Below are positions 1 through 64,000 of a stretch of 64,000 nucleotides of DNA, in pieces. How positions within the stretch are numbered: position 1 is the first letter of the stretch; every line of letters starts with the position of its first letter. The notes under the pieces were generated by a model, which worked only from the letters and a program-made list of their open reading frames with translations, had not been told where the DNA came from and did no database searches. The DNA lies in IMG/VR virus record IMGVR_UViG_3300032038_000062, positions 1 to 64,000 of that record, one strand, 5' to 3'. The position numbers and the translations under genes are program-made. The DNA comes from a virus.

Positions 1-86
1 TGAATTAATTTTTTTAAAAGTTGAGAGTCTTTCTTCTAAGGCAGAGTTAGTATTTTGTTCATTTGTCTCTGGCATAATATCTCTCC

Positions 87-1910
87 TTAATTATAAAATA
101 TTAATTTACGCTTTCTACCCTTACGTTTATAAGTACGAGAGTATTCGTCCTCTAATTCTTTAATTCTCCAAAGTCCATAGGAAAGTGCAGAGAACTTATC
201 CTTTGGTTTATGAGCATTAATACGTTCAACAGTAACTTCTACCGTATTTGGTTTTAAACGTAAATTAGCCATTTCATCAAAAAGTTTAGTAGTAAGAGTA
301 TGTGGCATTAGACGCTCGATACGTTGATTGGGCGTCATCTTTTGTCCAACTTTCGTTGCTAATAATGCGCTTTTTGCTTCTTGTTCTTTAATTAAAAAAC
401 GTACTTTTCCACTGTTAATTCTTGTATAAGCATTACCATTGATAGCTGAAATTGGAGTCGCCGGAGAGCCATCATTTTTCTTAATACTACTATTACCAGC
501 TTTCATACCAATTAATATATTAATGGCATTACTTGGCTGTATCCTTTGATAGTTTCTATCATTTTTAAATCCATAAGCTGGATATACCTTACCATTTCCA
601 GCATAAGTTTCTTTAATCATCTCGTCTGCCAAGCCCACGCCTAGTCCATTCGTATCTATAACGACTTCGCGAGGATTATAAAGAGCAATAAGCTCTTTTA
701 AATCTGCGGCTTGCGCTGAGAATGTTTTTGTTTCTGGAGTTAATCCTAAAACGATAAGGTTGACTAAAGTAGAATAAAAGTATCCACTACTTTCTTGGAT
801 ATTAACTCTCCATACACAAACGACTGTTTGGTCTGAGAGTCTACCTACGTCCGTCGATAATAAGTAAAATTCGTTGGGGTTATGTCTATTAATTGCACGC
901 TTCTCTGGATTTTTTATTGTCCTATATCTGCTCAATTTATCAAAGTTAAACCAAGATTCGCTGCTGCCGCCGCCCCAAATTGACATATATTCTGATGCGA
1001 ATGACTGCTCACTATAAGATGGTGACATTTTAAGATTATTAATATAAAGTCTATCTAATAAACCGTGCATAACTGGGATTCTATAATCACAGCCAAAAAC
1101 AAAAGAATCTTGCGGGTTCATAATTGAATTTTCAAAAAAGTCTTTTAATTTATCGTAAGCAAAAGTTGCTTTTGAACCTGCGGATGTCATACAAATAACT
1201 TGACGATTTGGTTCTCTTGGGTTTACTGTGCCGTCTGGCTCTCTCCTAGATACATTTAAAAGCGGCAAAACAACTTCATTAATTTCTACCTCATCGTGGT
1301 CACGAATCTCGTCTATTAATCCCCCGTGCCTTCTTCCACCACGAGTACTATCTAAGGCACCTACAACATCAAACTGGCTCCCGTTTCTAAATTTTAATGT
1401 AACGTAGTCTTTTCCGAAATTACCTGGAGTATCACTAATATGACCCCCGATTATTTCTTTCCTAATCAATGGAAAAAGGTCATAAATTTCTAGAATCTTC
1501 TCTCTTGCAATTTGTGCCGCTTGGTTCTTATTAGGCGCGCAGATAAATCTTTTTGTTTTTGGAATAAATATACACTGGAGTATCATTCCCATAATCGAGA
1601 TAAAGCTTTTGCTGAACGCGCGACATGCGGTAATATACACCTCTTTGTATCTCATGACCGCGCGCAGTACAATTCTTTGGTAGAAATATAAATCAAAAGA
1701 ACTATCGGTAGGTTTGATTAAGTCTAAAAATAAATCTGGATACATTATAAAGTAATCAAAATAATCCCTAAGTAGTTGCTCGTTTTCTTCTAAAAAAGCA
1801 GGAGTAAGAATTACCCCTTTCGAGAGCGGCACATTTTCTCTTAATGTAACTTCTACTTTTTCTAAAGCCTCATTAATCTTTGTTTCAATTAAATTTTTCT
1901 TCTCTTTCAA
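87..1910 (-). CDS. terL: Terminase large subunit (ATPase plus RNase-H-like nuclease)
   Basis: 607 aa. N-terminal ATPase region with Walker-B-like LIDEI. C-terminal nuclease-like VVIDTNGLGVGLADE. Overall TerL-like architecture. Confidence 0.75.
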   Translation of the reverse strand: MKEKKNLIETKINEALEKVEVTLRENVPLSKGVILTPAFLEENEQLLRDYFDYFIMYPDLFLDLIKPTDSSFDLYFYQRIVLRAVMRYKEVYITACRAFSKSFISIMGMILQCIFIPKTKRFICAPNKNQAAQIAREKILEIYDLFPLIRKEIIGGHISDTPGNFGKDYVTLKFRNGSQFDVVGALDSTRGGRRHGGLIDEIRDHDEVEINEVVLPLLNVSRREPDGTVNPREPNRQVICMTSAGSKATFAYDKLKDFFENSIMNPQDSFVFGCDYRIPVMHGLLDRLYINNLKMSPSYSEQSFASEYMSIWGGGSSESWFNFDKLSRYRTIKNPEKRAINRHNPNEFYLLSTDVGRLSDQTVVCVWRVNIQESSGYFYSTLVNLIVLGLTPETKTFSAQAADLKELIALYNPREVVIDTNGLGVGLADEMIKETYAGNGKVYPAYGFKNDRNYQRIQPSNAINILIGMKAGNSSIKKNDGSPATPISAINGNAYTRINSGKVRFLIKEQEAKSALLATKVGQKMTPNQRIERLMPHTLTTKLFDEMANLRLKPNTVEVTVERINAHKPKDKFSALSYGLWRIKELEDEYSRTYKRKGRKRKLIFYN

Positions 1911-1922
1911 ACGAATACCTCC

Positions 1923-2927
1923 TTAAATTTCCGCGGAAAACTCATTAGGTATACCAGCCATTAAATCTTCATATCCGTCATTATCAAAGTTATCCATATC
2001 TTCATAATCTCTATTAAGTCCATACTCGTCGTCTTCTTTATATGTATTATTCTTCTCGTATTCTTGTAATTCTTTCAAGGACTCAATGCGACGACTAATT
2101 TCATCACCAATATTACTCTCATTAACATAAAGGCGTTGATTGAAATTCTGAATATTCTTTATCGTACTATCAACAATATCCCTTGTAACTCCATCATAGT
2201 AATGTGGTTTAAAGCCTCTCTTCGTCAACCAAACAACTAGCTCGCCCGCTGAGTCAAAGTCACTAGCGTTCTTCGCATTCTTTGGAGTAAATTCTGCCGC
2301 CTTTACTAACTTATCATAGGAATTTAAAAGTTTGTCGAAGTCAGAACCTTCTTGAATTTTTTTGTCGATTTCCAATGACATACGGCAAATTTTTAAGGCT
2401 TGGTCTTTCTGTAAAGAACTATTAATATTTTGAGTTGTGTTAATGCCCGCGTAGAGATTTTCTAGGTAGTGTAAGTCTTCCTTACAATATGGTCCCCACT
2501 TCTCTTGAAGTTTTCTAATGTGTTCTTCCGCTACCAAGGGTAGTTCTTCCTCTATCATACCGACTTCCTTTAATTTCTTAAATTCCTGGAAATACTGCCC
2601 CCAATCCAATCCTTCATATTCATCGCTTAGAAAAGCCTCAGCATATTTAGAAAAAGCTTGGTCGCCCGCTAATTCTCTAAAGTGCTCAAACTCTTTTGGA
2701 ATAAAAGGAATATCAGCATATTGGCAAAACTTATTAATAATCTCCCAACTAAAATCTTCCTCTTTTAATAACTTCGCCATACAGTCATTGCACATTGGAA
2801 GGTATCCATCTGGATAGAAGCGGGATTTAGTTCTAGTATAATTGTCTGCTCCGAATGTACCGGCGCATTGTGTACACGTCTTAAAGACAAAACCACTTGG
2901 TTTTTTAACTTTTGGTTGAATACCCAT
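1923..2927 (-). CDS. Hypothetical protein with N-terminal CxxC...CxxC zinc-binding motif
   Basis: 334-aa ORF, CTQCAG...CNDCMAK, tightly spaced after terL. Confidence 0.5.
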   Translation of the reverse strand: MGIQPKVKKPSGFVFKTCTQCAGTFGADNYTRTKSRFYPDGYLPMCNDCMAKLLKEEDFSWEIINKFCQYADIPFIPKEFEHFRELAGDQAFSKYAEAFLSDEYEGLDWGQYFQEFKKLKEVGMIEEELPLVAEEHIRKLQEKWGPYCKEDLHYLENLYAGINTTQNINSSLQKDQALKICRMSLEIDKKIQEGSDFDKLLNSYDKLVKAAEFTPKNAKNASDFDSAGELVVWLTKRGFKPHYYDGVTRDIVDSTIKNIQNFNQRLYVNESNIGDEISRRIESLKELQEYEKNNTYKEDDEYGLNRDYEDMDNFDNDGYEDLMAGIPNEFSAEI

Positions 2928-3403
2928 TATTCCTCACTTCCTTTTCCTTTCTTTTCCGTTTTTGCGCTCTTAACAATTTGAATAAGATTTTTCTTTTGGC
3001 GCGTAGTGAGATTTTGGAAAGATTCTAGAACTTCGCCAAAGATAAGGTAAGCATCCTTGGGAGTAGTTGAAATCTTAAAACGAGTTTCTCCTTCCTCAAT
3101 AATTTTGGTGAGTTTCTTCTTGAGTTCGAGAGCGGTTTTTTCTTCTTCTGTTCCTTCCTCTAAAATTTTTCGCTCCGCCGCTAAATCTTTTTCTTCTTCC
3201 TCTTTCGTATATTCTATTTTTTCTTCTGTTATAATAGGAATATTGAGAAAGCACGCGACGCCTAAAAAGCTAAGCTCGTCTAACTCTAAAATTCCCTTTA
3301 AAAAGCTATCAAAAAGTTTTTGTTCTTTCTTCTTTCTTTCTAATACTTTCATAATACTATTTTGTTTCCTCCTTCTTTTTTCCTCCCCTAATCTCTTTCT
3401 CAC
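2927..3403 (-). CDS. Hypothetical highly charged (K/E-rich) protein
   Basis: 158-aa ORF; start overlaps the upstream gene's stop (ATGA). Confidence 0.4.
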   Translation of the reverse strand: MRKRLGEEKRRRKQNSIMKVLERKKKEQKLFDSFLKGILELDELSFLGVACFLNIPIITEEKIEYTKEEEEKDLAAERKILEEGTEEEKTALELKKKLTKIIEEGETRFKISTTPKDAYLIFGEVLESFQNLTTRQKKNLIQIVKSAKTEKKGKGSEE

Positions 3404-4688
3404 AACTCTTACAACGATTTGAGAATCCGTCTTTCGCTCTTCCTTTCCTCATAAAAAAGTTTGAATCGAGAAGGAGCGTTCTGCCGCAGCGCGCGCAAGT
3501 TTTGAAATTTTCGGGGAAGAAAATATTTCCTATGACTAAGTAATGAAGTTCTGCCGCTTCGTTAATTTTTTTGATGATTTGTTGACGAAAAATTGTTGAA
3601 ATATAGTTGACGGTATAAGAGCGTGAGTATTTTTCGTTAATAAAGTCTGCGATTTTTTGGTTTGGATATTTTTTGATTTTAAGAGAGAGAATATCTCGGT
3701 GAATTGGCGTTAAGTCCGCCATACTAATATAGAAGTTGAGAGTGTCGAGAAGTTCTTGACTAAGGCCTTCGACTTGTGGGGTTTGGGCGGAGTCCTCGAT
3801 ATCGTAGTAGGAAAGAAAAAGTTGGTAAACGTGTTCGAGTTCTCGAAAATCGAAGAAAAGAGGATTTTCTTTCTCGTTGCGCGACCAGTAGATTTGGGAA
3901 ATAGAGGCTAGTTCTTTTTCGGAGAAAGACTTGGGGTCAAGGTTATGGAAATCGGAAAAGAGTTTTTTTGAGGTTTGGTCTTTCTTTTGAAAGATGCCAA
4001 GTGGATAGACTGGGATATCGTAATCGAAAGTTAGGAACTCGGGATGGAATTGAGGTTGCGGAAGAATTGATTGGAGAGGTTCAGAGTAGGAATCGCGAAG
4101 AGAGAATTGTTCTCGGCGCTTTTCTACGAGAAGGTGGCGAAGTTTAAGATATTGGAAAGGATTAAGGGACTTGGCGCGAAGTTCAAGTTTTTCTTTTTCC
4201 TCGTCGGAAAAACGAGAAAGAAGTTCAGAACGGGGAGGAGTCTTTCTCTTCCCACTCTTAATATCGTAGTAGTTTAGGAGAAGATCGAGAGAGTCGATTT
4301 CTAGAAAGAGTTCGGAGAATTTTTCTTTTAGGGGAGTGGGAGCTTTTAAGAGAGCTTCCTCTCGATTAAAGGTTTCTTTCTTAATTTTGAGTGGGGGAGA
4401 AGAAGGAGATAGGATTACTTGTTCGTTAAAAGTTGGGGTTTCGAGAAGAGCGTCTAAAGATTCTTCTTCGTTCTTTCTATTCCAAGTCTTATTTTTAGTT
4501 TCGATATTAATTTCTTTTTTTTGGACTAGGTTTTTTCCGTCTTTTTCTTTTCCCCAAAGTATATAGTTAGCACAAGTTTCTTTCTCTTCGGGAGTTAAAG
4601 AGAAGTTAATTGAGTTTAGGTAGTTATGAAGAAACTCGGTGCGTTCTTCGATTGTGTCTATTGAGAAGTTTAGTTTAAGTCTATTCAT
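3357..4688 (-). CDS. Hypothetical protein with C-terminal zinc ribbon (CARCG...CKSCEK)
   Basis: 443-aa ORF, first gene of the leftward operon, RBS AGGAGG upstream. Confidence 0.5.
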   Translation of the reverse strand: MNRLKLNFSIDTIEERTEFLHNYLNSINFSLTPEEKETCANYILWGKEKDGKNLVQKKEINIETKNKTWNRKNEEESLDALLETPTFNEQVILSPSSPPLKIKKETFNREEALLKAPTPLKEKFSELFLEIDSLDLLLNYYDIKSGKRKTPPRSELLSRFSDEEKEKLELRAKSLNPFQYLKLRHLLVEKRREQFSLRDSYSEPLQSILPQPQFHPEFLTFDYDIPVYPLGIFQKKDQTSKKLFSDFHNLDPKSFSEKELASISQIYWSRNEKENPLFFDFRELEHVYQLFLSYYDIEDSAQTPQVEGLSQELLDTLNFYISMADLTPIHRDILSLKIKKYPNQKIADFINEKYSRSYTVNYISTIFRQQIIKKINEAAELHYLVIGNIFFPENFKTCARCGRTLLLDSNFFMRKGRAKDGFSNRCKSCEKEIRGGKKKEETK

Positions 4689-4913
4689 TATAGCCTCCTA
4701 TTATAATTTTCCCTCTATTAATATTATACCATAGGGTACATTAGTTTGTCAATTTTTAATTTCGTGAAAATTTATGATGTTAAATTTCAATTTTTAATTT
4801 CGTGAAAATTTTGTAGCAGACCCCGTAGGTCGATTACCAAAAATTGGCAAATTTCCTAAAATATACCCCTGTCAATGGGTAAAAAAATAAAGCGGCATAA
4901 AACCGCCTTACTT

Positions 4914-5237
4914 TTATATTATTTCATTTTCCTCGGTTAGATAAATTAAAAACCAGTATAAAATAAATTTTCTATCCTTAATACAGTTGTCAAGAAAAAA
5001 CCATTTGACCTCTGTTTTTGTTTTTCCTCTTGTAAATTCCGCCAAAAGTATTTTGATTTCTTTTCCGGTCTTTTCCTCTAAAAAATCAATGTTGTATTGT
5101 TCCTCTTTCGGGTTAATGATAATATCACCTTTCCAGTATTCCGTAATAAAATCAATTAAATAGATATAGCTTTTTGTCATTGTTAAAACCCCTTTACTTA
5201 AATAAAAATGTTTTGTTTTTCTTGCTAGGGCTTGCAA
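4914..5237 (-). CDS. Hypothetical protein. The real start is probably MTKSY near 5188.
   Basis: ORF plus conserved leader CATTTTTATTTAAGTAAAGGGG before the internal ATG. Terminator hairpin downstream at 4880-4912. Confidence 0.4.
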   Translation of the reverse strand: MQALARKTKHFYLSKGVLTMTKSYIYLIDFITEYWKGDIIINPKEEQYNIDFLEEKTGKEIKILLAEFTRGKTKTEVKWFFLDNCIKDRKFILYWFLIYLTEENEII

Positions 5238-5266
5238 GGCATTTCACCTTGCAAGCCTTATTTTTT

Positions 5267-5899
5267 TTACTTGCTGATACCGTACCATTCAATAAAATCA
5301 TCAAAAGTAATTCCATTAAAAAATAAATCACTTGTAAACTTTTCAAACTTGCTCTTGCTATTAGTAAAAGATTGTATTGACAAAATGTCATAATACCATG
5401 CGCCGCCGCTCTTTTTAACAGTATTCATATAGCCGCTAACTTTCTTGCGAATTAAGCCGTTATTTTTAAGGATATCCATAAAGTCGGATATCTCAAAAAA
5501 TAACACTTGCTTTTTAACGCTCTCTGACGGATAAAACCGCGGTACATACGCGATAAAATCACTTTTCATTAAAGGGCTTGAAGCGATAGAGCCGTCGCTA
5601 TTAAGTGTCGCCAAAGTGCCCGCGCCGCTCTTAATTTCAATTTTAACTTGCTTTCTTTTTTCGCCGTCTTTTTGATACTTTATGCAATCAAATTTGTTAT
5701 TGCCTTGTACCTCTTTAGAGCGGCTATACAAACCTAATTCAAAGTTAACAGCGCGTTCTAAAGCTCTGCCCTCAGCGCCGCTATTAACGCCTTTTTGCGC
5801 TTTTACATGAACATTCACATTTTGCGCGTATTCTAGATACTGTGCAAGCATAGCCGCCGCGATTGCTTTTTTAGTATTGCTGTTGTTGTTGTTTTTCAT
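5267..5899 (-). CDS. Hypothetical protein
   Basis: 210-aa ORF. Shares the 5' leader CATTTTTATTTAAGTAAAGGAG with the 4914 gene. Confidence 0.5.
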   Translation of the reverse strand: MKNNNNSNTKKAIAAAMLAQYLEYAQNVNVHVKAQKGVNSGAEGRALERAVNFELGLYSRSKEVQGNNKFDCIKYQKDGEKRKQVKIEIKSGAGTLATLNSDGSIASSPLMKSDFIAYVPRFYPSESVKKQVLFFEISDFMDILKNNGLIRKKVSGYMNTVKKSGGAWYYDILSIQSFTNSKSKFEKFTSDLFFNGITFDDFIEWYGISK

Positions 5900-6139
5900 T
5901 TTGTTTTTCTCCTTTACTTAAATAAAAATGTTTGGTTTTTGTGCTTTCGCTGCGCTTATTCTATCAGAAAAAAAGACCTTTTACAAGTATTTTCTTGTTT
6001 AGTCAATAATTAAATATTGCACTTTATTAAAACCGCAAGATAGTATTCGTCAATATACACAAAATGAAGTCTAACAAGTCTAAACGGTCTAAAAATGGCT
6101 TATCTATGCGGTTTTAGACCTATTAAGTCTAATACTAAT

Positions 6140-6168
6140 TTGCATTTATCGGGATAATGTGGTATAAT
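6140..6168 (+). promoter_or_regulatory. First early promoter, TTGCAT-N17-TATAAT
   Basis: -35 at 6140-6145, 17-bp spacer, -10 at 6163-6168, extended TG. Sits after the divergent intergenic region. Confidence 0.55.
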
Positions 6169-6191
6169 AATAAGCGAAATGGGGGATTAAA

Positions 6192-6419
6192 ATGAAAATC
6201 TTTGTGAAAAATGACAGTAAGAAAAAGTATTACAATAATGTAATAAACCGCTTAAATAATTACAAAAATGTAATAGAAAAGTTACAAAATGCCCTTAAAA
6301 TATTACAAAAAAGTTACAAGGTTGTAATAAGTATCTCCCTCTGGGCGCTCGACCGGTGTCTGCCGGACAGGTGCGGGCGTATGCCCTCAGTGGCGTCCCG
6401 TGTCAGTATATACGTCTAA
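6192..6419 (+). CDS. Hypothetical small protein. The 3' half runs through a GC-rich hairpin island.
   Basis: 75-aa ORF with RBS GGGGGA. Coding status of the GC-rich second half is uncertain. Confidence 0.4.
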   Translation: MKIFVKNDSKKKYYNNVINRLNNYKNVIEKLQNALKILQKSYKVVISISLWALDRCLPDRCGRMPSVASRVSIYV

Positions 6420-6638
6420 AGGAGCTGCGTTTGGGGACCTGGGAGCTGCGTTTGGCAGCGCGGGCAGCTGCGTTTCAAAAGAAGCTACGCTTTAAAGGGA
6501 GCTACGTCTAAGCGGAGCGTTGCCGCTGTAGGAGCTACAATTTTAGACTATTAAAGTCTAAGAGGAAAAAATAAACTATTGACTTTTTTATAAAAGAGTG
6601 ATATAATAATTATAGAATAAAGAAAGGGGATAAACCTA

Positions 6639-6905
6639 ATGGCAAGATACAAACTTACTTTTACAGACACAGAAACTGGTACAACTTATTTGCTTGATGA
6701 TAATATGCCCAGCTATGACAGCGCGGTTTTTGCCGCTTTGGATTATGTCGCGGACGGCGCAGTCAAAGCGGGCGAAAGTGGCGACACTGCCGCAGAAGTA
6801 AGGCTTTTTAACGCTGGACTTTCCATGGCTATAGAGTTCGCCGGAATGGCTGGGCTTGACTGCGCGAGTTGCTGCGGCTTTACCATCACAAGGAAAGGAG
6901 AATAA
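6639..6905 (+). CDS. Hypothetical early protein
   Basis: 88 aa, RBS AAAGGGGA, preceded by palindrome plus promoter. Confidence 0.55.
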   Translation: MARYKLTFTDTETGTTYLLDDNMPSYDSAVFAALDYVADGAVKAGESGDTAAEVRLFNAGLSMAIEFAGMAGLDCASCCGFTITRKGE

Positions 6906-7037
6906 AAGAGATTGCGCCAAGCGCAATCTTTCTGCCCTTAGGCTTCTAAAGTCTAAATTATTCTACTTTTAATCTTGACAATATTATTATAGTATGATAT
7001 AATATAGATAAAGTAAAAGAAAGGAAAAAGAGTAATT

Positions 7038-7298
7038 ATGGTTTATGTAATGACGTATCATACGCCTGTGGGCAACTTTTTGAGTGCTTGGAGTTCAAGG
7101 GACGCCGCTATTGAAGCTGTTTACACAATGATTGTAAATGGATATAAAGAAGCAAAGGCAGAAGGAAATGACAAAGCGGCAAACGAATTTTATGATATGG
7201 GATTGAAAGCTAATAAAGCATTTGCCGCTGGCAAGAATGACTTTGAGAGATGGCAGATTATTCCCTTGGAGATGGATACATTAGTTCAAGACGACTAA
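7038..7298 (+). CDS. Hypothetical early protein
   Basis: 86 aa, RBS AAAGGAAAAAGAG, own promoter. Confidence 0.55.
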   Translation: MVYVMTYHTPVGNFLSAWSSRDAAIEAVYTMIVNGYKEAKAEGNDKAANEFYDMGLKANKAFAAGKNDFERWQIIPLEMDTLVQDD

Positions 7299-7326
7299 GG
7301 TTATAGGTGACCATAACCTTTTTTCT

Positions 7327-7381
7327 TTAGACTTCTAAAGTCTAAGCAGAGATTGACAAAAGAAAAGAGATATGATATAAT
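7327..7381 (+). promoter_or_regulatory. Palindrome TTAGACTTCTAAAGTCTAA (7327-7345) plus early promoter TTGACA-N17-TATAAT (7353-7381)
   Basis: Representative of about 21 such units. Read directly. Confidence 0.7.
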
Positions 7382-7407
7382 ATGGATAGAATAAAGGAGG
7401 AGATATT

Positions 7408-7764
7408 ATGAAAGAAAAGAAAAAGAAAGAGAAAGATAACTTCCGTTTCTTTTTCATGACTATAAGTATACTTACTGCTGTAGTTGTTATTCTTGTGGGA
7501 TTTGTCGTAGTGATTTTGGAGTATAACACATCAATAGCGAGAATAAAAGTAAACATCTATCCGCTTTTAACCACAGTCACAGGAGTAGACAGAGATAAAG
7601 ACCTCGTAACCGTAGAAGATAATAACGGCTTTATCTGGCAGTTCGAAGGCGCAGATGATTGGGAAGAAGGCGACTTATGTAATTGCCTTATGGATAGCCA
7701 AGGAACAGAAAAAATTTTTGATGATGAAATTATAATGACAAAATATGAAAGCGGCGCGAGGTAG
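7408..7764 (+). CDS. Hypothetical membrane protein (one TM)
   Basis: 118 aa, RBS AAAGGAGGAG, hydrophobic segment ILTAVVVILVGFVVVIL. Confidence 0.55.
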   Translation: MKEKKKKEKDNFRFFFMTISILTAVVVILVGFVVVILEYNTSIARIKVNIYPLLTTVTGVDRDKDLVTVEDNNGFIWQFEGADDWEEGDLCNCLMDSQGTEKIFDDEIIMTKYESGAR

Positions 7765-7904
7765 CGCCCTTTCTTTCTTATTTTAGTTTAGACTTCTAAA
7801 GTCTAAGATTTTCTTGGAATTTTTTGGAAAAAATTTTTTGGAATTTTTCTTAAAATATATTAATTTCCTAAAATTAAGGGTTGACATTTTCCCATAATTA
7901 TGGT

Positions 7905-8100
7905 ATAATATAGACAATGAAAGAGAGAGAGAAGGGAATGATTCCAATGTGGTTGTAATTCACTAAACAATTCAATCAATAAACCATTCGATTGATAAAC
8001 CAGATGTACCAGACAGAAAGGGTTAAAGCAATGGCAAGAGATTCTCCCAATTAAGATAATATTGATATTTTGCTACGGAGGGGAATAATCCCCTTCTTTT
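7905..8100 (+). ncRNA. Candidate small non-coding RNA (promoter-to-terminator unit with no ORF)
   Basis: Early promoter GGGTTGACA...TGGTATAATATAGAC at 7868-7905. About 180 nt with only a 13-codon ORF. Strong terminator GGAGGGGAATAATCCCCTTCTTTTTT at 8073-8100. Confidence 0.45.
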
Positions 8101-8263
8101 TTATGTATTTTTAGACTTCTAAAGTCTAAGGACAAAAAATTATTTTGAAAAAGTAGTTGACTTTTTTATAACTCTATGATATAATATAGATACAGTCAAG
8201 GGAGATAGAAACCGACTGAATATAAAATTTGGGTGGCGACCGTCGCTAAAGGAGTTTTTATAA

Positions 8264-8616
8264 TGGCAGAAAAGAAGTACACACAGAGAGATTTTCTCAC
8301 AGATGTAATTAATGGAGTATTTAACGAAACCGTGACCGGCTACGCTCAGGAGCGCCTCAATAAGCTCGACGAGAAGAACGAGAAGCGCAAGGCAGAAACT
8401 TCTGCTAATCAGCTTAAAAACGCCCAGCTTTTGGAGGACTTCGTAACATTCATCACCGAGCAGGAGGAGCCGCAGACCACAACCGAAATTGCTAACCACT
8501 TCGGCTTGTCAACTCAGAAGGTTGCCCCGATTATGGCTAACGGCGTAAAGACCGAGCGCGTGACCGAAACCACGAAAACGGTCAACAAGAAGAAGTACAA
8601 GGCATACACCGCCTAA
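8264..8616 (+). CDS. Winged-helix DNA-binding protein, paralog A
   Basis: 117 aa from ATG 8264 with RBS AAAGGAG. C-terminal TTTEIANHFGLSTQKVAPIMANGVKTERV resembles a wHTH recognition helix plus wing. Paralog of 11769..12116. Confidence 0.6.
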
Positions 8617-8802
8617 GAAAGGAAAGGGTTACAAGTTTGTAACCCTTTTTCTCTTTTCCCTCCTTAGACTTCATATGTCTAACATATTTTTTATATTTTT
8701 AATAAAATATTAGTAATTAATTTGTATAATTTTTTGACTTTTATAGAAAAAACAATTATAATAATAGTAGAAAGAATGGAAAGAAAGGGAGGTTATAGCT
8801 CA

Positions 8803-8973
8803 ATGATTTGCAAAGTCAAGGAAAGTTTTGAACTATCAGAAATAGAGAAAAAAGTTTATGCTGATTTCCAAGAAATTCTAATTCAAATGAAAGAGGTTGC
8901 AACTGTTTCTGATACAAGACATTTAATTGAAACTATTTATTGTGACTTAGTAACTTTAATACCTCAGGTTTAG
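8803..8973 (+). CDS. Hypothetical small early protein
   Basis: 56 aa from ATG 8803 with RBS AAAGGGAGG. The upstream part of the 8722 ORF overlaps the promoter. Confidence 0.45.
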   Translation: MICKVKESFELSEIEKKVYADFQEILIQMKEVATVSDTRHLIETIYCDLVTLIPQV

Positions 8974-9075
8974 ACTTTAGAAGTCTAAGAAAATAGTATT
9001 TTTTCAAAAAAATAATTGACAAATAAAATTTTTTATGATATAATAATTATAGAAAATTGAAAGGAGGCTATTTTA

Positions 9076-9468
9076 ATGGCTACATCAAAAACTGCTTTGC
9101 GTGAAAAAGTGAGAAATTTTTATCTTGATAAAATCACAAAATTTCTTGACGGCGAGGGCGAAGAAATTTTGATGATTAAAACAAATCAATTTTGTTTTCC
9201 TGTGGTTGATGATGAAGGGAATGAATTGTTTATAAAAGTTGTTGTTTCTGTACCGAACGGCTCGAAGGACAAGAACGGTGCTACAATTCCCTTTGACGGC
9301 TACGGAGAGGCAATTGGTTATGAAACTGAGAAAAAGCAAAAAGAGGAAAAGAAAGCAGAGAAGGCAAAGAAAAAAGCCGAAAAAATGGAGCGTGACAGAT
9401 TGGAACGCCAGAGAAAGAAAGAACAGCAGGCAAACAAAGAAAAATACAGAGAGGGAAAAGGGGCATAA
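9076..9468 (+). CDS. Lys-rich early protein, paralog A (C-terminal K/E/R tail ending KGKGA)
   Basis: 130 aa. Paralog of 14235..14597, sharing the start of the N-terminal domain and the tail. Confidence 0.6.
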   Translation: MATSKTALREKVRNFYLDKITKFLDGEGEEILMIKTNQFCFPVVDDEGNELFIKVVVSVPNGSKDKNGATIPFDGYGEAIGYETEKKQKEEKKAEKAKKKAEKMERDRLERQRKKEQQANKEKYREGKGA

Positions 9469-9578
9469 AAACCCCTTTTTTCTCTAAAGGAATTTTAGAC
9501 TTCTAAAGTCTAAACAAGGGTTGACTTTTCTTTTATTGTATGATATAATATAACTACAGTAAGAAAAGGAGTGATTAA

Positions 9579-9779
9579 ATGTATATTGTAAAAAGACCGC
9601 AAGTTGTTTTAACAACTAAAGACCTTCAGGCAATCCGCACAACTATGCTGATATTAGATGAAGTTCTCGACAAGGACGATAACCTTGTGCTTGATATTGA
9701 TACTTCTTCAATAGCAAGGGCTTATGAAACTTTATGCGAGTTTGTTAAAGATTGCGAGATAGATGAGGAGGAAGAATAA
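9579..9779 (+). CDS. Hypothetical acidic early protein
   Basis: 66 aa, RBS AAAAGGAG. Confidence 0.5.
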   Translation: MYIVKRPQVVLTTKDLQAIRTTMLILDEVLDKDDNLVLDIDTSSIARAYETLCEFVKDCEIDEEEE

Positions 9780-9960
9780 AATGATGATTATTTGCGCAAT
9801 TTTTATTGCTGTCGGCATTATCGCTACGGTTGTCACCGCTATTAAGATTGATTTAAGTCACGACCCCACGCCGCCGCTGATTTTGTTTTTCTTTATAAGC
9901 GCAATCGTTACATTAAGCGCTATTGTCAGTTTTATCGTTGGTCATTTTACAGGAGTATGA
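9780..9960 (+). CDS. Small membrane protein (two TM)
   Basis: Start MMII with RBS GAGGAGG in the stop region of the upstream gene (translational coupling). Confidence 0.5.
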
Positions 9961-10101
9961 AGGTAAAACTTCATACTTTTTTTTACTATCTGTTTAGACT
10001 TCTAAAGTCTAAACTTTAATAGCAAGAGAAAAAAATTTTTTGAAAATGTATTGACTTTTTTATAATACTATGATATAATATAAATACAGTAAAGAAAGGA
10101 T

Positions 10102-10560
10102 TTGATAAACTTGAAAAGAAAAATTTGGTTCGATATGGATGGAACAATCGCTAACCTGTACGGCGTGGAAAATTGGCTTGACGATTTGAGGGCAGAAGTC
10201 CCACGACCGTACAAAATCGCAAAAGCAAATGTTAATTTGTCCCTTCTGGCTCGTTATCTCAACAAGTTGAGGGCGGGCGGCTATAAAATCGGCGTTATTA
10301 GTTGGACTTCCATGAAGTCAAGCCGAGAATATGAAGAAGAAGTCGCCGCCGCAAAAATTCATTGGCTTATCAATCACCTCCCTTCTGTTTGGTTTGATGA
10401 AGTTAATATTGTACCCTACGGCACAGAAAAAAATCTTTTCAATAAAGGGCGCGACCTGCTTTTTGATGATGATATCAGAGTAAGGGAAAAATGGACAGGC
10501 GAAAGTTATCCTCCCGAACAGATTTTCGACGTACTGCACAACTTGATTTCGGCGCTTTAA
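10102..10560 (+). CDS. HAD-superfamily 5'(3')-deoxyribonucleotidase-like hydrolase
   Basis: DMDGT motif I (IWFDMDGTIANLY). Size and layout resemble NT5C-type nucleotidases. The start may be TTG at 10111. Confidence 0.55.
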   Translation: MINLKRKIWFDMDGTIANLYGVENWLDDLRAEVPRPYKIAKANVNLSLLARYLNKLRAGGYKIGVISWTSMKSSREYEEEVAAAKIHWLINHLPSVWFDEVNIVPYGTEKNLFNKGRDLLFDDDIRVREKWTGESYPPEQIFDVLHNLISAL

Positions 10561-10672
10561 TGCGCTGAAATCTTTTTAGAAAATTTAGACTTCAAAAGTC
10601 TAAGAAAGAATAGAAAGGGGTTGACTTTTCTATAATTGTATGGTATAATATAGATAAGAAAGGAGGAGAAAT

Positions 10673-10912
10673 ATGAATATTCAATTAATCAGTAATGTAA
10701 AAATTAATTTAGAACCTTCAGAACTTAATGCTATAAATACTACAAAAAAAGTTTTAGAAAGAATTGAAGAAATTATTGATAGCGTCAAGAATGCCAATTT
10801 TTGGGAGTTTTTAAGCGAATATTATGATAATGATATTATAGAACTGCTTGACGATTTCCAACAAGATGATAGGTTAGAACGCCGCATTAAAGAATATCTC
10901 TGGGAGATATGA
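10673..10912 (+). CDS. Hypothetical early protein
   Basis: 79 aa, RBS AAAGGAGGAG. Confidence 0.5.
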   Translation: MNIQLISNVKINLEPSELNAINTTKKVLERIEEIIDSVKNANFWEFLSEYYDNDIIELLDDFQQDDRLERRIKEYLWEI

Positions 10913-11037
10913 CGACGAGGAAGAAGATTTTTAATCTTCTTCTTTTTTCTTTAGACTTCAAAAGTCTAAACTATAATTGACAAAAAATTTTATTTATGAT
11001 ATAATATAAATACAAAAAAGGAAAGCTGGGAGAAAAA

Positions 11038-11166
11038 TGAAAGAAAAACTTAACGAAATCGAAAAAGAAATTAAAGAAAAAATGGAAGAAAGCATATATA
11101 ATGACGATATTTATATTACTGTAACTATCGTTTTCGAAGTATTACACTCTATATTAGACGATTAGG
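11038..11166 (+). CDS. Small early protein (42 aa)
   Basis: Own promoter TTGACA..TGATATAAT at 10978-11013, RBS AAAGGAAAG, ORF below the 60-aa track cutoff. Confidence 0.4.
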
Positions 11167-11270
11167 CGGTCGCCGCTTTGTGATTTAGACTTCTAAAGTC
11201 TAAATTTTTATTGACCTATTAAATATATTATGATATAATATAAATGTAATAAAGAAAGGAGATTGTTTTA

Positions 11271-11582
11271 ATGTGTAAAAAAACTAAATATAAAAATTAT
11301 CGAATTGGAAAGTATCTTTTCACTGTAGAAATAAAAAAAGGCTGTGACTGTTTTGGAGATTATTTTTACATCACCATAAGAGATAGACACGACGCGCCGC
11401 GGAACTTTTTTGAGAGAATTAAACTAAAATTTAAGAACGAATATGCTATTGGAGATTCTTGCTGGCGCCCACTTTTTGACAAAAAAAATTTTGAGCGCTT
11501 TATCCTTGATAAGTTAGATTTTATTGTAGACAATAAATTTAACTTAGAAGAAGCAAACATTTTATGGGAAAATCTCGAATGA
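11271..11582 (+). CDS. Hypothetical early protein
   Basis: 103 aa, RBS AAAGGAGA. Confidence 0.5.
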   Translation: MCKKTKYKNYRIGKYLFTVEIKKGCDCFGDYFYITIRDRHDAPRNFFERIKLKFKNEYAIGDSCWRPLFDKKNFERFILDKLDFIVDNKFNLEEANILWENLE

Positions 11583-11768
11583 GATTTTCTTTTTGATTTT
11601 CTTTTAGACTTACAAAGTCTAAACCCCTAAATTTTTTTTGAAAAAAGTATTGACTTTTTTATTAAAATAGTTTATAATATACTTGTAAGGTTGAGAAAGG
11701 AAAGAAACCTTAATGAAACCTACAAAATAAAAATTTGGGTTGCGACCTACGCAAGAAAGAGGTTTATT

Positions 11769-12116
11769 ATGGCAGACAAGTACACTCAGAGAAATTTTTT
11801 GACAGACGTTATCAACGGCAATATTACCGAACAGGTGACCGCCTACGCCGAGGAAAGACTTGCGAAACTTGACGAGAAGAACGAAAAGCGCAAGGCTGAA
11901 ACCTCCGCCAATCAGCTCAAAAATATCCAGCTCGGCGAGGATATTGTCGCCTTCGTTACCGAGAACGGCGCGCAGACTACTTCCGAGATTGCAAGACAGT
12001 TCGGTGTTTCTACTCAGAAGATTGCGCCTATCACCAACGCACTTGTGAAGGAAGGCAAGCTGACCGAAACCACAAAGACGGTAGACAAGAAAAAGTATAA
12101 GGCGTTTACAGTTTAA
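11769..12116 (+). CDS. Winged-helix DNA-binding protein, paralog B
   Basis: 115 aa from ATG 11769. About 60% identical to 8264..8616, with a conserved leader and stem-loop upstream. Confidence 0.6.
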   Translation: MADKYTQRNFLTDVINGNITEQVTAYAEERLAKLDEKNEKRKAETSANQLKNIQLGEDIVAFVTENGAQTTSEIARQFGVSTQKIAPITNALVKEGKLTETTKTVDKKKYKAFTV

Positions 12117-12237
12117 CCGCCGAGGGGTACGCAAGTACCCCGACTTTTTTTAGATTTTCTTAGACGTTGTAAGTCTAAGATTAAATTGACTTTATTTTAT
12201 TTTATGGTATAATATAAATAATGAAGGAGGTAATATA

Positions 12238-12636
12238 ATGAAAATTCAGTATATTGCAAATGACGGAAAAATTTTTGATAATGAGTTTGACTGTCGGGAA
12301 TATGAGTCAAAAAAACAAGTAGATGAATTTCTCAATAAAAGAGAGCTAATCTTCTTGTCACGCTCAGGAGAAGTTCTTTTCGGAGAGATTGACGATTGCG
12401 CCGAGAGAGCTACTTATATTTTTGTTAATAGCGAGGCGGCACTTCAAGCTCTTTGGGGAGAAAATGAATGTCAGCGAGAAATCCGCCCACCCGAAGAAGG
12501 ATATTGGTATTATGATTATGAGTATGAAACCTGGAGAAGCATGAAAACTCAGGTTGAAATATTAGAAAATGAATTAGCTGAACTCAATAAAATTTATGAC
12601 CGCTTTGATTATCTTATAAGAAAACCTCAAGACTGA
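12238..12636 (+). CDS. Hypothetical early protein
   Basis: 132 aa, RBS GAAGGAGG. Confidence 0.5.
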   Translation: MKIQYIANDGKIFDNEFDCREYESKKQVDEFLNKRELIFLSRSGEVLFGEIDDCAERATYIFVNSEAALQALWGENECQREIRPPEEGYWYYDYEYETWRSMKTQVEILENELAELNKIYDRFDYLIRKPQD

Positions 12637-12747
12637 GGTTTTCTTTTTATTTTATTCTTAGACTTCTAAAGTCTAAAGTTAAATTGACTTTTTTAATCTT
12701 CTGTGATATAATATAGTTACAGTAAAGGAAAGAGAAAGGAAAATAAA

Positions 12748-12990
12748 ATGAAAGTAAAAACTAATAAATTTTGGGAAATTATCAACTATCTGTGTTTGAT
12801 TGGTCTTGTTATCGGTCAAATTACCGTAGGCTATGCTTACATCTTTGCGCAAATTATCTATCTGATTTGTAATACCGCCTCCGTTATTCGTGATATTAAA
12901 TTGCGGTTGCCGCCCTCTAATATTGTTAGGGACGCTTGCTTTACTGCAATTACTATTGGCTTAATTATTATCCGAGCGTTTTTCGGCTAA
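12748..12990 (+). CDS. Small membrane protein (two TM)
   Basis: 80 aa, RBS AAAGGAAAA. Confidence 0.5.
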   Translation: MKVKTNKFWEIINYLCLIGLVIGQITVGYAYIFAQIIYLICNTASVIRDIKLRLPPSNIVRDACFTAITIGLIIIRAFFG

Positions 12991-13215
12991 AATATCCTCC
13001 TTTACTTTATAGGTAGGCGTGGGCAATAGTCCACGCTATCCTATTAAAATTAGTTTAGACTTCCAAAGTCTAAGCCCACTCGTTGGGCGGTTAGCATAGG
13101 CTAACTTTTATTTTCTTTGAAAAAACTATTGACAAAACCGAAAAAATATGATATTATATATATGTCAGTTAGAGAGCGAAGGCAAACCTAAATTGACAGA
13201 AAGGAAAGTGATAAT

Positions 13216-14110
13216 TTTGAATTTTGAAAACAAAATTGACCGAAGAAAAAAATATTATTTGGTTTTTGATTGTGAAACCGCGACTTTGCCCTTCGCGGCA
13301 ACCATTGAAGAACCAAAAGACAAACAAAAAATTGCTATTGCTAAACCATTAATTTATGACTTGGGATGGCAGGTAATTGACCGCAAAGGGAATGTATATT
13401 GCCGCCGCTCGTATTTAGTCAGCGAAATTTTTTCCGTTCCTGCGGTTTTTAATACCGCGTATTATGCAAGCAAGCGCCCGATTTATCTTGATAAATTGGC
13501 AAAAGGTGAAATTATCCTGACCGATTGGAAAACAGCCACTGCAAAACTAGAAGAAGATTTACAAAAGGTTGAAGCGGTCGGCGCTTATAACTCAATGTTT
13601 GACTATAAAAAAGCAATTCCATTTACAGAAAAATATATCAAGATGTTATATTCTCCATACTATTATAAATGGGAAGAAAAGCAAATTGAGCATTGCAAGC
13701 ACATTTTATCAACGCCATATTATAAAAGTGATAATGAATTTAACCCTGAGATTTTCGAATTTAGGGATAAACAATATGCACTTTTTGACCTTTGGGGGCT
13801 GAGTTGCCGCCACCTCTTAAACAATAATGAATACAAACAAACTTGCATTAATAACGAATGGAAAACGGCAAGCGGGAAATTTTTCAAAACAAGCGCAGAA
13901 ACCGCATTCAGGTTTTTAACAAAAAACAATGATTTTATAGAAAGTCACACGGCTATTGAAGATACTATAATTGAGAGCCAAATTTTGACCGAAATTATAA
14001 AGCGCACAAAAAACAAATTTGAATTGGGGATTATTTATTTTCCCTTCCGTGAACTCGGAACAGTTAAAGATTTTGAAAACACACACGACAATATTTTTGA
14101 TTTATTCTAA
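13216..14110 (+). CDS. DEDDh-family 3'-5' exonuclease (DnaQ-like), paralog A
   Basis: Exo I LVFDCETATLP, Exo II YNSMFDYKKA, Exo III HTAIEDTIIES. Start TTG or GTG near 13207-13216 after RBS AAAGGA. Conserved leader shared with paralog B. Confidence 0.7.
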
Positions 14111-14234
14111 AAGAAAAAGGTTACAGAAATGTAACCTTTTTCCTCCAAAACTACCTTAGACTTTGTAAGTCTAAACCCTATTTGACTTCTCTATAATTAT
14201 ATAGTATAATATAGATAATAAAGGAGGTAATAAT

Positions 14235-14597
14235 ATGGCAAGTCGTTCTCAATTAAGAGCTAAAATCCGTCAAAAATATCTAACCCAAATTCGTGATTTT
14301 CTCAAATCACAAGGCGAAGAAGTTTTACTGACAAAAAGTAACCAACTGGCGATTCCAACCTGTGATGACGAAAACAACGAAGAAACACTTACAATTACTT
14401 TTGCTGTCCCTCTCGGCTCTAAAGCAGATAATGAACCTTTTGACCCATACACCGCTGCGGAAGTTTACGCACAAAATACAGAAAATAAAAGGGTTGAGGC
14501 TGAAAAGAGAGCAAAAGCAAAAGCAGAAAAAATTAAAAGAGATAAGGAGTACAGAGAAAAACAAAAAGCAAACAAAAAGAAAGGAAAAGGCGCATAA
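14235..14597 (+). CDS. Lys-rich early protein, paralog B
   Basis: 120 aa; same architecture and KGKGA end as 9076..9468. Confidence 0.6.
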   Translation: MASRSQLRAKIRQKYLTQIRDFLKSQGEEVLLTKSNQLAIPTCDDENNEETLTITFAVPLGSKADNEPFDPYTAAEVYAQNTENKRVEAEKRAKAKAEKIKRDKEYREKQKANKKKGKGA

Positions 14598-14788
14598 GCC
14601 TTTTCTTTTTAGAAGAATTTAGACTTTAGAAGTCTAAATCTTATGCTGCGGCGGTTAGCATAGACTAACTAAAAAATTTTTTATAAATTTATAAAAAAGT
14701 ATTGACAAATTAAAAAATCTATGCTATAATTGTATTGTCAGTTAGGGAAAGACGTTAAATCTAAATTGACAGAAAGAGGTTGATAATT

Positions 14789-15670
14789 TTGAATTTTGAA
14801 AAAAAACTTGACCGCCGCCGCAAATACTACCTTGTATTTGATTGTGAAACGGCAACTTTACCCTACGCGGCAAATTTTGAGGGTAAGGCAAGACAGGCAA
14901 TTTCTATTGCTAAACCATTAATTTATGATTTGGGTTGGCAAGTGATTGACCGTCAAGGCAATATTTACCGCCGCCGTTCGTACCTTGTTAGCGAAATTTT
15001 CAGCGTCCCTGCGGTTTTCAATACTGCATATTACGCAAGTAAACGTCCGATTTATCTCGAAAAATTAAATAATAACGAAATTATCCTGACCGACTGGAAA
15101 ACAGCCACCGCAATATTAGAAAAAGATTTGCAAGAGGTTTGCGCCGTTGGTGCTTATAATTCAATATTTGACTTTAAAAAAGCGATACCATTTACAGAAA
15201 GATATATAAAAGCGTTGTACTCACCGCACTATTATAAATGGGAACGGCGGCAAAACGAAATCTGCGACCGAATCGCAAGCGGAGAAATTCAAGAGAATAA
15301 TCAGACTTTTGACCCAGAAAATTTTTTCTTTAGAGAAAAAAATTATCCGTTGTTTGACCTTTGGGGCTTAAGTTGTAAACACTTATTAAATAATGATGAT
15401 TATAAAAAATCTTGTATTATGAATAAGTGGGAAACGGCAAGTAAAAAATATTTCAAAACTTCGGCGGAAACTTCATTTAGATATTTAACAAAAAATGATG
15501 ACTTTGAAGAAGCGCACACAGCTATTGAAGATACAATAATTGAGAGCTTAATTTTTGCCGAAATTGCAAAACGTACTAAAAATAAATTTGAAATGGGAAT
15601 TATTTATTTTCCGTTTAGAATTTTAGGCACTGTCAAACAATTCAAGGAACTAAACGATATTTTCGATTAA
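14789..15670 (+). CDS. DEDDh-family 3'-5' exonuclease, paralog B
   Basis: About 70% identical to paralog A; motifs LVFDCETATLP / YNSIFDFKKA / HTAIEDTIIES. Start TTG at 14780 or 14789. Confidence 0.7.
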   Translation: MNFEKKLDRRRKYYLVFDCETATLPYAANFEGKARQAISIAKPLIYDLGWQVIDRQGNIYRRRSYLVSEIFSVPAVFNTAYYASKRPIYLEKLNNNEIILTDWKTATAILEKDLQEVCAVGAYNSIFDFKKAIPFTERYIKALYSPHYYKWERRQNEICDRIASGEIQENNQTFDPENFFFREKNYPLFDLWGLSCKHLLNNDDYKKSCIMNKWETASKKYFKTSAETSFRYLTKNDDFEEAHTAIEDTIIESLIFAEIAKRTKNKFEMGIIYFPFRILGTVKQFKELNDIFD

Positions 15671-15798
15671 AGAAAGAAAAGGTTACAGAAATGTAACCTT
15701 TTCCCCCCCAAAATTATTTTAGACTTTGTAAGTCTAAATCCTATTTGACTTCTCTATAATTATATAGTATAATATAGATAATAAAGGAGGCGAAGATA

Positions 15799-16074
15799 AT
15801 GGTAGGCTATAAAATTATGAAAAATTTTGATAATTATAGATACACTTATACAGAAACAGTAGCAATTTGCTTATCTTTTGAAAGGGCAATACAATATCTT
15901 ATTGAAGAATGCGGCTTAGATGAAAATTATATCTATTCTGATTTTTATGGAAAAACCACATTAAAAGACGCATTCGGTAAAAACTGGTTATCAGAATTAA
16001 TTAATAATAAAATAACTTATTTTTCTTTTGAAGATTGTGATTATGAGATTGAAGAATGTAATATTTTAGAATAG
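15799..16074 (+). CDS. Hypothetical early protein
   Basis: 91 aa, RBS AAAGGAGG. Confidence 0.5.
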   Translation: MVGYKIMKNFDNYRYTYTETVAICLSFERAIQYLIEECGLDENYIYSDFYGKTTLKDAFGKNWLSELINNKITYFSFEDCDYEIEECNILE

Positions 16075-16360
16075 GGCACTCAGTGCCCCTTTTTATTTTA
16101 GACTTACGAAGTCTAAACTTTTCTAACCTTAGACTTACAACGTCTAAACTCATCAAATTTTCTCTCCCTCGTCAAACTTCTCACTATCTCGCGCCCAGTC
16201 ACTTCGTGTGTGTGTCCCCTAGTCTCCCTTTTCTAGCTTTTCTCCTGAAATGAGCTACGTTTTAAAATTTGAAATTATAAGGAAAAAGCGCTATAATATA
16301 TATAGAAAGTTAAGAAAGAATTAAAAGACTTTCAATCTATAAAAAAGAAAGGGAAACTAA

Positions 16361-16708
16361 ATGGAAAAGAAGATTACAGAAAAAGAGGTTATTAAAAGAC
16401 TTTCTCTCGGAGAATGTGACGAGGAAATGATTGAGTGGGCAACAGGTAAATATGAGAAGCTGTTAGCCGCCGAAGAGAAGAAAGCCGAGAAACAGAAGGA
16501 AAAAGCTCTTGAGAATAAGCCGATTATCGAAGCAATCGAAAGTGTACTCACAGATGAATACCAACCCGCATCAGTATTTGCTAATGCTGCGGACGTTAGC
16601 GTTCAGAAGATTGTCCACGTTCTAAAGGCTATGGATTCGGTAGAAGTCGGAGAAATTAAGATTACCGGAAAAGGAAAGTCAAACGGATATAGAAGAAGAG
16701 AGGTTTAA
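16361..16708 (+). CDS. Hypothetical early protein (last gene of the cassette)
   Basis: 115 aa, RBS AAAGGGAAA, promoter TTGAAA-N17-TATAAT at 16268-16296, terminator at 16700-16730. Confidence 0.5.
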   Translation: MEKKITEKEVIKRLSLGECDEEMIEWATGKYEKLLAAEEKKAEKQKEKALENKPIIEAIESVLTDEYQPASVFANAADVSVQKIVHVLKAMDSVEVGEIKITGKGKSNGYRRREV

Positions 16709-16709
16709 C

Positions 16710-17650
16710 CTCTCTTTTTTTTATACCCTTATTATTATATTATTATAATATTATAATATAATATAATATATAATAAAAAAATATTATAATAAAAATTTGA
16801 AAAAAAGCTAGAGCTGGGGCAGCACCAAATTATACCAAATCATACGATTTCATACCAAATCACACTATTTTATATAACTTTATACCTTCTCATATCCTTT
16901 TATATTCCCTTATACCCCTTTATATCCCCTTATACCAAACTATACAATTCCCTATAACCTTATACCAAACCATACACTATTCTCTACTACTAAACCCCTT
17001 TAATTCCTACTAAACCCCTTTATCTATTTCTAAACTAATTCCCCTTTGAACTTCCTCTTCTGAGTACTCGTCAGTTAGGAAAGACTCGAATCCTATACCC
17101 TTCCACTAATCTACCTAGATACGCCTATTGTAAGCAAACACAACGTTTTTCTTTTCGCTTAGAGCACAATCCTATTATTATAATATTATAATAAAACGTA
17201 TAAGCCCACCCATACGTTTTTCTTATACGCTTTTCTACGAATCCTATTATTATAATATTATAATATTATAAGCCCACTTATACGCCCAATTATCAGCTTT
17301 TTTATACGCTCCTATTGGAATCCTATTATAATAATATTATAAGAAAGATTATAAGCCCACTTATACGCTCTTCTACGAATCCTATTATTATAATATTATA
17401 ATATTATAATAAGATTATAATAGGATTATAATAAAACGTTGTTGTCTCGCCTAGCGCTAAAGCGCAAGGCTCAACCTATGGCTACGCCGTTGTCGCCTTA
17501 TGCTCTTCGAGCAACGGCAAAAACGTCTTCGCACAACGGGGAAGGAAGAAAACAAAGGGAACACAATTCTATTATTATATTATTATATTATAATATTATT
17601 ATAATATTTCTTAATTTGATAATAAGTATTTTTTTCTAATAATTCCTACA
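16710..17650. repeat. AT-rich repeat region at the convergence of early and leftward transcription
   Basis: Multiple palindromic ATTATAATATTATAAT elements. Four direct repeats of about 65 bp (AATCCTATTATTATAATATTATAATA...TAAGCCCACYYATACG) at about 17160-17440. Short TTATACC / CTTTATA repeats at 16830-17040. GC-rich island at 17440-17560. Confidence 0.7.
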
Positions 17651-17926
17651 AAATTTTAATCCCAGAATTCTTGGAAAATTTTTGGAAAATTTTCTATCCC
17701 ATAAAAGAGATTTCTGGAAAATTTCCCATTATTAGGTCGCGCCCGTCCGCATAAAATCGTTCAAATCCTAAAAAAAAGAAAGAGAGGACTAGCCTCTCTT
17801 TTATTCATATCTTATATATTCTTTTGAAGGAATAGTTATATCATACTCTGTTTGGCGAAAGCTTGTGCCTTGTAATATCTTCACAAACGTCAGCATGAAC
17901 ACATTCTTTACAAGTTGCCATAACAA

Positions 17927-18409
17927 TTACCTCCCGTTAATAATTTCGTATGTGTAACTGTCTATGTAGTTGCCGCATTCGTCTTTTGTAGTTTCGTGCC
18001 AATGGTGAATATATCCGTTATGACGCTTGCAGAACTTATCATAATGGCGTTTTACGGGGTTGCTACCTACCACATGCCACTCAATTCGATGGTGCGTTTT
18101 TACGAGTTCCTCCAGCTTTTGGAAAACATCTCTTCCAAGGAGAGGGTTTCCTTTGTCAAAGGAGAATAGCCCAAAATTCTGCACGGTATCACTATAATCA
18201 CTGATTCTGTATGTGAGGAATCCGATAAGGTTGTCGCCGCTATCAACGATTGCGAATTGGTACAGGTCGTCTTTCTCCTCAATTTTCGGCAAGCTGCTTC
18301 CACAACAATATCCGCAATAGTAGAAATAATCTGTAGTGTACAAGTGCTCGGTGAATTTTCTTGTAATTTCTTGTGCATATAAGAGTGCTGGCTTAAGCAT
18401 TGCTTTCAC
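17927..18409 (-). CDS. Hypothetical protein, possibly an acyltransferase-like fold
   Basis: 160-aa ORF with weak resemblance only. Confidence 0.4.
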   Translation of the reverse strand: MKAMLKPALLYAQEITRKFTEHLYTTDYFYYCGYCCGSSLPKIEEKDDLYQFAIVDSGDNLIGFLTYRISDYSDTVQNFGLFSFDKGNPLLGRDVFQKLEELVKTHHRIEWHVVGSNPVKRHYDKFCKRHNGYIHHWHETTKDECGNYIDSYTYEIINGR

Positions 18410-18666
18410 CCCTCTCTCACCGTAGTCGTAGCAATTGGACTATCAGGATTTATCATAAGAAGCGCTGCAACTGGTTCATACTCAGCTGTTGGATTTACAA
18501 GCGAAGTGGCGCCGGTGCGTAAATCTACCGCATTGTGGGCGTTATTGTTCTCGTCGATTATTGGAGCTATCTTCATTAAATAAGAACCAGAAAGAAGAAA
18601 AACTTCACCACATCCTATCTTCTCAAAAGATACCATATTCTTTTTCTTATTAATTTCTATCTTCAT
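18406..18666 (-). CDS. Hypothetical protein
   Basis: 86-aa ORF overlapping its neighbour by 4 nt. Confidence 0.45.
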   Translation of the reverse strand: MKIEINKKKNMVSFEKIGCGEVFLLSGSYLMKIAPIIDENNNAHNAVDLRTGATSLVNPTAEYEPVAALLMINPDSPIATTTVREG

Positions 18667-18860
18667 TTTCTTTTGCTTCTCCTTTCACTATATTACAAGA
18701 AAATTAAGTAGGCAATTATTGAAAAAATAATTTATAATTCTATTAATATTCTCCTTTTCCTTCTCTCTCCACCCTCTTACTCTCTTGGCGGCGGTACGCT
18801 TTTTTATTAGGAACTACTTGAGTTGTGGGTTTACGATACCAATAACCCCTTTTTCTCCTA

Positions 18861-19169
18861 TTAAATTCCTTCTGAGCTTTCTTGCTCATTTTTTCGTAAG
18901 AAACCATATTTATCCCACCAAATCTTCTCTTTTAATTTTATATGGGCTAAAGCGAGAGTATATTCAGCGCCGTTCATAGTAAGGAACTCTTCATCACTAG
19001 CCCATAGACTTACAATCCAATCTTGGCGGTCAACATCCCACCAATAACGGATTATATAAGGAGGAACATCATAGCAAAAGTGGATTATTGGTTGACCATA
19101 GGTATTGAACTTCTCAAAGGGAAGATAGCCGTTCTTTCCTTTCTTTACATCTTCTTGGGTTTTACTCAT
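18861..19169 (-). CDS. Hypothetical protein
   Basis: 102-aa ORF. Confidence 0.45.
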   Translation of the reverse strand: MSKTQEDVKKGKNGYLPFEKFNTYGQPIIHFCYDVPPYIIRYWWDVDRQDWIVSLWASDEEFLTMNGAEYTLALAHIKLKEKIWWDKYGFLRKNEQESSEGI

Positions 19170-19542
19170 TTGATAACTCCTCCTCTTCCTCCCAATTCAA
19201 GTTGCGGCAGTCCCTTAAAAGACGCTCATAGTGCGCGGGGTCTTCATTTCTAATCGAACCAAGAGGAAGAATTTTATCTCTATTCTTGGTATAAACACCC
19301 GTTATATCATAGTAAACCCCATCATATCTCCAGACAAAGTGTCCTTCGATTGGGTCATAACAAATACACCCCGCGCAATATCTTTGATAGAGGATTTCTG
19401 CAAACCAATAGCAGGCACCACAAGTAAAGAGTTTATCAACGCAATTAACCATTTCTTCACTATTTCCTGCCGCCATACGAAAACGCTCTATAAATTTAAG
19501 GATTGTTTTTGGGTTCTCCCTCGAACAACTCATTACTGGCAT
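19162..19542 (-). CDS. Hypothetical Cys-rich protein
   Basis: ORF 19162..19644; the start is probably the internal MPVMS, to limit overlap with the upstream gene. Confidence 0.4.
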   Translation of the reverse strand: MPVMSCSRENPKTILKFIERFRMAAGNSEEMVNCVDKLFTCGACYWFAEILYQRYCAGCICYDPIEGHFVWRYDGVYYDITGVYTKNRDKILPLGSIRNEDPAHYERLLRDCRNLNWEEEEELSNE

Positions 19543-20104
19543 AGAATTTACTACCTCCCTCAATAATTTCATCAAGAGTACACGGCGCCCAGTGCATATA
19601 AGGAACCATACAGCCAACATTATAACTGCGGATTTCCTTTTCAAGCAACGCCGCCACTTCTCTATCCACTCTCATTTGGATATTCCATTGGAAACTCACG
19701 TGGACATGAGCATAGAGTTGATAGCCGCCGTGGTATTGGTAGTCATAAGAACTCATAGGGAAATGAGTAAGGACTACTTTGCGCCCGTTATCCTCAATTA
19801 CATCGCTCTTCTCAATTTCTACAAAAAGTTTCCTAAAATCAGCATTACGCAAAAGTTTTTTATCGTGGTTTCCCACAATTAAGTGTTTCTTTCCATTAAG
19901 TTGGTTAAAGAGTTCGATTGTATGCTGCGCGCCGTACCAACTTACATCGCCAAGAATATAAACGTGGTCATCAATTCCGACCTTATCATTCCAAGCTTTA
20001 ATTAGACCGTTATCGTGGTCTTCAATCGTATCAAAAGGACGATTATCAAAGGCAAGACAATTCTTATGTCCGAAGTGAAGGTCACCAATATAAAAATTAG
20101 CCAT
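19496..20104 (-). CDS. Calcineurin-like metallophosphoesterase (Ser/Thr phosphatase-like)
   Basis: Motifs GDLHFGH, ILGDV, GNHD, THFP. Confidence 0.7.
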   Translation of the reverse strand: MANFYIGDLHFGHKNCLAFDNRPFDTIEDHDNGLIKAWNDKVGIDDHVYILGDVSWYGAQHTIELFNQLNGKKHLIVGNHDKKLLRNADFRKLFVEIEKSDVIEDNGRKVVLTHFPMSSYDYQYHGGYQLYAHVHVSFQWNIQMRVDREVAALLEKEIRSYNVGCMVPYMHWAPCTLDEIIEGGSKFYASNELFEGEPKNNP

Positions 20105-20387
20105 ATTTTATCCACGCTCCTAACCTTTTAGTTAATGTATCGAACGCTTGGTTACGCTTAGCTTTTGAAAGGAAATTTACCCTTACTTTTCTACTTCCAA
20201 CAATCAATACAATATCGTAGTAATAACCACGCATTATCTTACTATCTTGTTTATAGTAAGCACAAATTTCCTTAAAAGGAACAGTAATAGTTTTTGTGCC
20301 ATCTCTAAAAGAGATTCTATCCGCACTTTTTAGATTAGCATTATAACCATCATAGCACTCATTTACAGATATATTCTCACCAATCAC
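20097..20387 (-). CDS. Hypothetical protein
   Basis: 96-aa ORF with overlapping start/stop arrangement. Confidence 0.45.
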   Translation of the reverse strand: MIGENISVNECYDGYNANLKSADRISFRDGTKTITVPFKEICAYYKQDSKIMRGYYYDIVLIVGSRKVRVNFLSKAKRNQAFDTLTKRLGAWIKYG

Positions 20388-20674
20388 TCTTTCCTTTCCT
20401 CCTTTCCTTTTTCTTTAAAGTAGGAACAGCCAAGGTCATTAAATGCCTGCACAATATCTTCGGGCGTTACATCCACATTAGTGCCGCAAAAGTCATAAAC
20501 TCTTGTGACCTTAACCTCAAATATTTCGTCTATACCCCAGTTCTTTTCAATTTCTGCAACAGCAGCCGCTAAAGTATCTGTTCCTGCGGCGACTAAGCCG
20601 AAAGCAGTACCGAATTGTTCTTCCTCGCTACAATCGTTAAAAAATACTACTTTATAAGCAAACAAATGAGCCAT
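20384..20674 (-). CDS. Hypothetical protein
   Basis: 96 aa; directly downstream of a conserved promoter plus leader. Confidence 0.5.
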   Translation of the reverse strand: MAHLFAYKVVFFNDCSEEEQFGTAFGLVAAGTDTLAAAVAEIEKNWGIDEIFEVKVTRVYDFCGTNVDVTPEDIVQAFNDLGCSYFKEKGKEERKE

Positions 20675-20679
20675 ATTTC

Positions 20680-20760
20680 ATTTCCTTTCTTAACTTTTCT
20701 ATATATATTATATCAAAAAAAATATAAAAAATCAAATTAAAAAGCCCTCTCGTAAGTAAG
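20680..20760 (-). promoter_or_regulatory. Conserved minus-strand promoter TTGATT-N17-TGaTATAAT with leader ATATATAGAAAAGTTAAGAAAGG; rho-independent terminator hairpin (AAGCCCTCTCGTAAGTAAGAGGGCTT) at 20729-20758
   Basis: Reverse complement of 20686-20737 reads TTGATTTTTTATATTTTTTTTGATATAATATATATAGAAAAGTTAAGAAAGGAA then ATG. Confidence 0.65.
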
Positions 20761-20770
20761 AGGGCTTCTT

Positions 20771-21634
20771 TTACACATACTTGTCCAAGCCGAATTCCTT
20801 CATAATCTTCTCGATATTGAAGTTATTTTGCATACAATCCTCAAGGGTAATGTAAACGCTATTTTCATCGAGAATTTTGTTCTCTACCACATACTGATGA
20901 AGTTCATCGTGACTCAATTTTTTCATTATATCCGTACCGTAACCAAAACTATAACCATAGTCAGTTAAATTAGGAAGAGTTTCAAGATACTTAAATCCAA
21001 TTCTACGCTCCCAAGAAGCGTTACAAAGAGGAAAAGTAACTCGCTTCAAATCAAGCGGCTCTCGCCAATTCTTAACATCAACTGTACAGAACACATTTTC
21101 TTTACTTTGAGTTGCTGAATAGAGAAATGCTTTAACCGCAACTCGAATACCAGAAAGTTCAAGACGATTAATTATAGAACAAATTGCAATTCCGCCTTTT
21201 ACAAAATCTTGGGCATCTGTACCGCAACAACTATTATTAGCATAACCAATAGTAAGAACACGGTTCTTTCTCATTACTTGGTCACGAGTCATCATAGAAT
21301 TGGGAAGACCAAGAATAGCATTGGGAACACAAGGAGCAAAACCAACAATTCCAGTTTTCATACCGCCCGCATTGACCTTTAAATCCTTATTATTCCTTAC
21401 AACACCGCGGTCAATATCTTTAATTGGACCCTCCCAGCCCTTTTCAAGGAGATTAAATGCTTCTTCAAGACTTTGAGTTCCAGTCCAACTAGTATCACTT
21501 TTTCCAGAAGAGTGCTCGTCCGACATAGCCTTATTATTTTGCGTACGTTTTCCAAGAGTTTGGACAAGATTACGTACGCCAGAAAAGTGCTCAAATAACA
21601 ACTTACTCTTTGTTACTTCACTATAATCTCCCAA
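20771..21634 (-). CDS. Hypothetical protein, downstream partner of the AAA+ ATPase
   Basis: 287-aa ORF 12 nt after the ATPase gene. No clear MIDAS motif. Confidence 0.5.
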   Translation of the reverse strand: MGDYSEVTKSKLLFEHFSGVRNLVQTLGKRTQNNKAMSDEHSSGKSDTSWTGTQSLEEAFNLLEKGWEGPIKDIDRGVVRNNKDLKVNAGGMKTGIVGFAPCVPNAILGLPNSMMTRDQVMRKNRVLTIGYANNSCCGTDAQDFVKGGIAICSIINRLELSGIRVAVKAFLYSATQSKENVFCTVDVKNWREPLDLKRVTFPLCNASWERRIGFKYLETLPNLTDYGYSFGYGTDIMKKLSHDELHQYVVENKILDENSVYITLEDCMQNNFNIEKIMKEFGLDKYV

Positions 21635-21646
21635 TCTAAAACCTCC

Positions 21647-22852
21647 TTAAATACAAGTTTTTAGAGCCTTATAATATTTATTGCTCTTATACTCCATATC
21701 GTTTGCGATGATGTTACGGTCATCAGTAGACAAGCCCTTCAAGAGAGAGATATTAAGAACAGTCTTAATATCCATAGTACCTTCGAGCTTAGCAATGCGC
21801 TCAATCGCACGATAGGTTGCAAGGTGATGGATATGTGCCTTTTGTACTGCCTTACGGAAATCGTGGATAAAGGTAATCAACTCGTTGTTGCCATTTGCAA
21901 CAGCTTCCTCAATCTTAGGAGAATAGTCAATCTCCATCAAGGCATACCGGTCAAGAGAAGCGGCGTCAAGCTGATAACGACCGGTATACTCAATATCGGC
22001 GCCAGTACCGTAAGTGTTACCCGCAGCGATTACTCGGAAATCTTCGTGCGCAGTAACCTGACCAGTAGGAAAGTCAAAGTAACCGTTTGCGATTGCCGCA
22101 TTCAAGATAATAAGAACTTCGGGAATAGAACCGTCCATCTCGTCGAGGAAGAACAAGCCGCCATCTTTAAAAGCCTTATAAAAGGCAGTTTCGTGGTAAT
22201 GACCGTTAGCGTCGATAAAACCAGTCAACTTATACTCCTGAGTTACAGCGTTGGTAAAATAGAAGTTCAAACCTAAACCAGCGGCTACTTGCTGTGCAAG
22301 TACGTTCTTACCAGTGCCAGCGGGCCCCGCCAAGAAAACGGGAATTGCGGCAGAAACAAGAGTGAGTACGTCATCAAACTTCTCGTGGGTTACGCCAGTA
22401 ATCTTATTAATTGCATTGGGAGTAACAATTTCATGGCGCTGAGGAAGAAAACCAAACTCGTCAATGAGTCTTTTACGAACTACAGGGTAAACTTCCTTAA
22501 AGATAGACTCAGTAGAAGCCTCCGCAACAGTCTTGAAGAATAGCTCTTCCAACTTGCCACCAAGACCACTGCTTTCTCCACCGGCGGGCACAGTAACACC
22601 AGACATAGGAACTCCATCATAGTTATGACGCATCTTTTCAAGAGCCTTTTCCGCAGCGTTCTTATGGAAAGCCGCACGCTCAATTACAGGAGCGGGCAAA
22701 CCTTTTCTACCAGCTTCAATGCTGTTAAACTTATTACGAGGGTCGTAGTAGTGTCCCTGAAAAAGCAAGTAAAGATTCTTGCCGCCCTTTGCGAACTCCT
22801 CAGTATCAATTACATAGGTAATATTATCTTTTGCATAAACTACAGTAAACAT
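21647..22852 (-). CDS. MoxR / CbbQ / CobS-like AAA+ ATPase (AAA_5 type)
   Basis: Walker A LAGPAGTGKN, Walker B LFFLDEMD, sensor region. About 170-aa N-terminal extension of unknown function. Confidence 0.7.
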   Translation of the reverse strand: MFTVVYAKDNITYVIDTEEFAKGGKNLYLLFQGHYYDPRNKFNSIEAGRKGLPAPVIERAAFHKNAAEKALEKMRHNYDGVPMSGVTVPAGGESSGLGGKLEELFFKTVAEASTESIFKEVYPVVRKRLIDEFGFLPQRHEIVTPNAINKITGVTHEKFDDVLTLVSAAIPVFLAGPAGTGKNVLAQQVAAGLGLNFYFTNAVTQEYKLTGFIDANGHYHETAFYKAFKDGGLFFLDEMDGSIPEVLIILNAAIANGYFDFPTGQVTAHEDFRVIAAGNTYGTGADIEYTGRYQLDAASLDRYALMEIDYSPKIEEAVANGNNELITFIHDFRKAVQKAHIHHLATYRAIERIAKLEGTMDIKTVLNISLLKGLSTDDRNIIANDMEYKSNKYYKALKTCI

Positions 22853-22981
22853 ATGTATTATCTTCTCCTTTCAGTATAGCCTTTTTATTTATTGCTTTCT
22901 TAACTTTTCTATATATATTATAACAGAAAAAATATAAAAAGTCAATATGTTATATTGCTTTTTTAATAAAAAGGCGGGAAA

Positions 22982-23608
22982 TTATAATGCGAAAGTTGTC
23001 TCACTTCCGTCTTCTTGTTGAGTAATATACCGCGTTCTTCTAAAAGGTATTCCACAATTTGGGCAAAAATTTAACCCCGCCACCTCTTCTTTATCAGAAT
23101 TAATTTTAAAACCACAAGCGCCGCAGCGATAAGAGAATTGATTTGGCTCATTTGTTTTTACACGAATCTTCTCAAAATATCTTTTATTATCTGAAGTTAT
23201 TGTTTCTATTAAATTTAAACCCGCTAAAAAAGGAGTAGGATTACTAGCACTAATAGAAGCCTCCGCTAAAACTTCCTCAACAGCTATGCGCTCCATATAT
23301 TGAAGAAATTTTAGTCCAGAAGGTGGTTGTACTGCTGTATTATAACTACCACAACTTTGACAAAAATATTGCAGTTCACCTTGAAAAAGTGGCTTACCAC
23401 AGCATCCACAACGCCCTTCATCTTGCTTAACGGGATAAGATATTATACGAGAATCTCTAAGTTGTTTTTGTACTTGTTCTATATCTCGTTTTTCCTCTTC
23501 TTTATAACCGCCGCCTAGTTTTTCTACCGCCAAATGCAAACCAATTATATTTCCATCTATAGCTTCAAAGAACTTATCATCATAATATATTTTTTCTGCC
23601 ATAAACAC
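22982..23608 (-). CDS. Hypothetical protein with two zinc-ribbon motifs
   Basis: CGCCGK...CQSCG and CGACG...CPNCG. Confidence 0.5.
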   Translation of the reverse strand: MFMAEKIYYDDKFFEAIDGNIIGLHLAVEKLGGGYKEEEKRDIEQVQKQLRDSRIISYPVKQDEGRCGCCGKPLFQGELQYFCQSCGSYNTAVQPPSGLKFLQYMERIAVEEVLAEASISASNPTPFLAGLNLIETITSDNKRYFEKIRVKTNEPNQFSYRCGACGFKINSDKEEVAGLNFCPNCGIPFRRTRYITQQEDGSETTFAL

Positions 23609-23613
23609 TCCTA

Positions 23614-23838
23614 CTACATTTCTGTATCTACCTCATATAAACTGCAATATCTCGCTCTACTAAAAATATACGCTTTACGGCGCACAATGCAATAAATATC
23701 ACTATAGACCGAACCGCCTCTTCCATGAACACAATAACGGCATTGTGGATGTTTTTCTCTATATTTTACTACATCCTTCTCCTTATCTGTCGCTTGAGTT
23801 GTTTTATTCACCATTGCTTTTAAATCAAGCCCCATCAT
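23614..23838 (-). CDS. Hypothetical small Cys-containing protein
   Basis: ORF 23614..23949, trimmed to the internal MMGLD start to avoid a 125-nt overlap. Confidence 0.3.
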   Translation of the reverse strand: MMGLDLKAMVNKTTQATDKEKDVVKYREKHPQCRYCVHGRGGSVYSDIYCIVRRKAYIFSRARYCSLYEVDTEM

Positions 23839-24193
23839 TAACACCTTTAACTCTTGGATACCAACAATTAAAATCATTAATATCTTTTTCTTCATTCCGA
23901 TAAACTTCATATATTGAAGTTGGGTACATCGCACCACAAGTACTGTCATAATAATAAAAACAAAAATAGCGTCCTTTTATCTCTTTTACAATAGCTATAT
24001 CTTGTACTAGCACAGCGCGACCGCATATCTCATTCCACCAATACTCTTTTACCCCATTTCGTAAAACATAGTATTGAATAACTGTACCAACATCATTAAG
24101 TATATTCCTATCATCTTGGTTTAAATCTTTATCGAGAAGAAGATTATTAAGTGCCTTATTCTTCCTTTCTTCTGTAATACTGCCGCCGAACAA
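23825..24193 (-). CDS. Hypothetical protein
   Basis: 122-aa ORF. Confidence 0.45.
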   Translation of the reverse strand: MFGGSITEERKNKALNNLLLDKDLNQDDRNILNDVGTVIQYYVLRNGVKEYWWNEICGRAVLVQDIAIVKEIKGRYFCFYYYDSTCGAMYPTSIYEVYRNEEKDINDFNCWYPRVKGVNDGA

Positions 24194-24195
24194 TT

Positions 24196-24555
24196 TTATC
24201 CCTCCTTCTCAACCGTAAATTCTGGCTCCCAATCATAACTATATTTATCGAGTAAATCTTGATATTCTCTAGCAGCATATTCCCTCGCCGCCTCCGTTAC
24301 ACACTCAGATTCGGTTGTCCAGTTATCTCTATCTGAAAGAATTTTTTCAATTTCTTCTTTTGAAAATGTTCCTATCTTTTTGTAAGGCTTAGCTACCTCT
24401 TTCCAAGCGGCACTTATATATTTATCGTTTATATTTGAATTTCTTATCGCAGAATCATACATATCCTTACAATAACTACGATAAAATTCTAAAAATTTAT
24501 CATCTATCTTTACATCAAGACTTAAACGAACATTGATATTAAACTTAAAAAGCAA
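24196..24555 (-). CDS. Hypothetical protein
   Basis: 119-aa ORF. Confidence 0.45.
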   Translation of the reverse strand: MLFKFNINVRLSLDVKIDDKFLEFYRSYCKDMYDSAIRNSNINDKYISAAWKEVAKPYKKIGTFSKEEIEKILSDRDNWTTESECVTEAAREYAAREYQDLLDKYSYDWEPEFTVEKEG

Positions 24556-24925
24556 ATTCCATACCTACCCTTTCATTCTGTACGTCCCAATTACTAAATT
24601 CTCCATCACCCTCGATAAATTCAACTTTTAGTGGGTATCGACGCATTTCTTCTTTCATAAATTTTTTAATCACATCAACAAGTCTTTCTTCTTCATAGTA
24701 ACTATTATAAACTAGCCAACCTTTTTGTTCTTCATCTAGGCGTCCAGCAAATAAATCTCGTACATAGCCTTCATTAACTTGTGGGTGTGGAGCAAAAATT
24801 AAAGGGTGAGTTAAATAATGCTCACATAAATAACTATTAATAGCTTTTGCGGCATGTTGTAAACTAATTCTTCTTGATATAGTAACTTTATTAAAAGTGC
24901 CAGTGCATACTATTTCTTCACTCAT
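24545..24925 (-). CDS. Hypothetical protein (start MSEEIV)
   Basis: Conserved promoter plus leader sits immediately upstream of the ATG at 24925. Confidence 0.45.
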   Translation of the reverse strand: MSEEIVCTGTFNKVTISRRISLQHAAKAINSYLCEHYLTHPLIFAPHPQVNEGYVRDLFAGRLDEEQKGWLVYNSYYEEERLVDVIKKFMKEEMRRYPLKVEFIEGDGEFSNWDVQNERVGMEFAF

Positions 24926-25034
24926 ATCATATTCTCCTTTATTTTCTATATATATTATATCAAAAAAAACGTATAAAATCAAATAAATAAATAAGGAGTT
25001 AGATGACTAACTCCTTACTTTAATATATTATCGC

Positions 25035-25835
25035 TTACTTTGAATCAATATCACCAATATCTACGATAGTGCCACCGTCCGTAGAAACCTTTGGCAACTG
25101 ACCATTCCACTTCTCGATTTCTTTATTCTTAATTACCTTATCTGTCAACGAATCGTTCAAAAGTTTATTTGCTTCGGCGTCACCTTCAGCTTTAATTTTT
25201 GCTGCTTCTGCCTCAGCCTGTGCATTTGTAATAGCGGTCTGCTTCTCAGTTTCAGCCTTCAAGAGTTGTTGCTGGGCAACCTGCTTCTCTTCAATCGCAT
25301 TAATGAAGGCATCTGAGAAATCAAAATCAACAATATTAACATCAGTAATATATAGACCAATCTCATTCAGCTTTTCATTAAGTCCAGTAACAAGTCCCTC
25401 AGAAATCAAAATACGATTAGTCACGCTCTGCTCAGCAGTATATTCCGATACAATAGCCTTTAGCACTTCATTTACTGCGGGCACAACAAGTACATTTTCA
25501 TAGTCCGCACCAATGTTCTTGAAGATACTATAACTCTTTGCACTGTCTACTCGATAGTTAATTGCCAATACCGTACTGACACTTTGAAGGTCTTTTGAGA
25601 ATGCTTCGGTATTAACTTCTAGCTTCTGAATACGGTTATCAATGTCTTCTACTGACTGCACAAAGGGCGCCTTAAAGTGGATACCCTCTGAGAGAACACC
25701 TTCCTGTACACTGCCCATCGTAACTACGACGCCAGTATGACCGGGACTTACAATCGTAAAACAGTTGAACAGAACGATGATTGCGGCAATCGCAATGACT
25801 CCAATAACAATAACTCGCTTAATCAATTTCTCCAT
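25035..25835 (-). CDS. SPFH / Band-7 (prohibitin, HflC-like) membrane protein
   Basis: N-terminal TM then an SPFH-like region (GHTGVVVTMG...) and a C-terminal coiled coil (QQLLKAETEKQTAITNAQAEAEAAKIKAEGDAEA). Confidence 0.7.
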   Translation of the reverse strand: MEKLIKRVIVIGVIAIAAIIVLFNCFTIVSPGHTGVVVTMGSVQEGVLSEGIHFKAPFVQSVEDIDNRIQKLEVNTEAFSKDLQSVSTVLAINYRVDSAKSYSIFKNIGADYENVLVVPAVNEVLKAIVSEYTAEQSVTNRILISEGLVTGLNEKLNEIGLYITDVNIVDFDFSDAFINAIEEKQVAQQQLLKAETEKQTAITNAQAEAEAAKIKAEGDAEANKLLNDSLTDKVIKNKEIEKWNGQLPKVSTDGGTIVDIGDIDSK

Positions 25836-25919
25836 CTTATTAATTTCTCCTTTTTATTTAGTTTTAGTTTAAATGATGGTATGATTTACTTTTTAATTAA
25901 ATTTTAGATAACTCCTTTC

Positions 25920-26216
25920 TTAATATAAATCTTCACTATATAACTCGTTTTCAAGGCTATCGCGCTTTGCAACGAGAGTTGTAGTGCTTAATTGATGCCA
26001 CTCTTGAGCTTTTTCAAAAGCCTTATATCGGTCGTAAAAGATATTCCAATCATCAATAAAACCGTCTACCGTCGCGGTTACTTCCTTGTTCTTTATATCT
26101 GGTGAAAGCCGTTTGATATCTTCAAAAAGTTCATAACAATATGGGTGGCGGGCGCCGCAAACCATTAATTCCGTACCATCACGAAATTGAAATTTAACCG
26201 CCGCACTAACTAACAT
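25920..26216 (-). CDS. Hypothetical protein
   Basis: 98-aa ORF. Confidence 0.45.
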   Translation of the reverse strand: MLVSAAVKFQFRDGTELMVCGARHPYCYELFEDIKRLSPDIKNKEVTATVDGFIDDWNIFYDRYKAFEKAQEWHQLSTTTLVAKRDSLENELYSEDLY

Positions 26217-26226
26217 TTTAGCCTCC

Positions 26227-26532
26227 TTAATCTACCAATACGCCTGTTTTCGTATACCACCGATTTACAACTATGTGTTCTCGTCTTGGAAATACTTCAT
26301 AGGGCTGATTTTCATAGGAGTTTTCTTGATACTCTGTTAGACCAGCCTCCCACTCAACACAGAAGAACCTATTACCGACTTTAAAGATAGTTGTCATTGG
26401 CATCGTCCAGCGCTCTTTGTCGTAACTTTTTTGTTCATATTCTTCTAAAACATAGAACATATTTTCTATTTCTTCTTCGGAGAAGGTGTGACCGTTATCA
26501 AATTTTTCTAAAAAGTCCTTTTCATATTCCAT
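26227..26532 (-). CDS. Hypothetical protein
   Basis: 101 aa with the conserved promoter upstream. Confidence 0.45.
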   Translation of the reverse strand: MEYEKDFLEKFDNGHTFSEEEIENMFYVLEEYEQKSYDKERWTMPMTTIFKVGNRFFCVEWEAGLTEYQENSYENQPYEVFPRREHIVVNRWYTKTGVLVD

Positions 26533-26751
26533 ATTTATTTCCCTTTCTTAACTTTTCTATAATTATTATATCAAAAATATATAAAAAAGTCAAAAAGAAA
26601 AGGTTATCTTTTTAGTAAGATAACTAGTTTCTTTAAATATCTAACAATCCATTAATAAACAATAACAAAATTAATATAATAAACATACTAAGCCCAATCG
26701 TCTTCCATTAAAGTTCCACCGTTTTCTTCGAGCACTTTCTCTAATAACTCA

Positions 26752-28035
26752 TTACGGAAAGATTCCTGCATCTCTTCTGTATCCTCGCTTATATTCGTGG
26801 GGAAAGACAACTTCACCAATTCCATAGATATGATTCCTCCAAGAACTTACTATTAAAGCCACACTATATAATACTAAAGCAACGCAAAATACAACTTCAT
26901 AATTAAGTCCATTTTGTAATATAATTGCAGTAGTATTATTACCAGTTAATCCAGCAATAGCCCAAGCACTAAGCGCCAGTCCGTGGATTTCACTTACTTT
27001 TGAAAGTCCAAAATACTCTGTTAATAAGGCTGGTAATGTACTAAAACCGCCACCATAGCCAGCATTAACAACCAAAAGTAAAAGAACAATTATAAATGGT
27101 AGTATAGCTGAACTTCTAAATATAAGTGTAGAAATCAGCATAAAGATACAGCTAATAAAGATAATTTGATAAATTGTTTTTCTCGTTTTACAATGGTCAG
27201 ACAAGGTTGAGTAACCGATTCTGCCGCCAGCGTTAAATAAAGCAGTAATCATTGGAATTATAGCAGTCGCCGCAGCTAATCCAGTTAGATAAATATTGAT
27301 AATTTGTGTTTCATAGCTTATCAACATTAAACCACAATGGATATTAATAAAGAAGATAAGCCAAATTCTTCTAAAGTACCTATTCTTAAACATACTCAAA
27401 GAAAACTTTGGTATTTCTTTACTTTCAACCCAATCAATCGGTTTCTCTAATAAGAAATGACCGGTCATCATTATAATAAAATAAAAACCGCCTAAAATCA
27501 AGAACATTATCCAAATTCCAAACTGTGCGAGCAGCCAAGTCATAATGGGTGTGGCTATGGCTTTAGCTAAACCAAAACCAGCAATAGAAATGCCTGTTGC
27601 TAAACCCTTATTATCTTTAAACCATAGCATTAATGTTTTAACTGGTGAAAGATAACCTATTCCTAGTCCTATTCCCATTAATACACCATAGGATAAGTAA
27701 ATTCCTATAAGTGCTGGAATACCTTTTAATAATAGAATTGATAAACCAGTTCCTATCATACCACCGCTAAAGCATATTGCGGCGACAAGAGAAGATTTAT
27801 GAACATCTCTCTCAACATATCGTCCTCCAAAAGCCGCGGACATTCCCAAAAAGAAAATTGCTATTGAGAAAGCCCAGCCAACTGCAAATGGAGAAAGATT
27901 AACGTATTGCGCTATTTGGTCTTTAAAAGTAGACCAACAATATACTGTTCCTATTGAGCAGTGGATTAATAATGCTGGTATCGCGCCATTTAATATTTTA
28001 TTCCGTGTCATTATTCCTCCTTTATTCATATTCAT
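26752..28035 (-). CDS. MFS-type transporter (12 TM, OFA-like)
   Basis: 427-aa polytopic protein with MFS-like hydropathy periodicity. Confidence 0.65.
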   Translation of the reverse strand: MNMNKGGIMTRNKILNGAIPALLIHCSIGTVYCWSTFKDQIAQYVNLSPFAVGWAFSIAIFFLGMSAAFGGRYVERDVHKSSLVAAICFSGGMIGTGLSILLLKGIPALIGIYLSYGVLMGIGLGIGYLSPVKTLMLWFKDNKGLATGISIAGFGLAKAIATPIMTWLLAQFGIWIMFLILGGFYFIIMMTGHFLLEKPIDWVESKEIPKFSLSMFKNRYFRRIWLIFFINIHCGLMLISYETQIINIYLTGLAAATAIIPMITALFNAGGRIGYSTLSDHCKTRKTIYQIIFISCIFMLISTLIFRSSAILPFIIVLLLLVVNAGYGGGFSTLPALLTEYFGLSKVSEIHGLALSAWAIAGLTGNNTTAIILQNGLNYEVVFCVALVLYSVALIVSSWRNHIYGIGEVVFPHEYKRGYRRDAGIFP

Positions 28036-28321
28036 ACATCACATCATAACCGCGTGATTCTAAAAAATCATATATTTCCTTTGCCGCGCGACCTAATACT
28101 TCATAGGTTCTTCCCTTTCCATAAGAATCTTTCCATTCTATTATATATTGGAATTTTTCTGCAAGTTGTATATTATCTTTTACATCTTTTATAAAATTAT
28201 ATAAAGCTTTATGTCTAAAGGTACTTCTTTGACCTATTTCATAATAAACTTCAATATTGTATTCATAAATCGGTGGATGAAGGCTTACAGCTGGTGTTAT
28301 TATAAGGGTATATTCATTCAT
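28022..28321 (-). CDS. Small protein, Y-D-x-L-x-x-x-G-x-D-V family member 1
   Basis: C-terminal KEIYDFLESRGYDVMYEYE. Confidence 0.5.
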   Translation of the reverse strand: MNEYTLIITPAVSLHPPIYEYNIEVYYEIGQRSTFRHKALYNFIKDVKDNIQLAEKFQYIIEWKDSYGKGRTYEVLGRAAKEIYDFLESRGYDVMYEYE

Positions 28322-28704
28322 ATTTCCTCCTCACCAAATGGTAAATCAAGGGTTATTTTTTCTACAATACGTTCATCTGTTAAAATTACATCAAAATTCT
28401 CTTTAACTAACCAATCATAAATTTCCTCTTGAAAGTCTGTATTGCTATTAGATATATTTACAATACGATATTGTAAGTCAAAATGAGCACGGGCATATTC
28501 TTTAAATTTATTTAAACACACTTGACGGTCTTTAGAAGGATAAAATGTTTCGTCAAAAATACTACCAATTAATGGCATGACGTGAATAAAATAGCATTCT
28601 TCTGTGAAAGTACCATCAACTTGCACTATATATTTACTAAATTCCTCCCCAACTCTTTTTATGAGGTCAGATTTAGTTATAAGAGTAATTTTATTTTCTT
28701 CCAT
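28318..28704 (-). CDS. Small protein, family member 2
   Basis: C-terminal EEIYDWLVKENFDVILTDE. Confidence 0.5.
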   Translation of the reverse strand: MEENKITLITKSDLIKRVGEEFSKYIVQVDGTFTEECYFIHVMPLIGSIFDETFYPSKDRQVCLNKFKEYARAHFDLQYRIVNISNSNTDFQEEIYDWLVKENFDVILTDERIVEKITLDLPFGEEEI

Positions 28705-28706
28705 TA

Positions 28707-29018
28707 TTACACCTCAAACAGTACATCATTCTCGTGTTCTATCAATATATTATAAACTTCATTTATAAAATCTATCTCTTCTTTTGGGCTATCCTTTCTT
28801 GTTACGATAATAAAGGTGTATTGAGGAAGTGATATCGCCGCAGTCGCTATTTCTCCTAATACCGCAGTTTTATGACGAGAAGACGATGACATAAAATTAT
28901 GAGTCCAACATAACAAGTTAATATGGTGAGCCGAAAAACCAACCGAATAAATTACATTATCAACGGTTTGTTGTGCCATTAGAATTAGTCTTATTTCTTT
29001 CTTTTCTTTGGGTTCCAT
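28707..29018 (-). CDS. Small protein, family member 3
   Basis: C-terminal NEVYNILIEHENDVLFEV. Confidence 0.5.
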   Translation of the reverse strand: MEPKEKKEIRLILMAQQTVDNVIYSVGFSAHHINLLCWTHNFMSSSSRHKTAVLGEIATAAISLPQYTFIIVTRKDSPKEEIDFINEVYNILIEHENDVLFEV

Positions 29019-29300
29019 TTAATCACCTTCACCTTCCCATAATAAAACATCTACTCCGCATTTTAATAAATGGTCATATACACGCATCGTAAACTGTATA
29101 TCTTTTTCGTCTTTATCTTCTGTTATTTTTATATAAATCTGTTTTTCTTTCCATTCACAAAAACACCGCTCTTCAAGAAGAGTTATTAAATTATCCATTG
29201 TATTAATCCAGCCATCAATGGAATAATCACTATAACACATAACACAGTATTCATTTTTATTGTGCAGACAAAAACAATTTAAGAGCACTTTATTCTCCAT
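29019..29300 (-). CDS. Small protein, family member 4
   Basis: C-terminal MRVYDHLLKCGVDVLLWEGE. Confidence 0.5.
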   Translation of the reverse strand: MENKVLLNCFCLHNKNEYCVMCYSDYSIDGWINTMDNLITLLEERCFCEWKEKQIYIKITEDKDEKDIQFTMRVYDHLLKCGVDVLLWEGEGD

Positions 29301-29321
29301 AAATACCAGTCATCTTCCTTC

Positions 29322-29675
29322 TTAGTCCTCATTAATGCAATCCAAAACCCTTTTATCAAACCCAAACCAACTCTTCCATCCTTCACCTACTATCGTTTCT
29401 ACTTTAATAGTAACTTCAAGGCTAGGAAAGTAAGTCCTTAATTCTTGTACAAAAGTTTCATACATTTCTTTAACATTTTCTAAATTGCTATCTGTAAAAC
29501 CAAAACCTAAAACAACTCGTTTATCGGTTGTATATTCAAAAACAGTATTGCAACCTGAAATACTGTTTATAGCATTAATAGTTTTAATGGCTTTGTCATT
29601 ACTCTTACGAAAAGCCTTTAAATCATAAATATTCTTAGCTAAATTAATATAACCATAAGTTGTATATAACGCCAT
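29322..29675 (-). CDS. Small hypothetical protein (divergent or unrelated member of the array)
   Basis: 117 aa; lacks the C-terminal motif. Confidence 0.45.
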   Translation of the reverse strand: MALYTTYGYINLAKNIYDLKAFRKSNDKAIKTINAINSISGCNTVFEYTTDKRVVLGFGFTDSNLENVKEMYETFVQELRTYFPSLEVTIKVETIVGEGWKSWFGFDKRVLDCINED

Positions 29676-29687
29676 GTTCTTCTCCTT

Positions 29688-30026
29688 TTATCTAAACCAA
29701 AATTCTTCTTTTATCATTACATCCGCGCCAAGCTCTATTAATGTGTCATAAACGGCATTTGCATTTGCCATATTTATTTCGCTATTCATAGTTACATAAT
29801 AATGAGCTTCTGGGTGTTTTTTATAATAACTTCTAATACTATCTGTAAAAAATTCTAGCATCGTATCAGAACTAGCCGAAAAGGTTTGATCGGGTTTTCC
29901 CGGTTTAGCCCAAAAAAGTTTCATCCCAGTTTCTTGGCAAACTACTGATACACTTAAATCTATTAGCACTGGGTCTTCTCCAGAAAAGAAATCTTTTATT
30001 CTAATGTCTTTTACTTCCCTCTCCAT
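29688..30026 (-). CDS. Small protein, family member 5
   Basis: C-terminal NAVYDTLIELGADVMIKEE, with HYYV motif upstream. Confidence 0.5.
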   Translation of the reverse strand: MEREVKDIRIKDFFSGEDPVLIDLSVSVVCQETGMKLFWAKPGKPDQTFSASSDTMLEFFTDSIRSYYKKHPEAHYYVTMNSEINMANANAVYDTLIELGADVMIKEEFWFR

Positions 30027-30030
30027 TTAA

Positions 30031-30402
30031 TTATCCCCTATAAATCTCTGGCGGCTCCCACGTCCATTCTATTTCTTCTAATAGTATTACGTCTGCTCCA
30101 ATATTTACTAAAAAATTATATGTTTCATCAATTAGACCTTGTTCTTCTATGGTACTGTCATTATAATAAACAATATAGTAATGTAATTTTGGGTTATGAT
30201 GATAGTAATCAGCAAGTCCTTTTTTAACAAGTTCTATTTTATTTAAATTATCCTCATGATAAGGAATAGTATTATCAAGAGAAGATAACCATTCCGCACC
30301 AAATATTTTTATTTTATTTTCATTACTGTCATTTATTATTAAAACGCTGTTCTGCATAAAATGGGGGTTATTTTTAAAAAAATCTTTTACCTCTACAAAC
30401 AA
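30031..30402 (-). CDS. Small protein, family member 6
   Basis: C-terminal DETYNFLVNIGADVILLEE, with HYYIV motif upstream. Confidence 0.5.
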   Translation of the reverse strand: MFVEVKDFFKNNPHFMQNSVLIINDSNENKIKIFGAEWLSSLDNTIPYHEDNLNKIELVKKGLADYYHHNPKLHYYIVYYNDSTIEEQGLIDETYNFLVNIGADVILLEEIEWTWEPPEIYRG

Positions 30403-30421
30403 CTCTCCACTTCCAATCTAA

Positions 30422-30940
30422 TTACATATCGTCTGAAAACTCTTTAAATAAATTTTGAAGTTTTTCTACCGTATCTCCAGGTTCAACTAGAAAAGTTAAC
30501 ACTTTATCACTTGCATTACTTTTCCAATTTCCCCTAACCTTTATTTGCTCATTTCGCGCGACGTCGCATAAAAACTTCAAATATTCCTCCCAAGTTAAAT
30601 CAGAATATTGTTCTCTTGATAGCTGTACATCACTAACAAAACCGTCAGAATAATTACTACACCAATGGTTCTGGAAACTTTCATAATAACCCCAAATCGT
30701 CGCGGCAAGTTTTAAATTATTATAATATGTTTCATTATCTTTTTTCTGCGCCCAATAATTACCACCACATAGCGGAATAGGCTTTATTTTTTCCTCCGCC
30801 GCTTTGAGTAATTTCTTGGTAGAATCTACTCGTTCAAAAAAACTAGGATAATTTTCCTTAATTAAATTTAAAATAAATCTATCCCTCAATAATTTTGCTA
30901 ATTCTTCGTCTGTTAAATAATGACTCTTCTTAATATCCAA
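30422..30940 (-). CDS. Hypothetical protein
   Basis: 172-aa ORF. Confidence 0.45.
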   Translation of the reverse strand: MDIKKSHYLTDEELAKLLRDRFILNLIKENYPSFFERVDSTKKLLKAAEEKIKPIPLCGGNYWAQKKDNETYYNNLKLAATIWGYYESFQNHWCSNYSDGFVSDVQLSREQYSDLTWEEYLKFLCDVARNEQIKVRGNWKSNASDKVLTFLVEPGDTVEKLQNLFKEFSDDM

Positions 30941-31183
30941 TCACTCTTCCTCCGCATAGCAAATACTGGTAACATCTTTTGAACGAATAGGATATATTTC
31001 TTTTTCTTTAAGATGATTTTCTTTTACTCCATATAAGACTTTTCCAATCTTTTCTTCAAGAACTTCCACTTTTAATTTCTTAATACCTTCTAAAGTCCAA
31101 CCATTGGGTGGTGTTGCTAATCGGTATAATGTACTATCGCCGCAGTTTACAAAGACTTGATATTTACTCTTATCCATTATCAA
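30941..31183 (-). CDS. Hypothetical protein
   Basis: 80 aa with the conserved promoter upstream. Confidence 0.45.
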   Translation of the reverse strand: MIMDKSKYQVFVNCGDSTLYRLATPPNGWTLEGIKKLKVEVLEEKIGKVLYGVKENHLKEKEIYPIRSKDVTSICYAEEE

Positions 31184-31278
31184 TTCCTCCCTATTATTCT
31201 ATATATATTATACTAAAAAATATATAAAAAGTCAAAAAAAAAGAGTAGCCATTACAGCTACTCCTTTCTAAAAGTGCC

Positions 31279-32007
31279 TTAATTACCAAGAAAATATTCC
31301 CTCAACTCGCACTCGTGCTTCTTAAACTCTTTCGCCTCTTCTATTGTCAATCCGCCTACAAAAGAAGTAATCTTTTTAAGTGCTGTATCAAAATCATCGT
31401 CTTTACAATCTGCGATTAGCTTTTTAATTCGAGTTACGATTGGTGCCTCCTGCACTTCCTGCTTAGGAGTAATTTTCTTTTCACCAATATTCTTTTTGAG
31501 GAAATCTCCGATAGGAATAATAACCGGCTTAATTGAATTTTCGTCCTCTTTTTCATCTTGGTTCTTGTCATTAATAGGAGTAGCATTCTCCGCTAAAGCT
31601 CCAAAGAAAGCGTCAGCAGCTTCAATTACCTCGCTAGGAACATTTTTAATGCTACTTTTCTGCGCGGGCTTTTCGGGGTTTTTCGGAGTTTTTACTACTG
31701 CCTTTTGCTCTTTTTCCATTAATTCCTCAACAAAGGCTTCATAGACAGGGTTATCATAGGATACGATATCCTCAATCTCTTCAAGCTTATCGTCTTCTAT
31801 AGTCACAAAGAAGGCAATAAAATTACACAACCAATTCGCGCAAGAATCGCACAAATCATGGCTGACTCTTTCGTGTGGTCTGTTACCTTTCTTTACATAA
31901 AAGATATTATCAGCAATGTTGCCGCAACGCTCACAACGTTTTACGGGCATATCACTAGTGCGGGATAAAATTCTAAATAAATCGTTCATAATGACCTCCA
32001 TCATCAT
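31279..32007 (-). CDS. Hypothetical protein with N-terminal CxxC...CxxC zinc finger
   Basis: CERCG...CDSCANWLC. Confidence 0.45.
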   Translation of the reverse strand: MMMEVIMNDLFRILSRTSDMPVKRCERCGNIADNIFYVKKGNRPHERVSHDLCDSCANWLCNFIAFFVTIEDDKLEEIEDIVSYDNPVYEAFVEELMEKEQKAVVKTPKNPEKPAQKSSIKNVPSEVIEAADAFFGALAENATPINDKNQDEKEDENSIKPVIIPIGDFLKKNIGEKKITPKQEVQEAPIVTRIKKLIADCKDDDFDTALKKITSFVGGLTIEEAKEFKKHECELREYFLGN

Positions 32008-32366
32008 ATTTTAGTTATATTATGTTCTATATAATTAATAATCATAGGATTATGTATATCGTGTGAAAGTAAATAGAAATTGAGTTCTTTCTCTTCCCAG
32101 TTTGGTTTTATTTTATTGATGGGCGTTTTTAAATCTTTTGGAAAATCGTTGGGTGAGCAGAATAACAGCTTACTAACAAGTGTTAAACTACTTCCGGTCA
32201 TCTTTGTACTAAAGAAATCTATAATCTCTTTGGTACACATGACTTCTTCTTCTTTTCTCGTTTTTTCATTGCCTGAAAGTACAATTAAAATGCCTTTTAA
32301 TTCTCTTTGATTATCAAGCATTTTTAATGCTGTCTTAAACCAAGCACGATTAAGCGTATGTACCAC
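32004..32366 (-). CDS. Hypothetical protein
   Basis: 120-aa ORF. Confidence 0.4.
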   Translation of the reverse strand: MVHTLNRAWFKTALKMLDNQRELKGILIVLSGNEKTRKEEEVMCTKEIIDFFSTKMTGSSLTLVSKLLFCSPNDFPKDLKTPINKIKPNWEEKELNFYLLSHDIHNPMIINYIEHNITKI

Positions 32367-32367
32367 G

Positions 32368-32958
32368 TTACCACCTCACGTATACGTCTAAAACTCCGTA
32401 AGCACAACCAGTATCATATACTTTTCCTTCTCGTCCAAAAGGGGTGTCAACAATGCTATATCTTGGTAGCATACTCAAATCAGCAGCAAGCACGATATAA
32501 CCATCACCATCACAAACATATCCATCCTCAGTAGTATGTCTGCCAGGAATATTTAAACCATCGCCGGGCAAAACTAACTCACTGTAATAAGTCCAATTAT
32601 AGCCGCCCCAGCTAATCACCCCTGAATTTTGGAACTTGTCAGGAGAATACAGGGCGCCATTATCAACATTAGAACTAGCATAACTGTGACTCCTATCTTC
32701 TGCGTCTTCATTGTCCTCAGTCTTCTCACTTTCAACGGTTTCTGCCTTTATAGCTTTTGTTGTTGGTTGAGTGGTTTTTACTGTGGTCGGCTCAGCTGTG
32801 GTAGAGGTGGTGGTAGTTGAATCTACGGTTGTTACTACCTTTGTTACCTCTGTCATACTTTGTTCATTTGATTTTGAATCTGAATTACAGGCAGTAAAGG
32901 TTGAAAGACCTATTAATACTGCCGCGAGCGCTATAAAAGCTCTCTTAAAAAATTTCAT
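32368..32958 (-). CDS. Lipoprotein with C-terminal 3D (MltA-like / YocH-like) domain, putative peptidoglycan-acting
   Basis: Signal peptide with lipobox-like ...STFTAC, Thr/Ser-rich linker, C-terminal ...VDTPFGREGKVYDTGCAYGVLDVYV matching the 3D-domain Asp pattern. Confidence 0.55.
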   Translation of the reverse strand: MKFFKRAFIALAAVLIGLSTFTACNSDSKSNEQSMTEVTKVVTTVDSTTTTSTTAEPTTVKTTQPTTKAIKAETVESEKTEDNEDAEDRSHSYASSNVDNGALYSPDKFQNSGVISWGGYNWTYYSELVLPGDGLNIPGRHTTEDGYVCDGDGYIVLAADLSMLPRYSIVDTPFGREGKVYDTGCAYGVLDVYVRW

Positions 32959-33022
32959 TCAATTCCCCTTTCTTTTATTATAATATTATTATAATACTTT
33001 TTTCAAATATATTCAAATATTA

Positions 33023-33817
33023 TTACCTAAACATATCTTTAAAGACCAGATTAAGGATATAATTTCCCTTCTTATGAGAAGCACTATAATCTTCTTCTCT
33101 TGATGCTCTACCACCAAAAAAGAGAAGGAATGGTCGCGCAAGTTCCTTTAATTCTTTAAAATCTCCCTCAATCAACTGCCTTTGTTCTTGTGTAAATTCT
33201 TTACTTCCATTTTTTACAGCAAGAAGTTCTTTCTTGGACATTCCATATGGCGCGCAATCATTTTCCACAATATCATCGTAGAAAACACTTTCATATAAAG
33301 GATAACCCTTTAAAAAAGATTGCAAAACGCCAGCCATATAAAAACAATGATGTGCTCTATAATGCCCATTTCCATTAGTTTTATCCCAATCAAAAGCAGT
33401 TACTCTGCCCATAATCTCTCGAAGCAGAGCGTTTTCTTCTCCATAGCTGCTTTCATACAAAACTTTCTCACAATAATCTCCCATATATACTTCATAATCA
33501 CGGTGGAAATAACTGTATTCTTCTTCTCTAAATAGGTAACTATAACAACACATATAGTGACGTAAATCGCCGTTTTCCTTAAAGAACTCTCTCATATCTT
33601 TAACGATAACAGTATCTCCAAGGACTTCAACTTCTTTTGATTTTACACCTTGTACATCATAAACCTCTTCTTTATGTGGAAAAACATAAAAAATACAGTC
33701 AAGGTCACTATTAGCGTCGTTTAATCCAGTAAGTTGACTGCCCCAAACGAAAGCCGCGAAAACTTCTCGTCCATAGCTCTTTTCATATTCTTCTAACAAT
33801 TTAGATAAAGTATTCAT
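33023..33817 (-). CDS. Pol-beta-superfamily nucleotidyltransferase domain protein
   Basis: N-terminal G-S-x(9)-S-D-L-D motif (WGSQLTGLNDANSDLD). The C-terminal 180 aa are unassigned. Confidence 0.5.
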   Translation of the reverse strand: MNTLSKLLEEYEKSYGREVFAAFVWGSQLTGLNDANSDLDCIFYVFPHKEEVYDVQGVKSKEVEVLGDTVIVKDMREFFKENGDLRHYMCCYSYLFREEEYSYFHRDYEVYMGDYCEKVLYESSYGEENALLREIMGRVTAFDWDKTNGNGHYRAHHCFYMAGVLQSFLKGYPLYESVFYDDIVENDCAPYGMSKKELLAVKNGSKEFTQEQRQLIEGDFKELKELARPFLLFFGGRASREEDYSASHKKGNYILNLVFKDMFR

Positions 33818-33829
33818 AATTCCTCCTTT

Positions 33830-34795
33830 CTATCCATAGTAACCCGAATAATCAATAAAACAAGGAGTCCCATCTATTCTAAAGCCATAATTACCGTCAT
33901 GAATATCTTGGCTAATTATTTCAGATAAATGTTTATCCTTTTTTCTAGGAGAAAAAAGAAACCTCAATAGCCTCTTAACCTTCTTTCTCCCATAGGTTTT
34001 TGCCGCTAGTTCTAACCAAACAGCACGAATTATAATACCGTCCTTTTCTGCCCGTTCCGCTGCTTTTTTAGACCAATTATGAACTTTAACGTCTGGATAA
34101 AGTTCTTCTAAACTTTCATCAAAATCAGAAAGCGCTTCCGCTCGCTCTTGAATATATAAAACCCGCTCTCCTATATCTATTTTATCTATACGAGCAAAAA
34201 AGCAATCTATCTTTTTTTCTTTCATCTTTTGATAAACCTTATATTCCACACCGCAATAATTCTCTGCGCCAAGCGGTACTTTATTATACTTTAAATAATA
34301 GTGTTTTTTTCTTAACTCTGTATTAGAAGAAATCCAACTACTAGTATAATCACTACTTGTATCACTGAGATTATGGTCTAAAAACCAATCTTCTGGTACT
34401 TGTGAAATATAATTTTTCGCGGCAAGTTCAAAAATTTCTTGAAAGATATCATCATCTTTTTCCCTGCGTAAAATTGATTGACAACGGTCTAACCAATGGG
34501 CAGCATCCATATAAAAACCATCGCAAGGAAGTTTAATAACGTAATCTATTCTTTTATCCTCTGGCACAATTACAACCTTACTTGCGCCATTATGAAGCGT
34601 AAGCCCTTGATTTCCAATTTCCGTACTAAATAAGGGCTTAAACGCTTCACATATTACTTCTTCTGTTTCTTCTTTGTATGTGCTGCTATAAAGATTACAC
34701 GCCCCAACTATTGCTAAATTTTGTGGAAGCATAAAATCATACAAAAAAACTCTTTTCTCTAAATCATCTTTAATCTTAGATAAATTATACCCCAT
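33830..34795 (-). CDS. Hypothetical protein
   Basis: ORF 33830..34879, trimmed to the internal MGYNLSK start. Confidence 0.4.
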   Translation of the reverse strand: MGYNLSKIKDDLEKRVFLYDFMLPQNLAIVGACNLYSSTYKEETEEVICEAFKPLFSTEIGNQGLTLHNGASKVVIVPEDKRIDYVIKLPCDGFYMDAAHWLDRCQSILRREKDDDIFQEIFELAAKNYISQVPEDWFLDHNLSDTSSDYTSSWISSNTELRKKHYYLKYNKVPLGAENYCGVEYKVYQKMKEKKIDCFFARIDKIDIGERVLYIQERAEALSDFDESLEELYPDVKVHNWSKKAAERAEKDGIIIRAVWLELAAKTYGRKKVKRLLRFLFSPRKKDKHLSEIISQDIHDGNYGFRIDGTPCFIDYSGYYG

Positions 34796-35159
34796 TAAAC
34801 TCCCACGCAATTTTAGTGTAATCGGTCTTATCGCTATATAAGAAATCTCGTCCTTCCTTTTCCCACACAGCACAATCATTTACAATAAAATTGTTTATAG
34901 CTGAGAAGTAATTCCAAGGAGAGTCATAGTTATCTAACCAAACCTTCTTTGTCTGTCCAGTTCTTTTATCTACCATCATAATAGTAGTAAAAAGCTGACC
35001 ACCGGAACCGTCATCAAAAGGTGACCATCTAGCATCTATTTGGCGCATAATGAAGCGTCCGCGCCACAGATTATCATTCTCAATGCCTTTATTAAGACGT
35101 CGAATATTCTTATTAATGGCGCGCTGTGCCTTTTTACGCATCTTACGTCTTGACTTCAT
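34785..35159 (-). CDS. Hypothetical basic protein
   Basis: 124 aa, N-terminal K/R-rich. Confidence 0.45.
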   Translation of the reverse strand: MKSRRKMRKKAQRAINKNIRRLNKGIENDNLWRGRFIMRQIDARWSPFDDGSGGQLFTTIMMVDKRTGQTKKVWLDNYDSPWNYFSAINNFIVNDCAVWEKEGRDFLYSDKTDYTKIAWEFNGV

Positions 35160-35173
35160 AATTAAAACCTCCT

Positions 35174-35563
35174 TTAAAAATCTTCGTGCACGAAGTTATC
35201 TTGGACAAAAACTCGTCTACTTACAAGGTCGCCCCACTCAATAATTTCTTCTTTGTCACTACAATACTCATAAATACAATCTGAGATTTCAGCAAACAAA
35301 GCTGTTTCGTCCCAATATTGTTTACCATTGTCTGTGTAACAGTAATAAATACCCTTGTCGTATTCATCGTTGCCGCTTAGGCAATTTATTATATCTTCTT
35401 CGGTGATAACGACTCGTTCCCAATCTCCTTTTTTAAGAGAACGTCTTCTGGGCTGCCCAAAATCGCTATTGAAATATTCTTGTACTTCTTTTACAAGTTC
35501 CTTAATATCTACTTCTAGCTCACAGAGAGCATAATTATAACAAGAGTGAATAGATATTTTCAT
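35174..35563 (-). CDS. Hypothetical protein, paralog of 35571..35933
   Basis: Shared pattern I(H/Y)xSxYxYxxCE...GxWExVVITExE; start trimmed to MKISIH. Confidence 0.45.
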   Translation of the reverse strand: MKISIHSCYNYALCELEVDIKELVKEVQEYFNSDFGQPRRRSLKKGDWERVVITEEDIINCLSGNDEYDKGIYYCYTDNGKQYWDETALFAEISDCIYEYCSDKEEIIEWGDLVSRRVFVQDNFVHEDF

Positions 35564-35570
35564 TTTGTAA

Positions 35571-35933
35571 TCATCTCCTATTAAGAGTAATTTCCTCGGA
35601 GTATTTTTGTCCGCGGTCAACTATCTTCTCGTTTTCATCTACCAAATCTATTAAAGTTTCAGACATAAAGTCAGCGAGAGACCATTCTTCCCACTCTCCA
35701 TCTCCAAGATAACCATAGACAATTCTACCTTTATTGCCTTCATCTTTAAGCATTTCAATAACTTCTATTTCTGTTATAACTACGGGTTCCCAAGCTCCCT
35801 TTGTGGTAGACCAGCCATAAGTTGAACCAAAATCTAATTTGAGTTCTTCTTGAAGTCTTTGCGTTAACTCCGCCGTATCAAATCTTGATTCACATATAAG
35901 ATAACTATAAGAGGAACGGACATAAATTTCCAT
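35571..35933 (-). CDS. Hypothetical protein, paralog of 35174..35563
   Basis: 120 aa with the conserved promoter upstream. Confidence 0.45.
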   Translation of the reverse strand: MEIYVRSSYSYLICESRFDTAELTQRLQEELKLDFGSTYGWSTTKGAWEPVVITEIEVIEMLKDEGNKGRIVYGYLGDGEWEEWSLADFMSETLIDLVDENEKIVDRGQKYSEEITLNRR

Positions 35934-36030
35934 ATAATTTCTCCTTCCTTATTTTCTATATATATTATATCAAAAATAATATTAAAAATCAAATATATTT
36001 ATTGATGATGAATACATATAGAAAGTTAAG

Positions 36031-36669
36031 TTACCAAGGATAACTAATATAAATGTAACTAAACCCAAAAGACAAATTATTTCGTTCAATCCAATAATAT
36101 CTTAATAACTTTAATACAAGTTTAAATTTTTGTTTATCATCAAAAGCAAAATATAAATCTAAATCTTCAAAAGCTGTGGTTGTTTGGTGTACTACTTCTA
36201 CAGTTCTTTCGATAGTCCCTTGTATTTCCCTGAAAAGTTCTGCCACCTCTTTAAACATTTCTCTTTGTACTACCTCAAAACGACCAAAAGGATTTCTTTC
36301 CTCTTGCTTTTTCATATATTCTTTTGCCGTATAGGTGGGATTAACATCACTATAATATTCCTCTATAGCTGCGCAAGTAAAGGCTTCTCCATAATCATAG
36401 AAAGACATAAGACCTTCATCCTTTGTTTCAACCGTATAAATAATATTAAATGGCGGTGGCGCAGCCTCTTCAACTATACGTTGGTCTACCAAAGAAACTA
36501 ACCAGCTATTTTTAAAAAAAAGAGTCCAAATACCAAAATCAACATAGCAATATTCTTTTTCCTCTGTATTTTTTTCTTCCCAATCTGCTTTAGAAATTAT
36601 CTTATCTTCTAATATAGAGTAATACCCTTCATCAGTTTTAAAGGAGGGTAGTATATGACTAATATCCAT
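36031..36669 (-). CDS. Hypothetical protein
   Basis: 212 aa with the conserved promoter upstream. Confidence 0.45.
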   Translation of the reverse strand: MDISHILPSFKTDEGYYSILEDKIISKADWEEKNTEEKEYCYVDFGIWTLFFKNSWLVSLVDQRIVEEAAPPPFNIIYTVETKDEGLMSFYDYGEAFTCAAIEEYYSDVNPTYTAKEYMKKQEERNPFGRFEVVQREMFKEVAELFREIQGTIERTVEVVHQTTTAFEDLDLYFAFDDKQKFKLVLKLLRYYWIERNNLSFGFSYIYISYPW

Positions 36670-36755
36670 AGTATTCTCCTATCATTTTTTCTATATTTAT
36701 TATACATTAATTATATAAAAAAGTCAAAAAAATAAAGGACTATATAATAGTCCTT

Positions 36756-38540
36756 TTATACTGTTAAAAAACTAGTTATAATTTGTTGGAAATTCTTTAA
36801 GAAATGTGCCCGAATAGTTGTCTTTTTTTGTGCTTCGTATCTTTGTTCATTCCAAGCATCCATTGCAGTGGCTTTATATTTTTTCTGCCATTTTTGCTGG
36901 TCTTTCGCCTTAGGAAAAAGAATTGGGGGAACATCAATACTAACATTAACTATATTTCTTACTCGGCTAACATCTTCTTTTGCAAATTTAATAGCATCAG
37001 CTAATAAAAAAAGAATAAAAGAAAGAGGGACATATATACCATTTAAATCCATCAAATGAATAGCCGTAGGTCCGGGAGATTCTCCACCTAAAGTCTGAAA
37101 ATCATCGAATAAAAAAAGAGCAATATTCTGTGCTAATAAATTTTCAATGTCACCTTTATTAAGAACTTTTTCTCCTATCGCGTCCTCAGCTAATTGTAAA
37201 ATAATTCCCATAAGTGTTTTATAATTCTTTCTTGTAGAACGAGAAACATCATTCATCATTTCCAAGAAATTACTAATATTTTGTTTTTTACCAGCGCTAA
37301 AGCCGCCAAATTTATCATTATAAGTATAGTTCTTAGCAGAAGAATAAACAATAAAACCATTTCTAACATCTTTCAAATCATCATATAACTTCTCAATAGC
37401 TTTAACGTTTTTTGCTCTGTTTATAGAACCGCTACCAGCTTGATAGGATTCTGCTAAACTGCGCGCAACTCTATCAGCATCTATTTCAAGTGTTATGATA
37501 TTATCTGCTTTCATACCGGTCGCGCCAGACGATACAGAACCGCCCTTTTGTCCAGTTTTCTTTAATATAGTATTAACCGTAAAATTCTCAAAAGCCTCCA
37601 ATGTTAAGCCGCCACGCTGATGGATATTTACGCCTACTTGTTTAAAAGTAGCATCATTAGCAATACCATATTTTCCTTTTTCATTCCTTGTCCGAGAAGC
37701 TATACGACCGTTACTATCTATTTCTTCTGTGAGTGCCTTAATTACATCTTGTACCTTATATATATCAAAAAGCTGCTGTACAAAAGGTGAAGAATTACTA
37801 TCTTCTTGCGACAATGCAAAATAAAGCTCTTGATAGGCTTCTCTTTGTCTTTGAAGTTCTTCTGGAGATAGACTTAATTCTAATTCAGCTTGTAATTCCA
37901 ATTCTCGTTCTGGAGAAAACATACGAAGCGCTGCTTGCTTACAAGTTTCTCTTAGCCTAACTTGAAGAAATTCCTTTGCAGCTTCTTCTAAACTTTTATT
38001 TGGTGGTAAGTTATTAAAAACTTCTTCTAAGCCTTTTGCGATATCGTCTAAATCTATTTCTATTTGTTGAATTAGATAAGTATGGTAAACAGAAATAATA
38101 CTTTTCTGACCGCCGCTTAATAATTTATTTGTGACTGGACTAATTCTCTTCTTACTAGTTTGAATTAAAGTAACATTACGTTCATATATTTCTTTAATAC
38201 CAAGAGTCGAGTTGATAGCTTTTGTTAGACCATCATATAACTCTTTAAAATCATTTAATCTTCCACCAGTAAGAAAGCGCGAAGCATCAATTTCTGTTCC
38301 AAAAACGTCTTGTAAGACCTTGATTTCTTTAGATAGCTCTGCTTCTGCCATAGCACGTACTTTGCTATCATCAACTACACTTTCTCCTATTTCTTCTCTA
38401 TAGCGACTAAGAGTTGGTTTAATCTTCCCATATAAATAAGAATAGCCATCACGATTATTTTTTAATCGTTCATAATAGACATAATTACTTGCCATACTTC
38501 CACTATCACTATTTAATAAAACATATTCATCGAGAGCCAT
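36756..38540 (-). CDS. Large hypothetical protein (594 aa)
   Basis: Long ORF; no motif recognised. Confidence 0.45.
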   Translation of the reverse strand: MALDEYVLLNSDSGSMASNYVYYERLKNNRDGYSYLYGKIKPTLSRYREEIGESVVDDSKVRAMAEAELSKEIKVLQDVFGTEIDASRFLTGGRLNDFKELYDGLTKAINSTLGIKEIYERNVTLIQTSKKRISPVTNKLLSGGQKSIISVYHTYLIQQIEIDLDDIAKGLEEVFNNLPPNKSLEEAAKEFLQVRLRETCKQAALRMFSPERELELQAELELSLSPEELQRQREAYQELYFALSQEDSNSSPFVQQLFDIYKVQDVIKALTEEIDSNGRIASRTRNEKGKYGIANDATFKQVGVNIHQRGGLTLEAFENFTVNTILKKTGQKGGSVSSGATGMKADNIITLEIDADRVARSLAESYQAGSGSINRAKNVKAIEKLYDDLKDVRNGFIVYSSAKNYTYNDKFGGFSAGKKQNISNFLEMMNDVSRSTRKNYKTLMGIILQLAEDAIGEKVLNKGDIENLLAQNIALFLFDDFQTLGGESPGPTAIHLMDLNGIYVPLSFILFLLADAIKFAKEDVSRVRNIVNVSIDVPPILFPKAKDQQKWQKKYKATAMDAWNEQRYEAQKKTTIRAHFLKNFQQIITSFLTV

Positions 38541-38548
38541 ATAATCAC

Positions 38549-38818
38549 CTACTTAATTTTGAAGTATTCCTTTAATGAGTAAGTACCATCAATAAATTCA
38601 ATCCAATCGCCGGCAATACGCTTTATCTCAATAACTTCTTGCGGTTGCCGCACTTTAACAACTTGCGCTTTTAGTGATGGACCTCTTCTTGAATTTACCA
38701 AAACTAAAGCAGTCGCTTTTCTTACTTTTGTATCTTTCTTTACTTTTTCGCTAGGTAAAGAAATCTTTTTCTTCTTTATATCCTTAACCATAATACCTCC
38801 TAAATACAAAAAAGGCAT
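38549..38818 (-). CDS. Hypothetical basic protein
   Basis: 89-aa ORF. Confidence 0.4.
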   Translation of the reverse strand: MPFLYLGGIMVKDIKKKKISLPSEKVKKDTKVRKATALVLVNSRRGPSLKAQVVKVRQPQEVIEIKRIAGDWIEFIDGTYSLKEYFKIK

Positions 38819-38873
38819 TTCTCACGAAACGCCTATGGTATATATAAACAGATAGATTATTTGACCTATCTGA

Positions 38874-39587
38874 CTAGAGGTTTAATTCAATAACTAAATG
38901 GTAGAGAATTGTAACTTTATCAGTAAGGTCAAAACTATCGTGGTAATGACCAAAAAACCAATGTTTATATGTAATTTTGTCTTCGACTATATCTAAAAAC
39001 TGCTCCATAGACTTATCTATTTCATCTTGGTTGACACCAAAAAGAAATAACTCTTCCAATTCTCTCTCGAATTTAAGTGGAACTGTATGAGAGAAGATAT
39101 AATCAAATGAGTTCTCTTTTTCTAAGATTTCTAAAATTTTTTCCTTTTCTTCATTTGTCATTTGCTCACTTTCAAACCAACGACCAGCGCCACGATATAG
39201 ACGATAGTATTTATCTATACTGTATGCGCCGCCCAAACATAGACACTTTCTATCTTTAAGATAAAAGATACCATCCTCTGGGAAGATGATATTTGGTCTA
39301 TTTGGTTCTACCCAAGTATAACATTTTAATTCCTCATTATAAACACGTTTATAAGAAGGAATATTCCACGCTCTTTCTTCGTGGTTGCCGTGAGTGCCGA
39401 TAATAGTGATGGGCATTTTAGCGAGTTTATTTTTAACGTGAGCATCACGTTCATCAAGAAAATAATTTAAGCCAAGGTCGCCGCAAATTACAAGATAATC
39501 TTCCTTTGTCGTATTTTCTTGTTCACATAAAGTTTTAATTCTTGAAAGAGAACCGTGAATGTCACCCGTACAAAACGCTCTATTCAA
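38874..39587 (-). CDS. Calcineurin-like metallophosphoesterase (second copy, different family member)
   Basis: GDIHG, GDLG, GNHE motifs. Confidence 0.7.
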   Translation of the reverse strand: MNRAFCTGDIHGSLSRIKTLCEQENTTKEDYLVICGDLGLNYFLDERDAHVKNKLAKMPITIIGTHGNHEERAWNIPSYKRVYNEELKCYTWVEPNRPNIIFPEDGIFYLKDRKCLCLGGAYSIDKYYRLYRGAGRWFESEQMTNEEKEKILEILEKENSFDYIFSHTVPLKFERELEELFLFGVNQDEIDKSMEQFLDIVEDKITYKHWFFGHYHDSFDLTDKVTILYHLVIELNL

Positions 39588-39752
39588 CTTTATCCCACCT
39601 TATCTTACTGCCGCAACAATGGCAATATTTATCGAAGCGGAGAATTATTGTTCGACATTCTCCACAAGTCCAACAGCTTAACTTTTTAATCGGAATTGTA
39701 CCTCTAAGTATTCTCAAAAGTCTTCTCATATAATCCTCCTTCTTAAATAATA

Positions 39753-39826
39753 TGGCGGCGCCGCCCAGACTCGAACTGGGAAGGACAGAATCAAAATCTG
39801 TTATGTTACCATTACATCACGACGCT
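39753..39826 (-). tRNA. tRNA-Gln (anticodon TTG)
   Basis: Hand-folded cloverleaf; anticodon loop TTTTGAT; A1/C72 unpaired (Gln-like weak 1:72); CCA encoded. Confidence 0.55.
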
Positions 39827-39935
39827 ATATCTATGGACTTTCTGATAGATGGGCAACTTCAACGAGAGGTTTTCTATCTTTTTGGTATCCATTACGAGGG
39901 CTTATCCCAACCAACCTATCACGTGAGTAGGAAAT

Positions 39936-40028
39936 TGGCGACGCGGGTGAGACTCGAACTCACACACCACCGAAGTGATTACTCAGGGATTAGCAATCCC
40001 CTATCTTACCAATTAGGCTTACCGCGCC
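39936..40028 (-). tRNA. tRNA-Ser (anticodon GCT), type II
   Basis: Long variable arm, loop TTGCTAA, T-loop TTCGAGT, CCA encoded. Confidence 0.7.
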
Positions 40029-40198
40029 AAATCTTTATCTTTATAGATAATCATAGCAAAAAAGTTATATATATAATCCTCTCTTATTACAAACTTAATA
40101 TCTATAACTTCTTGCCTATCGCGCTCTAGTTTTTCAATTTCTCGGTTTATTTTGTCTTCAAGTGTAGTCGGTTTTTGTTCAATTAATATTTTTACTTT
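40019..40198 (-). CDS. Small hypothetical protein inside the tRNA array
   Basis: About 59 aa from MKVKIL with RBS GAGGTAA; preceded by a repeated 150-nt element. Confidence 0.3.
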   Translation of the reverse strand, partial: KVKILIEQKPTTLEDKINREIEKLERDRQEVIDIKFVIREDYIYNFFAMIIYKDKDLAR

Positions 40199-40366
40199 CA
40201 TGTTACCTCGCATTTATATAAAATGAAGTAGATAAGGATTTGCACCTTATATGTGCCTTAGTATCCTCCAAAAAAATCCCGTACATAACGTCTCGGTTTT
40301 AATTACAGTCTGTTACCCACAGCAACGCTTGCGTCTACCTATTCCGCCACTACTTCATATATCTAC

Positions 40367-40442
40367 TGGCACGCCTAGAGGGACTTGAACCCACAACCAG
40401 CTAGTTCGTAGCTAGCTACTCTTTCCATTGAGCTACAGGCGC
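40367..40442 (-). tRNA. tRNA-Arg (anticodon ACG)
   Basis: Anticodon stem GCTAG/CTAGC with loop CTACGAA; T-loop TTCAAGT. Confidence 0.7.
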
Positions 40443-41758
40443 ATATTAATCAGTCAAAGCAACAACAATAGCAGCCGCAACAGCCACAGAGAGAAACAAT
40501 CCTATTAAAATTCCTATAATAATAATGGGTATAAATATATTAACATAACCCAAAAATATTAAAATAGCAAAAAAGACGATAAAAATAAGGGAGATATATA
40601 CAATACTTTTGATTTGATTTCTTTTCATATAATCAATGATACGGTTAAATTTATTCTTCAATGCAGTATTCCTCTACAAAATAATGTATTCCACTCCTAT
40701 AAGCAATTGAATCAAGTTCTTCAATAGAAAGACCTTTTACTTTTTCTTCATCTATTGCCCAAACAGCAACAAGCGCATTCTCAGCCATTACTTCATCGAG
40801 CATCTCGTAAAATTTTTCCTCGTCTTCACTATCTTCTTCGCTAAGACAGTTGGTAGCTCTTTCTCCGAGAGAGGTCATAATATCATCGTAATCGTCCATA
40901 AGATTCATACATCTCTCAAAGCAGAAATCACAGGCGTCATTCATATCTTTAGCTTCGATAACGCCAGAGTCTTCAATGCCATGAAGACCTTGGTAGATAT
41001 TTTCTGTTGCATAGTAGTAAAATCTGCCCATACTATCCCTTCTTTCTTTTCTTCTTCTTTTGTCCTCCACGGAAAGAAATTTTGGTATCAAAACCGTGGT
41101 TAGTAATCTTATCATCATTAGTAAGTCCGATAGACTCTCTACGCTCAGCGGCGGTACGCTCTAAAGAAAAATATTCCTCTATTGCTAAATAGATGTCTAA
41201 GGGATTAATTAACTCAGCAAAGCCGCTTGCCTTTAAAAGAGGAATATCATAGATTATAGTACGCTCATTATTACGATAACCATACTCTACGCTTAAACTA
41301 TACTCCTTTGTATAATTACCCCTATTAATTGCATCAATAGCAATTTTATGCTTTCTATCTTCTGTCTTTGCTGACCAATGAGCAAACCAGTCATCGCCTT
41401 TTAACTTGATATAATTAAATGAAAGGAGTTTTCTATCGGTATTATAATTTGTCCAAGTTAAAACGAGATTAATAATATAATCTTTTACGTAGCCGTAGTC
41501 ATCTAAGTCAAGAACCTTAGCCTCAAACAACCAAAATCTATTACATACTTGGAGTAAAATATATGAAATTTGACCCAGTTTATTAATGCCGTAAGTAATA
41601 TAATTTAAACCTTTACAAACTTCGTCTTTAGTAAGAATAAAAGACCTAGTTCTATCGAAAGTTACTGTTTTATCGGGATAAACACCTTGTAAGTAATCAT
41701 AGAAGTCGTAATTCTTGTCTATAATCTTCACAATAGAACTCCTTTCTTCGATATTATT

Positions 41759-41835
41759 TGGAACCCCGACTCGGATTCAAACCGAGGACATACCGCTTAG
41801 AAGGCGGTTCTTCTGTTCAGGCTGAAGTACCGGGG
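41759..41835 (-). tRNA. tRNA-Arg (anticodon TCT)
   Basis: Anticodon loop CTTCTAA; T-loop TTTGAAT. Confidence 0.6.
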
Positions 41836-41844
41836 TATATAATG

Positions 41845-41918
41845 TGGACCACCAAGCGGGAGTTGAACCCGCGCCTTTTGGTTGGAAGCCAAATATTCTA
41901 CCGTTAAACTACTGATGG
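41845..41918 (-). tRNA. tRNA-Gly (anticodon TCC)
   Basis: Stem TTTGG/CCAAA with loop CTTCCAA; T-loop TTCAACT. Confidence 0.65.
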
Positions 41919-42211
41919 ATATTCCAGCTGTTAATAAACCGCTGGCGCTTCGAGCGGATTGCCTACGATAAAATCATTGAAAATTGTGTAGTAATCGCCT
42001 TCTGATACAAGCCACAGCTCTTCAAATTCAAGAGCATAAAGATTACCGATAATAGACTTTGCGCGAACCTTTAGACCATTGCCGTCCTCGACAAAAACCT
42101 CTTTATCACACTTTGCTGCAAGTGCGGTAATAGTTTCGGCTTCCTTTACTGTGTCCATATAGATTTTTGCTCTCATAAGAACCTCCTAAAAATTTTAATA
42201 CCCGAAAGGGC

Positions 42212-42294
42212 TGGTGGTAGTGACAGGATTCGAACCTGCACGCCGAAGCCATACCTTCTAAAAGTACGTTGTCTGCCAATTCCAGCACACTACC
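42212..42294 (-). tRNA. tRNA-Leu (anticodon TAG), type II
   Basis: Acceptor GGTAGTG/CACTACC, loop TTTAGAA, T-loop TTCGAAT. Confidence 0.55.
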
Positions 42295-42301
42295 TTATAT
42301 G

Positions 42302-42386
42302 TGGTGCCAATAATCGGACTTGAACCGATACGCCCGAAGGACAAGAGTGTTTGAGACTCCCGTGTCTGCCGTTCCACCATATTGGC
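42302..42386 (-). tRNA. tRNA-Leu (anticodon CAA), type II
   Basis: Loop CTCAAAC; T-loop TTCAAGT. Confidence 0.65.
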
Positions 42387-42544
42387 ATATTCAAGACACT
42401 TTTATATAACTTTCTCATTCCTTAAATAAGTGTTGTATAAATAAAGTTGCTGTAAGTGTCTTTTATTTCTCTCTTAACTTTCTATATATATTATAACAAA
42501 TATATTATAAAAAAGCAAATTAATATATTGATTTATAAATAAAA

Positions 42545-42616
42545 TGGTGGGAAATGGTGGATTCGAACCACCGCTACTGTCACAAACTAGCGTGCTACCA
42601 TTACACTAATCATCCC
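42545..42616 (-). tRNA. tRNA, possibly His (GTG); acceptor and anticodon stem imperfect
   Basis: T-arm GGTGGTTCGAATCCACC and CCA present; anticodon assignment tentative. Confidence 0.4.
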
Positions 42617-43061
42617 ATAATATACCAATAGTAGGACTACTGCCCTACTACTGGCTTTTAATTTATTCTGATTTATTTTCCGCAAAGCCGCCAGAAAGCA
42701 GCATTAACGGCAACAAATTATCTGTTGAACCCTCATTCTTATTCAAAAGCAAAAACATAAGTGGATTAATCTTATTTGAACCACCCATCGCCATCATCAG
42801 TGCCATCGTACTCATATCCAAACATTATCACTTGCTATGTCACCCTGTAAAATCATAGACATTGGCTCTTCCATCAAATTTCTCCTTTCTTTCTTCTTTT
42901 GGTGCACCACCTCGGTACTGCCCCGAGCATCCCCAAATTAAAAGTTTGGTGCCTTACTTCTTGGCTAGTGGTGCTAATTAAATTATCAAAGTACAAAACA
43001 CAAGTTCAGGGTTATAAATTAAAAGTTTATTCCTAAATTATAATTGCTGTATGTGTCTATG

Positions 43062-43135
43062 TGGTACGAAGGGAAAGAATTGAACTTTCATCTATCGCTT
43101 ATCAGACGATTGCCCTGCCATTGTGCTACCTTCGT
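43062..43135 (-). tRNA. tRNA-Ile (anticodon GAT)
   Basis: Loop CTGATAA; T-loop TTCAATT. Confidence 0.65.
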
Positions 43136-43409
43136 ATATGACTGGAATTTATCTCGTTAGTCCAGTGGCTCCGGCATCCCTACTTCTATCCCGCGTGAGC
43201 TAGCGGCAAGATTTACTTTGCGTCTTTATTAGTCGTTTTCCACTAAAGCCACATATCACTAACTTAAAGTTGAGTGCCGGTGGTAGTTTAATCTTGAAAT
43301 CCATGATAACGACCTCTGAGTGTTCCTGCGTAGCAACAGTTATCCTTTGAGAATGGGTGGTTGATAATCCGAAACCGCCAACGATTGAACGCGTTATGCT
43401 ACTAAGCGC

Positions 43410-43486
43410 TGGTACTCCATATTAGAATCGAACTAATGACCTCCTGTTTGTAGGACAGGCGCTCTAACCTGCTGAGCTAATAGAGT
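43410..43486 (-). tRNA. tRNA-Val (anticodon TAC)
   Basis: D-stem GCTC/GAGC; anticodon stem CCTGT/ACAGG with loop CCTACAA. Confidence 0.55.
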
Positions 43487-43764
43487 ATATGGTGACCGAG
43501 TGTGCAGTTAGTCGACTGGTGTAACCTCCCAGCGCTTCAATCACACGCATCCCCATTGGATTTCACAAACTTTTATACTAGGACTTCCGCGGCGAACTAC
43601 CTCGTTGAGTTGTTACTCAATGTGTTCCAATTAATTAGGGCTATATTTTCTTCTCGGCTTTTAATACTTGCCTATCGGTCAAATAGTAGTAATTGGTTTA
43701 GCCTATCGTTTATAGTGCCGTTGAGACCGATTGGACTACTACTAATCTCCTCTTGCACTTATTG

Positions 43765-43837
43765 CGACTCCAACGGGACTTGAACCCATGACCTCTAGCG
43801 TGACAGCTAGCGTTCTACTCTTCTGAACTATGAAGCC
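43765..43837 (-). tRNA. tRNA, probably Asp (GTC); CCA not encoded
   Basis: T-loop TTCAAGT; anticodon region CTAGC-TGTCAC-GCTAG has a 6-nt loop as read. Confidence 0.45.
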
Positions 43838-44051
43838 ATATCAGGGCTTTAAGGTCAGCCAACCGCACATTTGTTGATTGCTGGAATTTTTGCTTTTCCA
43901 ATCTCTTAATTGTAACTTCATTTATCGTTTCTAAAGTTTTCTTTCCTTAACTTTCTATATATATTATAACAAATATATATTAAAAAATCAATTTTTCTTT
44001 TCTTTTATCTTTTACGAATAATAGCTACTTAATTTTTCACCAGAAAATATT

Positions 44052-44127
44052 TGGTAGAAGCTAGGAGAATTGAACTCCTGACCTGTTGTTTGCAAGACAA
44101 CTGCTCTACCAGCTGAGCTAAGCCCTC
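44052..44127 (-). tRNA. tRNA-Ala (anticodon TGC)
   Basis: G3:U70 identity pair present; loop CTTGCAA. Confidence 0.65.
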
Positions 44128-44191
44128 AGATATTGGGTTATTGTTGCACTATCAACTACTTACAAGGTCCTCTTACCTAAGCCCATATTAA

Positions 44192-44267
44192 TTGGCACGG
44201 CTCAAGGGATTTGAACCCTTATCCGAGGTTTTGGAGACCCCTATTCTAGCCCATTGAACTATCGCCG
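44192..44267 (-). tRNA. tRNA-Trp (anticodon CCA), acceptor base imperfect
   Basis: Loop CTCCAAA; T-loop TTCAAAT. Confidence 0.5.
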
Positions 44268-44350
44268 CATATATTGGCAGTCATTTCCTACTGCCGTGAA
44301 GATTAAAGGATTCCATCTTCTATATTCATATTCCAGAATATACCCTTATA

Positions 44351-44425
44351 TGGCTCCAAGGGTGGGATTCGAACCCACAACCACTCGGTTAACAGCCGAA
44401 TGCACTACCATTGTGCTACCTTGGA
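44351..44425 (-). tRNA. tRNA-Asn (anticodon GTT)
   Basis: Loop CTGTTAA; T-loop TTCGAAT. Confidence 0.7.
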
Positions 44426-44618
44426 ATATATAACCGACAGTGGGGTGACACTCCCACATCTCCTTTAATCCTCCTTTAAAGGCGACAGCTGCCCGTTCCG
44501 TCCTTGTCGATTTATAATGGTTTTTCTATCTTAAAGATATAGCTATAAACAAGGTCACCATAAACTATTCTGTGCCTCCATATTCACTCTATAGCAAAGA
44601 AAAATATTTCAACGGCGC

Positions 44619-44703
44619 TGGTACTGATAACAGGACTTGAACCTGCACGCCAATAAGACAATAGAACCTTAATCTATCGCGTCTGCCAATTCCGCCATAT
44701 CAG
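44619..44703 (-). tRNA. tRNA-Leu, type II (anticodon reads AAG, unusual; TAA not excluded)
   Basis: Perfect 7-bp acceptor; loop TTAAGGT. Confidence 0.5.
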
Positions 44704-44729
44704 TATATAATCATGCTGCATATTAATAT

Positions 44730-44814
44730 TTGGTGGGCAGGGTTGGACTCGAACCAACGTATCGTTACCGAGAGAGGGTTACAGCCTCCTGCAATTGCCG
44801 CTATGCGACCTACC
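44730..44814 (-). tRNA. tRNA-Tyr (anticodon GTA), type II
   Basis: Loop CTGTAAC; T-loop TTCGAGT. Confidence 0.65.
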
Positions 44815-44823
44815 CATATAAAA

Positions 44824-44900
44824 TTGGTGCACCGTCAGGGACTTGAACCCTGAGCCTACTGATTATGAGTCAGTTGCTCTGACCAACTGAGCTAACGGTA
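44824..44900 (-). tRNA. tRNA-Met (anticodon CAT), elongator type
   Basis: G1:C72 paired; loop CTCATAA. Confidence 0.7.
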
Positions 44901-44906
44901 CAAACA

Positions 44907-44983
44907 ATGGTAACTCGTAGGAGATTCGAACTCCTGCTTTCAGATTGAGAATCTGATGTTGTAGCCAACTTAACTAACGAGCC
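44907..44983 (-). tRNA. tRNA-Glu (anticodon CTC)
   Basis: Stem TCAGA/TCTGA with loop TTCTCAA. Confidence 0.6.
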
Positions 44984-45057
44984 ATATTAATGTTAGAATC
45001 AACCACTTATCTAACTTTGATAGACCTCAGACATTGCTCCTTTCTATCTTACCCCTC

Positions 45058-45135
45058 TGGTGACACCACTGGGGATTGAACCCAGACTCTCCACCTTGAA
45101 AGGGTGGCGTGTTATACCGATTCCACTATGGTGCC
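45058..45135 (-). tRNA. tRNA-Glu (anticodon TTC)
   Basis: Stem CCACC/GGTGG with loop CTTTCAA. Confidence 0.7.
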
Positions 45136-45381
45136 ATATAAATTCCCTTTCGGGAAGATGACCGTAGGTAACTGTCTGGTTACTCCTTTCGACTAGATAC
45201 CAAGCTAGCCGCTACTTCACGACGTAGAACGATAAGTTATCCTATCCACTTATAGGGTAGTTATTCTTTTCGACAATAACCACTTAAACCCGCAGACCTT
45301 TATGGCGCTGAAAGTTCCTTTTCTTTTCTTAACTTTCTTTATATATATTATAATGTATTTATATAAAAAAGTCAAAAATTT

Positions 45382-45627
45382 TTAATCTAATTCCCACCAA
45401 TAATCGAAAGTTCGTCTATATGAACCACCATTAGGAATATCCTTTGTATGTCGAACCTTTCGATTACTCAAATTGCGGAGGTATTTTGCTCTTTTAGATT
45501 TATAAAATCTAACCCATCTATGTTTTTCTTCGTTATACCAAATGGTGCGATGTCCAGCTCTAGCAAAAGTTTGCCTTGCCCTCTTTATATCTCCCATTTT
45601 TCTACGGTGGCTCATAGTAACCTCCAA
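45382..45627 (-). CDS. Small basic (R/K-rich) hypothetical protein inside the tRNA array
   Basis: 81-aa ORF with RBS GGAGG; preceded by the repeated 150-nt element. Confidence 0.4.
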   Translation of the reverse strand: MEVTMSHRRKMGDIKRARQTFARAGHRTIWYNEEKHRWVRFYKSKRAKYLRNLSNRKVRHTKDIPNGGSYRRTFDYWWELD

Positions 45628-45800
45628 GGTTTATGAATTAGCATATATGATAAGGATTTGCACCTTATATGATAGTCTTTACCTCGGTGCGGGTCGCACG
45701 TGTCTTTAAACTCTTTTTTTAAGTGGTAGCGCTAATTCCACCCTGGCAACTATCTCCCGCTAGCGCGTCTACCTATTCCGCCACATATATACTATTTTAA

Positions 45801-45895
45801 TGGCGATGCCCCTCGGATTCGAACCGAGACGCCGCATCCCTACGACTACTAATGCTTTTCAAGAGCATTTCCTTACCAATTAGGATTAGGACACC
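45801..45895 (-). tRNA. tRNA-Ser (anticodon TGA), type II
   Basis: Stem ATGCT/AGCAT with loop CTTGAAA. Confidence 0.7.
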
Positions 45896-46358
45896 ATATA
45901 AGGAATAAGACTCATCTTATTCCTTAACCCATAGTCCGAAGACGTCTGGGGCAATTCAAAGAAAAAATCAGAAACGGTCTTGCCAAACCACTTCTTACAA
46001 AAAGTATAAATACTTTTTCAATCATAATATAAAAGGTTTTCTCATTTCGAAGATAACCTTAAACTCCGCTCTTTCGTTACTACCCAAGAGTGCGTCACAC
46101 AAAGGTGATAGGGAATCCGCCACGGATGCTATATTATTATAGGTTCCCGTTATTCTGTCCATCTCTTTAACCCACCGTGGAGGTTTACTAGTATTAACTA
46201 CGGGCGAATTAGTTTTCATATAACAACCAGTATTAGAAAACTATTATAAAAGACTATACTGACGTATTTTAGGGTGTTCCCCAAGGAATACAGTTTCCAA
46301 ATTGTACAGACTCTTGTTTAAACAGGTACACGACGTGAACATATCTGTACTGGTACCC

Positions 46359-46432
46359 TCGAAGTGGAGGGATTCGAACCCCCGATATCACGGTCCCAAA
46401 CCGCGCGCCTTACCAAACTAGACTACACCTCG
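46359..46432 (-). tRNA. tRNA-Pro (anticodon TGG); CCA not encoded
   Basis: C1:G72 (Pro-like); loop TTTGGGA; T-loop TTCGAAT. Confidence 0.55.
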
Positions 46433-47164
46433 ATATTTGGTGGTTGTATTTTTAAGTCTTCACCCACCGAAGTTCGGACTCACATAACTAAATACACAAT
46501 AATAAATACATAAATAATAAATACATAATCGTCCTACCCTAAGTATTCTAGGAAGACTCTATTTATCTTTACACTATTTCTAAACCAATACATATAATAC
46601 CTCAATTCTAAAAATAACTATAAATTAATTAACTAATGTTTATGAAATACCATATAATCGGCTCTCCTTTCTTTTTAGGGTACTTAATTTTACAACATAA
46701 TTTAATAAATGGACGATTATGTTGGGAGGCAACTTTCAATTGTCTACCTCTAAGTTTGAGTGTCTACCGCCACTACTTATTTTTTTCTATTAATTTTTAA
46801 CTTTAACTTTAATCGTGGCAGGATAACTGTTACTCCTCACGAGAACAACGATACTAAGCCGTTGACCTTGTCGCACCTGTATCGCCGGACGCCTTGCGCT
46901 TGCTTTCTCCCACTAAGCTGGGGATAATTACCACTCTAATTATCAAGAGACACAGTTTCACCCGCCTACTGTCAAGTCAGCGTTTAACGCACACTCTCAC
47001 GTCTAAACCTCCTCGGTGTTTAGACACCGCCTTTCATCGAATGGAAAGGTACACTAACTCTTCTATCGGGACGCAGTCCGACGCCCGCATTTATTTAACG
47101 ACACTGTCGATGTCACTAAACTCAGCGATTTCATATAATTTTTTCTAAATAATCCTGAGTTTAA

Positions 47165-47238
47165 TGGTTACAGGGATGGGACTTGAACCCATACCTCTAG
47201 CTTATGAGGCTAGTAAGCTCCCATTACTCTACCCTGTA
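47165..47238 (-). tRNA. tRNA (anticodon CAT), second copy; Ile2 (lysidine) or Met
   Basis: Stem CTAGC/GCTAG with loop CTCATAA. Confidence 0.65.
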
Positions 47239-47243
47239 ATATG

Positions 47244-47315
47244 GAGATTTCGCGCGGACTTGAACCGCGACTTCTGGTTTTGCAGACCAGCGCCTTACCA
47301 GTTTGGCTACGAAAT
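47244..47315 (-). tRNA. tRNA-Cys (anticodon GCA)
   Basis: Stem CTGGT/ACCAG with loop CTGCAAA. Confidence 0.7.
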
Positions 47316-47403
47316 CATTTCTTTTCTCTTAACTTTCTATATATATTATATTATAATTATATAAAAAAGTCAAAATAGATTTTATTGCTTTTACTGTTAA
47401 GAG

Positions 47404-47480
47404 GCTAGAAAGATGGAGCAAGTAGCCGGATTCGAACCGACGTCCCCAGTATGGCGCACTAGAATTCTAAACAAACTAAA
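47404..47480 (-). tRNA. tRNA with non-canonical anticodon loop (GCGCCAT); identity undetermined
   Basis: Good acceptor and T-arm (GTCGG TTCGAAT CCGGC) and CCA; anticodon loop lacks U33. Confidence 0.45.
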
Positions 47481-47483
47481 CTA

Positions 47484-47558
47484 TACCTGCATATGGAGCC
47501 GAATCACCGTTATGCTCGGAGGTCAAGAGGTTACAAATCTCCCGTTTTACTGATTAAA
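47484..47558 (-). tRNA. tRNA-like, possibly Thr (TGT), with non-canonical T-loop
   Basis: Perfect acceptor GCCGAAT/ATTCGGC plus CCA; D-stem GTTT/AAAC; loop TTTGTAA. Confidence 0.4.
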
Positions 47559-48411
47559 CTAATTCGGCATATTAAGTACTAAGTATTGTTCCTTTCTTCA
47601 TCTGTATATTCATAAAAAAGGAAGTAAAAGAAACAACTTTCCTTATTTACTTATTAATTTAGCTATCTTATTATTATACAAGACGCGGATAGCTAAATAC
47701 AAATAAACAAATACTCAATGTAACTTTTATCTTCCACGAGAACCTCTCATTCTCACATTATTCCAATAAAATATTTTTAATAAATAATAAATTGCTGATT
47801 GCGTCTTATTATAGAATATTTCGGTGATATTAAGTGGGACTTTAAGAGTTAAGGTATAAAATTTTAATGCAAGACACCTTCCAGTGTTGGATTTGAACCA
47901 ACTAATCTTTTTTTGCTAAAAAGACGAATTAACCATTATCTTCGGAATAAAATTGCTGTACGTGTCTTATTAAGATTATATATTAACTTTGCAGTCGCCG
48001 CAACTCACGTTTCAATGCTTTTATGATTCTCGCATTAGCTGTCGCATCACGCGATTCGAGCTTTTTAATTCGATTTTCATAGTAAAGTTTTGTACGCATT
48101 TAATCACCTTTCATTTAATACTCGACACCTTTTGCAAATAAGCAGGCAGTTTATTGATGGAGCCTAATCATTTTATAGCGTTGCTGCAAGTGTCTTTTTG
48201 GGGAACCAATAGATTATACTAGGCTAAAATTTTCAAAGTTAAAAAGTGCATATGATAATTAACTTCTTTGCGCTACGCTTTTAGTAACGGTTTACATCGC
48301 CGCTTCTAGCCTCTTATAGCTAGCTATAAGTTTACGAAAAGTATAATCAGCTTTGAGGTCAGCCAACCGCACATCTTTATCCTGTACTCATAGTCGAATT
48401 TTGCTAAGACT

Positions 48412-48500
48412 TGGTACCGGTCACCAGACTCGAACTGGTACGCCTATTAACTAGGCTACGGATTTTAAGTCCGCTATGTCTTCCATTCCATCACACCGGC
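48412..48500 (-). tRNA. tRNA-Leu (anticodon TAA), type II
   Basis: Loop CTTAAAA; T-loop TTCGAGT. Confidence 0.6.
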
Positions 48501-48771
48501 ATTTATATTAAGGATTCGAGCGCTTTACTAAGAAGAAAGTCGCGCGGCTTTTGATAACGCAGAGCCGCCAAACTGCTAGCAAAGAGAATTTATCTTAAAA
48601 AAGTTATTACCCCGTTAGCGCCGAGAGGGCGGTCTTTTTAATGAAAGGAGTGACAGATAGAAACCGATTGCCGCCCTCTCGTTCAACGAATTAACTTTAA
48701 ATCTCTTAACTTTCTATATATATTATAGCAAAATTATTTATTTTTTGCAAATTTTTTATTGCTATATTATC

Positions 48772-48918
48772 TTAACGGTCAATGTCTGTATAGAAAAATG
48801 CTTGATAATCTGTACCTACTTCCTTATAAAAATTCTCAGCATCTTCTAAGTAGTTTTCATCGAAAAACTCCTCTAATTCTTCGGGGCTAAAACCTAAATC
48901 AAAATCATCAAAGAACAT
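48772..48918 (-). CDS. Small acidic hypothetical protein
   Basis: Start MFFDDFDLGF directly after the conserved promoter plus leader at 48925-48985. Confidence 0.4.
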   Translation of the reverse strand: MFFDDFDLGFSPEELEEFFDENYLEDAENFYKEVGTDYQAFFYTDIDR

Positions 48919-48985
48919 TTTTATACCGCCTTTCTTAACTTTTCTATATATATTATATATGGTTTTTATAAAAAAATCAAAAAAA

Positions 48986-49405
48986 TTATACCCATTGATA
49001 TTGCGGCAACTGCTCATTAAACAATTTATATCTAAGCCAATCATCTAAAAAAATTGCTAATAAAGATATAAAAAACCATAGCACCGTAAATGGTAGACAT
49101 ATTTGTCCTAAAATATTAAATGGCATATTAGAATAATCCCAAACGTGTAAGTTTAATAGTAAATTTAAAATAATGCCTGAAATAAACTCAATTATTGTAA
49201 TAATAACTGCGCTTGCCGCCATTTGGTATAATAAAGGTATTTTTTTAAACTGTGGAATTTCATTAATCAATCCCACTAAAACAAAACATAGTCCTCCGAC
49301 AATCCCCATAGTCCAGTGTGTCCTACTTCTAAATAAAATTTCTAAAAGGCAATATAAGCTGCCTCCTACTATAAAAAGGAATAGATACTTACTCACTTTT
49401 TTCAT
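48986..49405 (-). CDS. Membrane protein (4 TM), function unknown
   Basis: 139 aa, hydrophobic. Confidence 0.5.
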   Translation of the reverse strand: MKKVSKYLFLFIVGGSLYCLLEILFRSRTHWTMGIVGGLCFVLVGLINEIPQFKKIPLLYQMAASAVIITIIEFISGIILNLLLNLHVWDYSNMPFNILGQICLPFTVLWFFISLLAIFLDDWLRYKLFNEQLPQYQWV

Positions 49406-50156
49406 TGCTATTATCCTCTATTTGTGAATATAAGTCTTTTAATGGCTGTGATTGATATTCTTCTGGAATTTCAATTCCATATTCAATCGCTGCAATTTCT
49501 TCAATCGTTTCCAGTGAATTAACATATTCTCTTAAAGAATTAAAATATGTTACATGAAACATTTTATGGAATATACTAGCTGTAACAACTTTCATCATAT
49601 CAGCCGCAGTATAATAAGTACATAGTTCGCCATCGGCGTGGTAGGACACATATTCTGCTCCAAGATTAATCTGCGCCTGACGCTCCATTAAATTAATTTG
49701 GTCTTCCTTTGCGAGAGAATAATGGCGAGTTATTCCATCTGTTAAAGTTACATCTACTCCAGCTTCAATTACTTGATTACAAGTTTTGTCTAATTCTTTA
49801 ATTTTGTATTCTTTTATAAAATCAATCTCTTCATCTGATGGTGGTTCATCGTCAATAGGCTCATCACTCTCTTCTTCTGAACGTTCGTCAAGAGCTTTCC
49901 GTAATGCATCATATTCAATTTTATCTATTTCTTCATAAGTCACAGTAACGAAACCCAAGTAGCTAGGGAATAGTGGTCGTCCCTCTAATTGCCAAATAGT
50001 AGTATTATTATAAGATAAAATACCCATAATATAAGGCGAATTATAGTCACAATAATTAACCATATTAGATTTACTATTCCAAGTAACAAACAAAATATTT
50101 TCTAAAGCATCTACTACTTGTCCTTCTGTATTTAATACTTTTATATATCTAGTCAT
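49389..50156 (-). CDS. Hypothetical acidic protein
   Basis: 255-aa ORF. Confidence 0.5.
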   Translation of the reverse strand: MTRYIKVLNTEGQVVDALENILFVTWNSKSNMVNYCDYNSPYIMGILSYNNTTIWQLEGRPLFPSYLGFVTVTYEEIDKIEYDALRKALDERSEEESDEPIDDEPPSDEEIDFIKEYKIKELDKTCNQVIEAGVDVTLTDGITRHYSLAKEDQINLMERQAQINLGAEYVSYHADGELCTYYTAADMMKVVTASIFHKMFHVTYFNSLREYVNSLETIEEIAAIEYGIEIPEEYQSQPLKDLYSQIEDNSNEKSE

Positions 50157-50194
50157 AGTTCCTCCTTCTTTTATCTTTATTTTATATAATAATT

Positions 50195-50503
50195 TTAAGA
50201 AACGCGATTCACTAAACTTAATTCAGCAGTAAATTCTCGACACAATCTATATGATTTCTTTAAATGTGCTTTTCTTTCTTTTGGACCACCACCAAATTCA
50301 TGGATAATTCCAGCAGAGAAAACTTCACGATAAGCCTTCTCTGCTAAACTATACAAAGTATAAACTCCTAAATCTATTTGTGTTCCATCATCGTCTACTA
50401 AATTTTGTCTTTTTATCCATTGTCCAACATCTACTGCTAATTTTCCTAAAATATCAACATATTCTATCTCTGATGTATCTCTATAAGATGCTAAAACACT
50501 CAT
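50195..50503 (-). CDS. Hypothetical protein
   Basis: 102-aa ORF. Confidence 0.45.
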   Translation of the reverse strand: MSVLASYRDTSEIEYVDILGKLAVDVGQWIKRQNLVDDDGTQIDLGVYTLYSLAEKAYREVFSAGIIHEFGGGPKERKAHLKKSYRLCREFTAELSLVNRVS

Positions 50504-50537
50504 AAAATACTCTCCTATTTAATTGCTAGCGTAGTAA

Positions 50538-53500
50538 TTATGTATTAGAGGTTTTACGACCGATACACAGGCCGAAAGCCACACCATTGCTATTGTAAGC
50601 ATTGGAACTGTGGCTGTTACCGTCGTCAATCACAAGACGGAAGTACGACGTGTTAATATCTGGTGTTCTTAACCACCACCAGTTACCATTTCCAGTTTCA
50701 ACTACGCCTCTTGCGTACTTAATTTTCTTATTTATGAAATAAGTACAAGCTTTTACTGGAGCAATATTGCTCCAAAGTTCTTTATTCCAAACAACACGAT
50801 TTTGTGAGCCAAATACATCAACAATAGAAAGTAAGAATAAATTATCTTTAGAACAAACCATATCATCGGTAGATAATGTTCCATTACCAGAACTTGCCCA
50901 CACATTAACAGTAGAAATCATAACACGAAGTTTAAATGGTAAATATCCCCATACAGTTGTATTTAACCAACTTCTCATTTCTGATTTATCCCAACCACCA
51001 ACATTATTAGAAGGATTCATTCTATGATTGGTTAAAGTATTATGAGCCACAAATAAGAAATTCGCAGCCTTTCCTGGCTCATCAGCTAATTCATATCTTA
51101 AAATTTCTGCAATATCAAAATCTAATTGTTTAATATTGTCATAAGCTGCTGTACCATCAGATTTACAAATATCTACAGCAATTCTACTTTTACCTATTTG
51201 GTAATATTGTTGTATCGTTGCATCTTCTGGGTCACTCATCATAATAGCATAAAATTCTTCTGGAGTATATAAAATTTTATCGTTTGTCACAGAAGTAGTA
51301 TTATTATTTGTACCTGGAATATAGCATAAATAATTATTAATTCCTGCATCAGCAGCTGTCCAGTCAACTTCTTTAAGTTGTGGTAAAGTACAAGAAGTAA
51401 ATACAGCAACAGCTTTTACATTTTCGTGTACATTTTCAATCGTATTTTCATTAGCAGTAGCAGAAGTATTACCACCACCATCTTTTGACAACTCCCAATG
51501 GTCAAATAAATAGTGAATTGCAGAAGTTCCGCTACCAGTACTTTCTTTAACTGGGAAAGCACTTAAATCAGTTCTATTATTACCATAAGTAGCAGTATAA
51601 TCATTACCTGTATACTTACTTACCTCTTGTTCATCTACCAAACTATTATTAACATAGAACTTTACTTTATATTGGTTGTAAACTTCTCCTGCAACTATAT
51701 TAAGATTTGGATACGCTCTATTTAATTCTCCCTTAAAGGTATCACCTATTTTATTAATAGTTATAGTACCAGTAATCTCTGGGTAATTATTGTGGTTAGA
51801 ATCAATAGTATCATCGCTCTTTAATCGCTTAGTCTTTAAACTAGAATCTAATAAAGTGCTAAGTAAATCATTTTCATCATCACCTAAAGCAACATTTATA
51901 TTAATAAGTCTAACACCCGTTAAACGACTTAAATTATTCTTTAATATCTCAAGAACTGGAATACCACTAGTATTTTCAATTCTTAATCTCTTTACATTTG
52001 AATAATCATCGTCTTCTATTGAATAATCATTAATAGTACCTTGGTCAATTAATTTTAAGAAAGTAATTGCTTTGGGAAGATGTAATGTTTCCAATCTCGC
52101 GCCAGCGGGTAAAGTAACTCCACTGAACGAACTGCCAGCTGCGTAAATGTGCTTAATAGCAGCGTTTTGAGACAAGTCTAGAATCTCAGCATTACCACTT
52201 AATAAACCACCAACATTTAAAGTTTCAAGAAGTTTAAGACTTTGAATTTGTGAAATTAAAGCAGATAAACTTAAATTACTATTTTCTTGTTCTGCTTCGT
52301 TACCATAAATAAAAGTGCTTAAATTAGGCGCCTTTTCTAAATTTAAGGTTTGTGGATTACACCCACTCATATTTAAGGTTTTTAAACAACTTGCTCCGAA
52401 AATATAAATATCATCATTACCAGATGCATTTGTATAAAAATACATAGTAGATGGATTATTTTCTCTAAATAATACTGGAACAGAAGAGTTATTCGGATAT
52501 ACCAAAGAACCACTATCACTATTACCATATATAATAGCTGGATAAAAGTCCTGTAAACCAGTTATTGAAATAGTATGTTCACCTGCAGTTGGTCTAAAGA
52601 ATATTCTATCGGTTTTAAAAGCTGTTGCGGCATATTTAGAATCATAAAGATTCGCTCTTCTACGCATCCAATTTTCTTTTTGGAATCTACGGTCAGTTTG
52701 CAATCTTTTATAATCGCCAGTTGTTTTTCCTTCGGTAATTTTAGTTGTTCCATCTGGATTTGTAACAATCTCTGTATATGGCTTTGTCCAAGCGTCATCG
52801 TATTTATAACCCATATCACGGTTAACAAGGGCTTCTACTAATGTATTAAGACCTTCTGTTAAATGCACACGCTTGAAATTCTCAAATGTAAGTCCTTTAC
52901 TAGCTAAAATTTGATAAGCCTCTTTTATTTCAGCCTGGAAGCTATCTTCAAACATAAGCCATAAAGGTGAATCCCAACCGTTATATCCATGTTGACCATC
53001 ATCAGGAATAATATAATCCCAATCTGCATTATAAGGTATTTTTAATTTACCAACATTCTCAGCACCAAAAGCGCTATCTAAATCGTATAAATCAATATAC
53101 CAAATACCAAAAGTAGAATTTGTCCAATCTATATTATTAATATTAACAGTACCATCATTATTTAATATTGCTGGAGTGTGTTCCGTTATAGAAGTTATTG
53201 TATTTCCAAGGTAATCTTTAACATTTACGCCCGCAGCTAATAATTCATTACCTTTATATCTATCTTTTAAGTTTTCACAGCGTAAAAACATATTTTTGGC
53301 TCTATTATCTACCAGTCCAGTAAACTGTAAAAAGCAATAATAAACAAGCGCATGATTCATATTAAAATGCTTTGTAAATTCTGCTTTAAAAATGGCTTTT
53401 CTATAATCTTTTTCTGTCGTATAAGTTACGCCATTATAGGTGTACGTACCAGCTTCTGTACTAGCTGTCCAATAATTAGCTCTTTGACATACCCAACTAA

Positions 53501-56500
53501 ATAAATATTGAATATAATCATATTTTGGTGATAAATTTTCCTTTTTTAAATCATCCTGGTCTGGATAACTACATTCTAGCGCGCCTTTAACTAAATAATC
53601 TCCATTACCATCATCAACTAATAAATGGTCAGATTTAAATTTACAAATATCTGTTGTGTTATTTAAAAATTCCCATCTCTGAGTCGCGGTATCATTACCT
53701 TCATCATTGCTATCTTCAAGTCCAAAACTCTTGCTATTACCTTTATCATTATTTAACATACCTACACCGGCGAAAGTAATTGTAGAGGTTTCTCCATTCG
53801 CACTTAATGTTTCAAAAAATAATAAACAAGGAAAACCATAAACGGTATTTTGATATCTTTCATCTATTTGTTGGCTTGGCGTTTTATCGGTAAATAAACC
53901 ATTCGCAATGTTAGCATTAAAAGTATTAGCATGGTCTATTGACATATAGTCAATTTTAAAACATAATGTGCTTTCTGGAATTGAAGCGCAATCTATTTCT
54001 TCTTTACTAGAATCATACACAAATTCTGATACTCCATCTGGATTTGTTGTGGTGTATCCCTTGAGCGGCCATTTTACTTTTTTAATTCCATTCGCAAATC
54101 TTCTTAAATATATTTTTAAATTTTTTCTAATATATTGTTGTGAACTTGTACCTTGAACTTTATTGTAGCAACAAAAACGACCAATATCTTTATTTGTATA
54201 ACCTATTTCACTTGTCCAATTTGGATTTTCATCATTTAAATCTAATACTCTAGTAAAGCCATCATTATTATCGGCTGGAAAAGTTAAAGTTATTCCAGCA
54301 TATCTAACTCCTTCATCGCTTTTTATCGGTGAAATAAAATTACTCTGATTCTCATATCCTTTTAATTTTAATACCCTATATCTTTTAATAGCTTCATTAT
54401 AAGAAACATCATTATTAGCTAAAATGTCATTTCTTTTAGCAAGATTTTCTCGTTGTTCAAGAGTATCTTTTGAAGCAATATAATTCTGCAACACTTCTGT
54501 TGCTGATAATTCTTTACCATAGATTTTAACATTATATAAATCTACAACTGCTTTATTACTACCTATAGTAATATATTGCGGTACTGCTAATGTATCACTA
54601 CTATTATATGGTACACTACTACCATAGATACCATTAATATATATATTAACAGCTTGTTTATTTTCACCGTGGGAATTTAATTTTTCAAGAACAAAACTTA
54701 ATCTTATTCTTTGCCCTTTTTGTACATATGCCGCTGAAGCACTTTCTTCAAATGTAATAAAACCATCTTTAATATCACCAGATTGCAATAAATCAGTTTT
54801 AAAGCCACAAGTTAAAGGAGTAACTTTTATACCAACAAAATCCTCACTTTCATCTGTTGTATCTGGAATTACTGAATCGGGAGCATTTGCACAACTAATA
54901 ATAACAGCACTATCATCAGAACTTGCTTCAACCTTATAATCAATTTCAATGGTACGTCCATTATCAAAAATAGATGGATTTTCCATATTATCAATAATTA
55001 TATTATTACCTTTTTCATCGGTAAAATTAGTAGTAAAAGGCTTAAATTGAATTTCTGTTCGCGCGCTTCCGCTTAATCTTAATACTCTTCTATTTTCATT
55101 TAAAGTATTTAATTGAATAAAGCCATTACCATTATCTAGCCAGTTAAAATTACTATTTCGTGTATATATTGTATAGTTATTATTAGTATATGATAATTCC
55201 TCTTTTCCTTCAGAGCTGTTGGTATATTGTGTCGGGTCTAAATCATATAATAAACCAGTTGTAATATACTTAATTTTAGCACTATATGGGCTTACAAACT
55301 GATTAACTACAGCATTAACCGTTTTAGTAATACCAGACAAGGTAAATTCAACCTTGTAAGTACCGTATTCTTTATACTCATTATAACTAAAACCAATAGT
55401 ATGAATTTGTCTTACAGATAAATCATTTTCTTCTTTTACAGCTAATTCATTATCCTCACTATCAAGTAAACGGATAACAAGCCCATCTACTATATCTCCA
55501 CCAGGCTGAACAACGCTATAAGTAATACTTAAAGTTTCTCCTTCAGTAATTGCTTCTGGCGTTTTAATACCCATTAAAGGATATTTATTTTCTTGACTTG
55601 TTGTATTTACAAAAATTACATTCTCAATTATATTAGAATATACCCCATCTTCTGTAATAAAATATGCCCTCAATGAGTGCGCACCGTAAGTATAACCCGG
55701 TAGATTAATAGTATAATTCAGTGCAATACCATCCGTAGTTCCAATATCTATTCCACCAACAGTTTGTCCGTCAACACTTCTTGTCGTTAATTCAACATCA
55801 TCCACAAATATGTGCATAATTTTTTTAATACCAGCACCATGCGGAGTATATTGTAAATCTATATAACCATTACCAGGAAAAATACTAGTAGACCAATTCT
55901 TAAAAGCATTAGTCTGTATTTCTAATGAAATTGGCACACTTCTAACTTCAAATACTAAAGTCTTTTGTGGAGTAATATCCGTTCCTTGTTGGTCTATTTG
56001 AGTCGCGCCCCTCGCAGTTACAGTAATATTCAATATTTTATTCTCTTGCAGCATCGCCGCAGTAATTGGAATCGTAATATCACCTTGCTGATAACCTTCT
56101 GTTATATTAAAAAAGGTACGATACGCACTATCACTTTCAGTAGAATATTTATATTGCGCCTTAATGTTCGGCGCGGTTGTAGTTTGTTCATAACCAGATA
56201 TTGTACTTTGTAATTCTTCATAGTGAACAACTAAATTCGTTGATCTTCCAGATGCGGTAGTAAAATTCGTAGATTTACCAGAATTATTATAGAATGTTAA
56301 AACCGTTTGTCCAATAGATGTTCCACCCTCTGGTAATTCAACCGCATTAGTTCCTGGAAGCTGAACACCATTGTTATCGACTAAAATAATGCTCTTTTTA
56401 TCATTAATTACTGTGCTAGATATGTTGACAAATTGTAAACCTTGTGGAGGGAGCGGCTTTGGATTACCCATAGCTTGATTTTTTCCATTAACCAGTTGAA

Positions 56501-57416
56501 CAGCATTATTTTCAATCTGTACATCCGCAACATATTTACTATCAAACTCATCTTTTGAGTAAGAATCCCCACCGACTATTACAAATTCTTCATCACTCGC
56601 AATATATCTATAATGAATATATCCATTTTCACTATCGCCAATATAATAATCTATATCTGGGTCACCATTTTGTGGTAACTCATCATCAATTATATAACTT
56701 CCACCAGATTGTGTTTTTGTGTAAGTACCAGTAGTTGTATTGACAGTTTGGATTATATAATTTTTATATTTTCCATTTTCTAATAAACTAATAGACATAC
56801 CAGCAGTAATATCACCAGCTATAATAGCATCTCTTAATGCAGCTTCTGAAGTAAACGCTGCACCACCACCAAAACTTATCTTTTTCCAAATATAATATGT
56901 CCCATTCGTACCAAAACATTCATACAAAGCATCATTTGCTTTAATAATATCGCCAGGATTACCAACAGTTGAAGTTGTAGGAACATTTCCACTGCTAGTT
57001 TTGGTATATCTATTATCTGATTCTATCTTTGAGTATGAATTGCCACTAATTATTTCATAATCATTATCAATCCAACGATAATGAATATAATTATTATTTT
57101 CTAATTTATAATAATCAGTTTTTTCATCGCCTTCTTGCGGCAAATCATCGTTCTCACCTAAAATCATATATTTTACTTTCGTATTATCATATGTATCTCT
57201 TCTTAAAATTTCGGTGTATTTTAATCCACCAGTGGCAGACGCATCTGTTTCTAAAATATAAAGTTTATATTTATTAGTGCTTAAATCAACTAATTTTACT
57301 AATTGCCCAGCCTTTGCTAGACCAGATAATCTATATGCGTCTAGTCTTTCTGATGTAGTAAAAATCAAATAATTCTCTGACACTGGTGATGTAATTATCA
57401 TATCACCCTTTACCAT
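50538..57416 (-). CDS. Giant protein (2292 aa): putative tail fiber / host-recognition protein with internal repeats and LRR-like segment
   Basis: Duplicated module DYYxxENxYIHYRxI...GxSYSK near the N-terminus. LRR-like run around LKTLNMSGCNPQTLNLEKAPNLS...LETLNVGGLLSGNAEILDLSQN. Asn/Thr-rich beta-type composition. C-terminal domain ending ...NGNWWWLRTPD...GLCIGRK. Confidence 0.6.
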   Translation of the reverse strand: MVKGDMIITSPVSENYLIFTTSERLDAYRLSGLAKAGQLVKLVDLSTNKYKLYILETDASATGGLKYTEILRRDTYDNTKVKYMILGENDDLPQEGDEKTDYYKLENNNYIHYRWIDNDYEIISGNSYSKIESDNRYTKTSSGNVPTTSTVGNPGDIIKANDALYECFGTNGTYYIWKKISFGGGAAFTSEAALRDAIIAGDITAGMSISLLENGKYKNYIIQTVNTTTGTYTKTQSGGSYIIDDELPQNGDPDIDYYIGDSENGYIHYRYIASDEEFVIVGGDSYSKDEFDSKYVADVQIENNAVQLVNGKNQAMGNPKPLPPQGLQFVNISSTVINDKKSIILVDNNGVQLPGTNAVELPEGGTSIGQTVLTFYNNSGKSTNFTTASGRSTNLVVHYEELQSTISGYEQTTTAPNIKAQYKYSTESDSAYRTFFNITEGYQQGDITIPITAAMLQENKILNITVTARGATQIDQQGTDITPQKTLVFEVRSVPISLEIQTNAFKNWSTSIFPGNGYIDLQYTPHGAGIKKIMHIFVDDVELTTRSVDGQTVGGIDIGTTDGIALNYTINLPGYTYGAHSLRAYFITEDGVYSNIIENVIFVNTTSQENKYPLMGIKTPEAITEGETLSITYSVVQPGGDIVDGLVIRLLDSEDNELAVKEENDLSVRQIHTIGFSYNEYKEYGTYKVEFTLSGITKTVNAVVNQFVSPYSAKIKYITTGLLYDLDPTQYTNSSEGKEELSYTNNNYTIYTRNSNFNWLDNGNGFIQLNTLNENRRVLRLSGSARTEIQFKPFTTNFTDEKGNNIIIDNMENPSIFDNGRTIEIDYKVEASSDDSAVIISCANAPDSVIPDTTDESEDFVGIKVTPLTCGFKTDLLQSGDIKDGFITFEESASAAYVQKGQRIRLSFVLEKLNSHGENKQAVNIYINGIYGSSVPYNSSDTLAVPQYITIGSNKAVVDLYNVKIYGKELSATEVLQNYIASKDTLEQRENLAKRNDILANNDVSYNEAIKRYRVLKLKGYENQSNFISPIKSDEGVRYAGITLTFPADNNDGFTRVLDLNDENPNWTSEIGYTNKDIGRFCCYNKVQGTSSQQYIRKNLKIYLRRFANGIKKVKWPLKGYTTTNPDGVSEFVYDSSKEEIDCASIPESTLCFKIDYMSIDHANTFNANIANGLFTDKTPSQQIDERYQNTVYGFPCLLFFETLSANGETSTITFAGVGMLNNDKGNSKSFGLEDSNDEGNDTATQRWEFLNNTTDICKFKSDHLLVDDGNGDYLVKGALECSYPDQDDLKKENLSPKYDYIQYLFSWVCQRANYWTASTEAGTYTYNGVTYTTEKDYRKAIFKAEFTKHFNMNHALVYYCFLQFTGLVDNRAKNMFLRCENLKDRYKGNELLAAGVNVKDYLGNTITSITEHTPAILNNDGTVNINNIDWTNSTFGIWYIDLYDLDSAFGAENVGKLKIPYNADWDYIIPDDGQHGYNGWDSPLWLMFEDSFQAEIKEAYQILASKGLTFENFKRVHLTEGLNTLVEALVNRDMGYKYDDAWTKPYTEIVTNPDGTTKITEGKTTGDYKRLQTDRRFQKENWMRRRANLYDSKYAATAFKTDRIFFRPTAGEHTISITGLQDFYPAIIYGNSDSGSLVYPNNSSVPVLFRENNPSTMYFYTNASGNDDIYIFGASCLKTLNMSGCNPQTLNLEKAPNLSTFIYGNEAEQENSNLSLSALISQIQSLKLLETLNVGGLLSGNAEILDLSQNAAIKHIYAAGSSFSGVTLPAGARLETLHLPKAITFLKLIDQGTINDYSIEDDDYSNVKRLRIENTSGIPVLEILKNNLSRLTGVRLININVALGDDENDLLSTLLDSSLKTKRLKSDDTIDSNHNNYPEITGTITINKIGDTFKGELNRAYPNLNIVAGEVYNQYKVKFYVNNSLVDEQEVSKYTGNDYTATYGNNRTDLSAFPVKESTGSGTSAIHYLFDHWELSKDGGGNTSATANENTIENVHENVKAVAVFTSCTLPQLKEVDWTAADAGINNYLCYIPGTNNNTTSVTNDKILYTPEEFYAIMMSDPEDATIQQYYQIGKSRIAVDICKSDGTAAYDNIKQLDFDIAEILRYELADEPGKAANFLFVAHNTLTNHRMNPSNNVGGWDKSEMRSWLNTTVWGYLPFKLRVMISTVNVWASSGNGTLSTDDMVCSKDNLFLLSIVDVFGSQNRVVWNKELWSNIAPVKACTYFINKKIKYARGVVETGNGNWWWLRTPDINTSYFRLVIDDGNSHSSNAYNSNGVAFGLCIGRKTSNT

Positions 57417-57442
57417 TTTAACACCTCCGTATTAAAATTTAT

Positions 57443-58987
57443 TTAATTATTATTGTATCTTACCTCTGATAATTTTAATACTATATTAATATTATTTATA
57501 TTTGAAGGGTTAGCGTGTTCATACCCCTTAACATATAAACGAATATCTGTCGGCATATTATTTTCAATATATATTCCCATACAGAATCCCTCTTCTAACT
57601 TAGTAATTAATTCAATACTTGGTTCTATATCTATTTTAGTATTCTCTGTTATAGTATATTTATTATCAAAAATACTTGCATTAATAGTATAATAATGTAA
57701 ATTATTTTGTGAAATATAAGTCCAATTTTGTACTCCAATATTATAATTCATTATAAAATCTTTACCACCACCAATATTACCCTGTTCAGATAATTCTTTA
57801 ATATAATCATCTACCGCTCCAATAGTTGGAAGCATTTTATTTCTATTGGTATTACTCAAAGTCGTATCGTTAAAAGCTGTGGCAATATTTTTTTGGGATA
57901 AGATTTTTGTTAAAGTATAAGTATAAGAACCATTTTCTAACACTCTATTTCTGCAATATATTTCGCCTTTAGTAGAAAATATATACTGAGTTAAATTACT
58001 AGTCCCCGCGATATAGCTTGGAATAATTGTATAATCACCAGCTTCAAGCCCGTTTACATTACCACTAATGGTTTCTGTATATCTATATATCGTTCCAGGC
58101 TCAACGCAATCATTCAAGATGCTCGTGCTAGTATATTTAATAGCATTAGCTTTATTAATTTTATCATCATCTAATGAATCTAATGCAGTACTTATCTTTT
58201 TTAATGCATCCATAATATTAACTGGAATTACATCACCAATTTTAGTTGAATCATCAAAACTATCAGAGCCTACTTTTGTAGATAAACTATTTATATTATT
58301 AGTATTATCATTAATACTTGCTTTTAAATTTCTTGCTAATTCTTTAATACGATATAAATTTAAATATTTCTGTTTATTTGCTTCTGATAAGGTGGAAGTT
58401 AAAATATCATTAATACTAATATCACTATTATTTTCTTTTCGTTCATATACATCAGTTGCCTCTATAAAATTTTCTAATGTATCAACTAACGTATCTAAAC
58501 TGCCTAATGCTGCTTGTATATCTCCTAATTGATTTATAGCAGCTATTAAATTTTGCATAGTAATACTTTCACTATCAGTTAAAATAATATTTAAGTCAGA
58601 AGTATCCGTTGTAATAGCATCATCAATAACATAATGAAACTCTGTACTTTTTCCAAGAAGAGAATATTTTACCTCATTATTAACGGTTGTTGTCATACCA
58701 TATGCTACTAAATGAAAAACACCCGAACTGGCGCCACTACCCATAATAGAACTTGGAATATAGTATTCTACAATATTCGTATTAAATCTACTTTTATAGG
58801 CAAAATGACTTACAATATTACTAGAACTTTCTCCATCTTTAAGAAAATTAACAACGTATACGCAGTCATTATTTCCTAACTCCGCAGGCATATGGAAGTT
58901 CAAGACAGTACTTAAATGCTCACCGGCATAGCCTAAAAATATAGAGCCGCCTTTATCAGCATAAAAGTCTAAATCTATAATCCTCAT
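57443..58987 (-). CDS. Hypothetical large protein (514 aa), probably virion or tail-associated
   Basis: Asn/Thr/Ser-rich; adjacent to the giant gene. Confidence 0.5.
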   Translation of the reverse strand: MRIIDLDFYADKGGSIFLGYAGEHLSTVLNFHMPAELGNNDCVYVVNFLKDGESSSNIVSHFAYKSRFNTNIVEYYIPSSIMGSGASSGVFHLVAYGMTTTVNNEVKYSLLGKSTEFHYVIDDAITTDTSDLNIILTDSESITMQNLIAAINQLGDIQAALGSLDTLVDTLENFIEATDVYERKENNSDISINDILTSTLSEANKQKYLNLYRIKELARNLKASINDNTNNINSLSTKVGSDSFDDSTKIGDVIPVNIMDALKKISTALDSLDDDKINKANAIKYTSTSILNDCVEPGTIYRYTETISGNVNGLEAGDYTIIPSYIAGTSNLTQYIFSTKGEIYCRNRVLENGSYTYTLTKILSQKNIATAFNDTTLSNTNRNKMLPTIGAVDDYIKELSEQGNIGGGKDFIMNYNIGVQNWTYISQNNLHYYTINASIFDNKYTITENTKIDIEPSIELITKLEEGFCMGIYIENNMPTDIRLYVKGYEHANPSNINNINIVLKLSEVRYNNN

Positions 58988-59138
58988 ACGTCACTGTTCA
59001 CCTCCATAAATTATTAAAGACCACGGTCTTTCTCAAAAGTAAGTAGAAAAAAGAAAAAACAACTCTAATAATCTAATTTATAAATAAAAAAAGAAGAACA
59101 GATAAAAATCTGTTCTTCTACATCGCATTTATATTCAA

Positions 59139-59678
59139 TTATTCGAGCACTTTAAGCGGTCCTTTTGCACTATCAACTGCTTCCTGCCAATCTTTTTCTG
59201 AACCGCCACCGATAAGAAAAATATCCCTTGCATTTTTAAAACCTTTAAATGTAAAGTAATCAATGACCTGAAAATTTGCATCTAAGCAATCAACAAGAGA
59301 ATTATACTTTTTTACAAATACACTGTGAAGTAAACGGTAAAATTTATCCTGTAATTTCTTTTTGGCAATTAATTTACCAACCTTTTCATCGTAGACATCT
59401 TCTGGTGAACATTTAGCAATACCTCGTGCTTGCCAAGCCTTTCTATCCTCGTCCATAACATTAAGATAAAGAGCCACCTCGTTTTGAGGATAACGTTTAT
59501 TATCTTTTAATGCAACACAAACTTGAATATAATTCTCCTCTAGCTTACTAAGCCAGTCAATACCCTTTTCTGTGTCTAGTTTTGCAACCACGACGCCCTT
59601 ATCTTCATTAATATGATAAATAACGGGAATCTTTTTAATACATTTGTTTAACTGTTTTAACGCCTTATCTAATTCCAT
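59139..59678 (-). CDS. Hypothetical protein
   Basis: 179-aa ORF. Confidence 0.45.
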   Translation of the reverse strand: MELDKALKQLNKCIKKIPVIYHINEDKGVVVAKLDTEKGIDWLSKLEENYIQVCVALKDNKRYPQNEVALYLNVMDEDRKAWQARGIAKCSPEDVYDEKVGKLIAKKKLQDKFYRLLHSVFVKKYNSLVDCLDANFQVIDYFTFKGFKNARDIFLIGGGSEKDWQEAVDSAKGPLKVLE

Positions 59679-59679
59679 T

Positions 59680-59973
59680 TTATTTCCTTTCTTCTAATAA
59701 AATTTTTGTTCTTCTATTCAACTCATCTATTAAAGACTGAGCAGATTTATAATTATCAAAATAAGCTACTGGGTATCCATGCCCCTTACCAACAATTTCT
59801 GCGCCATACAAATCACGACACATTCTTAAAAAATCAGCATATGATAAGGACATAATTCTTGCCGCAAGAATATTATAACTACCAGTTGTACCTTCAAGCG
59901 GCAAAAGCGGAAAATTAGGAGTAATCATATACTTATGAGAAATTGGGCTTTCTGTCATTAAAAAGTAAACCAT
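59680..59973 (-). CDS. Hypothetical protein
   Basis: 97-aa ORF. Confidence 0.45.
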   Translation of the reverse strand: MVYFLMTESPISHKYMITPNFPLLPLEGTTGSYNILAARIMSLSYADFLRMCRDLYGAEIVGKGHGYPVAYFDNYKSAQSLIDELNRRTKILLEERK

Positions 59974-59985
59974 AATTACTCCTTT

Positions 59986-60288
59986 CTATATAAGCATCTC
60001 GTCCCAAAGAGAAGCAATTTCTTCTCTCTCTTCTTCTGTGAGTGTGCATAAATCTCCCCAATTATAAATACCCTCAAATAAGCTAGAATCTAAGTTAGGA
60101 ATTTCCTCTTTATGGAAAACCGTTTTCTTTTGATTTTCTCTTGAAACATAATTAGGAATAATATACTTCTTAACAGTACTTGGCGCTGGACGTCCGCCCA
60201 TTGCTCTGCTTACACCAGCATAAGTACCAATTTGAAGATAAAGTTCATTTATTTCTATAATTTGGTCTTGGGTAATTTGACTAGCCAT
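59986..60288 (-). CDS. Hypothetical protein
   Basis: 100 aa with the conserved promoter upstream. Confidence 0.45.
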   Translation of the reverse strand: MASQITQDQIIEINELYLQIGTYAGVSRAMGGRPAPSTVKKYIIPNYVSRENQKKTVFHKEEIPNLDSSLFEGIYNWGDLCTLTEEEREEIASLWDEMLI

Positions 60289-60363
60289 TTTATAACTCCT
60301 TTCCTAACTTTCTATATATATTATAGAATAAAATTGAAAAAGAGTCAAAAATATCCGAAGATT

Positions 60364-61836
60364 TTACGCCAGAGTAACTGGCGCATATCTTTCAGACATT
60401 AACACATCTTCCATAAGTTCGATAGCAGTCTTATCAATAGAATTAATAAGTTGCTTAAAAGTAGAAGTTGCATGACCGCCAACAAGAAGAACATTCTTAT
60501 CTTTTGTCAAGAAAGTATCATTTCTACTATCAACATTCCAGAAGATTAGCTTAGGCAACTTATAACCCTTACTTTCGTAGAGCTTTTCCATTGCCGCCAC
60601 AAAATCGGTGCTGCCGCAATTATCAATCTCCATATCAGAAACGACTACAACTGCCTTTGGCATTTCTTCTGTGGATACGCCCTCTTCAATAGCTAAGCCT
60701 AAAATCTGTCTAAATACAGATTCTAAGTTAGTATTCATACCCCAATCTGCTCTTGCTACTCCTTGAAGAATAGACAAAAGAGAAGACTCTTCGGGAATTT
60801 TATGAAATCTAGGGCTAGAAGAGAAATTCATAAACAAGTTATGATATGCTCCCTTATTTCTTTGTGCAAAATAAACGGCAAGACCAAGAGCACTAGAAAT
60901 AGGCAATCTATCACAGTCAAACATCGAACCAGAAGTATCCGCAACCACAATGACATTTGATTCTGTGCCATTGAGATAATCAGGGAGCGCCTTCCACTGA
61001 GCCTCAATTACATCATCTATCATTGAGTTAATACCATAGCCGCGAATATAAGAACGGACTAAATCATAGGGATAAAGAACATCCGCCTTAATAGTTTGCT
61101 CTCCACTCTTAACCTTATTCATAAAGTCGGAAAATGCTTCTGACTTCAACTTAAAAGCATTACGATATTTCTTCATCGCATAACTGGGAACAGACTGGAA
61201 ATCAATGTCATTCCACTCTCTTGCACTCATCTTCTTCTCGACAATTTTTAAGTGAGCGCGCAACTTAGAGAGAAGTTTACGATATTCTTGTTCAGAAATA
61301 TCCCAAGCCTTACAAATTTTCTTCGCTAAGGCGCGAGTTGCTTTTGAAGAAGTATTAATAGAAGGAAGCCACTTAGCTAAAAGAGAAATGTGCGCTTTCT
61401 CTTTAAGCATACCTAGAATTAAGTTATCAGAAATGATAACTTTTCTAAGATATTCAAGTACCCCATTCTCTAAACTTGTACCAAAAAGTACATAAAGAGA
61501 ATCCCAGCGGTTATACTCTTCCACAAGGTGGAAATTCTTTCTAACAACTTCAGGATGGTTTTCTGCCAGCCATTTTAAAACCACCTTAAAAGTTCTTCTT
61601 TCTCCTAAACCACCTCTGATATCACCGCAATAAAAGGCGCACTTAGTAGCAAGTAATGGATTTTCATTAAAAGCCGCGGCAAACTTTTCAGCAATCTCAT
61701 GCTCTTGACGTGAGCGTAATGCACCACAAGTTGAGAAAAAATCTAACATAGCGCTATCAGTCGTATTATATGCTAAAGCGCCATTTTCAGTTAAAGTTTC
61801 TGTACTCTTTGTTGAAAATGCTTCTGCAAAATTCAT
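60364..61836 (-). CDS. vWA-domain protein (TROVE / DUF2828-like N-terminal region plus C-terminal von Willebrand A domain)
   Basis: MIDAS motif DTSGSM in VIVVADTSGSMFD followed by a Rossmann-like pattern; N-terminal about 280 aa alpha-helical. Confidence 0.6.
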   Translation of the reverse strand: MNFAEAFSTKSTETLTENGALAYNTTDSAMLDFFSTCGALRSRQEHEIAEKFAAAFNENPLLATKCAFYCGDIRGGLGERRTFKVVLKWLAENHPEVVRKNFHLVEEYNRWDSLYVLFGTSLENGVLEYLRKVIISDNLILGMLKEKAHISLLAKWLPSINTSSKATRALAKKICKAWDISEQEYRKLLSKLRAHLKIVEKKMSAREWNDIDFQSVPSYAMKKYRNAFKLKSEAFSDFMNKVKSGEQTIKADVLYPYDLVRSYIRGYGINSMIDDVIEAQWKALPDYLNGTESNVIVVADTSGSMFDCDRLPISSALGLAVYFAQRNKGAYHNLFMNFSSSPRFHKIPEESSLLSILQGVARADWGMNTNLESVFRQILGLAIEEGVSTEEMPKAVVVVSDMEIDNCGSTDFVAAMEKLYESKGYKLPKLIFWNVDSRNDTFLTKDKNVLLVGGHATSTFKQLINSIDKTAIELMEDVLMSERYAPVTLA

Positions 61837-62014
61837 ATCTATACACCTTTCCTTTTCTTAATTTATTTTCTATAATTATTATAGAAAAATTTTATGCTTT
61901 TTTCAATTTTTATCATAAATAAAAAATTCCCCTTTTCATTTATAATATATATTAAATAAGATATTATAACTAGTTCTCACTAAAATACAAATTTTAACTT
62001 TCTTTTCTAAAAAT

Positions 62015-62052
62015 TGATATAAAAGAAAAAATAGACTATAATATAATAAAGA
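62015..62052 (+). promoter_or_regulatory. Rightward promoter TTGATA-N17-TATAAT in the divergent region
   Basis: Read directly; precedes the 62074 gene. Confidence 0.5.
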
Positions 62053-62073
62053 ATAATAGAGAGGTGTAATTAA

Positions 62074-62499
62074 TTGATGAATCTATCAAATTTAAAAGAT
62101 AATGAAAAGGTACAATTATATGATAAAATTCTTGCAGCTAATATGTGTAATTTTATGACTTTAAAAAAACGTAATGCTTTTAATGGTTATTGGATAGATG
62201 ATTTTCAGAATAGTGATGTAGATAAAATTACTTTTGAAATAATTAAATTAATTAGTAATATTGAAGAAGTAGAAGAAATAGTAATACATACTAAAGGTTT
62301 TGATAATTTTATCAAATATCTTGAATTTAAATATAATAATAGAAAAGGTAATATAAAATTTAAAAGAAGAAAAAATACTGATGAAATTTATAAACCTTTT
62401 TTACAATCATTAAAAGATGTAGCTAATGCTTATAATTTAGATATGAGTGTATATACTGATATATATAATACTTTTTATAATATAGGAGATAATAAATGA
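62074..62499 (+). CDS. Hypothetical protein
   Basis: 141-aa ORF; stop overlaps the RNase H start (ATGA). Confidence 0.45.
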   Translation: MMNLSNLKDNEKVQLYDKILAANMCNFMTLKKRNAFNGYWIDDFQNSDVDKITFEIIKLISNIEEVEEIVIHTKGFDNFIKYLEFKYNNRKGNIKFKRRKNTDEIYKPFLQSLKDVANAYNLDMSVYTDIYNTFYNIGDNK

Positions 62500-62963
62500 A
62501 AATAAAAGTTTATACTGACGGAAGTTGTCGTGGAAACGGCGGCATAAATGCACGTGGCGGTTGGGGCTTTGTTATTTTTGACGAAGAAGGTAATTTTCTT
62601 AAAGAGGGAAGCGGTGCCAGTTTTAATACAACGAATAATAAAATGGAAATGATTGCTGTAATTGAAGCCATTAATTGGATAGAAGAAAATTTAGAAAAAG
62701 ATACAAATTTCTATGAGATATATACCGACTCGGCTTACATCCATAATTGTATGACACAAAGATGGTATATAAATTGGAGAAATAATAATTGGAAAAATAG
62801 TAAAAAAGAGCCAGTTAAAAATAGAGAGTTATGGGAACAAATTATCCCTTATTTTATAAAAGCTAATTTTACCTTTCGAAAGGTGAAAGGCCATGCTGGT
62901 ATACCAGAAAATGAATATGTAGATAAATTAGCTACTATTGCGGCAGACAATTTATTAAAGTAA
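62496..62963 (+). CDS. rnhA: Ribonuclease HI
   Basis: YTDGSC...GGWG, NNKMEMIAVIEAI, YTDSAYIHNCM, VKGHAGIPENEYVDKLA: the canonical RNase H catalytic pattern (D-E-D-D). Confidence 0.85.
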   Translation: MKIKVYTDGSCRGNGGINARGGWGFVIFDEEGNFLKEGSGASFNTTNNKMEMIAVIEAINWIEENLEKDTNFYEIYTDSAYIHNCMTQRWYINWRNNNWKNSKKEPVKNRELWEQIIPYFIKANFTFRKVKGHAGIPENEYVDKLATIAADNLLK

Positions 62964-62980
62964 AATAGCGGGGTGAAATT

Positions 62981-63514
62981 TTGAAAGTATATATAATAAA
63001 CGGTGTTCCTATGTCTGGGAAAAGTCAGTTTTGTGATTTCTGTATAGAATATTTAAATAAAAGAGGAGCTTATGGTAGCTCTATATCAACTGTAAGTTTA
63101 ATAAAAGCTATAGCTTCTGCTGTTGGTTGGGATGGGATAAAGAGTCCAGAAGATAGAAAGTTTTTAAGTGATTTAAAAAAACTATTAACTGACTGGAATG
63201 ACATTCCATATAAAAGTACTGTTGATGCGATAATGCAGGATTATACAAAACTGTGCGGTTTTGGTGTTCCAGAAGATAAGATATTATTTTTTGTCCATTG
63301 TAGAGAGCCAGAAGAAATAAAGAAATTTGTTGAGCGACTAGGCGCAAAAACTATTCTTGTACGTAGAGAAGAAATGGAAAAACTACAACAATCAAATGAT
63401 AGCGATGAAGGCGTTTTTGACTATGAGTATGACTATACAATAGAAAACTCTGGCGATTTAGACGATTTATATAATAAAGCTATGACTTTTGTAGATTCAC
63501 AACTTATGTATTAA
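62981..63514 (+). CDS. P-loop kinase, dNMP-kinase-like
   Basis: Walker A GVPMSGKS at the N-terminus; small (177 aa); sits in a replication-gene context. Confidence 0.5.
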   Translation: MKVYIINGVPMSGKSQFCDFCIEYLNKRGAYGSSISTVSLIKAIASAVGWDGIKSPEDRKFLSDLKKLLTDWNDIPYKSTVDAIMQDYTKLCGFGVPEDKILFFVHCREPEEIKKFVERLGAKTILVRREEMEKLQQSNDSDEGVFDYEYDYTIENSGDLDDLYNKAMTFVDSQLMY

Positions 63515-63526
63515 GGAGGATTAAAT

Positions 63527-64000
63527 GGGATTAATTGATAATGTAGATTTTTTTGAGTTAGAAACAGAAAGATATTGGTCTTTTCCAAAATCATACCGCG
63601 GCAACCCAAAAACAGAAACAAAAAATATGATTTTTAGTAATGAATATATTGGTTCTCGAAAAATAGATGGGGCATATTATCGTTTTGTTAAAGATATGGA
63701 TGGTAATATGAGTTTACAAGGACGTAATCGCTCAGTTAAAGGAATTTTTCTTAATAAGATAGGACACGTTCCGCACTTACAGAAATTCTTTAATGAGCTT
63801 CCTAATGGTACTTGTCTACTTGGAGAACTATATTTCCCTGGTGATGAAGGCTCACATCGAGTTACTACTATTACTGGCTGCGGAGAGAAAAAAGCCATTG
63901 AGCGCCAGAATGCCGGTAAAAAATTAAATTATTATGTCTTTGATGTGTGGGCTTTTAATGGAAAATCTTTATTAGATACTTCCATAGAGCAACGAATTAA
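63527..64000 (+). CDS. ATP-dependent DNA/RNA ligase (5' partial, continues beyond the window)
   Basis: Nucleotidyltransferase motif I K-x-D-G (GSRKIDGAYYRF); open through the window end. Confidence 0.5.

Follow-up and report, generated by a model that had tools for sequence, protein, structure and literature searches.

Positions 16717–17778 of the 64,000-nt viral sequence analysed here (the window) form a zone of 1.06 kb that is devoid of genes, dense in non-random repeats of several kinds, and bounded on each side by a hairpin terminator and a converging gene block (Table 1). On the evidence of sequence comparison the zone is a real, selected cis-element and not filler, since many diverged relatives keep its layout but not its sequence. 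The phage is large, virulent, and siphovirus-like, and we tentatively propose that the zone could serve as a cis-acting boundary closing a ~10-kb early host-takeover block, as a counterpart of Repeat Region 3, the injection stop signal (iss), of phage T5. A sequence-only reading of the same DNA had offered a replication origin, a packaging (pac) site, a terminal region, or an RNAP sink as its function; the presence of a selected cis-element is supported, but none of these functions is singled out.

More than 14 diverged lineages, all from an uncultivated family of 109–135 kb siphovirus-like phages, show the layout, which has been kept while the sequence diverged in L004; in L023, L043, and L105; in L137 and L138; in L111, L113, and L114; in L169; and in L155. 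The shared order is small winged-helix gene, terminator, AT block, TTGAxx-N17-CASC core, G-poor tract, TATAC(G) palindrome units, TTTTYGGAAAAT cluster, terminator, and converging genes. Adjacent proteins are just 30–40% identical among the lineages that have this order, the core geometry, and the strand polarity in common: in every lineage the G-poor tract is found on the early-gene sense strand, and it measures from 100 to about 1000 nt in the relatives. A functionless spacer, in which slippage-prone simple repeats have piled up between two terminators, would be in keeping with the hypervariability of the array and the varying copy number of repeat units, but is hard to reconcile with this recurrence of part order, core geometry, and polarity, and we consider it extremely improbable.

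The TTYTTGGAAAATTT motif cluster, which served as the search key for relatives, is common to the whole phage family, with 2–7 exact matches per locus in 15 related loci. Two other search routes were abandoned: the downstream 160-aa gene, used as a locus finder (L001–L009), proved to be mosaic, with the module only in L004, and the pattern TATAAGCCCACYYATACG gave three matches in viral contigs, all unrelated. Comparison of the zone at the DNA level with 50,697 phage records, in near and distant modes, returned nothing, and the only match among 185,579 bacterial and archaeal genomes was a 6.6-kb contig of a MAG. This lone fragment points to neither a prophage or plasmid form nor a firm host; a plasmid-prophage lifestyle is unlikely, as the family is near-absent from these genomes, and the host appears to be a Firmicute, possibly one of the Oscillospirales/Acutalibacteraceae. 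Samples in which this phage is present include ERZ27256903, SRR16606026, and SRR35418865.

On the left, the zone adjoins the stop of a plus-strand gene, and on the right it faces minus-strand genes that end at 17801 and 17927. As had been noticed from the letters alone, about 1 kb amid converging transcription is free of ORFs: the longest ATG ORF inside it encodes 53 aa, and the ORF list adds just one TTG ORF, of 66 aa. The bidirectional terminator placed earlier at 17770–17800 is indeed a hairpin with T runs on both strands, but a second terminator, at the left edge, had been missed; it is the direct-repeat partner of the right one (repeat family D8).

Table 1. Features of the zone and of the gene preceding it (positions in the window).
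Feature	Position	Strand	Description
Last early-block gene	16361–16708	+	115 aa; long N-terminal helix, C-terminal winged helix; candidate repeat binder
Left terminator	16696–16716	+	9–14 bp hairpin, then T8; −16.3 kcal/mol; ends early block
Left AT block	16727–16806		80 bp, 96% A+T, overlapping TATTATAA palindromes
Core motif	16793–16826	+	AAATTTGAAA-N17-CAGCACC, GGGGC right before CA; G-poor tract begins directly after
Phased array	16824–17050	+	YATACNNNTT units in 10-bp phase; G-depleted, hypervariable between strains
Non-repeated segment	17051–17167		117 bp; contains GAGTACTC; 94–95% identity to L014 and L018
~72-bp units	17168–17436	+	Four; each AATCC plus TATTATAATATTATAA palindrome
GC island	17437–17560		53% GC vs 34% in the window; CCGTTG/CAACGG repeats; inverted repeat I3
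Right AT block	17561–17660		10% GC, TATTATAA-type palindromes
Three TTYTTGGAAAATTT repeats	17667–17724	+	Repeat families D9, D10; absent from the sequence-only reading
Right terminator	17779–17801	−	9-bp hairpin, T runs on both strands; ends converging minus-strand block

The array directly after the core is strictly periodic. Its self-identity is 0.51 at a lag of 10 and 0.60 at a lag of 20, compared with a maximum of 0.47 in 2000 shuffles, and 13 of 13 YATAY pentamers fall in one register. With 2 G and 67 C in 227 nt it is the most G-depleted stretch of its length in the window; the C/G ratio is at least 17 in every 78-nt subwindow, and there are 44 YC dimers. Across the zone, YATAC[CG] occurs 14 times on the plus strand and once on the minus strand, against 1.7 expected. 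What had been described as a field of short TTATACC/CTTTATA repeats does contain such repeats, but they belong to a 10-bp-phased array that is nearly free of G. Among contigs picked for encoding an identical 115-aa winged-helix protein, the left flank shows 99.3% identity and the right flank 94–97%, and the array just 62–73%, with 30–80 gap columns. Five different array variants stand beside near-identical flanks, and each keeps the 10-nt register and at most four G; the pentamer and the phase are kept in these strains, and the rest of the unit changes. By this comparison the array is constrained only in register, pentamer, and lack of G, and it would therefore drift fast by unit slippage.

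These properties bear on the possibility that the zone is a transcription insulator only, composed of twin terminators, a Rho-loading tract, and protein roadblocks that would prevent the very strong early transcription from continuing antisense into the converging block, with no role in DNA entry, replication, or packaging. The two strong hairpin terminators, the presence of at least 15 near-consensus promoters upstream, the C-richness of the tract on the early-gene sense strand throughout the lineages, and a constraint on composition instead of sequence are all as such an insulator would predict. Like rut sites, the tract is C-rich, near G-free, and unstructured, and it occupies the sense strand just past a transcription unit; it differs from them in its length in relatives (up to about 1000 nt) and in lying inside a larger module. 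About 80 nt are enough for a rut site, which requires no phased pentamer. Termination, moreover, does not call for 1 kb of DNA, a conserved core, four palindrome units, a GC island, and a TTGGAAAA cluster; nothing like the 16824–17050 tract faces the converging block; and the strict phasing and one-strand pentamer point to a DNA-level binding array. Insulation as the sole function is, in our view, unlikely.

The self-complementary elements reported for the zone are borne out by counts: allowing up to two mismatches, TATTATAATATTATAA has 40 matches in the 64-kb window versus 1.2 expected, and 33 of the 40 lie within 16730–17606. The direct repeats had been taken as four copies of about 65 bp sharing an end. 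There are four units, with heads (AATCC-TATTATTATAATATTATAA) at 17168, 17240, 17319, and 17378 and spacings of 72, 79, and 59, but the unit is ~72 bp long and TAAGCCCACYYATACG is found in only three of the four (at 17201, 17269, and 17352), the fourth continuing into the GC island. Three of the units add GCCCACYYATACG and more copies of YATACG or CTACG; L014 has five such units, compared with four in the window. The small GC-rich island had been placed correctly, at 17440–17560, to within a few bases of the limits found here, and its flanks are 42-nt inverted AT arms that are 86% complementary. The idea that the TTGGAAAA repeats are CodY boxes was set aside, there being just two weak matches in the zone and no enrichment.

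A non-coding RNA locus might also be seen here, giving a G-less C/U-rich RNA, its purine-rich antisense with SD-like runs, or a structured RNA encoded by the GC island. With its extreme strand asymmetry, the tract would be transcribed into an unstructured RNA with many anti-SD-like or SD-like runs, and the core offers a −35-like TTGAxx with an A tract. However, there is no −10 element 17 nt past the core, and the sequence of the tract is not conserved. In addition, RNA folds of the GC island were not significantly better than those of shuffled sequences on either strand (z of −1.8 and −1.5), and a scan of 15.5–19 kb against Rfam 15 returned no family, the best hits scoring below half of the gathering score, at E-values near 1. 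We regard this alternative as very unlikely. As regards a possible RNAP sink, the TATAAT-like stacks of the zone have no −35 partners resembling those of the real promoters of this phage. A reading of the core as a sigma-54 or alternative-sigma site was dropped, because no −12 or −10 element is conserved across the lineages compared.

The geometry of the core itself is fixed: the TTGAxx-N17-CA(C/G)C spacing is identical in the window and in L004, L023, L039, L074, and L105, as well as in further lineages. Over the 150 nt past the core, C equals or exceeds G in every match that has the 27-nt core geometry, and is mostly at least twice G. A GC-rich core of 10–12 bp in an AT context with a partner motif at fixed distance is what might be expected of a packaging site or physical genome end (cos, pac, or terminal-repeat cut), in which the core would be cut and the array would bind the terminase small subunit. 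Lambda cosQ-cosN-cosB and SPP1 pacL-pacC-pacR likewise combine a GC-rich core with AT-rich repeat flanks and an array on one side, and lambda cosB adjoins cosN. Contig ends add to this resemblance. Contigs L015 and L022 stop at 16820, and L115 stops at the base homologous to it, so that three independent contigs from two distant lineages end exactly 18 nt after the TTGAAA hexamer, with a fourth ending 5 nt further; in all, about 4 of the 14 contigs that end within the module stop at or near the core.

Strain variation offers another cause for this pile-up. L017 and L021 share an end inside the variable array, array variants diverge from 16827 onward, and many contigs bridge the core; given the shared ends in the array and the divergence from 16827, branching of the assembly graph can explain the pile-up at the core. 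IMG/VR contig ends are enriched near the module, but at differing points. A metagenome scan with the core gave one bridging contig, and contigs entering from the right, or spanning the 6-kb module, numbered one each and are uninformative. The 119,908-bp contig L139 has identical sequence at both ends, which we read as the overlap of a circular assembly, making its ends arbitrary. The position of the terminase genes also argues against packaging at the zone: TerL (87–1910), of the SPbeta/Geobacillus E3 group, lies 15 kb away, with the early block in between. In SPbeta, which has a TerL of the same family, pac is at the head of the late operon, and the PhageTerm-based cut of phAss-1 lies at the head of a block that holds homologues of the early genes; both correspond to a second repeat-rich module, at 5900–6630 of the window, and not to the zone, so that related phages map pac or termini to the other junction. 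As a test for the boundary of a terminal repeat, motifs common to the zone and the 5900–6630 module were sought, and only AT-rich chance 10-mers were found. Searches of the literature on termini and origins of cultured relatives (Enterococcus phages H1, EF1, and VRE9 and Lactococcus phage 949) turned up nothing usable. Thus, of the earlier pac or genome-end proposal, the clustering of contig ends at the core stands, but TerL is distant, the sites of relatives match the other module, and strain variation can explain the ends; packaging at the zone is rather improbable.

The gene that closes the early block is a candidate source of a protein for the repeats. The AlphaFold model of the 115-aa product (pLDDT of 90) has a helix at residues 21–62, followed by two helices and a beta-hairpin. 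Foldseek and profile matches are to generic wHTH regulators only, and weak CodY-HTH matches were dismissed as generic winged-helix similarity. The protein has 2179 homologues in the protein database and none in cultured phages; a homologue is encoded directly upstream of the module in every lineage examined, and the early block holds three winged-helix paralogues, the other two being encoded at 8233–8616 and 11691–12116. We infer, from adjacency, that this protein may be the repeat binder. The combination of about 13–20 short sites at one-turn spacing with an adjacent gene for a small DNA-binding protein is shared with the plasmid centromeres R1 parC-ParR and tubC-TubR, and TubR is a small winged-helix protein. 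The likeness stops there: no partition NTPase was recognised among the early-block proteins scanned, and the single match among 185,579 genomes makes a plasmid or prophage lifestyle unlikely.

The early block, some 10 kb long, occupies about 6.0–16.7 kb and carries at least 15 near-consensus sigma-A promoters, each with an operator-like palindrome (TTAGACTT-N3-AAGTCTAA). It encodes a HAD 5′-deoxyribonucleotidase-like protein and two paralogues whose family is annotated, in Enterococcus phage H1, as exodeoxyribonuclease. Blocks of 10–12 kb in genomes of 109–135 kb represent about 8–10% of the genome.

It is at this position, as the end of a strongly transcribed early block, that the zone most resembles T5 iss. 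In T5, too, plus-strand pre-early genes are followed by a terminator and ~1.2 kb of untranslated nested repeats and palindromes, with converging genes beyond; both phages have a ~10-kb block of small early genes with strong host-type promoters and small DNA-binding proteins, and in both the untranslated region after the last rightward early gene and terminator measures 1.1–1.2 kb. Palindromes of the TTTCYRGAAA type cluster at the far end of the T5 region as of the zone. The T5 region forms the inner end of a long terminal repeat that makes up ~8% of the genome, similar in proportion to the early block here, although assemblies in this family are circular or read through. The most strand-asymmetric tract in the first 12 kb of T5 (6% C; 9992–10181) lies just inside the end of the repeat at 10219, but its polarity is opposite to that of the zone. 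The T5 dmp product has the same DxDGT motif near its N-terminus as the deoxyribonucleotidase-like protein of the window, beyond which the two show no homology, and the winged-helix family has no homology to T5 A2. Other differences are that paired DnaA boxes (TTWTNCACA and variants), the hallmark of the T5 region, are missing from the zone, that TerL here is not of the T5 group, and that the repeat regions of T5-like phages are reported to be highly conserved in sequence, unlike the hypervariable array. What the relatives of the zone share is the order of parts, with neither the sequence nor one of the parts kept. In phAss-1, the genes past the comparable non-coding region run in the same direction, instead of towards it.

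Under the T5-like boundary model, the zone would halt host RNA polymerase that has started at the very strong early promoters, with the hairpin as the first obstacle; the tract behind it, G-free and rich in C, matches a Rho-loading (rut) site in composition and polarity and may act as one. Small phage winged-helix proteins would then load on the phased sites to form a nucleoprotein block, and this block would mark where the first-expressed, and probably first-injected, part of the DNA stops. The rest of the genome might then have to await early proteins before it enters or is expressed, as in T5. To our knowledge, the mechanism by which injection stops is unsettled even in T5 and its relatives. 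The earlier terminal-region claim is plausible in a single sense, by analogy with T5, namely that the zone may be the inner limit of an early block that enters first or is terminally repeated.

A lytic replication origin is the remaining alternative: the AT blocks would melt, the repeats would bind an initiator, either a host factor or the winged-helix protein, and the polypurine/polypyrimidine tract might keep an R-loop primer stable. The earlier origin claim was right about the AT-rich DNA next to repeats, since an 80-bp block of 96% A+T adjoins the GC-rich core. There are several classes of oriented, phased repeats beside a DNA-binding gene, terminators insulate the zone from read-through, and an RNase H-like gene is present in the phage. 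In lactococcal phages, too, verified origins consist of non-coding repeat regions, and iteron/AT-rich origins such as lactococcal ori (‘Per’) and lambda ori likewise have direct and inverted repeats by a meltable AT block, with a DNA-binding gene adjacent. However, the cumulative GC skew is at its maximum, at 16–17 kb, in the zone, where transcription converges head-on, and replication forks setting out from it would run against transcription in either direction; as skew also tracks transcription in this DNA, it is a weak test of an origin. No DnaA box (TTATCCACA) was found within one mismatch in 16700–17800. The only recognised DNA-metabolism genes (RNase H-like and dNMP kinase-like) are at 62.5–63.5 kb, by the 62-kb divergent point, beginning 44 kb from the zone, and none was found in the 17.8–39 kb flank. 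The candidate binder, with 115 aa and at least two paralogues in the same block, is unlike known initiators, and in strains with an identical protein the putative iterons keep the pentamer and its phase but are otherwise free to change. An origin in the zone is conceivable but doubtful.

Detailed knowledge of complex untranslated regions at the edge of an early block is confined to T5 and its relatives, and the module described here has a layout conserved across a very large uncultivated family. More speculatively, this family might have independently built a T5-like staged infection, in which the ~10-kb host-takeover block would enter and be expressed ahead of the rest. The module would both signal the stop and form the inner edge of a terminal repeat, with the core as a site-specific DNA end or nick and the fast-evolving array as a platform where small winged-helix proteins hold the DNA. 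If so, it would have no iss-like predecessor outside the T5 group, and its sequence logic could be read off directly. Natural variation sorts the parts of the module, with core geometry, 10-bp register, pentamer, and the absence of G on one strand as the fixed ones. The fixed and free parts offer handles on how phages close, time, or stage their early programme, as well as a search pattern; should the zone prove to be an origin or a DNA end, the same conserved parts would define it.

The ORF-free, repeat-dense zone between two hairpin terminators (window 16717–17778) is probably a conserved, cis-acting, protein-binding non-coding module. The sequence-only reading had proposed an origin, a packaging or terminal site, or an RNA polymerase sink here; its description of a repeat-dense, ORF-free region holds, as the longest ATG ORF is at most 53 aa between the stop of the gene at 16361–16708 and the converging – strand genes, which end at 17801 and 17927. 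The right-hand bidirectional terminator that it reported is present, although the account was incomplete because a second terminator lies at the left end; the two hairpins resemble each other. Its four direct repeats correspond to four units of ~72 bp, only three of which terminate in TAAGCCCACYYATACG. The AT palindrome is matched 40 times in the window, where 1.2 matches would be expected, and 33 of the 40 lie inside the zone. An RNA gene as the identity of the zone finds no support.

Features of the window and related loci (empty cells, no value reported)
Feature	Position	Strand	Description
Gene block	87-5899	–	
TerL (large terminase subunit)	87-1910	–	
Second repeat-dense non-coding module	5900-6630		divergent junction of terminase-containing and early blocks
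TTACAA repeats	6210-6330		part of second module
GC-rich stretch	6330-6400		part of second module
GAGCTGCGTTT repeats	6423-6530		five or six, ~20 bp apart; part of second module
TTAGACTT-N3-AAGTCTAA examples	6544-6562, 7329-7347, 8115-8133, 14157-14175, 15718-15736, 16099-16117		
Gene block	~6.6-16.7 kb	+	
Left terminator	16696-16716		hairpin + T8
Left AT block	16727-16806		80 bp, 96% A+T, TATTATAA palindromes
Core	between left AT block and tract		short, GC-rich, GCTGGGGCAGCACC
Tract of YATACNNNTT units	16824-17050		227 bp
Unique sequence	between tract and ~72-bp units		117 bp
Four ~72-bp units	17168-17436		
GC island			124 bp, 53% GC, enclosed by 42-nt inverted AT arms
Second AT block	right of GC island		
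TTYTTGGAAAATTT repeats	17667-17724		three
Right terminator	17779-17801		hairpin, T runs on both strands
Gene block	17.8-61.8 kb	–	
TTGACTTTTTTATA...TGATATAATATATATAGAAAAGTTAAGAAAGG cassettes	20675-20770, 22853-22981, 26533-26751, 30941-31278, 35934-36030, 42455-42530, 47317-47413, 48700-48771, 48925-48990		
tRNA genes	39753-48500	–	24 genes
2292-aa protein	50538-57416		tape-measure candidate; size suggests this
Gene block	from 62.1 kb	+	
NUMOD4/HNH_3 insertions	L168-L176 (e.g. L169 3425-4129), L155 797-1567		in related loci

The phased tract of YATACNNNTT units is the most unusual part of the zone. All 13 of its YATAY pentamers share one 10-nt register, and its self-identity (0.51 at lag 10 and 0.60 at lag 20) exceeds that of all 2000 shuffles. 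It contains 2 G against 67 C, and no other stretch of equal length in the window is as poor in G; across the zone, YATAC[CG] is enriched nine-fold, with 14 of 15 copies on the + strand. Close relatives, defined as contigs encoding an exactly identical 115-aa protein (the product of 16361–16708; n = 10, from different samples), are 99.3% identical to the window from terminator to core and 94–97% identical right of the tract, versus 62–73% within it, with 30–80 gap columns. Every tract variant, including a fifth found in a metagenome contig, stays in the 10-nt register with no more than 4 G; the ~72-bp units number five in the related contig L014 versus four in the window. Divergence of the tract between near-identical flanks, with register and low G content kept, indicates fast change by whole units: the tract is constrained in register, pentamer and lack of G, and the remaining sequence is free. 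A pure transcription insulator would explain the zone in part, as it accounts for the twin terminators and for three properties of the G-less tract (its composition, its polarity and its freedom in sequence), given the resemblance of that tract to a Rho-loading site, but it gives no reason for a core, for a phased pentamer confined to one strand, for palindrome units or for the TTGGAAAA cluster. One clade has an enlarged G-poor tract (L137 10620–11420 and L138 10700–11520, both IMG/VR 3300045988 contigs), with ~0.5 kb of nearly G-free sequence inside ~0.8–0.9 kb of C+T-rich sequence and with TTTTGGAAAATTTT and TTCTACGATTTTTT motifs interspersed.

The layout of the zone recurs in distant relatives. 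The IMG/VR locus L004 has identical parts in identical order between homologous flanking genes, in sequences that are no longer alignable; a search with two spaced ATTTTCCARRAA copies recovered 15 further loci with proteins in common with the + strand block, and further relatives were retrieved via the adjacent 115-aa protein itself. In all lineages inspected, the order is: a small gene, always from one protein family; a terminator; AT-rich repeats; a core of TTGAxx-N17-CA(C/G)C with a G run directly 5' of CA; a tract of 100 to ~1000 nt that is poor in G and rich in pyrimidines; TATACG(TA)-type palindromes with GC-rich spacers between; a TTTTYGGAAAAT repeat cluster; and a terminator, usually followed by converging genes. 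The core is present in ~14 lineages, with the same 17-nt spacing in six, and in the 150 nt 3' of it on the same strand C at least equals G in every core-geometry match and is at least twice G in most. Conservation of layout while sequence diverged argues for function and against filler. We know of no earlier description of a fast-evolving, G-free phased array combined with a core of fixed geometry. Free-standing NUMOD4/HNH_3 endonuclease genes lie at differing edges of the early block by lineage, and in one clade such an insertion separates the winged-helix gene from the module.

The 115-aa protein has a confident structural model (pLDDT 90), in which a helix of 42 residues precedes a winged helix; structure and profile searches returned generic winged-helix regulators only. 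Its family has 2179 metagenome members, several on contigs of 109–135 kb, with none found in cultured phages and one among 185,579 genomes, on a 6.6-kb MAG contig; this distribution suggests that the phages are virulent and uncultivated. A centromere does not fit, given this lifestyle and the lack of a recognised partner NTPase among the proteins scanned. At least two paralogues are encoded in the + strand block (8233–8616 and 11691–12116), and from adjacency we propose this protein and its paralogues as candidate binders of the repeat classes.

In its promoters and its gene content, the early block that the zone closes fits a host-takeover module. Nearly every small gene in it is served by a separate near-consensus sigma-A promoter (TTGACn-17-TGnTATAAT) with the palindrome TTAGACTT-N3-AAGTCTAA in front of it, and many of these genes also end in a terminator of their own. 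Among its products are a HAD-type protein carrying the motif DMDGT (PHROG '5'-3' deoxyribonucleotidase', E 5.5e-9; Pfam NT5C match under threshold) and two paralogous proteins whose family bears the annotation exodeoxyribonuclease in Enterococcus phage H1. The palindrome occurs at least 15 times within 6050–16300, each copy directly upstream of an early-promoter –35, and it looks like an operator to switch the entire block off; L004 and L141 have related palindromes at the equivalent position.

A complex untranslated boundary region beside an early block is of a kind already known from T5. In the T5 record (AY543070), rightward pre-early genes finish at 9157 and are followed by a terminator, an annotated injection stop signal (9140–10149), the point where the terminal repeat of 10,219 bp finishes, and converging genes from 10,936. 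[quoted passage not shown] Within the first 12 kb, C is scarcest across the 190 nt at 9992–10181 (6% C, 40% G), and six TTTCYRGAAA-type palindromes lie within 10,325–10,716 (nine across 12 kb versus 2.9 expected). This cluster of ~400 bp is just outside the left terminal repeat, and no discussion of it was found in the section of that preprint consulted. Position, size, construction, asymmetric tract and last motif class all have counterparts in the window, and the T5 pre-early gene dmp shares a DxDGT motif with the HAD-type protein. Important differences from T5 are that the zone has no DnaA boxes, that its strand-asymmetric tract is of reversed polarity, that one of its parts is hypervariable and that the window TerL falls in another group; no homology to the T5 A2 protein was found. 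The zone is a different construction, in an uncultivated family unrelated to T5. We tentatively suggest that it is a T5-like boundary, which could stop early transcription and carry a protein array that marks where the first-expressed, and probably first-entering, segment ends. As a replication origin, the zone would fit in its AT block and repeats; however, besides lacking recognisable DnaA boxes, it lies at the cumulative skew maximum, forks from it would meet both gene blocks head-on, and recognised DNA-metabolism genes start at 62 kb.

Packaging from the zone itself (pac or cos) is disfavoured by how far the terminase gene lies from it and by comparison with two related phages. The SPbeta pac was placed by restriction mapping near yonR–yonP, where the late operon with the terminase genes begins. 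The circular scaffold of phAss-1 (OQ749652), whose TerL is 34% identical to that of the window, was cut by its authors according to PhageTerm, ~4 kb upstream of homologues of window early genes, which read inward from the cut. By analogy with these positions, the module at 5900–6630 is more likely than the zone to hold the pac site or a terminus. Packaging from there, if directed away from the early block, would leave that block packaged last and entering first, and the zone would lie 10–12 kb (~8–10% of the genome) from the entering end. AGCTGCG-type repeat clusters precede the winged-helix gene in L113, L139–L142, L041 and L044. Both large non-coding regions of phAss-1 (5463–6842 and 10231–11371) have an apparent tRNA T-arm (...GGTTCGACTCCCGTACACTCCACCA in one) directly followed by a CT-rich, G-poor tract, and one has phased A-tract repeats (AAAATGGCT/AAAATCGTC).

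Two contigs from different projects, L015 and L022, end at window 16820, 18 nt past the core TTGAAA; L115, from a lineage with a protein only ~35% identical, ends at the exact homologous base, and L171 ends 5 nt beyond the L115 position. About 4 of 14 contigs ending inside the module do so at this one ~10-nt spot, which may be a physical end or nick. L017 and L021 share an end inside the variable tract, one tract variant departs from the window at 16827 and many contigs bridge the core; assembly-graph branching where variation sets in would therefore explain the pile-up adequately. Contig ends in IMG/VR cluster near the module at differing points, and the L139 contig has identical sequence at both ends, which we read as circular-assembly overlap.

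The window is a portion of a large phage genome, for which no DNA-level similarity to phage records was found. The closest cultured relatives of its TerL are those of Geobacillus E3, Enterococcus H1/VRE9, and SPbeta-type and other large Bacillus siphoviruses (30–41% identity), and a tail-fibre-like gene adjoins that of the 2292-aa protein. The tRNA at 43764–43837 was called with a four-base anticodon, without amino-acid assignment. A 490-aa protein (60364–61836, –) matches DUF2828/DUF7788 and PHROG 850 'RNA-binding protein' (E 2e-123), and an AAA_5 ATPase (21647–22852, –) adjoins a DUF7192 protein (20771–21634, –). A conserved promoter-plus-leader cassette, TTGACTTTTTTATA...TGATATAATATATATAGAAAAGTTAAGAAAGG, recurs upstream of many – strand genes, and L004 also has this cassette (~60 nt).

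Follow-up and report, generated by a model that had tools for sequence, protein, structure and literature searches.

In phage T4, the early 'uber' promoters combine a UP element, a -35, a TGn and a -10 with extra consensus blocks (Hinton 2010, PMC2988021). Like the class-B promoters described below, they occur as many near-perfect host-polymerase copies per genome, are conserved beyond the canonical hexamers, and are thought to out-compete host promoters. However, T4 has a Gram-negative host and its extra consensus lies mainly upstream, in the UP element and spacer, whereas the strongest extra block of class B comprises the discriminator, the start site and the first 5–14 transcribed bases. 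In T5, also a tRNA-rich lytic phage, conserved downstream blocks reportedly distinguish the expression classes (a finding attributed to Gentz and Bujard, 1985). T5 and the phage studied here both use strong sigma-70-type promoters with post-+1 sequence as part of the functional promoter, and both have promoter classes with common hexamers and different downstream homology. How polymerase escapes from T5 promoters such as PN25 is controlled by the initial transcribed sequence (PMC12464699). The T5 sequence differs (ATAAATTTGAGAGAGGAG), and its effect is biochemically shown, whereas we infer that of class B, for a Firmicute polymerase.

Bacillus subtilis phage SPO1 has a host-takeover module in which every small early gene has its own strong sigma-A promoter and its own terminator. 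The small genes of the plus-strand block at 6.1–16.7 kb of the present sequence are arranged in the same way, but SPO1 switches between classes by means of its own sigma factors (gp28, gp33/34) and different hexamers, whereas both classes here carry sigma-A hexamers. In Gram-positive bacteria, the known mRNA 5' stabilisers include STAB-SD (Agaisse and Lereclus 1996), the polypurine stabiliser of phage SP82 (Hue et al. 1995) and 5'-terminal hairpins. Like the non-coding class-B units, these place an SD-like polypurine tract or stem-loop that does not start translation at the extreme 5' end; however, the putative class-B stabiliser does not vary between units and forms one piece with the promoter. 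The promoter-early stem-loop (PeSL) cassettes of T4-type phages, reportedly characterised by Arbiol et al. in 2010, are likewise repeated promoter-plus-hairpin units at the borders of small variable genes, with a potential role in modular shuffling, but the hairpins here are ordinary non-homologous terminators and only the promoter-leader is conserved.

Architecture of the class-B module

The window, i.e., the whole 64-kb stretch analysed, comes from a large phage of low-GC Gram-positive bacteria and contains at least 16 copies of the class-B module, with leftward genes, tRNAs and small RNAs downstream. An earlier note had proposed at least 15 minus-strand copies of one conserved, host sigma-A-like promoter-plus-leader unit. 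The motif is present at 15 of the 15 positions, with the general form TTGAY-17 bp-TATAAT-ATATATAG-AAA, and heads both leftward genes and five units of the tRNA array; a sixteenth, perfect copy on the plus strand had been missed. The exact pattern TATAATNNNTATAGAA has 18 matches in the window (0.02 expected from shuffles), and a 32-mer allowing up to 3 mismatches has 4 (0.00 expected by chance). Furthermore, the strongest consensus matches of a neutral promoter scan are exactly the class-B sites.

All copies lie in the right orientation upstream of genes or RNAs. The -35 begins with TTGA in 14 of 16 copies and with TTGC in the other two, and its spacing to TATAAT is exactly 17 bp in all 16; judged by this canonical geometry, the class-B sites are housekeeping sigma-A promoters. 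The host-like hexamers of the earlier description thus stand, but the extended -10 (TGn) occurs in only 8 of the 16. Promoters of a phage-encoded RNA polymerase of the SP6/T7 type, in which the -4 to +3 region reads CACTATAGAAG, are close to refuted: their sole support is the resemblance of TATAG(+1)AA to the SP6 start region, whereas every copy has a perfect -35 at exactly 17 bp, the TATAAT hexamer occupies the stretch where a T7-type -17 to -5 specificity block would lie, and no RNA polymerase gene was detected when the large ORFs of the window, which covers 64 kb of the genome, were examined.

Under sigma-A geometry, ATATAT(A) would be discriminator and start-site DNA, with ATATAT outside the transcript; the expected +1 is the A seven bases past the -10, followed by G. 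The transcribed invariant part would therefore be AGAAA only, plus GTTAAGA (or GTTAGGA) in 11 of 16 copies. The information content is 10.0 bits for the eight bases that follow the -10 and 10.8 bits for the 16 bases beyond those, whereas the -10 hexamer, in the AT-rich background, has 7.8 bits. Conservation does exceed the need of a plain promoter, as had been claimed for some 22 nearly invariant transcribed nucleotides, but about one-third of that block is untranscribed discriminator by the start-site rules (PMC5730371). The leader is also less uniform than proposed, since five copies (24959, 31212, 35969, 36704 and 61883, named by the first base of the -10) pass directly from TATAGAA(A) to a Shine-Dalgarno leader rich in purines. 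GTTAAG itself lies 11–13 nt from the -10, a variation of 1–2 nt read from motif listings.

Conservation is position-specific, with the hexamers, the discriminator and +1 to +5 kept at 15–16 of 16, the spacer and flanks variable, and similarity stopping sharply at about +14. In six copies, the intrinsic terminator of the preceding unit lies directly upstream, its hairpin abutting the -35. This arrangement, the tandem paralogues 13148–14110 and 14780–15670 with their identical promoter cassettes, and the same core in very different phages would suit a mobile or recombining terminator-plus-promoter cassette, spread horizontally and by gene conversion under little per-base selection. Such an origin is very doubtful, because the position-specific pattern points to selection rather than recent copying; moreover, the upstream hairpins are all different, and from contig to contig an exact core is combined with upstream sequence of different types.

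Class-B units upstream of genes

On the minus strand, copy 20712 (20687–20735) combines TTGATT, TGn, TATAAT, ATATATAG and AAAAGTTAAGAAAGG; an ATG at about +26 opens a 96-aa ORF (20384–20674), and a terminator hairpin (20770–20739) lies directly upstream. Copy 22922 (22897–22945) has a 58-nt leader to an AAA+ ATPase gene (21647–22852), and copy 26570 (26545–26593) carries the AATTATAG variant, with GTTAAGAAAGGG as the Shine-Dalgarno. GTTAAGA is absent from copies 24959 (24934–24982; TATAGAAAATAAAGGAG, ATG at about +22, terminator 25020–24989 upstream), 31212 (31187–31235; TATAGAATAATAGGGAGG, terminator 31269–31237 extending into the -35) and 35969 (35944–35992; TATAGAAAATAAGGAAGGAG). Copy 36704 (36679–36727), with the AAATATAG variant, the leader AAAAAATGATAGGAG and a terminator upstream (36756–36734), is kept in the 90%-identical relative L122. 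In copy 48957 (48932–48980), GTTAAGAAAGG is followed by an ATG at about +27, and copy 60325 (60300–60348; GTTAGGAAAGGAG) lies upstream of ORF 59986–60288. The weaker copy 61883 (61858–61906; AATTATAG, -35 TTGAAA) precedes a Ro60-like gene (60364–61836), a phage Ro60 orthologue accompanied by Y-RNA-like elements. In the perfect plus-strand copy (16269–16317, -10 at 16292), the leader folds as a GAAAGT/ACTTTC hairpin and ORF 16361–16708 begins at about +57.

The transcribed leader in coding and non-coding units

The tRNA array (39753–48500, minus strand) contains 24 tRNAs (ARAGORN) and 2 further tRNA-like Rfam matches, interspersed with non-tRNA RNAs and small ORFs, and is driven by five class-B promoters. 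Copy 48727 (48702–48750; -35 TTGCAA), at the head of the array, is followed by a 215-nt structured spacer in which the leader GTTAAGAGATT forms part of the closing helix. Copy 47350 (47325–47373) has tRNA-Cys about 22 nt past the predicted start, so its leader has no coding role. Copy 45352 (45327–45375), with the variant ATATATAAAG instead of ATATATAG, precedes a 205-nt structured spacer and tRNA-Glu, its leader GAAAGTT pairing with AACTTTC. Copy 43968 (43943–43991) precedes a 119-nt non-tRNA spacer and the first tRNA, and its leader GTTAAGG pairs with CCTTAAA immediately 5' of the tRNA. Copy 42495 (42470–42518) reads into a 70-nt Y-RNA-like 'bracket' element (42463–42394) and then tRNA-Leu.

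Leaders measure 17–35 nt in 8 of 10 coding class-B units. The leader is retained in the five tRNA-array units, which have no ORF downstream, and in one coding unit with a long leader; a ribosome-binding site alone is therefore insufficient to explain its conservation, as the earlier note had implied. Folding was compared for 193 distinct GTTA-type copies from the window and related contigs. Structure is lacking in the 127 coding copies (MFE -2.8). Of the 66 non-coding copies, 41% contain, in the next 34 nt downstream of the leader, a stretch of 6 nt or more perfectly complementary to part of leader nt 1–16, against 8% in shuffles, and the MFE of these 66 is -7.0 against -3.5. The pairing register differs between copies, which identifies the leader as the fixed partner. 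In non-coding contexts of related phages, the downstream sequence has evolved to pair with the leader in a 5'-terminal helix.

The main constraint might act on the RNA, with 5' AGAAAG...AAGAAAGG serving as a ribosome-binding or standby site and a STAB-SD-like 5' stabiliser, selected for translation and protection from RNase J1-type decay. The 3' tail of Firmicute 16S rRNA reads CCUCCUUUCU, and AGAAAG and AAGAAAGGA are, by eye, complementary to it; the SD–ATG spacing is correct, non-coding units retain polypurine tracts and build 5' helices, and the SP82, aprE and gsiB stabilisers provide precedents. As the principal constraint this is nevertheless fairly unlikely: it leaves unexplained the invariant untranscribed ATATAT discriminator, the most conserved part, and in unit 47350, tRNA 5' processing removes the whole 21-nt leader. 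It is compatible with, and not exclusive of, the host-promoter explanation developed below.

Class-A promoters and the upstream palindrome

The plus strand carries 18 class-A promoters (6579–15790), roughly one per small gene, of the form TTGAC[A/T]-17-TGnTATAAT-ATA[G/A]ATA[C/A/G]...AAAGGA. After the shared hexamers they read ATAGATAC/ATAAATAC, as had been described. They form a second class, as had been suggested, which is kept in relatives, where it adjoins TerL. Two plus-strand promoters, at 6602 and 9039, have the AATTATAGAA variant. In the window, a sigma-like gene (3357–4688) lies by the packaging genes.

Confined to the plus-strand block is a palindrome, TTAGACTT-NNN-AAGTCTAA, with 22 copies (6114–16147), every one of them preceded by a terminator hairpin and closely followed by a class-A -35. 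The relative L156 has a related palindrome, TTTAGACGT-N4-ACGTCTAAA. The palindrome is a candidate operator separating class A from class B, and a better candidate for a timing switch than the +1 region. Since the classes also differ in TGn frequency and in a T-rich spacer, timing need not be set at the +1 and leader, contrary to the earlier proposal.

Distribution among phages and bacteria

In IMG/VR, more than 117 stretches of uncultured phage contigs (80–200 kb) contain the exact class-B core, with differing upstream regions and downstream genes. The cultured Enterococcus phage H1 also carries it, although only 5 detectable proteins are common to H1 and the window (TerL is 38% identical). 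In contrast, none of the 25 sigma-A-like promoters of Geobacillus virus E3, from the same terminase lineage, has the motif, all being ordinary; the module is thus a lineage trait and not a necessity of Firmicute transcription. The core is rare in bacteria (29 loci in 596 Gb of bacterial genomes), and the 12 of these loci that were scanned contain phage-type tRNA arrays.

A lineage-specific motif, in H1 but not in E3, might be expected if a phage-encoded factor, for example a protein that modifies RNA polymerase, binds sigma or binds RNA, recognised the start site, the initial transcribed region or the 5' leader as it emerges, and separated the classes in time. Both classes, unlike past the -10, are kept in relatives, and conservation exceeds the need of sigma-A (10 bits in discriminator and start; GTTAAGA retained in non-coding units). 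Precedent exists in Alt-modified polymerase, which favours some T4 early promoters via undefined positions (PMC2988021). However, the window showed no Alt-like ADP-ribosyltransferase, and Pfam, PHROGs and NCBIfam searches of the 64 kb gave no candidate regulatory factor. Such a factor is distinctly unlikely. H1 and the window phage have the motif in common yet almost no proteins, H1 has it in small-gene and long blocks alike, the GTTAAG offset floats, and many promoters in the same genomes carry other purine leaders. Furthermore, the leader is base-paired in non-coding RNAs and so not displayed as a single-stranded tag. Nothing found points to the antiterminator, sigma appropriation or leader-binding regulator that had been envisaged: the -35 is intact, the -10-like hexamers of the initial transcript (read by eye) lack the final T, and the leaders are short and unstructured in coding contexts and helix-sequestered in non-coding ones.

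A probable module optimised for the host polymerase

Each copy is probably best explained as a near-consensus sigma-A promoter to which a standard start site, a standard initial transcribed sequence and a very short leader are attached. Under this host-promoter reading, the phage need not supply any factor. The A/T discriminator ATATAT followed by T(-1) A(+1) G(+2) would give one sharp start by E. coli rules, since a start 7 bp past the -10, a pyrimidine–purine step at -1/+1 and a non-template G downstream are all present (PMC5730371). The transcript would begin with six purines, AGAAAG, free of the T's and pyrimidine–G steps that slow promoter escape, so host polymerase in its unmodified form would start from the module and clear it rapidly, letting it outcompete the promoters of the host; initial transcribed sequences are known to affect escape (PMC5961368; T5 N25, PMC12464699). 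These escape and start-site rules derive from the E. coli and not the Firmicute enzyme, and many sequences would satisfy them; the recurrence of GTTAAG in the window phage and the distant H1 is not explained by the rules, and two stable classes differing past the -10 would also be predicted by a class-specific factor.

Coding units would use GTTAAGAAAGGA or a comparable run of purines as an unstructured leader with a Shine-Dalgarno 7–10 nt before the ATG. In non-coding units, the fixed leader would form the 5' side of a 5'-terminal helix, pairing with a sequence that evolved downstream, and would double as a polypurine, SD-like tract. Both a 5' helix and an SD-like polypurine tract are known stabilisers against 5'-end-dependent decay in Firmicutes. 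The gsiB, aprE and phage SP82 RNAs are stabilised by SD-like 5' tracts (PMC7509114). Rather than clear evidence of a new regulator, the class-B module is a new example of a known habit of lytic phages, the use of "super-consensus" promoters.

Composition and copy number of the class-B module

Each of the 15 minus-strand copies claimed in the earlier note for the promoter–leader module (class B) shows TTGA(Y)T, a 17-bp T-rich spacer (TTTTTTATA), TATAAT, ATATATAG, and AAA. One further perfect copy, absent from its list, lies on the plus strand at 16292, in keeping with the count of at least 15. The window contains 18 occurrences of the string TATAATNNNTATAGAA, where dinucleotide-preserving shuffles predict 0.02. 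In a neutral consensus scan of 20–40 kb, promoter-like sites show no overall excess (75 vs. 77.5), and the top-scoring minus-strand matches are exactly the class-B sites. The AATTATAGAA variant is located at the plus-strand promoters 6602 and 9039, and likewise at 26570 and 61883.

All 16 copies share the 17-bp spacer and an exact TATAAT. The −35 begins with TTGA in 14 copies and TTGC in 2, matching TTGACA at 4–5 of the 6 positions. The 8 bases 3′ of the −10 hold 10.0 bits, compared with 7.8 bits for the −10 hexamer (A+T-rich background), and the next 16 bases after this discriminator/start block hold 10.8 bits. Conserved blocks beyond the hexamers accompany the 16 copies, as in the "uber" or super-consensus early promoters of the T4 and T5 type. 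Two features described earlier as general are partial: the extended −10 (TGn) is found in 8 of the 16 copies and is missing from the remainder, and the near-invariant leader (GTTAAGA or GTTAGGA) is found in 11 and departs from this form in the other 5. The sequence previously assigned to copy 45352 is replaced by ATATATAAAG.

Promoter type and predicted start site

By their hexamers and the invariant 17 bp between them, the class-B sites are assigned to the housekeeping sigma-A promoters. As in sigma-70/sigma-A promoters generally, a TTGACA-like −35 and a spacer of 17 ± 1 bp with TATAAT are situated upstream of, and read into, a gene or RNA. A promoter for a single-subunit polymerase of the T7/SP6 type, an approximately 23-bp block from −17 to +6 without −35 or −10, was considered and set aside, as class B has the −35/−10 structure; no phage RNA polymerase gene was found among the ORFs of the 64-kb window.

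Start-site selection favours a position 7 bp downstream of the −10, a pyrimidine-to-purine step from −1 to +1 on the non-template strand, and G as the next non-template base after the start (PMC5730371). In TATAAT-ATATAT-A-G, positions 6, 7, and 8 are T, A, and G, and all three preferences converge on the same A; hence, ATATAT would be discriminator DNA rather than transcript, and the class-B RNA is predicted to start AGAAA(A)GUUAAGA. Of the 22 transcribed nucleotides proposed in the earlier note, the downstream portion stands as predicted transcript and ATATAT does not. The NAD-capping promoter consensus is HRRASWW; speculatively, the class-B start resembles it in the downstream half (A+1 G+2 A+3 A+4), and the upstream half does not match (T at −1).

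The host sigma-A holoenzyme would recognize the class-B promoter with every known element near its optimum. The A/T discriminator and the T-A-G start would impose a single fixed start, and the first six transcribed bases, all purine, may confer a kinetic benefit. In large-scale assays in E. coli, slow-escaping initial transcribed sequences carry T's in the first ~7 nt and pyrimidine-G pause steps near +5/+6, and G at +2 gives fast escape on one of three promoters tested (PMC5961368). The T5 N25 promoter is the classical case in which the initial transcribed region sets productive output (PMC12464699). Further downstream, the purine run in the transcript would provide either an unstructured leader with a Shine–Dalgarno sequence or the 5′ arm of a protective helix, with a possible stabilizing role.

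The same strategy is seen in the T4 early "uber" promoters, whose extra consensus blocks are thought to optimize contact with the host polymerase (PMC2988021), and the class-B module is best filed with the known super-consensus phage promoters for host RNA polymerase. The module stands out by its unusually conserved discriminator, start site, and initial transcript, and its leader serves a second purpose as the 5′ arm of a helix. A literature search found no account of transcription in Enterococcus phage H1, Geobacillus virus E3, or their relatives, no expression data for the window phage or H1, and nothing relevant for the motif strings.

The leader in coding and non-coding units

A Shine–Dalgarno sequence and a start codon follow 10 of the 16 class-B copies within 17–58 nt, the leader measuring 17–35 nt in eight and 57–58 nt in two; in the GTTAAGAAAGG copies, GTTAAGAAAGG is itself the Shine–Dalgarno. 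One copy reads through a hairpin leader into an ORF. The remaining five (42495, 43968, 45352, 47350, and 48727) are situated in the tRNA array and lead into RNAs, without an ORF. At 47350, tRNA-Cys begins approximately 22 nt past the predicted start, so that the entire leader would be discarded by 5′ processing. The earlier note had named ribosome-binding-site constraint, as a sufficient explanation of leader conservation, as part of the grounds for abandoning its reading; the five copies without an ORF, and the leader lost at 47350, bear out that the ribosome-binding site is not the sole reason. GAAAGUUAA resembles the T7 gene-10 "epsilon" enhancer, and this comparison was dropped, as the phage sequence is the reverse complement of the enhancer and is therefore identical, not complementary, to 16S rRNA.

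The window and related loci together supply 193 distinct GTTA-type copies for a comparison of leader pairing, 127 running into a start codon and 66 non-coding. The coding copies are unstructured, with a mean MFE of −2.8 over the first 50 nt, equal to that of downstream-shuffled sequences, and a complement to the leader of at least 6 nt occurs in 6% of them vs. 4.5% in shuffles. Among the non-coding copies, 41% can pair leader nt 1–16 perfectly, over 6 nt or more, with sequence in the next 34 nt, vs. 8% in shuffles, and the MFE is −7.0 vs. −3.5. The pairing register varies between copies, including GAAAGT/ACTTTC, GTTAAGAGAGCG/CGCTCTCTTAA, and GTTAAGGAAG/CTTCCTTAAC. In the window, the leader forms the helix GAAAGT/ACTTTC at 16292 (plus strand) and GAAAGTT/AACTTTC at 45352 (minus strand); at 43968 (minus strand), GTTAAGG pairs with CCTTAAA directly before the first tRNA, and at 48727 (minus strand), the helix GTTAAGAGATT/GAATCCTTAAT closes a 215-nt structured RNA.

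These copy-to-copy differences in register indicate that the leader is the fixed partner, to which the downstream sequence has adapted, and hence that the constancy of the leader has a cause other than pairing with its RNA partner. The simplest such cause is its role as initial transcribed DNA, and evolution then used the leader for a 5′-terminal helix. Both 5′ helices and Shine–Dalgarno-like 5′ polypurine tracts are established RNA stabilizers in Gram-positive bacteria, including in an early RNA of Bacillus phage SP82 (PMC7509114). The non-coding units carry the features of such STAB-SD or 5′-terminal hairpin elements, namely a polypurine tract or stem-loop near the 5′ end without a start codon, and may lengthen RNA half-life.

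RNAs of the tRNA array and a Ro60-type protein

The array (39.7–48.5 kb, minus strand) holds 24–26 tRNAs, and a recurrent RNA element is found in the DNA that separates class-B promoters from the first tRNA after them. It opens with a 5′ arm (A/T)AGNNNC, continues with an invariant (T/C)ACAGCAA and a variable 35–160 nt core, and closes with a complementary 3′ arm followed by G. The element is widespread in phage tRNA arrays, including those of many IMG/VR loci. The fetched loci contain 67 distinct copies, three of them in H1 and three in the window (42463–42394, 47968–47871, and ~43061–42854, minus strand), where a TGCAGCAA variant is also located near 48190 (minus strand). A complement to the arm lies downstream in 67 of the 164 distinct YACAGCAA sites vs. 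19 in the control, and the 62 different arm 7-mers among the copies amount to strong covariation. No Rfam family matches the non-tRNA spacers of the array or the elements.

The long versions contain a tRNA-like module ordered as T-arm, closed acceptor-like stem, and D-arm. Alternatively, the elements may be circularly permuted tRNA genes. Bacterial YrlA-type Y RNAs possess the same tRNA-like architecture and carry the Ro60-binding motif GNCGAA near the 5′ end (PMC4201824), and the ACAGCAA of the element is similarly placed. The array elements are probable Y RNAs.

A putative partner is the 490-aa ORF at 60364–61836 (minus strand), with class-B copy 61883 upstream, which contains DUF2828 and DUF7788 and matches PHROG 850 "RNA-binding protein". 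Its homologues, more than 8000 in metagenomes, have a DTSGSM-type MIDAS motif; it is one of the five proteins common to the window phage and H1, and it is found in 14 motif-bearing loci. The model reaches a pLDDT of 85.7 with a 36-sequence alignment (AF2) and 38 from the single sequence (AlphaFold). Each of the model's 12 best PDB matches is a full-length Ro60/TROVE protein, and the Ro60 of Thermus phage phiLo is among them (for the 12, E = 9e-8 to 2e-5; TM 0.47–0.57). By its predicted fold, the 490-aa protein is a Ro60/TROVE orthologue and, together with the Y-RNA-like elements, this suggests that the phage carries a Ro60 orthologue and probable Y RNAs.

Other RNAs are situated in the array as well. 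A "skipping-rope" RNA (Rfam RF02924; 56.5 bits vs. a gathering score of 36.7) lies between two tRNAs at 44432–44512 (minus strand). At 43764–43837 (minus strand), the tRNA called by ARAGORN has gtca as a four-base anticodon and an eight-base loop, and two tRNA-like Rfam matches at 47497–47568 and 42548–42615 (both minus strand) are absent from the ARAGORN calls.

The plus-strand promoters and the palindrome

The second, plus-strand promoter class recognized in the earlier note (class A, 18 promoters with the same hexamers and another +1 region) is conserved in terminase-anchored relatives, whose TerL is 50–72% identical. Class-A continuations adjoin TerL in these relatives (ATAAATGT 27 times, also ATAACTGT and ATAGATAC), and ATATATAG-type promoters are located at the far end of the same block.

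A palindrome, TTAGACTT-NNN-AAGTCTAA, occurs 22 times in the plus-strand block at 6.1–16.1 kb (6114–16147) vs. 1.3 expected, and nowhere else in the window save for a weak match with two mismatches at 45494. Every copy comes after the terminator hairpin of a small gene and before the −35 of the class-A promoter that follows. The arms are constant, unlike the loop; imperfect copies break the pairing, without compensation. In a relative (L156), TTTAGACGT-N4-ACGTCTAAA occupies the same place. The palindrome looks like an operator for a dimeric protein, and the early ORFs 8233–8616 and 11691–12116 give weak winged-helix signals, below the Pfam cut-offs. Furthermore, TGn is present in 14 of 18 class-A promoters vs. 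8 of 16 in class B, and the T-rich spacer is absent from class A. Given the palindrome and the differences in TGn and spacer, temporal separation of the classes, if any, could be set by an operator rather than at +1.

In the same block, the tandem paralogues 13148–14110 and 14780–15670 (plus strand), both PHROG 20187, are related to an "exodeoxyribonuclease" of H1. They are preceded by identical palindrome-plus-promoter cassettes (14156–14210 and 15719–15773), which suggests duplication by recombination between cassettes.

The phage and the distribution of the module

The window has a G+C content of 34%, and strong GGAGG-type ribosome-binding sites on its genes indicate a large phage of a low-GC Gram-positive host. 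No close relative is found among GenBank phages by megablast of the tRNA region. The nearest cultured terminases to its large terminase (TerL, 87–1910, minus strand) are those of Geobacillus virus E3 (41%), Alicyclobacillus phage KKP_3916 (39%), and Enterococcus phage H1 (38%), followed by SPbeta-like phages. H1 (138 kb) is laid out like the window, with packaging genes on one strand, a small-gene block on the other, and then a long block with a tRNA array. Only five proteins common to both phages are detectable by tblastn, and the promoter–leader is therefore better conserved than almost all proteins.

The leftward block carries as unusual cargo an MFS transporter (26752–28035), an SPFH/Band-7 protein (25035–25835), and an AAA+ (MoxR/dynein-like) ATPase (21647–22852) adjoining a DUF7192 protein (20771–21634), all on the minus strand. 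An RlaP-like nucleotidyltransferase (33023–33817) and two metallophosphoesterases suggest an RNA-repair theme. A 2292-aa ORF (50538–57416, minus strand) has DUF6273 at its C-terminus, and its phage relatives are limited to hypothetical proteins, from Bacteroides phages and from a faecal phage (22–25% identity). Where the gene blocks converge and the cumulative GC skew turns lies a non-coding zone of approximately 1 kb (16720–17760), dense in TATTATAA runs, 10-nt CTTATACC-type repeats, and repeated units of ~75 nt, which is a candidate replication origin or genome-end region.

The 24-mer TATAATATATATAGAAAGTTAAGA occurs exactly in more than 117 IMG/VR contig stretches among the matches listed, most of these being 80–200 kb contigs from rumen- and gut-type samples. 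The sequence upstream of it is TTGATTTTTTATAAAAA in some contigs and a TGGAAATATCTGGTAGGC box with TTGACTTTT in others, and the downstream genes vary too. In bacteria and archaea, at one genome per species (596 Gb), it is found in only 29 stretches, mostly 130–180 kb MAG contigs, and the 12 of these loci that were scanned carry phage-style tRNA arrays. One of the loci, near a group I intron, is in the isolate genome of Massiliimalia massiliensis. This rarity and the tRNA arrays lead to rejection of the motif as a copied host rRNA/tRNA promoter and assign it to phages.

Other promoters on the motif-bearing contigs, not chosen for the motif, most commonly continue TATAAT with ATATATAG, then with TATTATAG, ATTTATAG, and AATTATAG; after TATAG, they read AAAGTTAAG(G/A), AAAATGAGAA, AAAATAAAGA, and AAAATCAGAA. 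Common to all is TATAAT-NNN-TATAG-AAA and then a purine-rich run, of which GTTAAG is the most frequent version and not the sole one. In the whole genome of H1, nnn(n)TATA(G/A) follows 17 of 54 TTGN-17-TATAAT sites vs. 14 of 304 other TATAAT sites, and A(0-4)GTTA(A/G) comes next in 12 of the 17. Typical H1 sequences are TATAAT-TAATTATA-AAGTTAAATAAGGAGG and, in the small-gene block, TATAAT-AATTATAG-AAAGTTAAGGAGGG; the motif stands before tRNAs as well. Geobacillus virus E3 has the motif at 0 of 25 sites, which marks the module as a sub-lineage trait and not as general to Firmicute phage promoters.

In the small-gene block of H1 (~42,800–49,100 of L148, the fetched H1 stretch; 92.8–99.1 kb of the record), the −35 TTGACA is located in the loop of the terminator hairpin of the upstream gene, e.g., AAAAGGGG-TTGACA-ACCCCTTTT, so that terminator and promoter physically overlap. 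Terminator hairpins adjoin 6 of the 16 class-B copies in the window and are not homologous to one another. In the only close relative, at 90% identity, the orthologous promoters are too similar to show breakpoints of a PeSL-like mobile cassette.

A phage factor as an alternative

The earlier note proposed that a phage factor, such as a sigma appropriator or an antiterminator, reads the class-B start region or the 5′ tag. Sigma appropriation is opposed by the canonical −35, which is kept at 17 bp in all class-B copies; in the T4 MotA/AsiA middle promoters, by contrast, the −35 is replaced by an activator box at −30. Antitermination of the lambda-Q type is disfavoured as well, the initial transcript lacking a −10-like TAnnnT: in the consensus AGAAAGTTAAGA, TTAAGA and TAAGAA, compared by eye, have no T at position 6. 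Moreover, the lambda-Q type employs one late promoter and a long terminator-containing operon, whereas the 16 class-B copies stand on short terminator-bounded units. For antitermination of the N/nut or put type, the unstructured coding leaders of 17–35 nt are too short, with neither the boxB hairpin nor the two put stem-loops of those systems.

Two observations favour a phage factor, namely the evolutionary stability of both promoter classes and the lineage specificity of the module. Against it, the distance between the −10 and GTTAAG changes by one or two bases among copies, other purine leaders occur on many promoters of the same genomes, and the window has no recognizable transcription factor save for a PHROG "sigma factor" match. 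Comparison of ~50 window ORFs with Pfam, PHROGs, and NCBIfam yields nothing in its support and only three leads: that match (3357–4688), the sub-threshold winged-helix signals at 8233–8616 and 11691–12116, and the AAA+ ATPase. The first is a 443-aa ORF (minus strand; PHROG 5767, 4e-14) with a zinc-ribbon-like C-terminal part and its own sigma-A-like promoter at 4728 (minus strand). It adjoins the packaging genes, a position shared by GP4, the annotated sigma factor of Geobacillus virus E3, and is more likely a late-gene factor, possibly the late-gene sigma; PDB sequence searches of this ORF and of a 594-aa ORF are empty. Overall, it is improbable that a factor peculiar to this phage lineage reads a regulon marked by the invariant start region and the 5′ AGAAAGUUAAGA tag. 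Such a factor might modify host RNA polymerase and prefer the ATATATAG start, or it might be a protein recognizing the 5′ tag to favour phage RNAs during host RNA shut-off. If this were true, two sigma-A classes separated in time at the start-site level would constitute an undescribed mode of phage temporal control.

Implications

If the reading as a super-consensus promoter for host RNA polymerase is right, its value is mostly practical. The 50-nt signature TTGAY-T5-6ATA...TATAAT-NNNTATAG-AAA[A]GTTAAG would mark transcription units and predicted RNA 5′ ends, and would be usable across a large, almost unstudied group, the 80–200 kb tRNA-rich phages of gut and rumen Firmicutes. The module would also serve as a compact, portable, and probably very strong promoter–leader for low-GC Gram-positive hosts, and H1 is a cultured member in which the question is testable. 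The discriminator, start site, and first transcribed bases outrank the −10 in conservation across phages with almost no common proteins, a natural case for studying what share of a Firmicute promoter sits downstream of the −10.

Follow-up and report, generated by a model that had tools for sequence, protein, structure and literature searches.

Our preferred reading, to which we give a probability of roughly 60%, is that a ~133-kb SPbeta/E3-like phage has domesticated two unrelated bacterial membrane genes, whose products act as a membrane scaffold and as a monocarboxylate carrier. The first gene encodes a prohibitin-family SPFH/Band-7 protein of 266 aa (25035-25835, minus strand) and the second an MFS transporter, predicted to be a 12-TM SLC16/OFA-like monocarboxylate carrier of 419 aa (26752-28011, minus strand). 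Positions are those of the window, the whole 64-kb stretch of DNA that was analysed. Both genes are intact, of cellular origin and under strong purifying selection, and both lie in operons of the phage.

Phage context, operons and selection

The window is part of a ~133-kb SPbeta/E3-like Firmicutes phage from a rumen source. The phage context is backed by genes for a large terminase, a tail fibre and a giant protein of 2292 aa, together with 24 tRNAs. The terminase (TerL) is 41% identical to that of Geobacillus virus E3 and matches the SPbeta-type YonF. The window is followed on its right by an SPbeta-like replication module; lysins, GIY-YIG, gyrase, YorF/YorH, DnaB and RecJ are found in the 10 kb on that side (L096) and in the related phage L182. 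A megablast of the region against cultured phages returned zero DNA matches, indicating that the phage has no close cultured relative. Its host is a rumen Firmicute and most likely a Ruminococcus. As a separate observation, this uncultured ~133-kb rumen phage is otherwise binned with an Erysipelotrichaceae MAG. Structural genes occupy 49-60 kb and 0-5 kb of the window. Stop-codon recoding was ruled out for the ORF-poor stretch at 40-48.5 kb, which is a tRNA array, and an Rfam scan found nothing at 17-39 kb and just tRNAs and one sRNA elsewhere.

A pattern scan detected the conserved promoter TTGAYT-N16-18-TATAAT 23 times against 0.4 expected occurrences, and this type is absent from the structural genes. 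The SPFH gene closes a three-gene operon on the minus strand. Pattern and promoter scans placed the sigma-A-type promoter of this operon, TTGACT-N17-TGaTATAAT, at 26565-26593, identical in the independent assemblies L001 (a 133-kb contig) and L002. The first gene (26227-26532, 101 aa) matches phrog_6343 (1e-6) and is conserved in both assemblies. The second (25920-26216, 98 aa) matches phrog_839 (1.5e-14) and has a dN/dS of 0.04; its L001 orthologue contains Pfam T4_Y16D. An intrinsic terminator at 24989-25020 (minus strand; a 14-bp stem then a T-run, -18 kcal/mol, z -6.2) closes the operon.

The MFS gene is the last of ten genes transcribed on the minus strand from a sigma-A-type promoter at 31207-31235, also recovered by the promoter scans, with a terminator found by folding just upstream of it (31237-31269). 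Between this promoter and the MFS gene lie nine tightly packed small genes (28022-31183, minus strand), separated by gaps of 0-21 nt or overlapping. By alignment, seven of the nine (28022-30402) form a weak tandem paralogue family with a shared C-terminal motif. A probable 45-aa gene (26688-26825, minus strand), whose ATG follows a GGAGG at a distance of 9 nt, overlaps in another frame with the 3' tail of the MFS gene, a part that is not conserved. L001 and L002 both keep this ORF intact, and of the 10 substitutions past the MFS stop, 9 affect third codon positions. Between the two operons is a weak AT-rich hairpin with a T-run (26603-26624, minus strand), the sequence of which is kept in L001 and L002. 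At -8.8 kcal/mol and a z of -0.6 it is not significant and was rejected as a proper terminator, although it may be a leaky one, and read-through between the two operons is therefore possible.

The original prediction had placed both genes in a late/middle region and had taken the lack of a conserved promoter immediately upstream as a sign of moron-like acquisition. The lack itself is literally true, since the nearest upstream promoter is separated from the SPFH gene by 730 nt and two genes, and from the MFS gene by 3.2 kb and nine genes. However, a moron normally has its own promoter, and a missing adjacent promoter is therefore no evidence for one; both genes sit inside packed operons driven by the phage's repeated promoter. 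Nor is the region late or structural. Given that the repeated sigma-A-type promoters drive both operons and are absent from the structural genes, the two genes more likely belong to an early or accessory expression class, a timing read from promoter type only. The SPFH cassette has a promoter and a terminator and a moderately atypical codon usage; it is shared with two phage genes and its promoter is the phage standard. The MFS gene has no promoter of its own, is typical in composition and occurs in every relative seen.

The dN/dS was 0.03-0.12 for the MFS gene, 0.04-0.05 for the SPFH gene and 0.2-0.7 for the neighbouring small genes, indicating strong purifying selection on both membrane genes. 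The codon divergence of the MFS gene was the third lowest of 23 genes, with a GC3 of 0.25. This fully phage-like codon usage argues for a long-term domesticated resident, and the GC and codon comparison did not bear out a recent insertion of this gene. The codon divergence of the SPFH gene was the third highest in the window.

Because both genes have cellular homologues and the relative L002 was binned in a bacterial MAG, we considered whether they are neutral passengers or host DNA assembled into a phage contig as a chimera. This reading is effectively refuted and highly improbable. Three independent assemblies show the same gene order and the same junctions, the genes are flanked by phage promoters and terminators, the MFS gene has phage codon usage, and the dN/dS values of 0.03-0.12 are among the lowest of the region. 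A functional link between the two genes was also ruled out, as other phages carrying the MFS gene lack the SPFH gene and the two genes are of very different age.

We detected no lysogeny genes. Some SPbeta-like relatives are temperate, and the SPFH and MFS genes may be expressed from a prophage as conversion genes.

The prohibitin-family gene

The SPFH assignment was borne out by Pfam Band_7 (PF01145), which matched with an E-value of 1.2e-33 and 117 bits against a cut-off of 23.6, over profile positions 2-176 of 176. The ORF also matches PHROG 200 (E 4e-56). The protein consists of a TM anchor at its N-terminus (about residues 2-24), the SPFH domain and a long C-terminal helix. Its hydrophobic stretch covers residues 8-27, and the alignment with prohibitin-2 (PHB2) supports both the N-terminal TM helix and the long C-terminal helix, the latter through the PHB2 coiled coil, so that the C-terminal coiled coil predicted earlier also holds. 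A low-confidence AlphaFold model (pLDDT 63, too low for a fold search) agrees, placing helices at residues 2-24 and 175-237. PHROG 200 is labelled "lipoprotein", which was ruled out for this protein, as the Cys of the anchor is unconserved among homologues and lacks a lipobox. Because the N-terminus is basic, the bulk of the protein is predicted to be exposed on the outer side of the membrane.

The protein had been described as HflC/prohibitin-like, of which only the prohibitin part stood. In the PDB search, the best solved match was PHB2 (2e-29, residues 15-232), at 106 bits, followed by PHB1 (103), HflC (41), erlin (40), HflK (32) and QmcA (27); the E-values were 2e-9 for HflC and 1e-6 for HflK. 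The NCBIfam equivalog cut-offs of HflC and HflK were missed (TIGR01932, 60.5 vs 134.4 bits; TIGR01933, 53.2 vs 159.4 bits). Furthermore, this is the single SPFH gene in the window, without a paired K and C arrangement. By these sequence comparisons, the ORF is assigned to the prohibitin subfamily and not to HflK/C.

These results bear on the suggestion that the protein modulates host FtsH-type proteases. Within the SPFH family, HflK/C and PHB1/2 act together with AAA proteases of the FtsH type. The phage protein could likewise work as HflK/C does, caging or titrating host FtsH and thereby protecting phage proteins or tuning the lysis-lysogeny decision, and its predicted outward-facing topology would match that of HflK/C. 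Against this, the protein falls well below both HflC/HflK cut-offs, it has no K/C partner, the host prohibitin orthologue does not adjoin ftsH, and the phage has no detected lysogeny genes. We regard such an HflK/C-like action as rather unlikely, with a chance that still deserves consideration. The assignment as a prohibitin-family scaffold is preferred.

The SPFH protein is 79-82% identical to, and colinear with, chromosomal Ruminococcus prohibitins. Many homologues fall at 75-84% identity; the named ones are from Ruminococcus or Ruminococcaceae, and close ones are called "prohibitin family protein" by their sources. The one homologue locus examined (L097) is chromosomal, with glgCDA, a dockerin protein and pheST. 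In the tree, the phage SPFH clade nests within the cellular prohibitin diversity. The identity of ~80% to the Ruminococcus prohibitins and the nesting among them indicate that the gene was captured from the host, confirming the predicted cellular origin, which holds for both genes, and identifying chromosomal Ruminococcus prohibitins as the donor group of this one. Third-position identity to the host gene is 35%, with saturated synonymous sites. The GC content is 0.40 in the phage gene, 0.48 in the host gene and 0.35 on average in the phage.

Both proteins had been called unusual in phages, and for the SPFH protein this does not hold. SPFH genes occur in 353 of 50,697 cultured phage records, PHROG 200 is a phage family, and SPFH genes have been noted in T4-like phages since 2006 (PMC1524935). 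In the literature searched, no phage SPFH protein had a function backed by experiment.

The predicted monocarboxylate carrier

The full MFS ORF (26752-28035, minus strand, 427 aa) matched Pfam MFS_1 (PF07690) with an E-value of 8.9e-24 and 84.5 bits against a cut-off of 33.4; like the Band_7 score of the SPFH protein, this greatly exceeds what chance would give. The true start is probably the ATG at 28011, giving 419 aa, because a GGAGG ribosome-binding site read from the sequence precedes it (28016-28020, minus strand), the stop of the upstream gene lies at 28022-28024 and all close homologues have 419 aa. In the AlphaFold (AF2) model (pLDDT 81.8, pTM 0.81) the 12 helices are arranged as 6+6, and this model has 417 MFS-type matches in the PDB at E<=1e-3. 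The assignment as an MFS protein and the 12 TM helices of the original prediction were thus confirmed. The top Foldseek matches of the model were SfMCT and OxlT. All NCBIfam scores stayed below their cut-offs: 236 vs 320 bits for SfMCT (NF049980), 131 vs 375 bits for OFA (TIGR00890) and 81 vs 335 bits for OxlT (TIGR04259).

To map the substrate site, PDB alignments of the MFS protein with SfMCT and OxlT were read against the published sites (PMC6573034 and PMC10070484). In SfMCT, the Asn-x3-Arg of TM8, a Tyr of TM4 and a Tyr and a Phe of TM10 bind the carboxylate and hydroxyl groups of the substrate (PMC6573034). All five are conserved in the phage protein: Arg264 corresponds to R280 of SfMCT (R272 of OxlT), Asn260 to N276 (N268), Tyr120 to Y119, Tyr319 to Y331 and Phe323 to F335. 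The phage protein keeps all residues that are invariant across 35 MFS homologues, including these five. In the OFA family, Lys355 and Gln34 are conserved, Gln34 strictly so, and Lys355 is needed for oxalate transport (PMC10070484). The phage protein has Trp350 at the position of Lys355 (C362 in SfMCT) and Val23 at that of Gln34 (L28 in SfMCT), and both Trp350 and Val23 are invariant in its own family. Membership in OFA/OxlT was therefore rejected on the absence of Lys355 and Gln34 and the missed cut-offs of both profiles. Nor could the protein be classed as an L-lactate transporter proper, as it resembles the SfMCT type but misses the cut-off of NF049980. Since the Arg, Asn, Tyr, Tyr and Phe of SfMCT are kept and the second basic residue is absent, a monocarboxylate and not a dicarboxylate is predicted; judged from the sequence, it should be small and lactate-, formate- or pyruvate-like. 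The substrate is a prediction, because the SfMCT, OFA and OxlT cut-offs were missed and three SfMCT pocket residues differ (L145, F359 and L28, replaced by F, L and V). The neighbours of the cellular homologues (acetyltransferase, beta-galactosidase, ABC and GGDEF genes) gave no substrate or metabolic hint.

The MFS gene had been called auxiliary metabolic or host-derived, which fits an intact host-type transporter in a confirmed phage genome with a dN/dS of 0.03-0.12 and its family-invariant residues kept. The near-complete conservation of the substrate site also argues that the protein actually transports, and it bears on whether the SPFH protein, the MFS protein or both act in membrane superinfection exclusion or anti-defence, such as by keeping out the DNA of a second phage. 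Both proteins belong to the membrane, and their expression is probably driven by host-type promoters; SPFH genes are common among virulent phages, and that of the Twortvirinae lies in an envelope/lysis cluster. However, the PADLOC defence models gave no significant match for SPFH, MFS or eight neighbour genes, support in the literature was not found, and a conserved substrate site speaks for transport. An exclusion role is doubtful on this balance, and for the MFS protein we prefer carriage of a monocarboxylate.

In cultured phages the MFS gene is unusual, as predicted. We found six weak homologous matches (~25% identity), all in unannotated records, and no MFS carboxylate carrier in a credible phage context among the 50,697 cultured phage records. 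Related transporters were present in at least five unrelated rumen phage contexts (L090, L092, L094, L082-L088 and L103-L111).

In some of these other phages the transporter gene lies directly behind nrdD-nrdG (L092/L093, L084, L083, L088, L085, L108 and L111), and the carrier might thus import or retain formate for use as hydrogen donor by a class III ribonucleotide reductase (NrdD) of the phage. Four adjacent NrdDs have a T4/E. coli-like PxMGCRSFL finger loop, which we take to denote a formate-type NrdD. In addition, the nearest solved MFS relatives bind formate or lactate, and most class III RNRs characterised so far use formate as reductant (PMC4493059). However, no NrdD was found in the 64-kb window or the ~20 kb examined to its right, of a genome of ~133 kb, and the genes ahead of the MFS gene here are nine small, unrelated ones. 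In most of the phage contexts (L090, L094, L082, L103-L107, L135 and L137) nrdD is not adjacent, and the adjacency also occurs with SCCR/MCCR-type NrdDs, one of which is fused to a glutaredoxin and would have no need of formate. Moreover, fermenting hosts produce formate internally. For the phage studied here we consider a formate supply to NrdD improbable, and a more general monocarboxylate carrier is preferred. A broader suggestion, which we offer tentatively and at low odds, is that SLC16/OFA-like carriers are a recurrent, undescribed auxiliary class of rumen phages that re-routes fermentation acid and, in some lineages, delivers formate to a class III RNR.

Proposed roles and known counterparts

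In the scheme that we propose, host RNA polymerase would transcribe both genes from the repeated sigma-A-type promoters, within non-structural operons. The SPFH protein, a prohibitin-family scaffold acquired from the host chromosome and anchored by one N-terminal helix, would probably build membrane microdomains shaped like rings or cages, either by itself or together with the 80%-identical prohibitin of the host. These microdomains may stabilise or organise the membrane of the infected cell and could keep FtsH-type quality control away from membrane proteins. The 12-helix carrier, through its predicted SfMCT-like site, would add carrier capacity and alter the export or uptake of fermentation acid in the infected cell. 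While the phage replicates, the altered acid flux might help to maintain glycolytic flux, pH and proton-motive force, or the supply of reductant.

Taken alone, this is an ordinary instance of a large phage with host-derived membrane genes, and it is the transporter that gives it interest: the family recurs in unrelated rumen phages and is absent from cultured ones while under strong purifying selection. If such carriers move formate or lactate, infection would alter the exchange of key rumen intermediates and shift their supply to methanogens and lactate users, with a bearing on fermentation balance and methane precursors. The identity of the SPFH protein to Ruminococcus prohibitin provides a host lead for an uncultured phage.

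Among known systems, the phage proteins of PHROG 200 include FP_Toutatis gp21 (YP_009797458.1, from a Faecalibacterium phage) and the "prohibitin family protein" of Staphylococcus Twortvirinae. They share with the protein described here a single-pass N-terminal anchor, Band_7, a coiled coil, a length of ~270 aa and an occurrence in large Firmicutes phages. Their identity to it is 28-36% over ~85% of the length, and an unannotated faecal contig reaches 45%. The present protein is far closer to the host Ruminococcus prohibitin (~80%) than to any phage copy, which points to an independent capture. In addition, the Twortvirinae gene adjoins a holin and an endolysin, whereas the SPFH gene here does not adjoin lysis genes. 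The chromosomal Ruminococcus prohibitin (e.g. P0135, in a DUF1836-Band_7 operon) has the same anchor, domain and coiled coil. Compared with it, the phage copy is shorter by ~14 cytoplasmic residues at the N-terminus and by 5 residues at the C-terminus, and it shares its operon with other genes, of phage type. PHB1/PHB2 and E. coli HflK/HflC share the SPFH fold and the ring-forming coiled coil, but are heteromeric pairs, whereas the phage has one gene.

For the carrier, the closest structural counterpart is SfMCT, a bacterial SLC16-type L-lactate transporter (PDB 6HCL and 6G9X; TM 0.75-0.85), which binds the carboxylate through the conserved residues (PMC6573034) but is only ~22% identical. The best PDB sequence match (3e-18) is OxlT, the oxalate:formate antiporter (PDB 8HPK) of the OFA family (TC 2.A.1.11). 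Its N-G-G-x-R motif in TM8 is conserved in the phage protein, whereas its site with two basic residues is not. Finally, Aeromonas phage 44RR has an ORF for a sodium:solute symporter (PMC1524935), which is also a host-type secondary transporter in a large phage, although it belongs to a superfamily other than MFS.

The SPFH gene and its origin

The original prediction described an SPFH scaffold gene and an MFS transporter gene in this phage. Both ORFs stand as described: the SPFH ORF (25035-25835, minus strand; 266 aa) matched Pfam Band_7 (E 1.2e-33), and the transporter ORF (26752-28035, minus strand; 427 aa) matched MFS_1 (E 8.9e-24). Overall, the observation was confirmed and its interpretation was partly supported. 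The SPFH protein had been called HflC/prohibitin-like, and the prohibitin half of this label held. Its best solved relatives were prohibitin-2 (2e-29) and prohibitin-1 (3e-28); the matches to HflC (2e-9) and HflK (1e-6) were much weaker, and neither the HflC nor the HflK cut-off of NCBIfam was reached.

SPFH homologues were searched for in a 5.8-billion-protein collection. Five clusters at 92-98% identity represented the same phage group. The next ~100 proteins followed at 75-84%, those with names being 'prohibitin family protein [Ruminococcus sp.]' and one 'HflC protein [Ruminococcaceae bacterium]'. Homology and phylogeny had been proposed as a way to identify a host donor and did lead to Ruminococcus prohibitins, with the phage clade nested within the cellular diversity (mean identity 82% from cell to cell and 77% from phage to cell). 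The surroundings of one cellular homologue are clearly chromosomal: glgC/glgD/glgA, genes for a dockerin protein and a LytTR regulator, DUF1836-Band_7 and pheS/pheT. The phage protein aligns colinearly with the host protein and is shorter by ~14 N-terminal and 5 C-terminal residues. The two genes share 69% nucleotide identity and 35% third-position identity, GC is 0.40 in the phage versus 0.48 in the host, and the codon usage of the phage gene is the third most atypical among the 23 window genes of at least 200 codons. The chromosomal homologues, the nesting and the atypical codon usage show that the phage captured its SPFH gene from a host. This capture is old enough to have saturated synonymous sites, with the protein kept almost unchanged (dN/dS 0.04-0.05). 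Judged by the same gene, Ruminococcus is the likely phage host.

The MFS gene and its predicted substrate

Three features make the ATG at 28011 the most likely start of the MFS gene: GGAGG at 28016-28020, the stop codon of the upstream gene at 28022-28024, and the 419-aa length of all close homologues. An AlphaFold model (35 homologues; pLDDT 81.8, pTM 0.81) contained 12 helices in two six-helix bundles, which together with the MFS_1 match bears out the predicted 12-TM transporter. The tail is disordered from residue 394. A probable unannotated gene for a 45-aa acidic protein (26688-26825, minus strand) shares the final 74 nt of the MFS ORF, read in a different frame. This small gene is preceded by GGAGG at 9 nt and is intact in L001 and L002, two relatives of the window phage; past the MFS stop, nearly all of its substitutions change a third codon position. 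The MFS residues that it overlaps (394-419) are disordered and non-conserved.

The nearest NCBIfam model was that of SfMCT, a bacterial L-lactate transporter (236 bits, cut-off 320), followed by the oxalate/formate antiporter subfamily (131, cut-off 375); the protein is under the threshold for both. OxlT, the oxalate:formate antiporter (3e-18), and SfMCT (4e-13) were its only solved relatives by sequence and also the top fold matches (TM-score 0.75-0.85), ahead of human MCT1, MCT2, MCT8 and MCT10. Binding-site residues were mapped by reading HMMER alignments against the SfMCT and OxlT structure papers. In TM8, N260-x3-R264 aligns with N268/R272 in OxlT and with N276/R280 in SfMCT, and Y120, Y319 and F323 correspond to Y119, Y331 and F335 of SfMCT. 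The OxlT residue that binds oxalate's second carboxylate, Lys355 (PMC10070484), is replaced by Trp350 (Cys362 in SfMCT), and OxlT Gln34 by Val23 (Leu28 in SfMCT). None of the mapped residues varied among 35 aligned homologues from phages and cells; three other SfMCT pocket residues differ. Since the carboxylate-site residues are kept and Lys355 and Gln34 are replaced, the site appears suited to a single carboxylate, like that of SfMCT, with lactate, formate, pyruvate or another small acid as candidate substrates.

On several phage contigs unrelated to the window phage, the MFS homologue directly follows nrdD (and nrdG), the class III (anaerobic) ribonucleotide reductase genes: L092 (3285-7254) and L093, L084 (79-4001), L085 (7446-11161), L088 (7254-11167), L083 (4443-11146), L108 and L111. 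[quoted passage not shown] That the MFS protein of the window phage supplies NrdD with this donor is nevertheless improbable, given that NrdD is absent from the 64-kb window and from the ~20 kb examined to its right, that most phage MFS contexts have no adjacent nrdD, and that two MFS-adjacent NrdDs have SCCR/MCCR-type loops, one being fused to glutaredoxin. In the bacterial isolate contig L009 the MFS homologue likewise comes directly after nrdD and nrdG, and that NrdD is fused to a glutaredoxin domain.

Sixteen MFS clusters at 93-99% identity made up the window phage group, and all others were at 66% or below. The GC3 (0.25) and the codon divergence (third-lowest) are phage-typical, and dN/dS against two relatives (0.12 and 0.03) is among the lowest of the neighbourhood. 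This combination marks the gene as old, domesticated and functional. In the proposed GC and codon-usage comparison, the SPFH gene was moderately atypical and the MFS gene phage-typical. The transporter, predicted to be unusual in phages, is indeed rare in cultured ones, which gave only six weak matches (~25% identity), all in unannotated records.

Homologues at 62-66% on long contigs sat in phage genomes unrelated to the window phage in all three cases checked. Their neighbours were YopX, DUF551 and a nucleoside deoxyribosyltransferase (L090), DNA polymerase III alpha, NrdD, NrdG, dUTPase and SPbeta-type tail genes (L092), and DNA ligase and methylases (L094). Most of the closest non-self homologues (92/104) were nearest to these three phage types. 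IMG/VR added seven more viral contigs with a homologue (43-61% identity), and JGI metagenomes contributed further phage-like loci among a cellular majority. Chromosomal copies are present in rumen Clostridia; that of Ruminococcus sp. FC2018 adjoins genes for ABC transporters and arginine biosynthesis and shares 73-75% identity with the L090, L092 and L094 copies. In a crude neighbour-joining tree a long branch separated the window clade from the other phage clades, which suggests several separate captures by phages. In L092, the structural genes at 8986-13077 (minus strand) have 2-13 in-frame TAG codons each, and the replication genes, nrdD and the MFS gene have none. Such a pattern is characteristic of amber-codon recoding that is limited to late genes, and it assigns the L092 MFS gene to the standard-code (early) part of that genome.

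Promoters and genome setting

The pattern TTGAYT-N16-18-TATAAT, often with an extended -10 (TGATATAAT), occurred 23 times in the window against 0.4 expected. The spacer is T-rich, 17 nt long and often begins TTTTTATA, and TATAAT is often accompanied by TG. These near-consensus sigma-A promoters lie at 6579-15773 on the plus strand and at 20707-60348 on the minus strand. Around both genes, minus-strand copies were found at 31207-31235, 26565-26593, 24954-24982, 22917-22945 and 20707-20735. The first heads ten tightly packed genes (gaps of 0-21 nt or overlaps), the tenth being the MFS gene; the second heads a three-gene operon (101 aa, 98 aa and SPFH) that ends at a strong terminator (24989-25020; -18 kcal/mol, z -6.2). 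The two operons are separated by a weak hairpin (z -0.6), so read-through is possible. The regulatory DNA of both genes is 89-98% conserved versus 81% overall, as conserved as the genes themselves.

In the same scan of the window, no copies preceded the structural genes at 49-60 kb or the terminase block. Given this absence and the analogy with phages encoding their own sigma factor, we infer that both genes are early or accessory genes read by host sigma-A polymerase, and not part of the late/structural class. The predicted late/middle placement is at odds with the sigma-A promoters of both operons. Neither gene has a promoter immediately upstream, which is literally as predicted. A moron usually carries a promoter of its own, and the lack of an adjacent one is therefore not moron evidence.

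Eleven of the 23 copies precede single small plus-strand genes at 6.5-16 kb, a block that looks like a host-takeover or early block. The MFS operon includes seven consecutive small paralogues (28022-30402, minus strand; 93-128 aa), a weak tandem family (13-26% identity) with a common C-terminal motif of approximately YI(V/I)..DS....(V/I)Y(D/N).L...G.DV(M/I/L)..E. These genes evolve fast (dN/dS 0.2-0.7); the two that were scanned (28022-28321 and 28318-28704) matched nothing in Pfam or PHROG.

The window is phage DNA and encodes a large terminase, a tail-fibre gene, a giant protein, a sigma-like protein and 24 tRNA genes spanning 39.7-48.5 kb. The terminase shared 41% identity with its Geobacillus virus E3 counterpart and matched the SPbeta-type YonF. 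A nucleotide search against cultured phages found no close relative. Nearly identical gene order was found in L001, a 133-kb rumen metagenome contig, and in L002, a contig of 29 kb assigned to a rumen MAG. L002 (CACYJD010000002.1; MFS 99% identical) was deposited within an 'uncultured Erysipelotrichaceae' MAG, probably a binning artefact because the SPFH gene of the phage is Ruminococcus-like.

The dense tRNA array (39753-48500, minus strand; 24 by ARAGORN, 25 by Rfam) explains an ORF-poor, GC-richer stretch. Within it are promoter copies at 43963-43991, 45347-45375, 47345-47373 and 48952-48980 and, between tRNA genes, a match to the 'skipping-rope' sRNA (RF02924; 44432-44512, minus strand; 56.5 bits versus a gathering score of 36.7). 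The tRNA at 43764-43837 was assigned an anticodon of four bases ('gtca') and may just be a tRNA-Asp(GTC). The 2292-aa giant ORF (50538-57416, minus strand; phrog_14959, DUF6273 at the C-terminus) adjoins the tail-fibre gene and resembles SPbeta-type giant tail proteins in size. An AAA_5 (MoxR/CobS-like) ATPase gene (21647-22852, minus strand; phrog_249) is paired with a DUF7192 gene (20771-21634, minus strand). The ATPase gene ranks fourth in GC among the window genes (0.44), its codon usage is strongly atypical and its dN/dS is 0.04, and the pair may be a further captured or specialised module.

Proposed roles and comparison with other phages

In the proposed mechanism, host RNA polymerase would transcribe the MFS and SPFH operons from the consensus sigma-A promoters. 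The prohibitin would insert via a single N-terminal helix, its bulk facing outward as in HflK/C, as the short basic N-terminus suggests, and would form SPFH-type ring assemblies. These rings may mix with the host's own prohibitin because the proteins are 80% identical. A plausible benefit is a stabilised or organised membrane with protected membrane proteins; FtsH modulation and exclusion of other phages are possible. The MFS protein, as a carrier for one small carboxylate, would add monocarboxylate carrier capacity and alter efflux or uptake of fermentation acid during phage replication. The two genes are independent of each other, because their ages differ and other transporter-carrying phages have no SPFH gene.

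The SPFH gene had been considered unusual in phages, which did not hold. SPFH genes were found by tblastn in 353 of 50,697 cultured phage records (275 of the 353 being Staphylococcus phages), and the protein matched PHROG 200 at 4e-56. Such genes were reported in T4-like phages in 2006 (PMC1524935). No experimental study of what a phage SPFH protein does turned up in the literature searched, and a defence-model search found no link to known defence systems. The MFS carrier class was found neither in cultured phages nor in the literature searched. In a Twortvirinae phage the prohibitin gene lies within a run of holin, endolysin, membrane protein, prohibitin and transglycosylase, and in Faecalibacterium phage Toutatis it lies amid small unknown genes. 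The SPFH gene thus joins a phage family that already has many members, and its main value is as a clue to the host. Host-type secondary carriers are an established kind of phage auxiliary gene, and this MFS class recurs across rumen phage lineages.
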